From: the human T2T-CHM13v2.0 reference genome, Homo sapiens
DNA: 64,000 nucleotides
Reading direction: 5' to 3' (one strand)
NCBI RefSeq assembly: GCF_009914755.1
Contig: NC_060927.1
Shown: piece after piece, positions 1 to 64,000 of the stretch
Layout of the letters: every line of letters starts with the position of its first letter
Position numbering within the stretch: the stretch's first letter is position 1
Notes under the pieces: generated by a model
What the model saw: the letters and a program-made list of their open reading frames with translations, nothing else
Database searches by the model: none
What the model was told of the DNA's origin: nothing
Made by a program: the position numbers and the translations under genes

Positions 1-106
1 AAAACCCTTTCTATTACAGGTCTTCACATTTAGGCTTAATGTGCTTAATTCAAATGTAAAAATACACCTGCCTTTGTTCTCAGTGAAAGTATGTAATAAA
101 TAAATG

Positions 107-417
107 AGGGGTTGGCAAACTACTGCCCACCATCTGTTTTTTTATGGCCTATGAACTAAGAATCGTTTTGGATAGCTAAAAAAAAAAATCAAAAGGATAA
201 TTATTTTGTGACGTGAAAATTATATGAAATTCAAATTTCAGTTTCTGTGAATGAAGTTTTAATGGAACACAGCCATCCATGCTTATGTAAGTGTGCATAT
301 TCTCTGGCTGTTTTCACTGCAATAGCAGAGTTGAGTAGTTGTGACAAAGAGTTTATGGCCCACAAAACCTAAAATATTTACTTTCTGATGCTTTACAGAA
401 AAAGTTTCCTGAACCTT
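107..417 (+). mobile_element. hAT-Charlie MITE, MER58B-like
   Basis: Begins AGGGGTTGGCAAACTACTGCCC and ends ...TTTATGGCCCACAAAACCTAAAATATTTACT...TTTACAGAAAAAGTTT, matching recalled MER58 termini. Confidence 0.7.
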
Positions 418-493
418 ATTCTAGCTATATGTTGTTCATAAATGAATCTTTCGTGGTTCTGAAGGCATTTAAGAATCTCTTAGGTTATAAATT

Positions 494-800
494 GGCTGGG
501 CGCAGTGGCTCACGCCTGTAATCCCAGCACTTTGGGAGGCCGAGGCTGGTGGATCACGAGGGCAGGAGTTCAAGATCAGCCTAGCCAAGATGGTGAAACC
601 CTGTCTCCATTAAAAAAAAAAAAAAAAAAAAAAAATAGCTGGGGTTGGTGGTGGGCAGTAATCCCAGCTACTCGGGAGGCTGAGGCAGAGAATTGCTTAA
701 ACCCAGGAGGCGGAGGATGCAGTGAGCCAAGATCGCGCCACTGCACTCCAGCCTGGGCAACAGAGTGAAACACCATCTCAAAAAAAAAAAAAAAAAAAAA
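494..800 (+). mobile_element. Alu (AluS-like), full length, 16-bp TSD, expanded middle A-tract
   Basis: GGCTGGGCGCAGTGGCTCACGCCTGTAATCCCAGC to poly(A); TSD CTCTTAGGTTATAAAT at 477-492 and 804-819. Confidence 0.95.
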
Positions 801-1469
801 ACACTCTTAGGTTATAAATAATTGTTGTTAGCTCTCCAAGCCTCCATATTACATTTTGTGTGTTCTCCTGTTCACATTTTGAGCATTTTATTTTTTATTA
901 GCACATTCAGTTCATCAGGTATTTAAGAGCTTAATATATGCCAAAGCATATATTAAGCGAGAAGCTGTTTCTAAATGTACTGTCTCAGCCCTCACAGAGT
1001 TCACTTCATTAGGCTCTTTAAAATTTCTTTCTTTAAAAGGTCAGCGTGCTGGTATAGTGGGGAAGGGAAACTCTTACAACACGTCGAGTAGAGGAAGGTT
1101 ATCATTATGGGATATAATTTGGAAGTCATTGAGTACCTGCCATTAATTCTGCCTGTAGTCTGAATGTAGAGATTAACATGTAGAAACTTTTTTGAAATAA
1201 AATCTTCAATTTCTTTGGCATATCTAGTACTGTCTAGCTAGGCATATAGTCAAAGTATGGTGTATATTTCAAGTATTAAAAGTTTTTTTGGGCTGTAGTC
1301 ACTGTTGAAAGGATATAGTTCTTTACTATTACATGTGATACCTTTATATAAAATTGGCTAACCCCTGTCTTTCATTTATCTGCAACACTGACTGTTACCA
1401 GTTGTCTCTAACTTTGGTATGGGGGGTGGAAATATGATTAGATTGAAAGGGTACATGACTGAGCCACAA

Positions 1470-1610
1470 GCAGACCTGGATTTGAATTTTAACTGAACGG
1501 TTTATTAGCTATTCTTACATTAATACTGCTAATCAGTTTTCTTGTGATATGAGGAATGATGTCTTCTTTATGAGGTTGCTAGGAAGATTCAATGAGATAA
1601 CATACTAGGC
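1470..1610 (+). mobile_element. MIR fragment
   Basis: Degenerate MIR core (TCAGTTTTCTT...TATGAGGTTGCT...ATGAGATAA). Confidence 0.5.
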
Positions 1611-2289
1611 TCAGAACTGAAGTTGCTAGGAATTTAATTATGCTACCTTGTTAAAGTATGTCAAAGGCAGAATTCAGTGTTTAGCTGATACCACAAGGCA
1701 GTATCCTAAAATTATGCTGTAAAAGATATAAAGATGCTGTAAGTGACTCAGAAACCTAGTGACTTTGTAATGCAGTTGATTCTTAGAATACTGTCACTTT
1801 AACAGAATAGGAGCTAGGAATGAAGAAATAGTTATTAAATTACTAAAATAGAAAATTTATTGACACATGTAAAGTGACATTTGCTTAAATATTGAAAAAT
1901 TTGTAGTACTATTTCCTTGCTTTAGAAAACATTGGTTACCACTTTTTTTATTTATAGCAGTTTGTTTTTGCCTTGAGGCAAGATGGTTGACTGAGTAGTT
2001 GCCACATTTCTTTTGTACAAAGTCCATTTCATAGGCCATCTAGCTTTTATGCTTAGAAACATTTCCTTAACGTTATATTTCAGTATTTGGCTAACCTATA
2101 TAGGGTTAAATTATATAGGCTAACTTCTCGGACAGATATTTCTAATAATTTATGTATTTGGTTCTGCAAATGTATGCAAAAATATATGTACAAAGGTATG
2201 CAGATGCCTTGCATACTTGATATATGTTAAATTTTTTTTAATGTAGACCTTTTTCGTTCTCTTTAATGACTATATGGTATTCCACCATC

Positions 2290-2850
2290 CCCCGCTCACC
2301 TGGACAACTACAGTAACCTCCTAAATGGTGTTTCTACTTTGCTATTGCCCCTTATTGTCTTTTTTCCCCTTTATAGCTGCTGGAGTGAATTTTAGAAAGC
2401 CTAAGTCATACATCACATTGCTTCATGGGCATCCCAGTACACTTTGGATTTTATTTTACATCCTTACTGATCTGATTCTCATCTCTGTCTCTTCATGGTT
2501 CTCTGCCTTCTAGTTACACTGGTGACCTTTCAAAACCTTTACCACATTGAGTTCATTCCTTACTTTTCACTCTTTCTCTGCCTGGAGTGTTCTGCCCCAT
2601 CTTTACGTGGCCAGCTGCTCCTCCTCTGATGAAATGTCTCTTCCTCACAGGCCTTCCCTGACCACCCACTAGAGTAGCACATCTTCTACCTCATAAACTT
2701 GTTTATTAGTATTTCTTACTCTAAATTTTCTTTTAAATTGCTTAATTCCCTAACAGTAGAATATAAGCTTCACTGTATGTATGATCTTGTTGACTCTCTT
2801 ACTCATTGTTATTGTAATACCAGTAACAAAGGGTGTTTAAAATTTGTTCA
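2290..2850 (+). mobile_element. L2 3' fragment
   Basis: CACCTGGACAACTACAGTAACCTCCTAAATGGT...TCTGCCTGGAGTGTTCT...GCCTTCCCTGACCACC, typical L2 motifs. Confidence 0.55.
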
Positions 2851-4025
2851 GTGGGTGAATATATGTTCCATTTAATGGATAAATTATTTTTTATTCAGTC
2901 TCCTGTTGATGGACATTTGAATAATTTCCATCTTTTTCTCTATGAATGCCTCACTTGGCATGCTTCTGACAGTATTGCCACAGAATACATTTCTGTTATA
3001 AAAATTGAATTTTTAAGTCAAAGGGTAGTTACACTTTAATGGATAGTGGCAGCTTACTATCAAAAGTTTCTGCTAGTTTCACCATATCCTTATTAGCAGT
3101 AGATATTATCAATCTTTTCAATCTTTGCCAATCTGATAAGCAAAAAGTAAATGGGTTTAAACATCCTTTGTATATATTCATTGCTCACTTTATGTTTTTC
3201 CTTTGAAATGTTATTTCTTGTTCTTTCCCTGCAGTATGATTCTTTCTTTTTTTGACTTGTTCCCAGTTTTTTGTGTACTATGGATATTAGCCTTTAATTA
3301 TGTTACGGATGTTCTAGTATGTTATTTTTTGAATTACTTCAAATGTGATTTGTTGCTCAGATTTTAAAAACTACATACACAAATTATCTCATGTTTCCCT
3401 TTTTGGTTTCAATTTCGACTCATGCTTAATCAGTTCATCGATTGGGCATGGTTTTATTCTTAATATATACCCGTATTTTATCTCATTTTATTTTTTTACG
3501 TGTAAATATTTGGTGAATATAGGTTTAATTTTAATGTAAAATAAGGATGAAAAATGATAGTTGGAATTACAAGCCCATTTCTCCTAATACTTTTAATCAA
3601 GTAATCCACTAATTGAAATATTACCTTCTTCATTTATGAAATTGCCACATTATATCTGGGTGTTTTTCTGCCTACTACAGTCTCTTACCCATTTCTTTCC
3701 TAATAATACAATACTTGAATTGCTGTGGTTGTTGATTTATAATGTTATCTTAATGATAACATTATAAATGTGATGGAACTGGTTCCTCCTTATAGTTCTT
3801 CTTAAATCAAGAACAAGACATATCTTCCCATTTACTCTCGTATGTATCTCATTTTACTGTTATGAATGAAATCTGTCCTATTTGTGTATAGGAAAATAGT
3901 TTTTGTATGTAATTGTGATATGGCCAGTTTTATTAAAAATTTGGTTAAACTAAGAGTTGTTTTCTGTTCAGCCTTATCATACTATAAAATCCACATAAAA
4001 TGGGTATAAAAGTGTCGCAGGACAC

Positions 4026-4269
<244 letters not shown>

Positions 4270-5771
4270 TAATACTTTTTTCCATCCTATTCCCTTTGCT
4301 GCCCCCAGGCCTCCTGTATTGATAGCCCGCTATTAAGAAGCTAGTGTATATTCTTTGCATACTTTTACTTCATAAACTATATGAAGCATTGTTCTGTTTT
4401 TTAACTTAATTGGTATAAAATTATATTTTGGAAATTCAGTATATTCTGTGAAAATTATTTAGAAAATGTGCCTCTGAGATAAAGCCTATTCAGGATGTAT
4501 CTTAAAGGAGATAGCTGTGCTTTAACATTATCAGTCTTTTTGGCTGCTTATGTTAATATAAGTTGGAGAAAAACAGTCTGCTTTTTGTGATAATATGTTC
4601 TTGGAGATGGAGTGAAAGATTGTTTAAAAACATTGTCTTTTTTTTCCCCTGAAGTACCAGTATTTATTTTAGGATTATGTTACTGATCAAAGATGCTGTG
4701 TGGAGTTACTCATTGGTGAGACTAACAATAAATCACACATGCAAAGGATGTTACCATAATCTAATTATTTTAAACAGTAAAATTATATTCTAAGACATCC
4801 AGTTGGCCTATATGTGCTATATCAATGACTATCAAGGGGCTTTTTATGTATACTGTATACATGTACTTCACAAAAATATAAAAGGATGACATCAAAAATC
4901 TGGCAAGCCAAAAGCCTACATTACATGTAGCAAATAAATAAGCATATGAACTTATTGGAATTTAAAACCCTGTAGGATGGGCGGGTGATGGTATGTATGT
5001 TAGATGTGTGGACATATCTATTAAAAGTTGTGTCAGATAACAGCTGGTGCTGACAAGCCCTTGGTAAGATGGCAGCATGTTCAATATGTTCTGTGAAAAT
5101 TATCTCAGTTTATGATCTGTCAGTATTGTGGAGCTATGCATGAAAGGACTTAAAATTCTTACCCTTAAACTCAGTAACAGTGTTTCTAGAACTTCTGGTG
5201 ATATGGGAAATTAAGAGAATTATTTATATGCAAAGGTGTTTATTGCAGCATTGTTGGAATAATAGACAAAATGGGGAAGAACAAGCTCAGAATGGAGGAG
5301 GTAGCTTATAGTATAGACATACGATACAATCCAGATGATAATATTTTATAATAGTCTTCACAAGGAATTTTATATTTTTATTTTTAAAAATACATAGCAG
5401 TGAGTTTAATATACCAAACATACCAAAATGTCATCATTTACTGTGTGGTGGACTCATATGATGGAGATGATAAATAAAAATATTAATTTATTTGAGGCAT
5501 ATATTTATGGCTGAGGAAGGAAGACAGTTATGAAGAACAGCTCATTCTGGAAACATACTAATTTTTCCCAGCCATAAAGAGATTTCCTATTTCTTTTTTT
5601 TTTCCATTTACCTTCTGTTTCCTACCTGAGAAGATTTCATACTTCTAATAACCATTTGTGTACCTATTTAAAGACAGTACCAAAGGCATACATTTTAGTG
5701 TTTGGAGGACCAAGGGTCATTTGATGTTTGATGCTTATTGACTATTCGAGGATGACAAGACACCTTGAGAA

Positions 5772-5827
5772 CACACACACCCACACCCACACCCACACCC
5801 TCACCCACCCACCCCACCCCCCTCCCC
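5772..5827 (+). repeat. (CA)n grading into (CCCACA)n/(CCCA)n C-rich repeat
   Basis: ACACACACACCCACACCCACACCCACACCCTCACCCACCCACCCCACCCCCCTCCCC. Confidence 0.85.
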
Positions 5828-6596
5828 GAAGAAAGCTGTGAAGGAAGAAAGCAGAAAAGAACCTGGAGTGAGTTGTAACTTAAAGTGTTAGTGTTGCATG
5901 AAGTGTGTTAAAACAGGAAGATTTGAGGAAATTGCATACATTTTCTAGATGGCAAAGTATTACTGGTGACAGTTAATGAAAATGCATATGCATGTGTTTT
6001 TAGATTTACAAATTTTACTAAGAACTTTTTAAAAATCCCTGAAGGTGTATCAAAAGTTTATCATGCTTATGAAATAGAGTAGCACTTTCTAACTTTAAAA
6101 CGGGGAATAATTCTTTGGATCTTGATTATTGGAAAAGTGAATTATGAATTGCTAGTATAAAACTGTGGTTTTAAAATATGTCTGCTTTATATTTTTATGT
6201 AGCAGATTTACTCCTAGTTAATAATACTCAAACTTACTGAAAACTAAGGTAATTAAGATAATTCTGTCCTGATGGGAAGAGGAAAAATAACTTCAGTGTG
6301 AAATCTATTATATATTAGTTGTGGCAAGATTTCTCCCATTGACTTTGACTGGAGACATTTATAGGGTTAAAATCGGAAATAGCACGGTGAATTTTGAAGT
6401 ATCCTTGTAGTTGGAAAGAGTATTATGTTCATATTGCCAAAAAAAAGATGCATGGATGCATTAGACTGGATGGAAAATACATGAGAAGTTGGCTAGCCCC
6501 CTCTTTGTCAAAACATCACTTGGTGGTGATAAAGCTGTTGGAAAACACAGCATTCTAATGTAGTCTGTAGTTTAATGATAATCTGTGTCTTGAAAC

Positions 6597-7144
6597 ATTT
6601 AGCGTAGTACTTATACAAACCTAGATGGCATAGTGTACTGCATGCCTAGCCTATATAGTATAGCCTGTTGCTTCTAGGGTGTAAAGCTGTATAGCGTGTT
6701 ACTATAGGCAGTTGAAACAGTGGTATTTATGTATCCTTTTTTTTTTTTTTAAATTCTTTTAAGAGACAGGGTCTTGCTCTGTTGCCCAGGCTGGATGCAT
6801 TGGTGTGATCATAGCTCACTATAACCTTGAACTCCTAAGTGATCCTCTTTGCCTCAGCCTCCCCAGTGGCTAGGACTACAGGCACATACTACCACACCTG
6901 GCTAATTTTTAACATTTTTTTGTAGAGATGGAATTTCGCTGTGTTGTCCAGGCTGGTCTTGGAACTCTTGTGCTGCAGCAATCCACCCGCCTCCCAAAGT
7001 GTTAGAATTACAAGCCACTTCGCCTGGCTTGTTTACCTAAACATAGAAAAGATCCAGTAAAAATACAGAATTAAAATCTTGTGGGGCCACTGTAGCATAT
7101 GTAGTCCATCTTGACTGAAATGTCCTTATGCAGTGCATGATTGT
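6597..7144 (+). mobile_element. Tigger3-like DNA transposon fragment interrupted by an Alu
   Basis: ACAAACCTAGATGGCATAG...TAAACATAGAAAAG...CAGTAAAAATAC...TTATGCAGTGCATGATTG resembles recalled Tigger3a. Confidence 0.65.
6737..7028 (-). mobile_element. AluJ-like, antisense
   Basis: Poly(T) followed by GAGACAGGGTCTTGCTCTGTTGCCCAGGCTGGA...CTCCCAAAGTG. Confidence 0.9.
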
Positions 7145-8346
7145 ACTTCATAATTTTTAAGCACTCCTCCCTCTTGATTGGTACTTAGTGGATTTTATCA
7201 TTTTTGTTTCTTCATAATTCTTTCTGAAATGTCTACTGGTTGGACCTTTGATCTCCTGAATTGATCGTGATTTCTTCTGTTGTATTTTTTGTCTTTGTCA
7301 TTTTTTTGTACTCTAGGCAGTTTTCTCAATTTTAGTTTCTATTCAACTTTTTGTTTTTATTTATTCTCTCCAGTATTTATGGAGATACTAAATTGAAGTG
7401 TTCTGTTTCTCTCTCCACCCTATCCCTAGTTTCAAGTTTTATCTCAGTTTCTATGGAGTCAGTTTTTTCGTTGCTTTAAAAAAAAATTTTCCTGAAGTGA
7501 TTGGTAAGTTTTGGCTAATTGGGAGCACTAGAATTGGGCCCTTAATGGTTGGCAGGGTGTGGTGGAGGAGAGACAGCCCTTAGTCCAAAGGCTCAGGCCA
7601 GAAAAAGAAAGAGGAAGGCTTTCCTTTTCCTTTCCGGAGCAGGGTTCTGCCCTAGGTCTTGCTTGGCAGTCTATTTGATTTCTTTAGCAGTTAATGCTCA
7701 GTTTTTTGGCATATGTGGATCTGCCTCCAGAGCAGGTACAAGGTGAGTGAGTCTATGCTGTTACCTAATTAGATCCCCATTTCTACCCTTTGTTTTTACT
7801 TCTCTATCTACTGATAGGTTTTTACCCTCCTTCACCTCATAGGGTTGCAGTGAAGAGCAAGATGAATTTTTATTTATGTTGCATAAATTTTAAAAGCTAA
7901 AAAATATATATGTAATGTTGGGAAGTCCCAGTGTACAAATGGCTATTGTAAATTTGGAACATGAACTTGCTTTTTTCCATTGTAAAAATGAAATCATTAT
8001 AAATTGCGGTCAAGTTACTAGGTCAGCCCACACAGAGTTTACCCAGTAATATGCGTAAATGTTTTGCCTTTGCATCAACAACAAGGAAAAACAGTACTAT
8101 AAAAAAATGTTCCTGGAAGCCGGATGTATCAAAGCACTTCTGAAATAGCTATATAGCCTATAGACATGACCAGTTGGTTTCTGAGTCTGTTGACATTGGC
8201 CAAAGGAGAAGCTCAGTGTAGAACATGTTTGGAGTCTCCTTTTGCAGAAATACATTGGAGGCTGGAGTGGGGAACCAATTTTTCAGAAAGGTGGTGAAGT
8301 AGTTACATAGCCACTCTTTTAAAGACAGTCAAAAGATAGAAACTAA

Positions 8347-8485
8347 GGCCAGGTGTTGGCTCACATCTGAGATAGGAAAATCACTTGAACCTGGGAGGCG
8401 GAGGTTGCAGTGAGCCCAGTATGCACCTCTGCACTCCAGCCTGGTTTGGCAAGAGACCAAAACTCTGTCTCAAAAAAAAACAAAA
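8347..8485 (+). mobile_element. Alu monomer/internally deleted Alu
   Basis: GGCCAGGTG...CACTTGAACCTGGGAGGCGGAGGTTGCAGTGAGC...GTCTCAAAAAAAAA. Confidence 0.8.
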
Positions 8486-9465
8486 CATAGTTCACACTTA
8501 AATATTTTATTCCATATCTTTACATACCCAATATGTTAATTTATAGTTCAAGATGAACTTGTTTGGGACAGATTTTGTAATAAAGGAAATCGTGTTATTA
8601 GAAATATCTAGAGGCCATGAGCCCTTAAACTGTTCTAATTTGCAAGTAGTTCCCTGTGTGATGCAGTTTTTTTCAATATTGCACAATAAAGGCAAAATAC
8701 GGACAAATTAGATGATAAGATTTATATAAATTTTTAAAATATTGATCAAAATATGTATCCATATTGGTAATATTTGTATTTATAATAAATCATTGCTGTA
8801 AATTTGAACTTAGAAAAATTTTACTAATAAAGGTGCTTTTGTGTTGCAAACTTTCATTTGAAAAGTAATTTTTCTTTGTACCAAAAAATCTAAAATTCGC
8901 TATTCTAGTCACCAAAATTTGCTTTATGAAAAATAATTTTTGATGGCACTATATCAGAAAACAACTTGTTAAAGAAAATGTGGAGTTTTTAAAATCCCAC
9001 TGTACCTCTGTTATCCAAAGGGGATCTGTGAATTTTTCTGTGAAAGGTTAAAAAAGGAGAGACCTTTAGGAATTCAGAGAGCAGCTGATTTTTGAATAGT
9101 GTTTTCCCCTCCCTGGCTTTTATTATTACAACTCTGTGCTTTTTCATCACCATCCTGAATATCTATAATTAATATTTATACTATTAATAAAAAGACATTT
9201 TTGGTAAGGAGGAGTTTTCACTGAAGTTCAGCAGTGATGGAGCTGTGGTTGAGGTGTCTGGAGGAGACCATGAGGTCTGCGTTTCACTAACCTGGTAAAA
9301 GAGGATATGGGTTTTTTTTGTGGGTGTAATAGTGACATTTAACAGGTATCCCAGTGACTTAGGAGTATTAATCAAGCTAAATTTAAATCCTAATGACTTT
9401 TGATTAACTTTTTTTAGGGTATTTGAAGTATACCATACAACTGTTTTGAAAATCCAGCGTGGACA

Positions 9466-9478
9466 ATGGCTACTCAAG
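9466..9478 (+). CDS. CTNNB1: Beta-catenin exon 2 coding part (MATQ); whole exon 9418-9478, 61 nt
   Basis: TTTTTAG|GGTATTTG acceptor; ACAATGG Kozak; CAAG|GT donor. Confidence 0.97.
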
Positions 9479-9903
9479 GTTTGTGTCATTAAATCTTTAG
9501 TTACTGAATTGGGGCTCTGCTTCGTTGCCATTAAGCCAGTCTGGCTGAGATCCCCCTGCTTTCCTCTCTCCCTGCTTACTTGTCAGGCTACCTTTTGCTC
9601 CATTTTCTGCTCACTCCTCCTAATGGCTTGGTGAAATAGCAAACAAGCCACCAGCAGGAATCTAGTCTGGATGACTGCTTCTGGAGCCTGGATGCAGTAC
9701 CATTCTTCCACTGATTCAGTGAGTAACTGTTAGGTGGTTCCCTAAGGGATTAGGTATTTCATCACTGAGCTAACCCTGGCTATCATTCTGCTTTTCTTGG
9801 CTGTCTTTCAGATTTGACTTTATTTCTAAAAATATTTCAATGGGTCATATCACAGATTCTTTTTTTTTAAATTAAAGTAACATTTCCAATCTACTAATGC
9901 TAA

Positions 9904-10245
<342 letters not shown>

Positions 10246-10340
10246 TGAAGAAAAGAGAGTAATAGCAATGTCACTTTTACCATTTAGGATAGCAAATACT
10301 TAGGTAAATGCTGAACTGTGGATAGTGAGTGTTGAATTAA

Positions 10341-10661
<321 letters not shown>

Positions 10662-10715
10662 TAGTTTCAGAATGTCTACCCAATACCAGTACTTGAAAAC
10701 TAACGATGTTTCTGA

Positions 10716-10970
<255 letters not shown>

Positions 10971-11036
10971 TAAGAAAACATGTCAGAATGCTTGAAGCTA
11001 AAAAGTAGAAGAGTATACTCACAATATTTCTGATGA

Positions 11037-11610
<574 letters not shown>

Positions 11611-12604
11611 ATTTCTGTTCTTTTAAATTTTTGAGTTTCCATATGTAAAGCACTATGCGAAGTAGTAGGGATATGGTAGGCAAGCTTCTCTTCACACTTT
11701 TGTTCTTAGGTGGGATGTAGATGTTGGGAATAATAACCTAATATTTAATTTGTGTAGTGGGAAGAAGTGGGGCTATGAGGGCACATAACACAAGTTGAAA
11801 CTGACTCTTTTTGAGGGTTCAAGGAGACCTCTTGGAGGAAGTGATAGTTGAGTTCAGTGTTCAAGGATGAGAAGGGATTCACTAGGTGAAGGTTAGGTGA
11901 GAAAACAACATCTTTGAAACGAAGGAAGGAGATGGAAAGTTTTGGGAATTTAAGAAATACTAATAGTAAGGAGGAAGAAAGGTTTGAGGTGAGGCTATTG
12001 AGATAGACTTAGCAGATCTCATAGGGCTTTGTAGAGCATGTTTAAAAGCACAATGGGAAATTTCAGCAGAAGCCTGAAATGATGAAATTTGTTTTTAGAA
12101 AATTGGGGCAGTGTTGAAAGGGAAGATATACAGGGAATGAAAGGACAAGCATGAATGATCATTTTATGGTATCTGTTTTTAAGGTGGATATAATTAGGAA
12201 AATTAAAGGGCCAAATGATGAGGAGTTAAGTGCCAGTTCTGGTTCAAATTTTCAGTGAATCAGTTTTGATATAACTTTCATCTTAGGGCATTACTCTTGC
12301 CTACCAACATAGTTTCTAAATTTTTTTCTTTTGGTGTGATCACTGTGGGAAGAAGGAAATTGGGCCCAAACTGATACATTGTTTGGAGGACTGGGATGTC
12401 TGAATTTGAGTGGAATGCTTTAAAAGGACAAGTTGGATAGGGCCCCAGTATGGGGGTCTGAGTGATGGGGTCCAGGAATACATTTAGGTCCAATGGCAAG
12501 CTGGCTGAAATTCTTGTATAATAAAATAGGTTGGTAATATGGCTCTTCTCAGACATGTGATCAAGATTCCTTGACTAACAAGATATATATATATATCTTT
12601 CTAG

Positions 12605-12769
<165 letters not shown>

Positions 12770-13124
12770 TGAGTCTTGTGTATAGCATCTGCAGTTCTAA
12801 TTAGATTACTTTTCTTAGGAAAAGGTGGTAGAACTTTAACTACTGAAAATAAATGGTCCTATTCAGTTTGCAGCCAAGATTTACATTCAGAGTACCTGTC
12901 ATCTGGATTGTAGCTAAATATTTAAGGCTAGTTTAGGTAGAGTTCTTATTATCCATCAAAAATGATGGCATATGTTTTGCTTAATAAAATTTGTTTGTAA
13001 TTTCAGTTTTGAGTAAACCTAAGATTTGCTAACAGAGCTGTGAATTTATAGGAGAAAAGACAAATTCTAATATAGTACAGTTTTATGTAAAGTGATTGCT
13101 TTATTAGTAGATGCTCATGAGCAG

Positions 13125-15090
13125 TTTTTGTTTTGTTTTAACTTTTAGGTTCCGGGTAATGTGCAGGCTTGTTATATAGGTAAATTGCATGTCACAGGGG
13201 TTTCGTGTGCAGATTATTTTGTCACCCAGGCAGTAAGTATTGTACCCAATAGGTAGTTTTTCAGTTCTTTACCTCCCACCCGTAAGTAGGCCCCAGTGTC
13301 TGTTGTTCCCTTCTTTGTGCCCGTGTGTACTCAGTGTTTACCTCCCACTTATAAGTGAGAACATGTGGTATTTGGTTTTCTATTCCTATGTTAGTTTGCT
13401 TAGGATAATGGCCTCCAGCTCCATCCATGTTGCTGAGGAAGACATCTTGGTATTTTTTTATGGCTGCTTAGTATTCCATAGTATATATGTACCACATTTT
13501 CTTTATCTAGTCTACCATTGATGGGCATTTAGGTTAATTCCATATCTTTGCTATTGTGAATAATGCTGCAGTGAACATATGCATGCATGTGTCTTTATGG
13601 TAAAAAGATTTCTTTTTCTTTGGGCATATACCTAATAATAGGATTGCTGGATTGAATGGTAATTCTGTCAGGTTTTTTGAGAAATCACCAAATTGCTTTC
13701 CACAATGGCTGAACTAATTTACTTTCCCACCAGCAGTGTATAAGCATTCTCTTTTCTCAGCAACCTCACCAGCATCTGTCATTTTTTGACTTTTTATTAG
13801 TAGCCATTCTAACTGGTGTGAGACGGTATCTCATTGTGGTTTTGATTTGCATTTCTCTAATGATCAGTGATGTCGAGCTTTTCTTCATATGTTTCTTGGC
13901 CACTTGTATGTCTTCTTTTGAAAAGTGTCTGTTCATGTCCTTTGCCCACTTTTTAATGGGGTTGTTCTTTTTTGCTTGTTAATTTAAGTTTATTGTAAAC
14001 TCTGGATATTAGACCTTTGTCAGATGCATAGTTTGCCAGTACTTTCTCCCATGCCAGTACTTTCTCCCATTCTGTAGGTTGTCTGTTTACTCTGTTGATT
14101 TCTTTTGCTGCGCAGAAGCTCTTTATACTGTCCCATTTGTCAGTTTTTGTTTTTGTTGCAACTTCTCTTGGCATCTTCGTCATGAAATCTTTGCCAGGTC
14201 TTATGTCCAGAATGGTATTTCCTAGGTTATCTTGCAGAGTTTTTACAGTTTTAAGTTTTATATTTAAGTCTTTAATCCATTCTGAGTTGATTTTTGTACA
14301 TCATGTAAGGATGGGGTGCAGTTTCAATCTTGGATGTGGCTAGCCAGTTATCCCAGCACCATTTATTGAATAGGGAGTCCTTTCCCCATTGCTTGTTTTT
14401 GTTTACTTGTTAGGTGTGCGGCCTAACTTCTGGGCTTTCTTTTCTGTTCCATTGGTCTCTGTGTCTGTTTGTATACCAGTACCATGCTGTGATTGTAACC
14501 TTGTATTAACAGTATAGCTTGAAGTTGGGTAAAGTGATTCCTCCAGTTTTGTTCTTTTTGCTTAGGATTGCCTTGGCTATTCAGGCTCTTTTTTGGGTTC
14601 ATATGAATTTTTAAATAGTTTTTTTTTAATTATGTGAAGAATGCCATTGGTAGTTTGGTAGGAATAGCATTGAATCTGTGAATTGCTTTGGGCTGTATGG
14701 CCATTTTAACAATATTGATTCTTCCTGCCATGAAATAGAATGTTTTTTCATTTGTTGGTGTCATCTCTGATTTCTTTGAGCAGTGTTTTTTGTAATTCTC
14801 ATTGTAGAGATCTTTCACCTCCCTGGTTAGTTGTATTCCTAGGTATTTTATTCTTTTTGTGGCTTTGGTAAATGGGATTGCATTCTTGATTTGGCTTGCA
14901 GCTTGGATGTTGTTGGTGTCTAGAAATGCTTCTGACTTTTGTACATTGATTTTTATATCCTGAAACTTTGCTGAAGTTTATTGGATCAAGGAGCTTTTGG
15001 GCAGAGATTATGGGGTTTTCTAGGTATAGAATCATATTGTTTGCAAACAGACTTCCTATTTGGATGCATTTTCTTTCTCTTGCCTGATTA
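13125..15090 (-). mobile_element. 5'-truncated L1 (old L1PA/L1PB), 3'UTR plus ORF2 3' part, antisense to CTNNB1
   Basis: Minus-strand ORF2 remnants ([16 protein letters not shown]; [10 protein letters not shown]; NRQPTEWEK) and an L1 3'UTR with T-rich end. Confidence 0.92.
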
Positions 15091-15270
15091 TGAGCAGTGT
15101 TTTGCCCTGATATTCTGTATTCTCAGTGAATAGATGTCGTCTAAGTATGAGAAACAATTTTTTTCTATTCTGAGTATTTTTAAGAAGGCAACTTATATGT
15201 GGTACTTTGTATATTGTGTATGTTGGCAATTGGGGAAAAGAATAGATGGTTTGTACTAGGGCCTCTTGGG

Positions 15271-15273
<3 letters not shown>

Positions 15274-15304
<31 letters not shown>
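15274..15304 (+). repeat. (TG)15 microsatellite
   Basis: Read directly from the sequence. Confidence 0.95.
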
Positions 15305-15305
<1 letters not shown>

Positions 15306-16204
15306 ATGAAAACAGTTACTTTTTAGCTACCAAGCATTTTTTCTCCTTTCAGTAACCCACCTAACAACATTTACTCAGAATTTCAAAGCAAGCTTCAAAT
15401 CAGTATTGAAAGAAGGAAAAATATAAAGGCATTTAATGGAAGAAAATGTTGGGAATAAAGTATAGGGCTGGCAACACTTACTTTTCTCACTTATTGAGAG
15501 TAATTTTACTTGGGAATTTATGAGAGAGAAAGACATTATGATTGCTCCAGGTAACTACTGGCAGAGGAACCATAGTCTTGGGGATAGACAAATGTGGCTG
15601 AGTTCATATAGAATGAGGGGATGGGATGTAAATTCTGTCAGCTGTTCCAGCAGTAACCTGTAATGTAGGCTAAAAATACAGATTTTGAGATTTATTTAAT
15701 CAGAATCCCTGGAGTGTTAATTTTTATATCAAGATCTCATAGTGTTTTATTTGAAGTGACAGGGAGGTCTGTAGATAGCTGGACATGTATGGGACTGGAA
15801 GCTTAGGAATCTTTAAGTTCTTCCAGGTTATTCTTATGTTCATTTGTTTATTCTGAAAATAGCATCTAATGTATTTTAAGAAATGGAATAGGCACATAGT
15901 ATACATTGGGTAACACAACAGATAGGGTCCCCGTGCTTAATTCTTAGTCTTGTGAAGGTGACAAAAATACTTAAAAATATGTGATCCTAAATTAGAATGA
16001 GTGTTATGGGAGAAATGACAGCAAATAGTGATGAGAATTAATGGGGAGGGGAATTGTCTAGATGAGAGGGAAAAGGTCTCCTTGAAAAGGGGATGTTAAG
16101 TGGGACTGCAGGATGAGAGGGAACCGTCTCTTGTCTATATGAGAAGTGAGGGTTAAACGTTTTCCAGGTAGAGAAAAGGAACACCATGTGCTATGTCTTA
16201 GAAC

Positions 16205-16425
16205 CAGGGATATCCAGTCTTTTGGCTTCCCTGGGCCACATTGGAAGAAGAATAATTGTCTTGGGCTACACACCAAATACACTAATGATAGCTGATGAGC
16301 TAAAACAAAAAAAAATTGCAAAAGAATCTCATAATGTTTAAGAAAGTTTACGAATTTGTGTTGGGCTACATTCAGAGCTGTCCTAGGCCATGTGGCCCAT
16401 GGGCTGCAGGTTGGACAAGCTTGCC
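16205..16425 (+). mobile_element. MER30 hAT MITE
   Basis: TCTTTTGGCTTCCCTGGGCCACATTGGAAGAAGAA...GATAGCTGATGAGCTAAAA...GGTTGGACAAGCTTG. Confidence 0.85.
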
Positions 16426-16442
16426 TTAGAAGGAAAGAGATT

Positions 16443-16792
<350 letters not shown>

Positions 16793-18149
16793 TTAGTAAT
16801 GAGGTGGATGGCCTGGTATGAGGTTGAGGTTAGGTAAGCAGAGCCATAACATGCAGGACTTTCTAGGTTCCTATAAGATAGTTACTACTCATGGAGTTTA
16901 TTCATGCTTTATTCCAGCTTTGGAGCCATAGATACAGAATACTTTGGTCAGTTTGGAAGGCTAGGTGGGATCCAAATTCTAAACGGTTCCTCAGGGTTAT
17001 ACTAAAGTATTTCTATTATCTTAAAAGGATGCTGAGACACTTTCGATGGTTGTTTATCAATAGCAAAGCATCACAGTGGTGTGTTTAAAATATTAATAAT
17101 AGCATTGTATAGATTAACAGTTTGAATGACCAAAAGCTAGAAGACCAGACTACTGAGATGTTACAGGCTTTTAGGAATGAAATAGTTTGCTTTTAGAACT
17201 CAATAGCAAAGGGCAGATGTCTGAGATGCCTGAAAGAATCATAGAATGTAATAATATAGGAGCTAAGGGAGCAACCAAAAACGGTTTGTGGAGGGGACAA
17301 CATTGGTACCATGAAGATAAATGGAACCCTCAGAAGGCATCCTTAATTTTTGAACATAATAATTTAAGAAGCTGACTTAAAGTGACTTAAAAGGTCAGTA
17401 GGTAGCTGGAAATGTATGATACTAGAATGCAAGAGAGGCAGGCTAGAGATTTGGAAGTTTCCCTCTTAGTATATAGGGGTAAGGGCAGCAGGGAAGGGGA
17501 GGTAGAGGTGCCACAGAGTCATCTGTATGGGACTTTTTTTTTTACCCTAGAACTGCTGAATCAGAATGTGTGTGTTTTAAAGTCTCTGTAGGCCATTCTG
17601 ATGGACATCTGGGGTTAAAATCCATTCTCTTAGAGTTAATAGTTATGTAAAGGGAGGGAATGAAGTCTTAAAGAGGGGAAAGAAGGTAGTCATTTCACAA
17701 ATACTGAGCATCCTGATCATCAGTCTTACGCAGATCATTCTATTAGTAGCTGGAGCTACTATGAAAAAGGAACCCAACAGAGGTGATCTTTGTCTTGTAG
17801 GGAAAGTGGAGTAACTTACACTATGAAGGAGAAGTGCAGGGTACCATAAGAATTACAGCAGATAGACCTCATCTGAGGAAATAAAACAGACCCGAAAGAT
17901 GAAGGAGACAAGGAAAAGTATCTCTTACTGCATTCAGAAGTGATTTAAGTTGAAGATGGATGAGCGAAGTTAATCTACTATGTGGGCATTGGGCTTCCAT
18001 TTATACTCCTTTGCCAGAGTAAATGTCCCCCATTTAAGGGTCCTAAAGGATGGAAGATTGTAAACCTTGGAACACATGTTTTGTAGTCAGTGAATTGTAT
18101 AAAGTCCCTGACAGTAAGTGTTTTCATGCCGTCTTTCTGGATTGTTCTT

Positions 18150-18450
18150 ACCCCAGGAATTTACCTAGCTTCTTTAGGTCTTTAGTCAGATGTCACCTTC
18201 ACAGTGAGGTGACCTAATTATCTATTTAAAATCGCAGCCCCACTCCATTATTTTTCTCCATAGCCCTTTAATATCATCTGACATACTGTATGGTTTTAGT
18301 TTATTGTATATTTTTCTGCCTCTTCCAACTAGATCATAAATTCTGAGGGTAGGAACTTCTGAATATTTTTGTTCACTGGTCTATCTGCAGCTCAGAACAG
18401 GACCTGGTACTGAATAAATATTTTTGAAATGATTGAATGGATGAAAAGAA
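18150..18450 (+). mobile_element. L2 3' end
   Basis: CAGATGTCACCTTC...TGAGGGTAGGAAC...AATAAATATTTTTGAAATGATTGAATGGATGAA. Confidence 0.6.
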
Positions 18451-18706
18451 ATGAGTAATAAGAATATTACCTAAGGGGGACAGTGGAGATAACAAAGGCT
18501 TTTTCGGCTTAGGAAAGGAACAGTAGCTATTTGAGAGTTTGTCACTAGTGAGGTGAACTGGCAAAGTGAAGGAAACTGAGCAACATTCTAGAAAATGAGA
18601 GGAAATCAAATACTTAGGTGAAAGGAAGTAAACTCTGGAAATACAGAAGGACACCTCCTAAGGCTAGAAAAGATATTTAGGATTGATAGGCACTTCTAGC
18701 TAATGA

Positions 18707-18853
<147 letters not shown>

Positions 18854-18925
18854 TAAACTGGTGCCATGGGAATAGAGTCAAGATGAGTATGTGCTTGTAC
18901 TGACCATCTGTTTTTATCTCCATAG

Positions 18926-19354
<429 letters not shown>

Positions 19355-19481
19355 TAAGTAGGAATTGTATTCCTTAGTAAGTAGGAAGTATGGCTGCGAT
19401 AGGGGTAAGATTCTGAAATGTTTGTGTAGTCAGAACTACTTTTAGTTGATACCAATAGATTTAGTGTGGTGGGAATTTTAG

Positions 19482-19712
<231 letters not shown>

Positions 19713-21102
19713 TGATACCTGGCTATCTAAAAGGAATGCATAAATCCAAAGGATCCTGAACTTCTTTCTTTGGTCATTGGTTCCCCCCATCCGTCTTCCT
19801 GAAGAGCTAATGACAAAGTAAATAAATAAATAATTACACATTTCTATGGCTGCAGAGAAAATAAGGCATAGTGTGGCCCCAGTGATATTTCCTTGGACAC
19901 GTCCTTCACATGGTCAGTCTTACAAAGGTTGGGTTAGGTGTTTCATAAAGTGTTCTCATTTAATTTACACAAAGGCCCACTTCCTTAGGAAGAGGTAGAG
20001 TCATAATTTGAGATCAAATCTGTGTAATTTCAGAGCCTCTTACCCTTGCCTCATCATGCATTTTGACTATAAATATTTAGCAGTCCGTTTTATTATCTTT
20101 TCTGTGAGTTAAACTTTTTTCATGGACCTAAGAATATTCAGAAATAAGTAGTAGCATTTCTGTACTCTTAACCACAAAAATCTCAACCTGAAGCTTTGAT
20201 ACAAAGTTTGTGTCTTAAAAGTAGCTTCATTAAAAGTATAGTCTAATGACATTTCTGATTTCTCAGACTTTAAGACCTTATTAGGTTAGTTTAGAAAACA
20301 AAGATGGAGCCTACCAGAACAGATGTTAGGAATCTCATTTTGCTGGTTGCTTTGTGTATGTACTCATATTGGGGCTTTGGCTTTCTTCATTTATTACTGT
20401 TGGTATTGGCCCATCTCCATGAGGTGACTTAATAGAACGTTGAGGGCACCTTTTATTTTAAATCTCTTTTCTAGGAAGAAGAGAGTTTTTGTGTCCTTGT
20501 AAGAATCAAGTTATTTATAAAAGCTGCTAAATGTAGCAGAATAATAACCCCTTTTAAAACTCAAATCCAGAAACAGGAGAAACAGATGGTACTTACATAT
20601 TGCAAAAGCTATCTTCCTTCTATACATGAGGCTGTCAGCTGAATAGTCTTGGAAGAGTGAGGAGTGAATTTTTCTGCTGGCAACTCGGTTAGTTTTAGCA
20701 GTTGGTGCTAAAACTTGGCAAAGTTTTCACCAAATACATGGAAGATATACAAAAATAGAGGGGGCATGTAAAAGAAAAACGTTGACATAGTCTGAGCATT
20801 ACTTTCTCATCTTCTCTTTTTATATACCTTTTACCCAGAATGATTGGTGCCCTTACTGTAGGAAAGTTGTCTTTGGGATTCAGCGCTGTATGGAAGCTCT
20901 GTTGCACTGTGTATGGGGGAGGGGTGCTGCTTTGAATTAGTGCTGCCAGGAGGCCTCTTTTCAGTGACATTCAAGTTAATGGAATCCTTCTTCCTTCCTG
21001 AACTAATTGCAAGTTACGGGGAACTTCGGGTATATAATGTAAATAATTACAGTCTAATAATTGTTCCTCAAACTTTACAGAGGAGAATGCCCTGTTTGTT
21101 AA

Positions 21103-21252
<150 letters not shown>

Positions 21253-21745
21253 TGAAGTGTTCTAGGTTTTATGTCCATAAAATTTCCAGATTGTAATGAC
21301 TAATAACATTTCAGAAAATTAGGGACCATAATAGGGTTACCAACATTTAATTTTATGAAAATTCCCTACATTTTTTGGTCAGTAAGAGAAACATTGAGAC
21401 TTGAGAAGAGGGAGGAGATTTCACATTTCACTTTTATGGGTGCCTAGAGGGGAGAGCTGACCTGGGCTGCCAGAGGCAGGGCATAGACCCCCAACCAATT
21501 CTGGGTTTTCCAAATCTTAGATCAGTTAGAGCTGCCTCTGAAGAAAGGGTTTATAGCTAAAAAATATTATGGAAATCCAGTGCTCCAGAGCATTAAACAC
21601 CCCAAGACATAAAATTCAGAGAATATTATTTACTACAGTGTGAATGCCTCTTGCACTCTGAATTGGGAATGTTTGCACCACAGTGGGGGGCTTGCCATGT
21701 TTTAGCTTTAGATTTAATTAGGTTTTGTTTGTGTTTTCTCCTTAG

Positions 21746-22136
<391 letters not shown>

Positions 22137-22674
22137 TAGTTTCCTAGAGCAGGTATGGCAGCTTGTTCTTTCCTCTCAAAACACTTAGTACACATTCATT
22201 TGCATTGATGTTTCCCTGGCTTGAGTATTTCTTCTTTATGCTGTCTAGCAACTGCTCTGAGGAAGAACTATAATACAAGCTTTAAAGAGTCTGTTCAGAA
22301 TCATTACAAATAAGTTGTGTTATTTAAAATTATAATTCATAAGGGAGAAAGATGAAAAATGTTACCAGATTAAAGAAGATTTTTCAAAAGGATGTAAGGA
22401 AAGAGGCAGTGTTAAACACTGTTAAGAGGACAGTTTATCAGTATTTTTTACTAAACTTTAATAAAACTTTTCTATTTGAATTTCTGCTATGAATTTTTCT
22501 TCAGCATTTGTCCTCAGTACAGGTGGTTCCTTGAAACATTGTTTCTAATAAAACTAGAACATCCTGATATTTTATCCATTCTATAGAGATCATTGATGGT
22601 ACACAGACATACAGTGGATTATGTTTGTTGAGTGAATGGAAAGAGAGATTGTTAGGTTTACAACGATGCAGCTC

Positions 22675-22864
22675 TTGAGACCGGAGTTTAAGATCAGCCT
22701 GGGCAACATAGTGAAACCCCATCTTTAGCTGGGCATGGAGATGGATGCCTATAGTCCTAGCTACTGGGGAGACGGGGGCAGGAGGATTGCTTGAACCCAG
22801 GAGTTAACAGACTGCACTCAGTGACAGAGCCAGACTCCAACACAAAAAAAAAAAAAAAAAAAAA
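22675..22864 (+). mobile_element. Degenerate partial AluJ
   Basis: CAGCCTGGGCAACATAGTGAAACCCC...GGAGGATTGCTTGAACCCAGGAG...poly(A). Confidence 0.8.
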
Positions 22865-23412
22865 GCAAATTACCAGTGAGTAGTGTGTTACTTGGGTTTT
22901 TAATAGGCATCTTATTAACATGTTCCAACTTGAGCCCTTAACTTTCTCCACCTACCCCCTTCCACAAACCTGTTTTCACTGTCTTCTCTGTCTTAGTTAA
23001 TGTCAGCTTTGTCTGTCCAGCTGCTCAGGCTAAAACTTTTCTTTCATATAACACATCCTATCAGCAGCTCCTGTTTGTGGGTAGGCATTTTGCCTTTTTT
23101 TTTTTTTTTTTTTTTAAACTGCTATATCTCTAGCATGTAGAACAGTGCCTGGCAGCACATAATAGGTGCTTAATATAATATTTGTTGAAAGAACAAGTCA
23201 GTGAGTATTTTTAATGTGAGGTGCAAAGAGAAAAAAAAATGTATCTTTGAGGTGTGGAGTTTTGAAGAACTTCCATTTTCTAAGCATTTGTGTAATGTTG
23301 GAGTTACTTGTTCCTTTTGTAATCTGAAAGTATGCTTTAAAAAAAATTAGTGTACTTTTGAGAATTTTCATTTTGCTTTCTATTCTTCCTTGCTTTGTGC
23401 ATGTTTATCTAG

Positions 23413-23473
23413 ACTGCTGATCTTGGACTTGATATTGGTGCCCAGGGAGAACCCCTTGGATATCGCCAGGATG
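23413..23473 (+). CDS. CTNNB1: Beta-catenin exon 14 (61 nt)
   Basis: TADLGLDIGAQGEPLGYRQD; TAG| and |GTATG. Confidence 0.98.
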
Positions 23474-24370
23474 GTATGTGTCTCATATTTCTCGATTAAC
23501 TCCAGATCAAGCTAAAGTTCTAAAACTTTTATCAGAAGAGCCGGTTTGCTCATCTGGGAAACCAGTGTTGGCAGAAAAGTAGTGGCTTCAATTAAAAGCA
23601 GTTCTTAAATTCCAGTCAGCAACAGTATCTTTAATGGAGCACAGGGAATTCAGAGCCACACAATGAGTAGCAGTAGGATTACACCACCAACAAATACATG
23701 CTACTGCTAGGCCTCTGCAGTGCAGGATGTTACAATTTACCTGGCTTTTTATTCTCTTTTTGGCCAGAGGACTCATAATACCTTTGTCTACAAGCTACCC
23801 AAGGAAGATAGGAAAACTCCTGTTTCTAGGCTCAGATCTCGGGTGGGTTTTTACATAGTTGCATTATCATCAGGGTTTTCTTGAAAAGCTAATTTAAATC
23901 TGGGTAATGAACATGGAGGATGGCATAGACCACTAACAATTATAACTGTCTTACATTTATAACCGCATCTGCTTCTACCTAATTATGAAACCACTAAAGC
24001 GCAGATTCTTACTGTGAGAAATAACATGTCAACCCTAAGATAAAATATGTTGAGGTTTCATGGAAATAGTGCCTTTCCTTAGTACTTTTGTGGGTGTCAC
24101 TTGGCCTTTTTGTCAAGATAGATTACACCTGCCAGACCTCATTATTGTCTTAATCCTCCTTCCCATGACTTCTCACTGCCTAGGTGGTCACACAGTAGAT
24201 TCCTGCTTCTTCTCCTCGGGAACCCCAAGTCTCTTGACAGGGGTAAATGCAGAGTGTTCAGGGTTAGACTAATGATGTGACTAGGCCCTGCTGGTGTGCC
24301 TGTCTGATGGAAATAGATGTTATTTGTGTAGTCTCATGGGTGGCCTGGCACTGAGTAATTACTTGGCTAA

Positions 24371-24739
<369 letters not shown>

Positions 24740-25539
24740 ATCATCCTTTAGGTAAGAAGTTTTAAAAAGCCAGTTTGGGTAAAATACTTTTACTCTGCCT
24801 ACAGAACTTCAGAAAGACTTGGTTGGTAGGGTGGGAGTGGTTTAGGCTATTTGTAAATCTGCCACAAAAACAGGTATATACTTTGAAAGGAGATGTCTTG
24901 GAACATTGGAATGTTCTCAGATTTCTGGTTGTTATGTGATCATGTGTGGAAGTTATTAACTTTAATGTTTTTTGCCACAGCTTTTGCAACTTAATACTCA
25001 AATGAGTAACATTTGCTGTTTTAAACATTAATAGCAGCCTTTCTCTCTTTATACAGCTGTATTGTCTGAACTTGCATTGTGATTGGCCTGTAGAGTTGCT
25101 GAGAGGGCTCGAGGGGTGGGCTGGTATCTCAGAAAGTGCCTGACACACTAACCAAGCTGAGTTTCCTATGGGAACAATTGAAGTAAACTTTTTGTTCTGG
25201 TCCTTTTTGGTCGAGGAGTAACAATACAAATGGATTTTGGGAGTGACTCAAGAAGTGAAGAATGCACAAGAATGGATCACAAGATGGAATTTATCAAACC
25301 CTAGCCTTGCTTGTTAAATTTTTTTTTTTTTTTTTTTAAGAATATCTGTAATGGTACTGACTTTGCTTGCTTTGAAGTAGCTCTTTTTTTTTTTTTTTTT
25401 TTTTTTTTGCAGTAACTGTTTTTTAAGTCTCTCGTAGTGTTAAGTTATAGTGAATACTGCTACAGCAATTTCTAATTTTTAAGAATTGAGTAATGGTGTA
25501 GAACACTAATTCATAATCACTCTAATTAATTGTAATCTG

Positions 25540-25545
25540 AATAAA
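25540..25545 (+). terminator. CTNNB1: Proximal polyadenylation signal AATAAA
   Basis: Hexamer followed by GT/T-rich sequence. Confidence 0.7.
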
Positions 25546-25820
25546 GTGTAACAATTGTGTAGCCTTTTTGTATAAAATAGACAAATAGAAAATGGTCCAA
25601 TTAGTTTCCTTTTTAATATGCTTAAAATAAGCAGGTGGATCTATTTCATGTTTTTGATCAAAAACTATTTGGGATATGTATGGGTAGGGTAAATCAGTAA
25701 GAGGTGTTATTTGGAACCTTGTTTTGGACAGTTTACCAGTTGCCTTTTATCCCAAAGTTGTTGTAACCTGCTGTGATACGATGCTTCAAGAGAAAATGCG
25801 GTTATAAAAAATGGTTCAGA

Positions 25821-25826
25821 ATTAAA
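25821..25826 (+). terminator. CTNNB1: Distal polyadenylation signal ATTAAA (a further AATAAA lies at 25874-25879)
   Basis: Hexamer followed by a TGTGTC and T-rich downstream element. Confidence 0.75.
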
Positions 25827-28800
25827 CTTTTAATTCATTCGATTGTGTCACTCTTTCTTTTTTTCTTGTCATTAATAAATGGTTTGTGAGGGTGGTAAGT
25901 AAGTTTATCCAACTCAACTTTATCCTGAACTTTATCCTGAGATAGATAGATACATAGTGAAGTAATTTGTTGTAGCGATAGAGAGGGCCCTACTTCTCTA
26001 GATGCAATTTGCCAAGTTTCTTTAGCATTTGGCCCTGGATTACGCTGGACCCCTAAAAAAGTGTTTCAGCCTTGCACATTGTGATTAGTTCTGGGCTTTG
26101 GTGGGAGAAAGCCAAGCAGACTATCCATCTATCTCTACCCCAATCCCCCTCAGATGATTTGATTCCATTAAAGTAATGAAATAAATAGTAACTACCCCTA
26201 CCTGGATTTGGATTTGAATCACCTTCACCCAAGTGTGACTCATTGGGAGAGGGGAATTCCTTCAACTGGACTTTGAACTAATAATAATTAAATAAATTAA
26301 ATAGGTTTAAGTGTTGATGTTTATCTGAACATAATCAGAACCAGAATGAGCCTTCCACAGTACCTGCCAGATGATCCTATCATCCCGGTGGTAGGTCTGA
26401 CAAGCTTAGTTCATCTCATCTCTTCAGGTAGACCTGTTTGTTAAGACTTGTGTTTTGGTCTTTTAAAAAGTAAAAGAAAGAAGTGTTTTGTCTTTAGGGA
26501 GAGCTCTTTCTGATTTACTGTTTTTATTTTGATGATGATTGATAGTGACTATTAATTATGAGAAAAACATACATTCAGTTCTTTTTCGTTAAAAATCAGC
26601 TTCATCTGGGGAGGCCTTTTTGTGAATGCCCTTGCTTTGCAAAAATGAATTCATTGTGGTCTAAAATGTAATTAGGGTTTGAAAAGAAACATTCACATAG
26701 CTGATGATGTGGTAGGTCTCAGGTTCTGTCTCATGTGTGATAAACCAAACCAGCCAGTATTTCAAGAAGCCTAGGGCTATTGGTAGGTTAACACCGTGAA
26801 GATCTTCAGTGAATTCAGCTTTTAACATAAAGAGCCACCGCACGGTGTTTCAATTACAGAAAGAACAACTTTTTAAAACCAGAGAATGTTTTCAGAGCTT
26901 TGCTAATTCATTGTATTTTATTTTTGAAGTTTAAAAACTTAATGTGAGAGTTAATCCAGTTCAACAAGGTGGCTCTGGAAGTACCAAGGGTGAATAATAG
27001 CCAAGACGCTTAGGAAAAATAGCACTTGCTCTAGCAGCTGTCAAGGCCTAACTACTTAATACAAAGCTAAAGTTAGTTAACCCTGTTACAGGAATAGGGA
27101 TATAAATACAGATTAATACAGAATAATACACAGGCATTTAAAGACTCTTCAGAGACAGCGTTGGAGATCCGAGTGGGAGGAGAGCAACTTTTTCATAAAG
27201 GTGTGAAACAGCCGTTGGAATAAAACAATACAGAAAAACATCCATGACCCAACAAAATATCAAGATTTTAAATAAAGGCAGTAGTACTGATTTTTCTTTT
27301 GCCTCAAGCGCCAGTAAGGCTTGGTAGGGCACAACGCTGACAGTCTACACTGGACGCCCATGTGTCCAACAATCTCTGTTCACACGAGACAGTGCAGTGA
27401 AAAACTACAGCTTCAGTGATGTGGGTGTCAGTATAGTATGCATATATCTATCTCACATAACACTGAACAAAAGCAAGTTACAGATGCATGCTTTAGAACT
27501 CCATTGATCATCAATTAAAAAAAGGGACAAGCTATTTTAAGGAAAATATCCACAGATGGAGCAAGGAGATGATTAGATGACTATAGAAATCAGAATAATG
27601 GTTAACCTGGAGAGGGAGGTGCATGGGATGCTGGCAAGGTACCTAACCTTTCCTGTAAATAGTGGTGAAGAAAGTGAGGTCAAGTTTTCAATAAGAGAAG
27701 TAGTGGTGGGGAGGAAAAGGCCTAAAAGGAATGCTGCCCACTTGCATTTCCGGGTACAGGAGGTGAAAATGACAAAATGAACATGGCCGTTGAGAATAGG
27801 AGGGCTTTCCAGCCTGAGTGTTCTTTTTTCAGTTGTGCTGTAGTTATGAGACAGCCTTGAGAGTTAAGACATTTGATCCCATTGCAGCAACCACCATTGA
27901 ACCAAAGAAGGAAGCTTTTCTATGTTGGAGCAGATCTTACAGACATGAGGCTTTGAAATCTGATGATCTGAATCCTTAATAATGAAAGATCTTAAGATAA
28001 ACACACTCTTTAACTCTTGGTTGCTATAATAAAAAGATGTGAATTGTGCTGTTTTGTTTATAAAGCAAAAATGCTAAGTTGATCTGCAGTTCTATTAAGT
28101 GAGAACCTGCCTTTCCTTGCCTTGAGCAGATCACCCACCAAAGTGAAATTATGAAATGATGGGGCTGCAGGGGCTGTCAGGGCAGTTCTTCCTTTTTCTT
28201 TTATCGCAGCCTCCTATGTGGAATTCTGTATAATATCCATTCCACCACTTGAGACTCCAGTAAACGTAGAAGGAAGTGACAAGTTTCAGAGTTGAGGTTG
28301 TGGGGGAAGGTCAGAACAGGTATAGGGGTATGCAGGAAGGCAAAGGAGAAACCCCATCTCTATGTATTTCCAAAGTAGGTTTTGGCATGAATAGGGAAAG
28401 GTCCGTGTGTCCATAAATGTAATTTCCATGTTAGGTACGACTGAGAGCCACTCTGTGACAAAGCAGTTCTACTCAGAATTATTTGAGGTATACTCACGAG
28501 TATGTACAAGGAATTCATTGCAACACTGTCAAAGATAGCAACCCAAATAGGTGTCAAAAGGGAACCTAACTAGTTAAGCAAATTTTGATGCATCTATTTG
28601 GTGGACCACTCTGCAGTCAAAGGGGGGAAAAAAAACCAGCCCATAAAGCTGTGTTTTGGAATAAAATGGTCTTCAAAATACATAGTAAGAGAAAAAGCAA
28701 GGAGCAGAGTTGACAGCTGCTCACATATGGGTAAAAAGGGGTGGGTGCAGAATCTTTGTGAAGATAGGCATAGACCATCCCTGGATGCACACGAAGACCC

Positions 28801-30784
28801 TAGTGGCAATGGGCACCTTGCAGGAGGAGACAGGGAGAGGACTAACAGCGTGTGAGGGAGGAACTCTGCTGTCTATCTTTTGGGTGTTTTCACCAGGCTT
28901 CATTTGTACCAGGCTTCTGGATTGGATATCACCATTCAAATGTAATTATTTATTAAAACACCTAATGGATGCATTTGTCCACCCGCCTCAACATCAAGCC
29001 TCTGATGGGAGAGGCCAGAGGCTGGATTTTAAGGGCAGATTAAAACTCCTCGTTCTAGGCCCAGCTTCTTGCTCCCACACACCACTTCTCAACCCCACTG
29101 AAGCTTGAGGCCAAGGCTGCCTAGCTTTGCCTAGTCTCGCCCAACCCCACTCCAGACAGCTGTCCCAAGAGGCCAAGCCTCTTGTAGCTTTCTTGCAGCC
29201 TCTTCCCCCGTTCCCTACCACTTGCTACCGTAGCCCCTGTATGTATAAGATTATATTCTACATTGCATTTTTCTGTTGCCAGGGGAAAGAGAAAGGGCAT
29301 CTTGCTTCAGGTGGAGACAGGTGAGACCTGGTGAGGGAGATTCCTCTCCCATCACCTTGTACGAGAGCCTTAGCTACCAGAGCCCCCATTTTCTCAACTA
29401 TAACACAGGGATGATGCCCGCCCTGTGTTCACAGAACCGACCTGAGAACCTCATAGGAGAAACTTGAAAAGATAAACTGCAAAGAACCATAAGATAGTAA
29501 ATTCTGTTGCTGCATTCCACTGACTCACCTACTTAGGTGCCATGAGTGATTGTCAGCACCTTTCAGGACACCTGTGACCAGAGTTACCCCAAATGGTGCT
29601 TCACGGAGGGACAGCTTAATGGGGATGCAGACTCGGCTGTAAGTTAAGGCAAGGTCTTAGAACTTTGGGCTTGCTGTTAGTGGAGGGAGAGGAATAGACC
29701 TGTGTGCAGCCACTCACCTGAGCCGCCTCTGCCCTATTGCTTGTCACCTCCTTTGCCTCTCACCTCTGTGACTTCAGTGACCCATTCATCCCTGAAGAGA
29801 GCCAGTGGATTGTAGCTAATAAGCAGATAGCTGAAGCTTGGGGATGGAGGGAAGGAGAGGGCTAGTAGGTGTGGGCCCTTTGCCACTGCCAGAATCCTAA
29901 GAGCTGAGGGGCCCGGGGGGCCAGCTCTGCTCTCAGAATGGAGCCACTTAGGCATGCCAAATACTAAGGTACAGGCCTGGGGAGGGCAGGGAAGGGTTAC
30001 TGCTGTTAGCTGCCCTCTGCCCAACCAGTCTGCTCATATCCCCTACCTCTGAACTCAAATGGACCTGGGCTGCTGCTTTCCATAGGCACCTTTCCTCCAG
30101 GACACAGCCTCACCAGGGACAAGGCTTGGCATGGACTAGCTTTAGTGGCCCAACATGTTTGGCAGGGCAGTGGCTCTGCTTGGGACCATCATCTCCTTGT
30201 CCTTGCTTACCCAGATAAGCTTTTCCCCAGACAGGCAACACCGGGGCCTAGGGCCAGGACTGGCCCACTGAACAAAATGGCTCTGGAATATTAAGAGTTT
30301 CCTGTTCTCTGTTAAACAGCGAAGACGACTCCTTGCTCAAGTGAGAAGGGGAAATAAGAAGAATCTTCCATTGCTCTGAAATACCCTGAGAGGACTCCAG
30401 ACCCAGAACCCCATGGGCGTTACCCCCACCCAAGAACTAAAGGGAGACGGCAAAGAAAACAGACCTCAGCCTGTTCCTGTATCCAGCAGGCAAAGCCACT
30501 GGAGCTGAGAACCAAGCCTCTGGCTGCTCCATCAAGTACTCCCCACTCAATCCCAGAAGTGCAGGCAAAACCAGCCAGGCCAGGGCCACATGGGCACACA
30601 CAGCTGGAGATGAGCACACCACCCAGGAGGACTTTAAATAGTGAAGCCTCCTCACCGTGGGCACTAAGTAGGCCATGTGAGGTCAAATGAAGCTGCCTGT
30701 TCCTGGGTCACACTCTTAGAGGGCACACTCTCATATCCCAATTAGTCACAGCCCAAGCTTTGTGCACCCCATTAGGGGATGAAC

Positions 30785-30930
30785 ACAGGGTATGGAGTCA
30801 GAGTCCTGGGTTCAGCCAAGCTGTGGGTCCTTGAGCAAGTGGAAACGGCTCCTCTGAGTCTGTTTTCTCATCAATGAAATGAAACTGAGGCGGCTTGCTT
30901 CGCAGGTTGTGGTGGGGATTACATAAGGTA
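30785..30930 (+). mobile_element. MIR
   Basis: GGAGTCAGAGTCCTGGGTTC...CCTTGAGCAAGT...CTCTGAGTCTGTTTTCTCATC...GGTTGTGGTGGGGATTA. Confidence 0.75.
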
Positions 30931-30931
30931 A

Positions 30932-31167
30932 TTGACATTCCCTTTGATGCAGTTGTGCACAGAACTGTGTTCATTGTAAGGCAATGAAACTATATCTGAA
31001 CTATAACACAGGGACGAGGACGACGTCTGCCCTGTGTTTACAGAACTGACCCAAGAACCTCATTAAGTAATGAGGTACTGATGAGGATGCTTCTGGCTGG
31101 GCTGCAATGAAATGCTTTACAATGAAAACAACAGTTCTGTGCACAACTGCATCAAAGGTAATGTCAA
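30932..31167. repeat. Inverted repeat; arms 30932-30983 and 31113-31167 with a 28-bp perfect core
   Basis: CCTTTGATGCAGTTGTGCACAGAACTGT (30941-30968) is the exact reverse complement of 31131-31158. Confidence 0.95.
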
Positions 31168-32010
31168 ATATAAACTGTCAAACTACCCAGGTTACTGTGT
31201 CAGAGGGGCTGTTGGTGACAGCATGACCAGCTTCCTGACATGCAGTAGATGCGGCCATCTATGGGCCAACATGGCCACTGCCTGGGACAGAATCCATCTG
31301 GGCAGTGTTAGAAGGCAAATCCCCTAAGAAGAAGCACCAGAGCATTGGAGCTGGGAAAAGGGTTGGCAGCCACTGATTTAGTGTAGCCTTTTCATTTTGC
31401 AGATGGGGGAAAACGAGGCCCCAGAAAGGCCAAGGCATGACCTCAACTTACCCATCTGGTTGGAGCTGCCCAGGGCCCACGCCTACCTACCCAGTCCAGA
31501 TTCAAGAGTAAGCCTGCCCAGTACAGCAGTCCCAGCATACTTCCACAGTATCCACCCAATATTGCCATGGGCTTGACTGACTCTTACATAGGAGGTTCTA
31601 AACATACGTGAGGGAACATGAGGCAGACATGGGATTAGGTGGCAGAAGTTGGGGGAAATGATTCTACCCTGATGCCATCATCCCATTTAGATGGGCAAAC
31701 CTTCAAGGAAGCCAGTGTTCTTGAGCATTTTGCATTCCTTTAGGCAAACTTTTCACTATCTGTGCTGGTCAGTGAGTCTTACCCAGTCCTCCCCAGGATT
31801 CGTGGAATCAGTTTGCTCCCGAAATGAACAAAAGCCAGGCAGGTAAAAGGGGAGAAGACAAGAGGCTCAGAGATTAGCTTCCAAAGGCTTGCTCTGGAGC
31901 TGCGGTTGGGAGAGCATTCCTGCCTCGTCCCGCCCTTCCGCTCTTCCCTGAGGAGAGGAGAGATGCTCACAGATGCTGGCAGGCTGAGGACTGTGCTTTG
32001 CATCCACTGC

Positions 32011-32016
32011 TTTATT
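32011..32016 (-). terminator. ULK4: ULK4 polyadenylation signal (AATAAA on - strand; a second at 32205-32210)
   Basis: TTTATT on + strand about 305 nt past the ULK4 stop codon. Confidence 0.8.
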
Positions 32017-32321
32017 ACCACAGGCAGTGCTAACCTTAGCCCACCTGGCCCACACAGAGAGGGAAAGAACATTTCTGAGAACAGCTAACAAACCTGGGCT
32101 TCCCAGATGCATTCCACAGGAACCAAGGAAGTCCATTCTGAGTCAGTTTTCTAGGCCCTGGGGTTAGTGAGCACTTGGGCCACCAGGTTCTGGGTTAAGC
32201 TGACTTTATTAGGTCCAAAGACAGCTGTGAGGGGATGTGGCAAAGGTGTCTGGGAGCTGACCTTGCTTATGCATCCGAGGGCTGGGGCCACAGGGCGGGC
32301 TTGTGCTAAGCACCTTCTTGC

Positions 32322-32385
32322 CTAGTGCCCAACGGCTTGGAGGATTTCCAGGGCCAAGGGAGCCACCGCACTGTCGGCAAATGAA
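32322..32385 (-). CDS. ULK4: ULK4 terminal exon coding part (SFADSAVAPLALEILQAVGH*)
   Basis: Minus-strand acceptor TTTTTCTTACAG|T; phase matches the upstream exon; C-terminus matches recalled ULK4. Confidence 0.92.
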
Positions 32386-34879
32386 CTGTAAGAAAAACCA
32401 AAGTAGGTACACTTAATAGGCATCTCTAAGGTAAAGTGCTCCCCCCTTTCAAAGGGGCCAGCCTCTTTTGCACCCGAGTATCTGGTGGACCAGCTGCAGC
32501 ATCCTCTTGGGAAGCAGAAGCAGGAAATCCTGGCCCACAGTCCTGGTGGGGTTCAGAATTGGCCATGCCAGCACCCTGAGCTATTTCTGAGCTCCCAGCC
32601 CCAGCCACCACTCACTATCTGAGCCACCTCTGCCAGAAACACTGCCAGTGAGTGGTAGGCAGCCAGACTCTACCAGGCCTGGGGCCTTCAGTGGGCCTGC
32701 CTGGCTCCTGCCTGGAGCTGACTTATGTGTCCCAGACCCACTCCACACACTGACCCTCCCTGCTCCATTGCCCTTTCCAGCCAATCAGCCAGGAGCTTTC
32801 TTACTCTTATAGGTGTGGATGTGCAATTAAGAGCTTAAAACGGGAACTTTTTTACTGGAGCAAATTGTTTGAGACACATTTAAAACTATGTTTAACAACT
32901 GCTAGCAAAGAAAAGACTGAAACCAGTGACCCTTGAAGTGTAAAATTAGCTCGTGGCACACTCTTGACTGCACAGAAATAGAGCTGGTACCAAATAAATG
33001 GGTGGGGGTGGGGCGCTGCATAAAAGATGTGGGTGGCAGTGGGATGGGGCCATGACCAGGAGACCGTTCCATGCATTCCTGCTCTGCGCATCAAAGCCCG
33101 TGTGACAGAAGGAATGCGTTTGAACTTGGCCCACCCCTGGCTGAGTCTAGGCTAGACTAGTGGGGCCATGCTGCGCCCCCGCACACAGCAGGCCCAGTGA
33201 GGCTGGAAAGGACAAACTACTGGCAGAGCAGCATCGGAACTGAGAACAATGCCATCCACTCATTCTTGGTTGACAAGAAAACCCTTTCTGGTAAGGCAAT
33301 CTGAACAAAGTCCAAACGAGAACTTTGCAGGAGCAACTTCCCCGCCCAACACAAGATCTGTCTGGTGTAGACGTTTTAGATGCTGGAGTACTGAGTGTGG
33401 GTGCAGGACAGACCACCAGCCTCATGGACCACTGAACCTTGTTTTGACACATTTGGTCCAAATTTGGGTCCAGCATGAGGATGTGCTATTTTTGGCTAAA
33501 AGGCAGCTATAGGTCCCTACTATGAGGAGACCCATAGCGCAGGTGCCTAGAGCGAAGGGGCTCTCTAGAGCTGTCTGTCAAACTCCACTCCTCTGTGGCT
33601 CTCTCTCTGCCCTCGGCATAAATCTCTGTAGCTGGCTCTATAATGGCATTTTGCACAAGGCCAGGATCCGATGGCATGTGCTCCTCAAAATAGTCTTACA
33701 GGAGGCCTATAGGCCAGTCCAGGGAGTCACTGTTCACACCTTACATGGCAGGGGCTCAGCAAGGTGTGAAGGGGCTTTTTGCAGGAAAGTCAGTCTCTCC
33801 TGCCCCTCACCTCACAGAAAACCATGAATACGAACTTACTTCTATGGTTTATGCTGAAGACAAAAGGGGTAGGGTTAGGCTAAAAAGGATGGTATCCTCC
33901 CCTCTCACCTATCCAGGATTAAATACAAAAGGCTGATTGGAATTGAGCCTTCTCTGCAAACTCACCTTCTTAGCAATGCTTCAGCCACTTATTTTTCTTC
34001 AAATTAATAACAAACCCAAAGCACACCAGGAAGCAGATTTCATAGAAACATGTAGTTCTAAAAACAGAATCTACCAGGAAATGGCAGACAGCATTCCAGG
34101 TCCAGTGAAGGTCAGGCACCCCATAGGAGGCGGGTCCTTCTCCCCAGGGTGGGGAAATGTTCCACTGAGCATCAGCGTCTCTGTGGGGCTGGCTGGGATG
34201 CCAGCTCCTTCTGCTTTTACAGCATGTAACATGCTCCTGGGTGATAGGCCTATCTCCGGTCTGTGGAACTCACTTCTAGGATGTTCTAGACACACTGACT
34301 GTACAGCCAAGGACCGGGAGGCTAGCCTAACCCCATGCTGTCAGCTTCCGGGTGTCAAATACGCAGTTCTGTGTGGTCCCTCTGAACTTCTGGCTGAGGA
34401 AGGTAACCTGGTGCAGCAGAGCAGGCTAAGCTGTCACATTTGCCCCAGCCCTGCCTGGGCCTTGAGTCCTCCACAAGGTGGTGATGAGGATGCCTCTGGC
34501 TGGGCTGCTGATGGGGGCATGTGTGCACAGGCCAGGGGCTGCCTTTCTCATGAGGTTCCTTGCATCTCCCACTTGGTCATCCACTCAACCTCTTCAGGGG
34601 CCTCAAGGTGGGAATATTGTTTCCCCTGGCAGGACTAAGACTTTCTCTCCCCCTGTTGATTCCTGTCCCCTCACTTTCCCCACCATAACTGGGGATTCCC
34701 AGTGTGTGGAGTGGCAGAGCTTCCCTTCCCACACTGGGAAGGATCTCAGTGGACAGTGATGGGCTGGAAGGTGGTAGTCCCTGGTGTGGAGGGAGATGAG
34801 TGGGAGGAGTGGAGAAAGGAATGGCTGAGAGTGTGTGCTGATCTAGAGCAGACTGCTGATCCTCCTGGGTCCCACTTAC

Positions 34880-34965
34880 CCACTCCCAGGGGCCAGCCGC
34901 TCCAGAGCCCGCAGGAGGCTGCCTGCATTCTTGAGGCTCTCCAAGTGCTTCTCATTGGAGGTGAT
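34880..34965 (-). CDS. ULK4: ULK4 penultimate exon (86 nt; ITSNEKHLESLKNAGSLLRALERLAPGSG)
   Basis: CTCCTGCCCTTGCAG|ATC acceptor in phase 0; GG|GTAAGT donor; open frame joins the terminal exon. Confidence 0.92.
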
Positions 34966-37900
34966 CTGCAAGGGCAGGAGGAAGAAGACAGTGGTCAGCT
35001 GACCCGTCCCTGACTCATGCCCTGTTGGATGGGCACCCTGAGTATCAGGCCTGCATGGTGCTGTGGCTGCCTAAGGCACTGGGGGGTGTCCCCTGGGCTT
35101 GTCTGTAACCCCCATGCGTAACCTCCCCCACAGAGTGTTGCTGACCAAGGGGAAAGAGGCAGGACACTGGTGGTCCTCAGGGGAGGGGACAAGGCAGTCT
35201 GCTGGGGCAGAAGACGGCCAGTTCAGGGCAGGGAGCCTCCTGCGGATCTCTCAGGAGAGTTTGTGTCTGGGAACCTGAACTTTCCAATTAAAGCAAAACT
35301 ACTTTTTCTGTGCTGGGACTCAAGAGGCCTGGCTAGCAACTGGAAATCTGTCTTTGGGGCTCTCAGCCCAACATGATCTCTTTCACGTGGATAGAAGGAT
35401 GCCAAGAAGGTGCCTGGGGACCTGGGAGAGAGGCATTAATAACTAAACCCCAGGAAGTGTGCCCATGCTAATCGCCACAGTCCTATGAGAAAAACACTTG
35501 GGCATGCCTGACTCTGTAGCACCTATTTGCAGAATCATACACTCTCAGGGCTAGAATAGGCTCAGGTGGGGATTTATCTAGACCCACAATTCTAGACCCA
35601 CCCAGAGACCTCACAATTCAGACCCTCCATAAAATGAGTCCATGTCCTGAAAGGCAGAGAAGAGAAGGCTTTGATTCTACTATTAGACTTGCTTCTCTTA
35701 ATTCACCGTTGCCTCCTATTGTTATCTTTGTTAGTTTAAAATTTCTTGTAATAAACGCTTGTATGGCACTTTACATTTCAGAATGCTGTTTCCTATATGT
35801 TTTCTCATTTAATCTTCTCAACAGCCTACCTTACAAGGTAAGTATATATCATGTTTTATTTATGAGGTAACCAAAGCTGAAATTAAGGGGCTGCTACAGG
35901 AGTCCACACGGAGCCAGACTGTCTCCCCACCACGAAGGTGGAACCAGGATGGCTTCAGCTGACTTTGATCACAGCAACCGAGGCTGGATTATTGTCTCCT
36001 TAGTTAAGAGGCTCAACATTTTTTAATCAACCACTCATGATAGGTCACAGGGGTAACTAAACATTAACATGAACTCTGAATTATATATGAATGCATTCGC
36101 ACCTCCACTGAGATCCTCTCCCACCTTCCTGAGTATGCCAGAGAACAGCTGCCAGTTCAACTGCATCAGGTGTGATTTCTGCAAAGATTTGCATCTCGGA
36201 AGAGCTGCATGTAAATTTGTTCTGAAATTGCACCCAACTTGATGTGTTCAAAAGACTACTGCTTAAAAATGCCAGCTGTAGTTCAATTATGTCTGAAGTA
36301 TGCATAAACTTACACTGAAGGTACACTCCCCATCAGGCGTCTTCAGTGAGGATTCCCACTTCATTTTTCTCAGAACTGCCTCAAACAGGTCAGCTGACTA
36401 CATCCAGGCTCAGTGCCCCGACCAGCCCTGCCATGAGATTGTGTGCAGAGGCTGTGCTCCCAGGAAATCACCCACAAGTTGCAAATAAATCAGAAGATGA
36501 CTTTCATCCACAAGGCTGGTTAGAAGGTGCAAATAGAAATCTACAGTGACAGTTATGTGATCAAAGGAAGATGCCAAAATGGTATCATGTGTAGCTGACA
36601 TAAATGTAGACATAAACAACGCCAATTGAAAACTACGTGGTTTGGCCATTTACCTGACTCTTATTCATAACATCAGCTGTTGTTCTGTATATAAGGATGA
36701 GTTAATTCAAAAATAAAAATTTTAAATTATATCAATCAGAGGTTCCAGTTCTGCGTAAGACAGAGAAAACACATGACACTCTTTCTCTCCCTCTGGATGC
36801 AAATCTACAGCGCAGCTATTTCAGAACACTGAAAAGCAAACAGCAACAGGTAAATAGGAGAGGACACTGAATTCAAAGCACCACTGAACTGGCAGTGAGT
36901 TTACCACTTCTTTCTTAGCCTGGATGCAACAAACCCAAACCCCAAAAGCCCTAGAAGAAACCCAGCTTGAGGAATAGAGAAGGGAAATCCCCAAAACCCT
37001 AGAGAGTAGATGAAACCCCCTCAAGATTGCTTTGCTCTTTTTTCTCCATCCTCTTGTGTCCCAGGCCATTCTGTGATGGCAGCAGTGGTAGTGGGGACAG
37101 AGGTGGCAGCAACAATAGCCAGCAAGAGGAGCCTGCAACCAGATCTCTATTCTTTCTCTGTTCTCCTAGTGTTTGGCCTGGATGTTGCATAATCATGGAA
37201 CTAGGCAGTTTTAGGCCAGATAAAAAATGGGAAACCCAGAGAACCAGAAAGTACTGGGGAGAGAATGAATCAAGAAGAGCTTAGTAAAGTTACTCCATAA
37301 AACTGTTTATGAACTCTTGGCCTCACCCCCAACCTGTGTATGCATGGAACCGATCCCAATAGCATGCCCCAGAATTGAAGAACTGAGGTAACAAATATAT
37401 CTCTGCTCACATCCCAGACTGACCCCTGGGGAGGGACACACCAGATAGATGCACATAGCACTGCAAAACCTGTGAAACCAATATGACACTGAAATTACAA
37501 TTCCAACCTGCAGCCTGAACCTAATCAGCATGATTGCTTGCTAAAACAAAAATATCAATATTCTCTGTAGTATTTAACAAGACAGGGTCTTATAATGTAA
37601 TATTTTTAATGACCAGGATACAATTCAAAATTACTTGGCAAAAGCAACCATAAAATCTCAGCTGACATGAAAAAAGACAATCAACAGAGGACAATAAACA
37701 AAATGACATATGTTGGAATTATCTGACAAAGACTTCAAAGTGCTATTATAAAAATGCTAAAAACAATCACTAACACTCTTGAAACAAGTATTACAATAGA
37801 ATATATCAGTAAAAAAGGAGAATATAGCAAAGAAGAACCAAATGAGAATTTTCTAACTAAAAACATAATAACCACAAATTTAAATTTAAAGTCATCACTG

Positions 37901-39990
37901 GATAGACTCAATAGCAGAATGGAGACAATAAAAGGAATGAGTCAGTGAACCTGAAGAAGATAGATCAATAGAAATTATCCAATCTCAGCAGCAGAGATTG
38001 AAAAAAAAAAAAAAAAAAGATTGAGAACACAAATGAGCAGCACCTCAGGGACCTATGAGACAATAGCAATAAGTTTTTGTCATTGGAGTTCCAGAATGAG
38101 AGGACAGAGAATAAATGAATGAAAAAGTATCTGAAGAAATCATGACTAAAACTATTCCAAAACATGCTCAAAGAAATAAATCTACAGATTCAAGAAACAG
38201 TAAATCCCAAACAAGATTAAACCCAAAGAAATCCATAACCAAATCCATCAAAATCAAACTTGCTGAAGACAAAGGATGTTGAAAGTGGGCAGAAAAAAAA
38301 ATGATATATTACTTATAGGGTAACAATAATTTGAATTATTGTGAATTTCTCATCTGAAACTACTGAGGCCATTAGATTTTAAGATGCTAAATGAAATGAA
38401 CTACCAAACTAAAGTTATATACCTAGAAGATATCATTCAGAAATGATATCATAGTTTCAAAATATTATTTAGGAATGAAGGTGAAATAAAGATATTTTCA
38501 GATGAATGAAAACTAATAGAAGCAGAGCTGCTATAAAAAATTTACTAAAGGAAGTTCTTCAGAGAGAAAGCAAATAACACCAGAAGGAAACTTGGAACAT
38601 CAGGAATGAAGGAAGAGCAATAAAAATGGTAAATATAACAGGATATTATCTTTCTTTAAAAGCTGTTTAATAGTAGAAAAGAAAAAATACATATAATATT
38701 GTATTGATGGGGTTTTCAACATATGTAGATGTAACATATAAGACAGCTGGAACATAATAAGATGGGGGAGAGCAAAGGAACCTATATGGTAGTAAGGCTT
38801 TTATGTTCCATTTGAAGTGGTAAAATATTGTCATAAGTAGACTCTAAAAAGTTAAGTATTTTATAACTCCAAGAGCAACCACTTAAAAAAATTATACAAA
38901 GAGATGTAATTTAAAAAAAAACCCACAACAGATAAATTAAAATTTAATATTAAAAATGTTCAAATAGCTTAAAAGAAAGCCGGAAAAGGAAAAGTGAGGA
39001 AATAAAAACACTGAACCTAATCAGAAATCAAATAAAAAGGCAAACTACATTGTAACATACCAAGAATTACATTAAATGTAAATGATCTAAATGCAGCAAG
39101 TAAGAAATCTCCTGAATGATTTTTAGAAATGATCCAACCATCTATTGTGTGTAAGAATCTTAATTCAAATATAATGAGATAGTGGTTTAAAGTAAGAGGA
39201 TGAAAAAAGATATACCATGCACACATAAATCAAAAGAAAGCTAGAGTGGCTATAGTAATGTCAGGCAAAGTAGACTTCAGAGCAAAGAAAATTACCAGGG
39301 ACATATTTTGATTAAAGGGTTTTGTAACCAAGAAGACATAACAATAAATGTGTATACATCTAACAGTAGAAATTACACATACAGAAAGCAAAAACTGATA
39401 CAACTGAAAAGGAAAACAGATAAATCCACAATCGTAGTTGGAGATTTCAAAACTCCTCTCATGATAAGAAACAGGATAAGTAGACAAAAATCAGCACGGA
39501 TACAGAAGAACTGAGGAACCCCATCAACCACATGAATCCTATTGACATTTGTAGATCACTGATCCCATCAACAACAGTATTCACATATATTGCAAGAATC
39601 CAGGAATACTTACAAATGTATACAGTATTCTGTGTCATAAAACGTATCTTAACACATTTAAAAAAATTGAAACCATATAAAATATATTCTCTGACCATAT
39701 GGAATTAAACTAGCAATTAATAACCAAGATAACAGGAATATTTTCAATCACTTGGAATTAAACAGCACACTCCTAAATAATCCAAGGGTTAAAGAGGACA
39801 TTCCAAGAAAAATTAGAAAATAATCTTAGCTGAATGAAAATGACCTTGATACAACATGTCAGCATCTGGAAGGGGGCTAAAGCAATGCTTAGAGGGAAAT
39901 CTATAGTACTAAATACTTATTTTAGGAAAGAAGAAATGTTCCTAATCAATCAATAATTTAAGCTTCTACATCAAGGAACTAGGAAAAAAG

Positions 39991-40300
39991 GGCCGGGCGC
40001 GGTGGCTCACACCTGTAATCCCAGCCCTTTGGGAGGCTGAGGAGGGCGGATAACTTGAGGTCAGGAGATTGAGACCAGCCTGGCCAACATGGTGAAACCC
40101 TGTCTCTACTAAAAATAGAAAAATTAGCCAGGCGTGGTGGAGGGTGCTTGTAAATCCCAGCTACTCAGGAGGCTGAGGCAGGAGAATTGCTTGAACCCAG
40201 GAGGCAGAGGTTACACTGAGCAGAGATCATGCCACTGCACTCCAGCCTGCGTGACAGAGCGAGACTCCATCTCAAAAAAAAAAGAAAAGAAAAAAAAGAA
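39991..40300 (+). mobile_element. AluS, full length
   Basis: GGCCGGGCGCGGTGGCTCAC...; TSD AACTAGGAAAAAA. Confidence 0.95.
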
Positions 40301-40518
40301 GAAACTAGGAAAAAAAGGAGCAAAACAAACCCAAACTGGGAAGAAAACAAGAGCAAACATTAAGAGGAATGTGGTAAATGTAGGCCCTAAAATATCAATA
40401 CTTACATTAAATGTAGATTTACCAAATGCTCCAAGTAAAAGATTTCAAGCTGTATATAAACAAAATAAAACATATCTCTTATATATAATTATATACATCT
40501 GTAATATATAAATTATGG

Positions 40519-40520
<2 letters not shown>

Positions 40521-40551
<31 letters not shown>
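40521..40551 (+). repeat. (AC)15 microsatellite
   Basis: Read directly from the sequence. Confidence 0.95.
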
Positions 40552-40554
<3 letters not shown>

Positions 40555-40574
40555 CTTATAACAAATATATTTTA

Positions 40575-40967
<393 letters not shown>

Positions 40968-41585
40968 CTAATACCAGATAAAGTAGACGTTAAGGCTATA
41001 ATCGTAACTAGAGGTAAGGAGGGACATTTCATATTTATAAGAAAATAAATTGGCCAGGAAGATACAGCAATTCTAAATTTGTGTGCTCCTGATCACAGCC
41101 TCAAAATATATAAAACAAACAAATAAAAATGACAGAATTAAAGTGAGAATTACATAAATCCACAATCATGGTGACATACTTTTCAATCTCTTCCAGCAAT
41201 GTGCATACAGAAACCAGAGGGGACACACAGGTTCTATACAACAAGAGTAACAGAATTGACTTAATTCACTTATATAAAAAATCATCTAAAAACTGCAGAA
41301 TATATATTCTTTTCAAGTGCATATGGAAAATTTCCAAAATATACCATCTGCTGGGTCTTTAAGGCAAGTCCTGACAAATTCCAAAGGTATAAATCTGATA
41401 AAATATATCAGGATCTCTATGAGTAAAAACTGTAAAATGCTGACGAAAGAAAATAAATAAATGGATACACAATATTCAAGGATTGGAAGGCTCAATATAA
41501 TAAAAATTTCTTCCAAAATATAGGTCTAATGAAATTCCTATCAAAATCTCAGCAGAAATCTTTGTAATATAGAATAGCTGAGTCT

Positions 41586-41618
41586 ATTGCTTCTTGGCCT
41601 TTTGGCTAAGATCAAGTG
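41586..41618 (+). pseudogene. 3'-truncated U2 snRNA retropseudogene (U2 nt 1-33)
   Basis: ATTGCTTCTTGGCCTTTTGGCTAAGATCAAGTG vs U2 ATCGCTTCTCGGCCTTTTGGCTAAGATCAAGTG; only two CpG>TpG changes. Confidence 0.92.
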
Positions 41619-42261
41619 AAGAATAACTGACTCTAAAATTTGCAATGGAAAGGCAAAGGAGCCAGAACAGGTAAAATAATTTTGAAAAAGCAGAATAAAA
41701 TTTAGCCATCATACTACCCAACTTTAAGAGGCACTACATGATTCCAGCAACCATGACAATGTGGTACTGGCAGAAGGTCAGACACACAGATAATGGAATA
41801 GACAACAGAGCCCAGAAACAGAACTACACAAATTATTGTTAAAATTTTGACAGAGGTGCAGTTAATTCAAGGAGGGAAGAACAGTGTTTTGAAAAAGCAG
41901 TGCTAGAACAAATGGATGCGCATATGCATAAACATCAACCTAGACATATATTTTACATCTTATATAAAATGTAATTTTAAATGGATGATGGATCTAAATG
42001 TAAAATGTAAAAACTATATAACTTCTAGAAGAAAATATGGAAGAAATTCTGTGACCTTAGATTTGGTGATGAGTTTTTAACATAAAAACATAATCCCTTA
42101 AAAAAATTATAAATTGGACTTCGTCAATGTTAAAAACTTTACTTTTTGAAAACATAAGAGAATGAAAAGATATGCCATAGACTTGGAGAAAATATTTGCA
42201 ACTTACATATCTGATAAAGGACTTATATCAAGAACATAAAAGTAACTCTTTAAAAATATTA

Positions 42262-42420
42262 TTTTTAGAAAGAGGGTCTCTGTTGCCCAGGCTGGAGTGC
42301 AGTGGTGTGATCATGGTTTACTGTAACCTCATACTCCTGGGCTCAAGCAATCTTCTTGCTTGGCCTCTTGGTTCTCACCTTGGCTGGGATTACAGATGGA
42401 GGCCACCATGCCCAGCTAAA
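42262..42420 (-). mobile_element. Partial AluJ/monomer, antisense
   Basis: TGTTGCCCAGGCTGGAGTGCAGTGGTGTGATCATGG...CTCCTGGGCTCAAGCAATC. Confidence 0.85.
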
Positions 42421-42740
42421 AAGAACTCGTCAAATTCAATAATAAGAGAACGACCAGCCTAGTTTTTAAAATGGGTAGAAAATCTGAATAGACACATCAG
42501 AAAGAAGATATATGGGTGGCAAATAAGAAAAGATAACTCAACGTTGTTTGTCATTAGGGAAATGCATATTAAAACTGCAGTGCAATACCTATTAGAATGG
42601 CTAAAATTCATAACACTGACAATAACAATGTTGGTAGGGATGAAGAATAACAGCAGTTCTCATTTATTGCTGATGTGAATGCAAGATGGAACAGTGCTTT
42701 GGAAGACGATTTGGCAGTTCTTTATAAAACTAAACATACA

Positions 42741-43040
42741 GGCCAGACACAGTGGCTAACACCTGTAATCCCAAAACTTAGGGAGGCTAAGGCAGGTGAA
42801 TCACTTGAGCCCAGGAGTTCAAGACCAGCCCCAGCAACATAGTGAGACCTCATCTCTGCAACGAAATAAATAATAATTAGCTGGGTGTGGTGGTGCACAC
42901 CTGGTCCCAGCTACTTGGGAGGCTGAAATGGAAGTATCGCTTGAGCCTGGGAGGTCAAGGCTTCAGTGAGCCATGATCAAGCAACTGCACTCTAGCCTGG
43001 GTGACAGGGTGAGACTATGTCTCAAAAAAAAAAAAAAAAA
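42741..43040 (+). mobile_element. AluJ, full length
   Basis: GGCCAGACACAGTGGC...GCTTGAGCCTGGGAGGTCAAGGC...poly(A); TSD TAAACATA. Confidence 0.92.
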
Positions 43041-44340
43041 TTAAACATAGTCCTACCATATGGCCAAACAATTGCACTCTTGGATATTTACCCAAGTGAA
43101 TTGAAAACTTATGTCCACACAAAAACCTGTATTCAAAATCCTTCACACTTTTATTCATAATCACTAAAATGTAGATGCAACCAAGCTGTCCTTCAACAGT
43201 GAAATGGAAAAACAAGGAAGTCGTCATGCATTACTTGGAATGCAATCAGACTTATAGAGTCTGATTTGATTTTTAGAATGAGATATTAGTAAAAAATAAA
43301 TCTGAGTAATTTTTGAAACAATAAGAGTTTGAATTTACCTTGCTAAATTATTGTATACTATGATACCAAACCATTTTCTATAGCTGGTAATGCCCGTGAT
43401 AAGAGGATTTCAAGGAGCTCTGAAATGAATGATCCTTGGGAGTGGACTGCTTCTGTCTCCCAGAGTTGAGTGTCCTCTTAGGCCGCTGAAGGTTGTAAAT
43501 TAAGATAGGAACCAGCCCTCTTTTAGAAACATTAGATTCCACTGTATCTGCTGGACTATGTGGCCTTTAACCTTCTATTTTCTCAGTACCTTAATTTTCT
43601 TCAAAAACCAAATTATGGGTCCACTCAAAAGTCATCCCACCTACTCCTCTTTTGAGCTACTTAGGCAGAGAATGTTTTGTGCAAACTGAAACCCACAAAG
43701 AAATCTCCTCTCCATTTTGAAGGAAGTAGGAGTCAAAGTGACCCTTGTCTACTGTGATGCTGAATTCATGACTAAGAGACTATTGGTGAACTTATCCTGG
43801 CTGTGATTACAGACGTCAAGAGGGAGTATTCCAGCGACACTAAGAAAATAATGCAAGAGAACGCCAGCGAAGAGTGTAAGCACAATACCTTCTTCCCAAA
43901 GTTAACATTTTCATTACTGGCAGTCAGTTAGCCAAGACAGGCTAACTCAATTTTATTTTGCAATAATGTACTATAGCAGAGGTTCCTGGACCTGTGAGTC
44001 CATGAGTGGATTTCAATATTTCAAAACATCAAATGGCAGGCATCCATTTCCTGCAAACAAAGTCATGCCTGCCTCACATTTCTCTGCTTTATGATGAAAA
44101 TATATCAGCCAAACCTGGAGTGCCAGCCATTATCTCATGCTGCTAAGACATCTGCCTGGTAGCTAAATGGCTAAAATCAATCAAAATGGAAACATGAATT
44201 ATACTAAATACATAAATTTCACCTGGTAGACAGGTAATTTTCAAAACATGGGGTCTTTAAAGGAAAAATCATAAAATAATTGGGAATTTGAGCTTAGAAT
44301 TAAGATAAACTTGGAAAGACAATTCCTCTACATCTGTTGA

Positions 44341-44523
44341 ATATATATATATACATATATGTGTATATATATACAGATATACATATATACATATGTATAC
44401 ATATATACATATCTATGTGTATATATACGTATACACACATATATGTATATGTATATGTGTATATACATCTGATGATATATATACATATATGTATATGTAT
44501 ATATGTGTATATATATATATATA
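44341..44523. repeat. Compound (TA)n/(TACA)n/(TATG)n microsatellite
   Basis: About 180 bp of mostly alternating purine-pyrimidine sequence. Confidence 0.95.
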
Positions 44524-46634
44524 AAATCAGATAACACACTTGGGATAAATACATAATTTTATGCAAACTCTGCTATGGTCACTTTAACATGGCACTGTGT
44601 CAATCCAGCATTCACCCAAATATTGAAAGGAGATGGTAGTGTCCTACAGAATCATCTTCAAATTCTCCACTAGGCTCATGAATTGTAAAGTAGTGGTTTT
44701 AAACACAACACCCTGCAGTACACAGTTTGGGTTGGCTCTTCTCTGGATTTCAGCTTCCCCAAATACAAACTAGCAAGTGGAGCCATCCTATGCCCCCTGA
44801 TAATGGCAGAACCCTGAAGTTGGCAGCCTCTTCAGTTTGCAGGAGAGGATGTGAGAACAGAGAAAACAATGGCTTGCCCAAGGCAAAGTGGCCATTGAGG
44901 GACAAATCTAAGACTGGTGCCTATACTCCTCATCTAAGGCCTTAAAAAACAAGCAAACCAGAACTTCTATTTTCTATCACCGTGGCACATCAGGAATTTA
45001 TGCTCACAAATATGACTCACAGCATCATCCTCCTCCTAAAGCTTGTAAAATGCTCCAGTGCAGCCTTCTGTATTTGTAAATGTTTTTTGGTGTGGAGAGA
45101 TATGTGGCTGTAACTGAGTAAGGTATGGGCATGCTGTGGTACTTTGTTTATGAGTGTGCAATAATATATGTCAATATCTGTAGTGATCTTGAATGTGTGT
45201 GGCAAAAGGAAGTCCAGTTAACTTTTGCTTTCTAATCATGAGTTCCTCTCAACAGGCCCAGGCAACACTGACAGACTAGAAAAAAAATATCAGGAGATGA
45301 AGCTGACACAGTGAGAGCAGCCCAGGTGCTTCTTGGTGCTTGTTATTACAGACACACACTTCACACAGGGGAGGATTATTTTAATTCTGTGGCCTTCAGA
45401 TCTCATAAATACAAGTAAAAACAAGCAGGTAACTATGATAACTTTACTTCAGAGAGTTTAAATTTCAAAAATAAACCTATCCATCCAGCCCCTTCATTTT
45501 GTTCTCTTAATGTACACTTTGTCTTCTCTTCAGCTGGGGTTTTCATGCTACTTCAAAGCCATTTCTCCCAACTGCTCATAGAGACAGGCCACCCTCTTGC
45601 CACCTGATGCCAGGATGGAATCTGGAGGAGAACCTCTCGTCGGCATGATGCAATCTGGCAGGCCCGCCTTCATTTTCTACCTGGTGTTGCAGTGTGCATT
45701 CTGGGTCCTTCCAGAAGCATCCTGAGCTGCTGCCAGGGTCTCACCTTTCATATTCAGATTAAAGCAAGTCCATATTAACACATCCTGCTCTGCATCCAGG
45801 CCCATATGCTCATCACACCTTCCATGGGATGCTGAGTAAATCTGAGACTGAATGGAATAATTTTCATGCATGGCCTCCAGCTGCCTCACAGCATCCGTGC
45901 CTTCCCTGGAGTCCATTTGGAAACTTTATGTACCTTAGCAAAAGCAAGTGAGGCCCTGTCCATGATTAGTAAGCGGGGGATCATCTGAAAGAGATCTAGA
46001 GGTGTCCCTAAGGATTCCCATCAGTGCATCTGCTGATCACCAAGGGTAAGGGGGTAACAGTTGGAACTCAAGGGAAGAGGCAGGGTCTTACAGAAGAGGT
46101 AGGCCCAGTCACAAAGGCTTGCTCCCCTAGATTTGACCCAGGTCCCCATGAATGCAGATTCTCTGGAGGGTGACAGAGATATTGCACTAAACACCTGGAA
46201 CAGTACTGGAGCATAAGCAGCACCATGTTTCTGTCCAGGAGGACCACTATGTGAGGCGGTCTGTCACCCTCTGCATGAAGCACAGCTTTGCTTTAGCTCA
46301 CTGGGAGGCCCCAAGCATACTGAGGCCTGAGGAAGTGGTGGCATCTGGAATACAGTGATTCCTCAAGGTGAAGGAAGCTGGGAGAGGAAAGGAAGAAAAC
46401 AGCAGATGACCTCTTGTTCAAGGGCAGCGATGAGTCTCCATGTGGTGTACTCCAGACAAACCGGGTAGGAGAGGGGAGTACACAGGGCATTAGTAGATGT
46501 GCGGGGGCAAAGTTGACAAAACCCAGATTTCAGGTAGAAACTGTTGGATTCACTTTTACCTATAGGATTAAATAAGTAAAAAGCCTTGGAGTAAAACGGC
46601 TTGGGATTTGCGTCAAGAAAGGAAATTAACATTT

Positions 46635-46830
46635 CTGAGCACCTACTATATTCAGGAATAGAGTTAACTGCTTTCAAACATATAATTTTCTTTTTGACAA
46701 CTTGAAAAACAAGTATTAACTGTGCTCACTTTACAGATGAGAAAATGAAGGCTAGGAGGGCTCATGTGACTTGTCCAAGGTCAGCTAGCCAGCAAGCAGT
46801 GGCACTGAGATTTAACCCAGTCCCCTCAAC
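46635..46830 (-). mobile_element. MIR
   Basis: CACTTTACAGATGAGAAAATGAAGGCT...GTGACTTGTCCAAGGTCA. Confidence 0.75.
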
Positions 46831-49244
46831 TTCAAGATCCACACTCATCCCTTGAGACCACGGCATCTTCACATCTGCCACTAAGTACCTGGCAAAGTTG
46901 TTGGCTGATTGGCTGATTTAAAAAAGTAAGCAACTGACTAAGCCGTGTTTCTAGCCCCACTGCCTACATGTTGTGTTATCTTGTATAAATGGCTTGCACT
47001 GCTCTGCCGGCCATCTCTTGTAAATTGCATAGCGCCCTTTGCTCCCCCAGTCATTGTTGCTCATCCTCATCATTTCCAGGCAAAGCAGGAACCGCAGAAT
47101 CTCTCTCCCAGATGGAAATGGAAGTTGTTGCTCTTGACCAAAGGAGTCTGTGGATCCTGTGTACTGTCCAGTAAGCTGTTCCTGATATGGAGAGCACCAT
47201 ACTTTTGGCAACTTCTTTCAGGCTTGGCTACCAAAGGCTTTGCACATCTCTCCTGGCGCTCTTAGATGGAGGTCCGTCTTTGCTGGTGATGAGAAGTGAA
47301 TCAACAGTTTGCTGGGTAGCCACTGTGGGCCATTATCTCATGTTCTCTTCACAGTGACCCTATGAGGAACATCTTCCATGATCACACGTTAGAGACAGGG
47401 TGAGGCGGTGATTAGTAGTGGAGTTGGGATGGAGGCCCAGATTGGGCAGCTCTCTCCTGCATCCCACCCCATTGTTGCTCTGCCTTCCCTCCATTGCTTC
47501 CTGCCCCAGTCACCATGTTGCCCTTTGCCTCTCCCCATGAAGGGTGTGGCTGCAGGAGCACCAGGCGAGAGACAGGGCCGGTGTCCAACTGGGGAAGCCG
47601 GGAGTTGACATTTCCATGAGTAGTGAGGAGGCTGACATTCTGCCATGGGGGGAGCTAGTCCCAGCTTCCAGGGGCCCAGGTTCCCAAGGAAATAGCTTGG
47701 CCTGTATTTAAGACAGAAGCCTCTCAAACTGGGGTCAAAGTAAGGAACACTGCTCCTTTCCACTGACATTTCCAGATTTGGAGATGCAGCGTGCAAAGGA
47801 GGATGATGGTAAGCTAGCGTTTGAATGATCAAAGGGCACACTTTGGTGAGAGCAAAGCAGTGTTGAAGGACTTTCTTCTTTCTCTTGACCTTTATTTCCT
47901 CCTCCTGGGGTCTGTATGTTCCCTTAACTTAGCCTGACACCTCCATTCACCTCTCTTGCCCAAACTCCTCTCTGTACCTGTGGGCACCTGCCAAGTCTAG
48001 AGGCTACAGAAGTAACATGCGGAGGATTTGAATGTTTTTCTTTTTCACCCCATAAGACATGATTATTTTCTAAGAGAAAATTATCCATAGCTACCTCCTT
48101 TCTTCATTTTAGGCCAACCAGTTCTCTCAGCTCTCTGCAGGGCAGTAAAAATGCCCTTATTGCTTAGAAACTGTTCATAATTACATCAGTTTCTGGCCAT
48201 TAAGTCCCATAAGTCTAAAATGTTGAATATAATATAGCTGCTTTGGGAAGTCTTTTAGGCCTGATCCAACTAACTAACTACAACAGCCAGTTCCAAAATA
48301 AGTGAGGACACAGTTTTAATTGGCAAAAAATTATGATGTGGACTTTTTGTAGATATAAAAATAAATGGGAGGTTGGCCCAAAGTAAGTTCTGGTGAAATA
48401 CAGGATCAGGACTACCGTTTTGCCCAGGAGGACCCAAACCAAGCACTTAGAAAAGCACGAGAGCATAGATTTCTAAGGCACTGGCATGAGGATGTCAACT
48501 ATGGATGTGGCTGGAATTATTTCCTCACAAGAAAAAATACTTGGGGTGGTAACCAAAGTGGGATAGCTTCGGTCATAAGAAGTGAGGAACAGTGTATCTA
48601 TCACGCAAACCTGATCCAAGCAAATACTAACCAGTCCTTAGGAATGCTATATGGGGTCATAGTGAGCTGTGTATTTGACAACAGAGTCACTGATTTTGTG
48701 TTGAGAGTGTTTGTGTGATAGGGAGGGCTCTGAGGTGGGAAACGGGAGGGAGATAAGAGAAAGAGCTTAACAGGGCCTGTTTCCAGCCCCTTCTCTGAAC
48801 CTCCCACTGGATGGAGGGAAGCAAAGTAGAGCCATGTCAAGTCAACTTGGCTAAAAAAGCCCACAGCTTCCTTCTTTCCCCAGTTCCTCACTCGACAAGG
48901 TAAGGATACTATCAGCCACTAAACCACTCTGCAGTGATTCAGCCACTATACATAGGGACAATCAGGAAAATACTCATAATATAAAGTAAAAAAACACACA
49001 ATATAAAAACATGCATGGACCATGACTGCAAGGATATGCAATAAATATCATACATCCTGAATTTGAGACCTCCAGTGTCGTAAGAAAGTGCCACCAAATC
49101 CTCACACCCAAGGCCCTCAGTCTAGTCAAAGGTGGGCAGAAAAGCAATCACAATCACACATGAGATGCATACACATGAAAAGCTCTTTTGGCAACTGTAA
49201 AGGATCCTACAAATATTAGCATGATTCTATGGTCAATAGGACAG

Positions 49245-49680
49245 TGTGTATTGAGCACCTATGTGTTGGACTCTGTTTAGATTCTGGAGAAATAGCAGGG
49301 GGTGCCGGGTGTCAAGTCAGAGCTTCCACCTTGAGAAACACAATTAAAAAGTAAACAAATACAATAATTTGAGATGCTGATAGGTGTCATGAAGAAAGTA
49401 AAGGAGGGGAGAGAAGAACAATGGTGTGAGGTCAGCCAGGACAGTCTCCCTGAGGAGGTGACACATAAGCCAAGGGTAGAATGATGAGAAAGAACCAGCC
49501 ATGAGAACATGTGAGGGACTTATATTGTAAAAAGGGGTGATAGCAGCAACCATGAAGGCCTGAAGTGGGAACAGGTGAGGCAGAGATTTTTTAAAGGTTG
49601 CAGAAGCAGGGACCAGCTGGAAGCCAGAAGCCAGTTAGGAGGGACTTTGGGAATGGTCCAGGTGAGAGGCAACAGGATGA
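49245..49680 (-). mobile_element. L2 fragment
   Basis: TATTGAGCACCTATGTG...CTCCCTGAGGAGGTGACA...AAGGCCTGAAGTGGGAAC. Confidence 0.65.
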
Positions 49681-52429
49681 GGCACAACATCCAGGAACTC
49701 ACATGCCAGCGCCAGATCCCTAACCACGCTGACACAGTGCCTCCTCCCCTGCCTTCCAATGACCCTTCAATTGAGCAGAGGTAAGATGCCGTGTGGCCCT
49801 TTGTCCTCAGTGGCAGAAGCAGTGCCTTGGTGGAGGTGTGAGCCAGCAGGTGGCTGTTGGGGTGGGCATGCCACATAAGCCACGCATTTTAGACCCTCTC
49901 TTGTAGGGCTAAATGCTGAAATAGTCCCATTCTGAGCAAACAGGAGAAGAGTCTGCCTCATCAACCATATGGAAACAGAACCTGTGAGATTCCTATCAGA
50001 AATAAAGTCACTCAAGTACTCTTCAAAGAAGGGGAAAAAAAGAGTTTCCATTTGAAAATGGGCAATATGATTACATATTCTCTGATTTGGAAGGAGATGG
50101 ATTAATCGACAATTATAAGCAATCTCTTCAACAGATTATATTAGATGAGCATTCTATTTTTTGGTAACTTTTAATACATGGTGGAATTTTTACGTGAAGT
50201 CTTCAGCCTCTCCTTGAAACTCATGTTACAACTGGAGGAAAAAGTCAGTCAGTTATGGCCAGCTGTAATTTCTGCCCTTAATAACATGCTCTACTGAGCA
50301 AAAACACCTCTGCTGCAGTGAATCCCCAGTGTGGAAGGGAGACTTGTGACAGGGCACAGGGCTGGGGCCTAAGACCTAATCCCCACAGGCCCTCAGAGAA
50401 ACCACCATAAAGAACTCCAGAGGCATCAAGTTGGGATTTATAAGGCAGGACAGAAGGACTCCACGACTTTGGGACACGAGGTGGCCAGGCCTGGAGAGTG
50501 GAGGCTGGGCCAGCACTGCAGAATCCTCAGCCTGGACTGGGCACCGAGCCTCAGTCAGGAGGGCAGGTAGGGGACCATCTCAGATCCACGGCCACAGGGG
50601 GCCACGGCCAGCCAAAGTGTGAACCCAAGGTGGCCAGCTCTGAGAATGATCTGCATGCTTCCTAGGACTGAGGGCAGCCACGTTTGTGAGACACACCGTC
50701 ACCTCGGGCCCTTGCTGAGCATGAGTCACAGCCAGGCGGAGTGCAGCTGGGCACCCACTGGAAACAGCTGGTAGGGCCACGCAAACTCAGTCATTTGCTC
50801 TGTCCTCCAGACTTCACCTCATACTTCTGTGGCTCTCTAATGAAACATTAGGGGCCGCCAAAATTCCTTCAAATTAATAAAATTGGGAGGAAAATAAAAT
50901 GGAAAGGAAAATTGAAGCACACTTGGTTTACATTATTAAAGCCGTCAGGCACCAATTAATCAAAATCTAGGCCTGATATTGACTACTGGACAGCTGAAAA
51001 TTCCCATGGTGGCTGTTATTTTTGTTGAGGGACTTGATCAAATACCGACTCCATTTGGAAACATTTTATAATGACCGTTTTCAGAAAATGAGCAGCCCCT
51101 TTGAGAGATCTCACCCTTCCCTCCCTAAGGCAGGGCCACAGCTTTGAGGACGTTTTTTGCGAAGCCTTTGAGAGTCTGGCTCCAGGAGAAGGGAAGGGAA
51201 TCGTGAAATCTGTGGGTTTTTACCTCCAAGAGACAGGTCCACTGTCAGCTGACCCAAAAGCATCCATTCTGCACAGCTTGGTGGTGACAAGTAGCTATGT
51301 GTGTGGTAGGGGCTTGGAAAACTCCCAGGAGGCATCTGCTGGTCCACACACCCCCTGCTCTGGGTGAATCAGAGGACCACACAGGACCCAGCAGAATGTG
51401 TATGCACAGGAAATAACTTTCTGGCTAAGTGTCAAATCGGCCTTGAGATAAAATTAACTGAAGCAAGGTCTCCCAGGCCTCCAAGGGCAACATCAAAGAG
51501 CCCGGATATTCCTCTCTAAAAGGCTTTGACAGGCTGAGTGGACCAACCTCCTCAGGCCTCTGCTCTTTATACTTGTGGACAGGCCCAGCCAGAGCAGCGG
51601 CTGGTGCAGGTAGCAGGACAGGGTTGGGATCCTGGACTCAAAGGAGTTGTGACCACCATGTAGCAATCACTCCTTCTGGGCAACCCTGGGCACTTGAACA
51701 GGACAGCAGAGCTATGGTCCAACTGAATCTCTAATGGGTGAAGCTGATTCTAGAAAAGCCTCAGGCTGGCTGCAGACTCTGCTTACACATTTTTTTGCAG
51801 AGCAGAGAAGGATGCATAAAGAGAGGTCTCACAGAGTCAAGGTCCCAGAGCACTGAGACCACTGAGACCAAGAGAGACTCCCTCCCAGTCCAGGTGAGCT
51901 ACCACGGGGGAATTCTCACGCACAGGCTGTTTGGCTGCAAATACGCTGGACTTTGTCATTGTTTCTTTGCATTTTTCTTGATGGCTTATAATACAAGGTT
52001 AGGTCTCTTGGAAGCCTAAGAAGATTATCCAAAAAGGCTGTTTTCAGTTGGGTTAGAGTGTAAATAGCATACAAGTGCTTCATGAACCCCAGTTCAAATT
52101 CAAAGGTATTCTTAGAAGGTTTTCATTAAATAAAGGCAGGAAAATAAATTAAGACCAAGAAAATGATTTCAACAGAGGGGTGAAGGGGGAGCTCCTATTC
52201 TTCCTTCTTACTGAAGTGCTTCATCCAAACAGCCTCCTTTACTTCCATGGTCCCTTAAAACCACTTTGCTAGGAGTCGACTTATGTGGAGCAAAGGCAAT
52301 ACTAATGGAGGGTGTGGCTCCTCTGTGGCCACTAAGTGGAAAATATAACCCTCTTGCCAGCTACCTCATGTGGCAAGTGTGTGTGTGTGAGTAAATCTGT
52401 GTCTCTATTGGGGGGGGGGGGTTTAAGGC

Positions 52430-52965
52430 TTTTTTTTTTTTTGCTTTTAAGTTCCAGGATACATGTACAGTACATGCAGGTTGGTTACATAGGTATACGT
52501 GTGCCACGGTGGTCTGATGCAGCTATTGACCCGTCTTCTAAGTTGCCTCCCCTTGCCCCGCATCCCCCAACAGGCCCTGGTGTGTGATGTTCCCCTCTCT
52601 GTGTCCATGTATTCTCATTGTTCAACTCCCACTTATGAGTGAGAACATGCAATATTTGGTCTTCTGTTCCTGTGTTAGTTTGCTGAGGATGATGGCTTCC
52701 AGCTTCATCCATGTCCCTGCAAAGGACATGATCTTATTCCTTTTTATGGCTGCATAGTACTCCATGGTGTATATGTACCACATTTTCTTTATCCGGTCTA
52801 TCATTGGTGGGCATTTGGGTTGGTTCCATGACTTTGCTATTGTAACTAGTACTGCAATAAACATACGTGTGCATGTGTCTCTATAGTAGAATGACTTATA
52901 TTCCTTTGGGTATATACCCAGTAATGGTATTGCTGGGTCAAATGGTGTTTCTGATTCTAGATCCT
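52430..52965 (-). mobile_element. 5'-truncated L1PA 3' end
   Basis: Minus-strand ORF2 C-terminus MFIAVLVTIAKSWNQPKCP...MEYYAAIK...LISGS, plus 3'UTR and T-tail. Confidence 0.93.
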
Positions 52966-53389
52966 TTAAAACTTATCTTGGACACACTCATTTACCCTGA
53001 AATAGAGGATATGATGGATGCTAAAAAGGTGACAGTTCTAAATGCCCTACCACTATAAATTCTGCATGACTCTTAGAGCCTAATTTGACATCAGCCACAG
53101 TGAAAAGTCCTTAACATGCACTCCTCCTGTCCACACCAGATCAATGAGTCCTGCTGCTACTCTCGTTTACAGATGAGGAAACTGTCACCTCAGGAGGCAA
53201 AGTGACTAGCCATGGTCTTCCTGACTTCGAATCCTTGATCTCAACCATCAAAGGACACTGAGAAAGAATGAAGGAGTCAGCAGTTGTAGCTGAGATGTCT
53301 ACCAGATTGAGAGAGCCCGTGAAATAGGAGTCCAACTGTAGCTGTGTTTGATTCAGTGGCTTCATGGCACAGCCGACTACTTCACATTC

Positions 53390-53605
53390 ATATTCCTCAA
53401 CTGGGGGTGATTTTGACCCCCAGGAGACATTTGGCAATGTCTGGAAACACTTTTGGTGGTCACAACTGGGGATAAGGGGAGGTGGACTGGCATCTAATGG
53501 GTAGAGCCAGAAATGCTGCTATACACTCCATATTGCACAGGACAGTCCCCATGATAAAGAATTATCTGACTCACAATGTCAATAGTGCCGAGGTTGAGAA
53601 ACCAT
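53390..53605 (+). mobile_element. MER20 hAT MITE
   Basis: GGGGGTGATTTTGACCCCCAGGAGACATTTGGCAATGTCTGGA...AATGTCAATAGTGCCGAGGTTGAGAAACC. Confidence 0.88.
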
Positions 53606-53914
53606 AGGCTAGACCATCTGATCCATGCTGAGTCACGCTGTGTTGCCTTCTCATGTTACATCAGGATGCCTTTCTTTGAAAGGTTACTAACCACCCTCCC
53701 CACTGGACTACAAACCCTTCTTTTCCTCTCTCCTGAGGTTGAAGTCTTGGACCAGCCTTTCTTCCAACACATAATACTCTTACTTCTGCGGTACTTGGGT
53801 CAGTGGCTATCACTTGGTTATATCCTGTCCCAGGGTGAACTTGTGCTTCAAGGTCCTTCTGGGCTGCCCAAGGCAGAGAGGTTCTGGCAGACTACCCTTA
53901 AATGCCTCACACTC

Positions 53915-54193
53915 GGCAGGGCATGGTGGCTTATGCCTGTAATCCCAGCACTTTGGGAGACCGAGGCGGGCAGATCATTTGTGGTCAGGAGTTCGAGACC
54001 AGTCTGGCCAACATGGTGAAACCCCATCTCTACTAAAAATGCAAAAATTAGCTGGGAATGGTGGTGTGCACCTGCAGTTCCAGCTACTCGGGAGGCTGAG
54101 GCAGGAGAACGCTTGAACCCGGGAGATGGAGGCTGCAGTGAGCCGAGATCGCACACTGCACTCCAGCCTGGGTGACAGAGCAAGACTCCGTCT

Positions 54194-54225
<32 letters not shown>
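53915..54225 (+). mobile_element. AluS, full length
   Basis: Alu dimer with (CA)n plus poly(A) tail; imperfect TSD GCC(T/C)CACACTC. Confidence 0.95.
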
Positions 54226-56784
54226 GCCCCACACTCCACCCTCTTCCCAGAAAGTAAAGACGCAGCTCTTCAGATGAAGGCTTTCCACACAGCTGCTACA
54301 GAGCCAGCAAGGAGCAGCCTTCAGATGCAGCTCGCGAAGGCCCACCCTCAGCTGCTCCCTGGACCAAGCGCTCACTGGCCACGCTGACCCAACCAACCCA
54401 GAAGAGAGACTGTATAGCCTGACTAACTGGCACACACTTGTCACCAGGTAGTTCTTTTCCCCATATGATCCACTTGAGTGAGAATTTGAAACAAGCTTTA
54501 TTACACACCTCTGAAATTAGCTCTGTATGAGTTTTAGAACATATCAGGATTCTGGCAAAAAGATGTGTGATGAGCAGGACTATTTTGTATTTAGGGTATA
54601 ATCACTCACAAGTATCCCTTGTAAATGGATAATTCCATCCACCCCCATTAACTTCACTACTAATTTCAATGCAAATCCATGAAAGGAATAAGGTTCCCAG
54701 CTGGCAGGAATGTCACATATCGCTCAACATGTCCTTTTACAGGAAATCCTACAAGCAGAGACCTGGCCTATGGTAGATAAATGAGCTCCAGGAATTGATG
54801 GTCCTGTACAACAGCACAGTCTTCCAACATCTGGATGAGGTGGCAGAATGCAGCATGATCCAAAGGCTCCCTTAATTGAGGATATTAGGAGGCTACAGTC
54901 CATTTCACCCCATTACAAAATGGTGCCATGAGTCAGATGCTACTATTATGAGATACTTTGGTTCATGATAATGAAACATGAGTTAAGGTCATAAGGATTC
55001 TAAAGTTGTTTTAATGAAATACAATGTATAAAGATGCAAATTTATGAAAAACAAATTATTATATAGATTATCTACATAAGAGAAGGACCTTCATAGCATC
55101 CTTATAAATAGTACAATCTCAATAGTACAAACTTAAAGTTATCCAAATGTAAACATTTGGTTCTACCATTTCTTATAAAGTTAAGTTACCTAATAAAGTG
55201 TACAATAAAGTACTTGCACATGACTAATTAAAGAGATGCTGGGGAAAATCCTTAACTCTTTGGGGACTCATCTTTTTGCTACCCTTGGTACTTTGTGATG
55301 ACTCTACCTCTAGTTGAAAGGTGCAATGAAAATACTATTATCAGTATGAACTGACATGTGCGAAAATTATAAAGTAGACTGTTTTCTATATAAGTTGGAA
55401 TATATATGTATCATATTAGGATACATACACACACACACAGCATAAACAGACATATACAGCCTAAGATAAGGATGAGCAAAGTTGTTAGCTAAAGTTGGAG
55501 GTCATGATATTACTCAGAGAAAAAAAGCGATCTGTCATATGAAATAAAAACTACCTGCTCAAACACAAGGCCCAGAGTCCAGAGAAAAGAGGTGGTGATG
55601 CGGCACAGTCAGGCGGGGGAGGATACAAACCCCTAACCAGGAAAGAGTGTGAGAGCTGGGGCTGGAGAGTCATGCTAAGTACTCAATCCATCATTCCCAA
55701 CCCAGCTGGGGAGCTGTGACTTTGAAGCAAGCCCCTGACTGGCTCCATGTATGTCCACAACTGTCCACTCTTCTCCCCATGGGCCCTAGAGTTGTCCTGC
55801 ACATTTGTGGGGTCTGGGTCCTTAGAGTCACGAAGCAGAAACAAAGATCTTAAGCCCTTTTCCTTTTCTCTCTATCCCTTTTTTAGTTTTTGTTGTTTTT
55901 CTCTGGGTATACAAGCAATAGGGAAGGAATTACCATTTTAAAGTTCAACCTTCTGGATCCAAGGTGGCTTTAGAGGCACATCCTGTTAGTAGCTGGTAAT
56001 GGTAAGAGCTAACAAGTATTGAGTGCTTACTGTATGCCAGGTACTGTTCTGAAAACTTAGAAATGAATTAGCTCATTTAAGCTTCTGTTAAATACTACTA
56101 ATGTCCTCATTTTATACGACGAGATCGTGGCAGAAAGGTTAAGTTTCTAAAGAAATAATTAAAAACCTTCCATGGAGTAATTAAAATTTAAATCCCATAA
56201 AATGACAAAGTCTGAGAGTAGAGTACATTTTTTACTTCTGTTTATTCATTCGTTCACCAGCAAAAATTATTACAGTAACTTTTTTTCTAAATATAACCAT
56301 CTTTCTAAACTATTTCTTTAAAGATATACTATTTATATTGACATTGTTTTTACCTAGTTGTTGCAGGGCTTATAAAACTGTGTTTTCTATATTTTTCTAT
56401 GTCCTTTTTCTATGTCTTTCTCACATTCTACTCTGTCTTAATATACTAATTTTTAACAGCTTTACTGAAGTTTAACTGACATATAGTAAACTATACAATT
56501 TGCTAAGTTTGGATATACGTATACAATTGTGAAACCAACACCACATCAAGACAGTGAATATATCCATCATTCCTCATGCCCGTTTGTAATCTCTACCTTC
56601 TTCTCCCCACACCCAACTCCACCTTGCAGGTACCCACTGATTTCCTTTCTGTCGTCATATGCTACTTTGCATATCCTAAAACTTTATATAAATGGAATCA
56701 TACCATATATATTCTTCTCTGGCTTCCTTCATAAACCATAATTATTTTGAGATTTATCCATATTATAGCATGTATCAATAGTTC

Positions 56785-57109
<325 letters not shown>

Positions 57110-57263
57110 TAGTATTCTATTGTTTGGATACATCACAGTTTGTCTGATCACCTATTGATTGACATTTGGATTGTTTCCAGATTTGGGCTATTACAAATAA
57201 GGCTACTATGAACCCTCATGATTTATATTGAGAACATCATGGTAGTGTAGTTACCATTTCTGA

Positions 57264-57641
<378 letters not shown>

Positions 57642-59007
57642 TGAAGGGCTTCCTGTAGTACCAGTCTGCTGGTAATAAATTACTTTACCTTCTGTATACC
57701 TGAAAATGTCTTTTGTTGCTTTCAATTTTGAAAGTTTTTTTTTTTTTTTTTTTTTTTTTGCTGGAAATGGAATTCTAGGTTGACAGTTTCTTCCCCCCTC
57801 ACCCCGCTTTCAATAAAGACGTTGCTTCCTTGTATTCTCACTTGCACTGTTTATAAGAATGTGCCATTATCCTTTGTTCCTCTGCATGTAATGCTTCCTT
57901 TTCCACTGGCTGCTTTAAAGATTTTCTCTTTACTACTGGTTTTGTGCAATTTGATCATGATATACCTTGGTGTATTTTTTTTTTTTATGTTTCTAGTGCT
58001 TGAGGTTCATTGAGTATATTGGATCTATGGGTTTATAGTTTTCATGAAATTTAGAAAAATTTCAAGCATTATTCCTTCAAATATTTTTGCTACTCTCTTC
58101 CATTCTCCCTCTTTCATTAGCTCCAATCACACATGTTAGGACACTTAAAGTTATCCAACAGTTATCTTTATTTATTTCTGTGTTTCATTTTGGATAGCTT
58201 CTATACGTTCACACTCAGTAATTTTTCTTCTGCAATATCTAATCTACTGTTAATACCATCCCATGTATTTTTTCCTCAGATATTATAGTTTTCATTTCTA
58301 AAAGTTTTCCTTAGGTCTTTTTTCATATCCTCCATGTCTCTGGCTAAAATTTTTGAACATATGGAATAGAGTTGTAACTTTTAACATCCTTGCCTGCCCA
58401 TTCTAATGTCTGTGTCACTTCTGGATTGGCTTTGATAGACTGTATTTTTCTGCCTCTTTGCATGCCTTATAATCTTTTATTATGAAATTATAAAATTGTA
58501 TAACATTATAAAATTTACCTTATTGGGTACTTGATATTTTTGTATTCCTAAAAATACTCTTGATCTTTGCTTTCAAATACAGCTGAATTACTAGAAACAT
58601 TTTGTTTTTTTGAGGTCTTGCTTTTCTGATTTTCTAGGCAAGTCTGAAGCAGTGCTCAATCTAGGACAAATTATTTCCCCTGTTGAGGCAAGACCCTTCT
58701 GTGTATTCTACCCTATGCCCCAGGAACTATAAGGTTTTCTAGTTTGCCTGGTGGGAATGGGCACTATTCCTGGCCCTGTACCAGCATGGGGCATTGTTCC
58801 CTTTAATCCCTTTGGATGGCTCTTTTCCTGACCTCACATACAGGCACTGATCAGTACTGCTGAAATACTCAAGAGAAACCATCCATACATTTCCAGGGTT
58901 CCGCTCCAGTACTGTGTACTATTGAACACTAGCTGTCTTGGTCTCTCTGGACTCAGCTCTGTCTTCTGAACATGGAATCTGTTGGGCCCCACCTCAGTTC
59001 CTCTCTC

Positions 59008-59454
59008 CTATAGTTTAGATACGATTTGTTTGGTCCCATCAAACCTCATGTTGAAATTTGATTGCTAGAGTGGGGGTGTGGGGAGGTGGGGCCTAGTGGG
59101 AGGTGTTTGGGTAATGAATGGAGTGGATCGCTCATGAATGGCTTGGGGCTATTCTAGCAGTAGTGAGTTCTTGCTTTTGCAAGACTAAATTAGTTCTCAC
59201 CAGAATGGACTGGTTCCTGTGAGAGTGGGTTGTTATAAAGCCCCTCAGATTTCCCTCTCTTCACATATGTCTGCTTCCTCCTTGACCTTCTATACCATGT
59301 TGTGATACAGCACAAAAGCCCACACCAGAAGCCAGGCCATGCCCTTGAACTACCTTAACCTGCAAAACCGTGGGCGAAATAAACCTCTTTTCTTTATAAA
59401 TTACCCAGTCTCAGGTATTTTTTTTTTATACTAACACAAAACAAACTAAAGACA
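59008..59454 (+). mobile_element. MaLR solo LTR (MSTB-like)
   Basis: TATAGTTT...AAACCTCATGTTGAAATTTGAT...GGGAGGTGTTTGGGT...AATAAACCTCTTTTCTTTATAAATTACCCAGTCTCAGGTATT...AAGACA. Confidence 0.85.
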
Positions 59455-62261
59455 CCCTCCATATGCTGTGGCCTGTAAACTCTCAAGGCAGTAAGCTGAG
59501 GCAATCATAGGACTCACCTGTTTTGTGTGCCATCTCTCAGAGGTCACTATCTTTCACTGCCTGGTGTCCAGTGTCTTGAAAGCCATTGTTTTCTGTATTT
59601 TTTTTCCTCTTCTTTTGGCTGTTTCAAGGCAGGAGGGTAAATTTGGGCCCTATTACTCCATCTTGACCAGATACGGAAATTCTCATGGTTGGATACCTGT
59701 GATATTTCCAGGTTTCACTTTTGTGCATGTGCATTGGTTTGCCATATATTTTAAGGCTCCACAGTAACACAGACAGCCACTAGTAATTGTTCCCTAAAAA
59801 TTCTGTGTGGGAATGTCTGAGATGTTTGTGCTCTGCGCTGCCCACTTATCTGACTCTGATACACATCAGTTCAGTCACAGTGGTAATGTTTTCTCTCAAA
59901 AAACACAAATTAATCAACTTTTGAAAAAGGTCTAGGGACAGACTCATGGATTTAAAGATGAGTGGCAGCCACAGAACCTTAAATTAAATTGTTATAAGAC
60001 TATTTTGGCACAGATACAGCCCAATTATTGTGGGCCTTGGCCTAGAATACACGGTTATGACTATATTGAAGCAGAATAAAATTTTGGTGGGCTTGATTTA
60101 TTAGTTCCCTTAGATTTCTGATATGCCAAACAACCAAAACAGTCAATTCTACTCTATGGAGCTGTGTTCCAATTTGATATTGCTCCAATTTGCTGGCATT
60201 TCTCTGAGTCTCATGTATCTCGTGGATTCATGTACCAAGGACTTCTATTTATGTGGTGGCAGGGAAGATAAAAGATTATGAGAAAAGATGCCTCCATGAC
60301 AGCTACCCGACTCTGCTAAGCCTTTGGATGCAGTGCACTTTCTACTAATGATTCTATGTGGGAATGCCTGAGACATCTGTGCTCTACACTGCCCACTAAA
60401 CTGGCTCAGAGGCTAACATTCCAATGGGGCCAAAGTACAGTGAACTGGGTTGTCCCACAATCCTCATGAGAAAGACACAGGCAATCTTGTACAGCCTGTG
60501 GTGCTTGGGAAACACCCTAGAAGAAGTGACTTATCTATTACTTCCCATAAAGAATGTTTGGACAGTGACAAAGCAGAGTTACTCATGTGTCATTGCTACT
60601 TGGGCTTTGGGGATCCTCTGGATCAGTGATCCATTACTACAGAGGAGACCTAGAAGTTCTCTTTACCTTCTGCCAAGTTAGAAACAATTTGCTGGTTGCA
60701 AAGAACAGTTCTATAGCACTTTGTTAAGGGTTACAGTAAAGCACTGGTATGGGTTTTGCTTTTGAAAGTATTTGTCTTATTTGACCTGATATTTAGGTGA
60801 TTTTGAAGCAAACCATTAAGTACACAGAAACAAAACATTAGATCAAAAGATCCAACTTAAAAAGAATGCCTACAAGATCAAAGCCTCTGTTCATCCTCTC
60901 TTCCTGCAGGAGTGTCTAGCAGAGGGAGAAAACATTTCTTTTGAGAAATACCCTTTTCAAAGAAAGATTAGAATCTGGCTTTAAGAGAATGGCCAAAGGG
61001 TGGGGAGATAGGGGGTGGGAAAAAATCAGTAATGGCATTCAGAGCAAACTTTTTCAGCTACCAGTCCTGACAAGTTGGCATATCCATCAGATGTCTGAAT
61101 GCTCATGATAGAACAGCCCAGCTACTGGTGAACTTACTTAGAATCTTTCTAACATTTCCAGAGTCCAAGGTGACACCATCTCCCCAAGAAATGTACAGTT
61201 CTGCCATTCCCTCCAACTAAGATCAACCCAGCTGCTGCTGCCATCAGCTCCCAGGCAGAACAGGTGGTTAATGATCTGTCCTCATTGGGTATGGGCTTTG
61301 TCTATGGATGTATTAAAGAAGGAATATCAACAAAGAATGGGACATCCATGATGCAGAAAGGATGAAGAATTAGCTCCTTTGCCAGCTTCTGATTCCATTC
61401 CACAATGACAGAATAGGTAACAAACAGGACTACTGCTGATACCCAGGGGTATGGTTTAGCATCTCAGAAGAGAAAAATGAGCTAGAGAATATGTGTCTGT
61501 AAACATCAGATATCTGCCATGCAATGGCTCACCTCAAACTGTGAGAGTTTCAATGCACTGACTAGTTGGTTCTTTCATTCTCCTATAGTTATCTGATGAT
61601 AGTAAGTAAGGAACACATTTGGCACCCTTACCCCAACTCCAATTTAACAAAAGACTCCTTTCTTCAGAGCTCTGAGGAAACTCTGTCTTCTAGTTACCTT
61701 TCCGGACCTTCGAGTCTCCCTCCAGGGCAAACCTTTCACTTCAGATCTTGAGAATCTGTGTTCTCAATTTGTCCCATGACTCAAAGTTTTGGACTCTTCC
61801 TTATTCCTTGGACCATCCAGGGGAAAGCTCCAGCCCTTGCACCCTTCACGAGGCTGAGAGGGGACGTCAGAGGATAAAAACATGTGATAGAAAAAGAATA
61901 AAAGCTCAAGACAGATTGACTGAAAGGAAAACCTCAGAGCTGAAACAGCTCTTTGTCTTCAGTCTTTTTTAGTATATGACAGGAATGTAACTACATAAAA
62001 ATTGCATTCTGCAAGGAAACAGCTAATTATAAACAGAACAAAAAAGGAAACAAGAAACTGGGAAAATAGTTGTAACATTTCTCACAAAGGGTTTGGGTGT
62101 TTTCCTAGTAAAGAACTCCTGCAAATCAATAAGTATAAGGTCAACTCAAAGAAACTGGGCAAAACATTAAAAGACAATGAACTACATAAAACACATTCAC
62201 ATGACTTTTAGATAGGAATTTGTGCTTAATCTCACAGTAGCATACAAATTAAAACAATGCA

Positions 62262-63209
62262 AGATTAACCAAGAAAAGAAGAGATAAAATCCAAATAACC
62301 TCACTAAGAAACAAAACAGGAGATATTACAACTGACACAACTGAAATACAAAAGGCTACTATGAACACCTTTACACACATAAACTAGAAAACCTAGAAGA
62401 GATGGATAAATTCCTGGAAAAATACAACCCTCTTGAATCAGGAAGAACTAGATACCCTGAAAAGACCAATAAAAAGCAGTGAGACTGAAATGGTAATTAA
62501 AAAATTACCACCAAAAAATGTCCAGGACCAGATGAATTCACAGCAGACTTCTATCAGACATTCAAAGAAGAATTGGTACCAATCCTTTTGACACTATCCC
62601 ACAAGATAACAAAAGAAGGAACCCTCCCTAATTCATTCTATGAAGCCAGCATCACCCTAATACCAAAACCAGGAAAGGACATAACCAAAAAAGAAAACTA
62701 CAGACCGATATCCCTGATGAACATAAATGCTGAAATCCTTAACAAAATACTAGCTATCTGAATCCAACAACATATCAGAAAGATAATCCACCATGATCAA
62801 GTGGGTTTCATATTAGGGATGGAGGGATGGCTTAACATATGCAAGTCAATAAATGTCATATACCACATAACAGAATTAAAAACAAAAATCACATGATCAT
62901 CTCAAGAGATGCAGAAAAAGCATTTGATAAAATGCAGCATCCCTTTATGATTGAAACTCAGCAAAAGCGGCATAAAAGGGACATACCTCAATGTAATAAA
63001 AGCCATCTATGACAAGCCCACAGCTAACATAATACTGAATGGGGAAAAGATGAAAGCATTTCCTCTGAGAACTGGAACAAGACAAGGAGGCCCACTCTCA
63101 CCACTCCTCTTCAGCATAGTACTGGAAATAAAGGGCATCCAAATTGGTAAACAGTAAGTTAAACTGTCACTGTTTGCTGATGATATGATCACTTACCTTA
63201 AAAACCCTA
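62262..63209 (+). mobile_element. L1 (L1PB/old L1PA) ORF2 fragment, RT region
   Basis: [19 protein letters not shown]...[11 protein letters not shown]; [16 protein letters not shown]; LFADDMI. Confidence 0.92.
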
Positions 63210-63223
63210 GGGGTTTTTGCTTC

Positions 63224-63233
63224 CAAGATGGCC
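63224..63233 (+). promoter_or_regulatory. YY1 site of the L1 internal promoter
   Basis: CAAGATGGCC at the L1 5' end. Confidence 0.8.
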
Positions 63234-63424
63234 AAATGGGAACAGCTCTACTCTGCAGCTCCCAGTGAGATCGATGCAGAAGACAGGTGATTTCTGCATT
63301 TCCAACTGAGGTACCTGGTTCTTCTCATGGGATGCACATGGGTGCAGCCCATGGAGAGTGCGCCGAAGCAGGGCGGGGTGTCGCCTCACCTGGGAGGCAC
63401 AAGGGGTCGGGGGATTTCCCTTTC

Positions 63425-63646
63425 CTACCCAAGGGAAGCCATCATAGTCTGTACCTGAAAAAAACGGGACACTCCTGCCCAAACACTGCACTTTTCCCAC
63501 AGTCTTAGCAGCCAGCAGACCAGGAGATTCCCTCCCGTGCCTGGCTCGGTAGGTCCCACGCCCACAGAGCCTAGCTCACTGCTAGCGCAGCAGTCTGGGA
63601 TCAACCTGTAAGGCTGCAGCCCGGTTGGGGGAGGGGTGTCCGTCAT
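63425..63646 (-). CDS. L1 ORF0 homolog, 73 aa, open (expression unknown)
   Basis: MTDTPPPTGLQPYRLIPDCCASSELGSVGVGPTEPG...AGVSRF aligns without gaps to recalled L1HS ORF0 (MAGAPPPASLPPCSLISDCCAS...SVGVGPSEPG...VGVTRF). Confidence 0.6.
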   Translation of the reverse strand: MTDTPPPTGLQPYRLIPDCCASSELGSVGVGPTEPGTGGNLLVCWLLRLWEKCSVWAGVSRFFQVQTMMASLG

Positions 63647-64000
63647 TGCTGAGGCTTGAGTAGGTAAACACAGGGGCCAGGAAGTGCGAACTGGGCAGAG
63701 CCCACTACAGCTCAGCAAGACCTACTGCCTCTATAGATTCCACCCCTGTGGGCAGGGCATAGCTGAACAAAAGGCAGCAGACAACTTCTGTAGACTTAAA
63801 CGTCCCTGGCTGACAGCTCTGAAGAGAGCAGTGGTTCACCCAGCATGGCATTCGAGCTCTGAGAACACACAGACTGCCTCCTCAAGTGGGTCGCTGACCC
63901 CTGTGTAGCCTGGCTGGGAGACACCTCCCAGTAGGGGCCAACAGATACCTCGTACAGGCAGGTGCCCCTCTGGGACAAAGCTTCCAGAGGAAGGATCAGG

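What the first reader, a model, noticed from the sequence alone, without database searches (positions are those of the whole stretch)
32322..63646. Intact L1 ORF0 poised to splice in frame onto the last two ULK4 exons (predicted 113-aa ORF0-ULK4 fusion)
Seen: the + strand L1PA 5'UTR has an open antisense ORF (ATG at 63646-63644, purine at -3, TAG at 63427-63425) pointing the same way as ULK4. A donor CAG|GTACAG (GT at 63454-63453) falls exactly 192 nt (64 codons) after the ATG, so it is in phase 0. The next ULK4 coding exon downstream (34965-34880) starts in phase 0, giving 64 aa of ORF0 plus 49 aa of ULK4 C-terminus and the ULK4 polyA site. The T7 run before the donor looks 1 nt longer than the recalled L1HS sequence, and that extra base is what creates the phase match. 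Known: the primate L1 antisense promoter drives ORF0, and ORF0 splice donors form fusions with neighbouring exons. Inference: this copy could make an unannotated primate-specific microprotein or chimeric RNA running toward the CTNNB1 3' end. A phase match has a 1-in-3 chance prior, the donor is only moderate, and the intron would be about 28.5 kb.
Basis: partly seen in the sequence, partly recalled or inferred. Interest (0 to 1): 0.8.

Follow-up and report, generated by a model that had tools for sequence, protein, structure and literature searches.

The report
L1 antisense promoter feeding ULK4 tail
An old, dead L1 element inside a ULK4 intron fires backwards and splices onto the last ULK4 exons, an RNA already catalogued in melanoma and stem cells, and the predicted 113-residue ORF0-ULK4 fusion protein is arithmetically possible but unproven and probably a minor product at best.

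Summary
That covers the minus-strand ATG at 63646, the 73-codon ORF0 homologue, and the donor CAG|GTACAG 192 nt after the ATG. It also covers the phase-0 ULK4 exon 34965-34880 and the 113-aa in-frame product.

The extra T is real. ATG-to-donor is 191 nt in 25 of 28 nearest relatives and in 26 of 30 younger copies.

The chimeric RNA is already in print, in supplementary tables only. Criscione 2016 lists four melanoma ESTs from this "L1PA6" into ULK4 and marks it detected in H1-ESC PacBio data. A table copied from Shah 2023 lists a CAGE-validated L1PA6 (intron 35) to ULK4 exon 36 transcript in SK-MEL-2.

The fusion protein is not shown.
- Three of the four EST 5' ends lie downstream of the ATG.
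- The in-ORF donor is weak, and a much stronger donor sits after the ORF0 stop.
- The one EST that covers the ATG is missing from the table of ORFs of 100 aa or more, where a fusion-spliced EST should appear.

Verdict: a known kind of L1 antisense chimeric transcript, with the in-frame fusion as a plausible minor isoform. Interest is low to moderate.

The parts
63213..64000 (+). 5'UTR of a full-length but dead L1 (named L1PA6 in two published tables). It continues about 5.2 kb beyond the window, for about 5.98 kb in all, and is nested in an older L1 ORF2 fragment.
   Evidence: paralogues are 85-87% identical. ORF1 and ORF2 are broken into pieces; an A run, then the target-site duplication AAAAACCCTA; CpG observed/expected is 0.28. 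Searches give the subfamily name.
63425..63646 (-). ORF0 homologue of 73 codons plus TAG. The ATG context is GCAATGA.
   Evidence: 32-34 of 73 aa and 139-143 of 192-193 aligned nt columns identical to 71-aa ORF0 copies of younger L1s. No Pfam family matches.
63458..63464 (-). T7 run holding the extra base that moves the internal donor from 191 to 192 nt after the ATG.
63447..63457 (-). Internal donor CAG|GTACAG (last exon base 63455, GT at 63454-63453), in phase 0. It is the family-typical site, homologous to the donor younger L1s use.
   Evidence: the same 9-mer is in 21 of 28 relatives; 6 of 9 U1 matches, -7.2 kcal/mol. EST usage of the homologous site in young L1s.
63382..63392 (-). Stronger competing donor CAG|GTGAGG (last exon base 63390), 35 nt after the ORF0 stop.
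   Evidence: -11.6 kcal/mol, the best of 25 GT sites in the antisense 5'UTR..
63528..63683 (-). Approximate 5' ends of four melanoma ESTs (about 63528, 63535, 63550 and 63683) after shifting hg19 coordinates. Only one lies upstream of the ATG.
   Evidence: The offset is inferred from the ULK4 gene end and checked against the polyA site, a repeat boundary and the L1 start given in hg38.
34880..34965 (-). ULK4 penultimate coding exon (exon 36), phase 0, with a strong acceptor. It is the named splice target of the L1PA6-initiated transcript.
   Evidence: the row reads 'intron_35 ULK4 exon_36'.
32322..32385 (-). Coding part of the last ULK4 exon. It ends in TAG.
32188..32210 (-). Proximal polyA signal AATAAA (32210-32205) and the place where the EST 3' ends map (about 32188-32192).

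Best explanation
A full-length, coding-dead L1PA6 in ULK4 intron 35 keeps an active antisense promoter in its 5'UTR. In permissive cells (melanoma, embryonic stem cells) it starts short RNAs that run with ULK4. These RNAs splice from the antisense L1 onto ULK4 exon 36 and the last exon, and end at a proximal polyA site near 32188. This is an ordinary L1 antisense chimeric transcript, and it is already catalogued.

This copy also carries an open 73-codon ORF0 homologue. One extra T places the family's internal donor in phase with exon 36. A transcript that starts upstream of 63646 and uses that donor would therefore encode a 113-aa ORF0-ULK4 tail protein.

My inference is that most transcripts do not do this. 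They either start downstream of the ATG or use the stronger donor after the ORF0 stop. Those RNAs are non-coding or encode only the 73-aa peptide. The fusion would be a minor isoform at best.

What is shown: the sequence anatomy, the homology, the phase, and the existence of the antisense start and of splicing into exon 36. What is inferred: which donor is used and what is translated.
For: Anatomy and phase.

Homology to ORF0 and its donor.

Transcription.
- Criscione 2016 (PMC4908685), Table S1, lists ESTs BE275962, BM806703, BU183995 and BU161674. All are from melanotic melanoma, run antisense from 'L1PA6 +' into ULK4, and are marked 'Detected in PacBio RNA-seq: yes'. I read the rows and the header. 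The methods passages say the PacBio data are from H1-ESC.
- Table S7 of PMC10506190 is headed as CAGE validation taken from PubMed 36973455. It has the row TCONS_00085847: L1PA6, chr3:41277829-41279783, intron_35, ULK4, exon_36, minus strand, SK-MEL-2, 12.84.

Against the fusion being the main product.
- Three of the four EST 5' ends map downstream of the ATG.
- Donor 63455 scores -7.2 kcal/mol, against -11.6 for donor 63390. Sixteen annotated donors in the window average -9.0, and only 2 of the 16 are weaker than -7.2.
- With a start near 63683, donors 63455 and 63429 would give Met-started ORFs of 113 and 127 aa. Donors 63390 and 63315 give at most 73 aa.
- BU183995 is absent from Table S3, which lists ORFs of 100 aa or more by EST id.
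Against: - In younger L1s the homologous internal donor is the one mostly used. In Table S3 the string ending at that donor occurs 60 times, and only 12 of those run on unspliced. The position itself is therefore favoured.
- The ORF0 ATG would be the first AUG of a transcript starting near 63683.
- The absence from Table S3 is weak evidence. TransDecoder may drop short ORFs by score, ESTs contain errors, and my hg19-to-window shift assumes no indels.
- U1 pairing energy is a crude stand-in for a splice-site model.
- I saw no EST sequence, no junction reads and no CAGE position.
Confidence: 0.6

Rival explanations
1. A substantial share of the antisense transcripts start upstream of 63646 and splice 63455->34965, and they are translated into a 113-aa ORF0-ULK4 C-terminal fusion microprotein.
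For: - The frame is exact.
- The donor sits at the family's usual, favoured position.
- One EST 5' end maps about 37 nt upstream of the ATG with no earlier AUG.
- ORF0-exon fusions are a described class, with 57 cases cited from Denli 2015 in passages of PMC4908685.
- The stop would lie in the last exon.
Against: - The donor is weak, with a much stronger one 65 nt downstream.
- Three of the four EST starts lie downstream of the ATG.
- BU183995 is not in the table of ORFs of 100 aa or more.
- The +4 base of the ATG is A, where most of the 28 relatives have G.
- The product matches no Pfam domain. It would carry only the last 49 residues of ULK4, so a stable fold is doubtful; that last point is my inference.
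Confidence: 0.2
2. The transcripts mainly deliver the stand-alone 73-aa ORF0-like peptide. They would start upstream of the ATG and splice from a donor after the stop, with the ULK4 exons serving only as 3'UTR and polyA site.
For: - The ORF is open with a purine at -3.
- The strongest donor lies after the stop.
- This fits the absence of BU183995 from the table of ORFs of 100 aa or more.
Against: - Only 1 of 4 ESTs covers the ATG.
- The peptide is about 45% identical to young ORF0 and is frame-shifted at its end relative to its own subfamily, so any ORF0 function is doubtful.
- An exon junction more than 55 nt after the stop would invite nonsense-mediated decay. That is general knowledge and was not tested here.
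Confidence: 0.15
3. The ESTs and the assembled transcript do not come from an L1 promoter. They would be 5'-truncated copies of ULK4 RNAs that exonise or retain antisense L1 sequence.
For: - ESTs are not cap-selected.
- Three 5' ends lie lower in the L1 than the roughly +400 start region described for the antisense promoter in section 7 of PMC4908685.
Against: - The table heading states CAGE validation in SK-MEL-2.
- Criscione's pipeline removed cases where an EST supported exonisation.
- Melanoma appears in two independent data sets.
Confidence: 0.05

Closest known systems
L1 antisense-promoter chimeric transcripts (LCTs; Speek 2001, Nigumann 2002, Criscione 2016)
   Same: The start lies in the antisense strand of a primate L1 5'UTR. 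The RNA splices from an L1-internal donor to the next exon of the host gene, in the same orientation as the gene. Expression is seen in tumour and stem cells. This very locus is listed.
   Different: Nothing essential. The element is older (L1PA6) and CpG-poor, and the target is the last two exons, so the RNA is very short (about 400-650 nt).
L1 ORF0 and ORF0-exon fusion proteins (Denli et al. 2015; known to me only through passages in PMC4908685, PMC4859970 and PMC7746726)
   Same: The position, start codon and internal donor are homologous, and the ORF is about 70 codons. Fusion by splicing out of the ORF is the described mechanism.
   Different: - In 26 of 30 younger copies and 25 of 28 relatives the donor is 191 nt after the ATG (phase 2). 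Here it is 192 nt (phase 0) because of one extra T.
- The donor is GTACAG, where the copies with a 71-aa ORF have GTGCGT.
- Protein identity to young ORF0 is only 32-34 of 73.
- Neither translation nor the fusion junction is shown.
TE-chimeric transcript candidates of the pan-cancer TE-antigen survey (Shah et al. 2023; seen only as a copied table in PMC10506190)
   Same: The row for L1PA6, intron 35 to ULK4 exon 36, in SK-MEL-2 describes this element and this acceptor.
   Different: The copied table gives no donor coordinate, start position or predicted protein. The original paper and its tables were not held.

Membership tests
L1 ORF0 | Lies on the antisense strand of a primate L1PA 5'UTR at the homologous position | tested here: met
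   It aligns with 28 paralogues and with young copies that have a 71-aa ORF. Identity is 139-143 of 192-193 aligned nt columns, and the ATG and donor line up in the same columns.
L1 ORF0 | Start codon in a usable context and an open frame of about 70 codons | tested here: met
   ATG at 63646 with G at -3 and A at +4. The frame runs 73 codons.
L1 ORF0 | Splice donor inside the ORF and a second one after it | tested here: met
   CAG|GTACAG at 63455 lies inside the ORF, and CAG|GTGAGG at 63390 lies after the stop. Two donor sites are stated for ORF0 in PMC4859970.
L1 ORF0 | Transcribed from the antisense promoter with the start upstream of the ATG | tested here: inconclusive
   One of four EST 5' ends maps upstream (about 63683) and three map downstream. 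The CAGE row gives no position.
L1 ORF0 | Translated into a peptide | not testable with these tools
   No Ribo-seq or proteomics data are available here.
L1 antisense chimeric transcript | RNA starts antisense in the L1 5'UTR and is spliced to an exon of the neighbouring gene | tested here: met
   This comes from published tables, not from reads I could inspect. There are four spliced ESTs plus a PacBio flag, and a CAGE-validated transcript into exon_36.
ORF0-exon fusion protein | Reading frame is continuous from ORF0 across the junction into the host exon | tested here: met
   192 nt plus 150 nt gives 113 aa ending at the ULK4 stop.
ORF0-exon fusion protein | The in-ORF donor is the one actually joined to the exon | tested here: inconclusive
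   No junction sequence was available. The indirect signs point the other way: the donor ranking and the absence of BU183995 from the table of ORFs of 100 aa or more.

The most novel reading that the evidence does not exclude
A single-base expansion of a T run, in this one L1PA6 copy or in a rare sub-lineage of its source, turned a normally out-of-frame ORF0 donor into an in-frame one. Melanoma and embryonic stem cells would then make a primate-restricted 113-aa protein that joins an ORF0-like head to the last 49 residues of ULK4. The junction peptide would be tumour-enriched and could serve as an antigen. If the T run varies in length among people, the protein would exist only in carriers of the T7 allele.
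Probability: 0.1. Interest if true: 0.5.

Novelty: new member of a known kind. Interest (0 to 1): 0.27.

Why it matters
If the fusion were made, it would add one case to the roughly 57 reported ORF0-exon fusions. It would also show how a 1-nt homopolymer slip can bring a retrotransposon ORF into frame with a host gene, and it would give a tumour-enriched junction peptide.

As things stand, the value is mainly tidying up. The locus is an already catalogued L1 antisense alternative promoter for the 3' end of ULK4, active in melanoma and stem cells and missing from RefSeq. It could confound 3'-biased measures of ULK4 expression in those cells.

Tried and rejected
- Denli 2015 by DOI, and Shah 2023 by PubMed id and by PMC id, were not held. 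I could not see their lists of ORF0 fusions or their predicted TE-chimeric proteins. These supplements may already contain this fusion.
- Earlier findings of this scan were not open.
- Full-text searches found 0 papers holding ULK4 with L1PA6 and 0 holding ULK4 with ORF0. No paper listed contained ULK4.
- Pinson 2022 supplements list three other L1 chimeric transcripts in ULK4 (L1PA7, L1PA8, L1PA7) but not this one.
- The RAMPAGE TE-TSS atlas (PMC12963367) supplements held as text have no ULK4 entry.
- I searched Table S3 of Criscione 2016 for ESTs spliced at the old-type donor string. It occurs 3 times, the two occurrences shown were not in L1 sequence, and 0 run on unspliced, so this says nothing about GTACAG donors.
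- Pfam finds nothing in the 73-aa ORF or in the 28-aa exon-36 peptide.
- I did not use MaxEntScan or any trained splice model, because none is available here. U1 pairing energy, calibrated on the 16 annotated donors in the window, stood in for it.
- I rejected the idea that the ORF being open is itself remarkable. About half of the sampled relatives keep it.
Full report

On the minus strand an ATG sits at 63646-63644, with G at -3 and A at +4. The frame stays open for 73 codons to TAG at 63427-63425.

A run of seven T (63464-63458) is followed by CAG|GTACAG, with GT at 63454-63453. The stretch from the A of the ATG to 63455 is 192 nt, so this donor is in phase 0.

ULK4 exon 34965-34880 (86 nt) plus the coding part of the last exon, 32385-32322 (64 nt), makes 150 nt and ends in TAG. 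The exon therefore starts in phase 0. A long pyrimidine tract and CAG precede it.

The intron would be 28,489 nt.

**What the element is**

The L1 begins at about 63213 on the + strand, inside an older L1 ORF2 fragment. Reading 8 kb from the window's own assembly shows three things:
- It runs about 5.98 kb to an A run, followed by the target-site duplication AAAAACCCTA.
- Its ORFs are broken into many pieces.
- Its 5'UTR has lost most CpGs, with observed/expected 0.28.

Its nearest paralogues in the same genome are only 85-87% identical. Two published tables call it L1PA6. I had no repeat library to test that name myself.

**Homology to ORF0 and the extra T**

I aligned the window copy with 28 paralogues:
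- 24 keep the ATG.
- 15 keep both the ATG and an open frame as far as the donor.
- 21 have the same donor 9-mer, CAGGTACAG.
- ATG-to-donor is 191 nt in 25, 192 nt in 2 and 189 nt in 1.

I then took a 19-nt motif from a young-L1 EST printed in a paper's table. It has 2,867 exact matches in the genome, against 0 for the reversed control. Of the first 30 copies on chromosome 1:
- 26 have the ATG 191 nt before the donor.
- 22 are open as far as the donor (21 at 191 nt, 1 at 188 nt).
- None is open in phase 0.
- 8 give a 71-aa ORF.

The window's ORF aligns to those 71-aa ORFs at 139-143 of 192-193 aligned nt columns and 32-34 of 73 aa. In the alignment printed (with L039), the single gap falls in the T run.

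Genome-wide, the normal-length 16-mer occurs 143 times (control 4). The +1 form occurs 13 times (control 3). The window's T7C spelling is the only one of its kind.

I cannot tell whether the slip happened in this copy or in a rare source lineage. I also cannot tell whether other human genomes share it.

**The RNA exists and is already catalogued**

Table S1 of Criscione et al. 2016 (PMC4908685; I read the rows and the header) lists four ESTs: BE275962, BM806703, BU183995 and BU161674.
- All four come from melanotic melanoma.
- They run on the minus strand from "L1PA6 +" into ULK4, spanning hg19 chr3:41288285-41319781.
- They are marked "previously identified: no" and "Detected in PacBio RNA-seq: yes".
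- The methods passages say the PacBio isoforms come from H1 embryonic stem cells.

I shifted hg19 coordinates to the window using the ULK4 gene end.
- The EST 3' ends fall at about 32188-32192, which is 13-17 nt after an AATAAA at 32210-32205.
- The 5' ends fall at about 63528, 63535, 63550 and 63683.
- The shift assumes no indels. It also fits a repeat boundary near 40450 and the L1 start given in hg38.

Table S7 of PMC10506190 is headed as cell-line CAGE validation taken from PubMed 36973455. It holds the row TCONS_00085847: L1PA6, chr3:41277829-41279783, intron_35, ULK4, exon_36, minus strand, SK-MEL-2, 12.84.

The hub's RefSeq table shows no transcript with an exon in this L1.

**The fusion is not shown, and the indirect signs lean against it as the main product**

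- *Start sites.* Only 1 of the 4 EST 5' ends lies upstream of the ATG. Section 7 of Criscione 2016 places the main antisense start near position 400 of the L1HS 5'UTR. ESTs can be truncated, so this is weak evidence.
- *Donor strength.* I used pairing with the 5' end of U1 (a motif I recalled) as a crude score, calibrated on the 16 annotated donors in the window. Those range from -5.3 to -11.9 kcal/mol with a mean of -9.0.
  - The in-ORF donor at 63455 scores -7.2, with 6 of 9 matches. Only 2 of the 16 annotated donors are weaker.
  - CAG|GTGAGG at 63390, after the ORF0 stop, scores -11.6. It is the best of the 25 GT sites in the antisense 5'UTR.
  - Sites at 63429 and 63315 score -8.9 and -7.1.
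- *The ORF table.* I modelled transcripts that start near 63683. Donors 63455 and 63429 would give Met-started ORFs of 113 and 127 aa. Donors 63390 and 63315 give at most 73 aa. Table S3 of the same paper lists, by EST id, all TransDecoder ORFs of 100 aa or more that begin with Met. None of the four ULK4 ESTs is in it. For BU183995 this fits splicing from a donor after the stop. The argument is indirect, because TransDecoder's scoring, EST errors or an error in my coordinate shift could also explain the absence.

One result points the other way. In young L1s the homologous internal donor is clearly the favoured one. In Table S3 the string ending at that donor occurs 60 times, and only 12 of those continue unspliced. 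That table holds only ESTs with long ORFs, may list an EST more than once, and its cells are cut at 400 characters. The same search gave no usable case for the old-type GTACAG donor.

**How it most likely works**

The old L1's antisense promoter acts as an alternative, cell-type-restricted promoter. It produces short polyadenylated RNAs made of an antisense L1 first exon plus the last two ULK4 exons. Most of these are probably non-coding or carry only the 73-aa ORF0-like frame. A minority could carry the 113-aa fusion.

My estimates:
- About 0.3 that the 63455->34965 junction is a detectable isoform.
- About 0.1 that a protein is made at a detectable level.

The product would hold only the last 49 residues of ULK4 and matches no Pfam domain, so a function of its own seems unlikely. 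That last point is my inference.

**Comparison with what is known**

L1 antisense chimeric transcripts and ORF0-exon fusions are both described classes. Passages in PMC4908685, PMC4859970 and PMC7746726 say that ORF0 occurs in L1HS and L1PA2-8, that it has two splice donors, and that 57 of about 3,200 genic loci showed fusions.

This locus meets the tests for an L1 antisense chimeric transcript and for an ORF0 homologue. For an ORF0 fusion protein, the frame test is met but the junction test is open.

Nothing I could search links ULK4 with ORF0 or L1PA6 in a main text. The supplements of Denli 2015 and Shah 2023, where this case could already be listed, were not available. Those of Garza 2023 were closed.

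**Verdict**

The real feature is a known kind and is already catalogued as an RNA. The in-frame fusion is a new but unproven candidate member of the ORF0-fusion class. Interest is low to moderate.

Noticed in passing
window about 40450-40900 (minus-strand start near 40455): Criscione 2016 Table S1 also lists a testis EST, HY209027, that starts antisense in an L1MDa and runs into ULK4 (hg19 41288289-41296553). It is not flagged in the PacBio data. This looks like a second repeat-derived start for the ULK4 3' end.
   Followed up: no
window 32205-32210 and about 32188-32192, minus strand: The L1-initiated ESTs end 13-17 nt after a proximal AATAAA, about 130 nt past the ULK4 stop. The selected RefSeq transcript runs on to 31992, where a second AATAAA lies at 32016-32011.
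   Followed up: partly
loci L007, L011, L012, L013, L015, L017, L018, L019, L022, L029 (paralogues of window 63213-64000): In this older subfamily the unspliced antisense ORF from the homologous ATG runs 108-110 codons in 10 of 28 copies. It reads through the second donor, unlike the 71 codons of young copies. The window copy's extra T cuts it to 73 codons.
   Followed up: partly
window 62400-63212, and beyond the window at L031 about 6199 onward: The L1PA6 is nested in an older L1 ORF2 fragment, which resumes after the A run. The target-site duplication is AAAAACCCTA.
   Followed up: partly
outside the window: ULK4 introns at hg19 chr3:41411847, 41657842 and 41966597: Pinson 2022 supplements list three further L1 (L1PA7, L1PA8, L1PA7) chimeric transcripts in ULK4 in brain or glioma samples. 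ULK4 therefore hosts several active antisense L1 promoters.
   Followed up: no
window 63851, 63846 and 63760, minus strand: Upstream ATGs open short frames of 48, 16 and 9 codons. They would precede ORF0 in any transcript that starts further up in the antisense promoter region.
   Followed up: no
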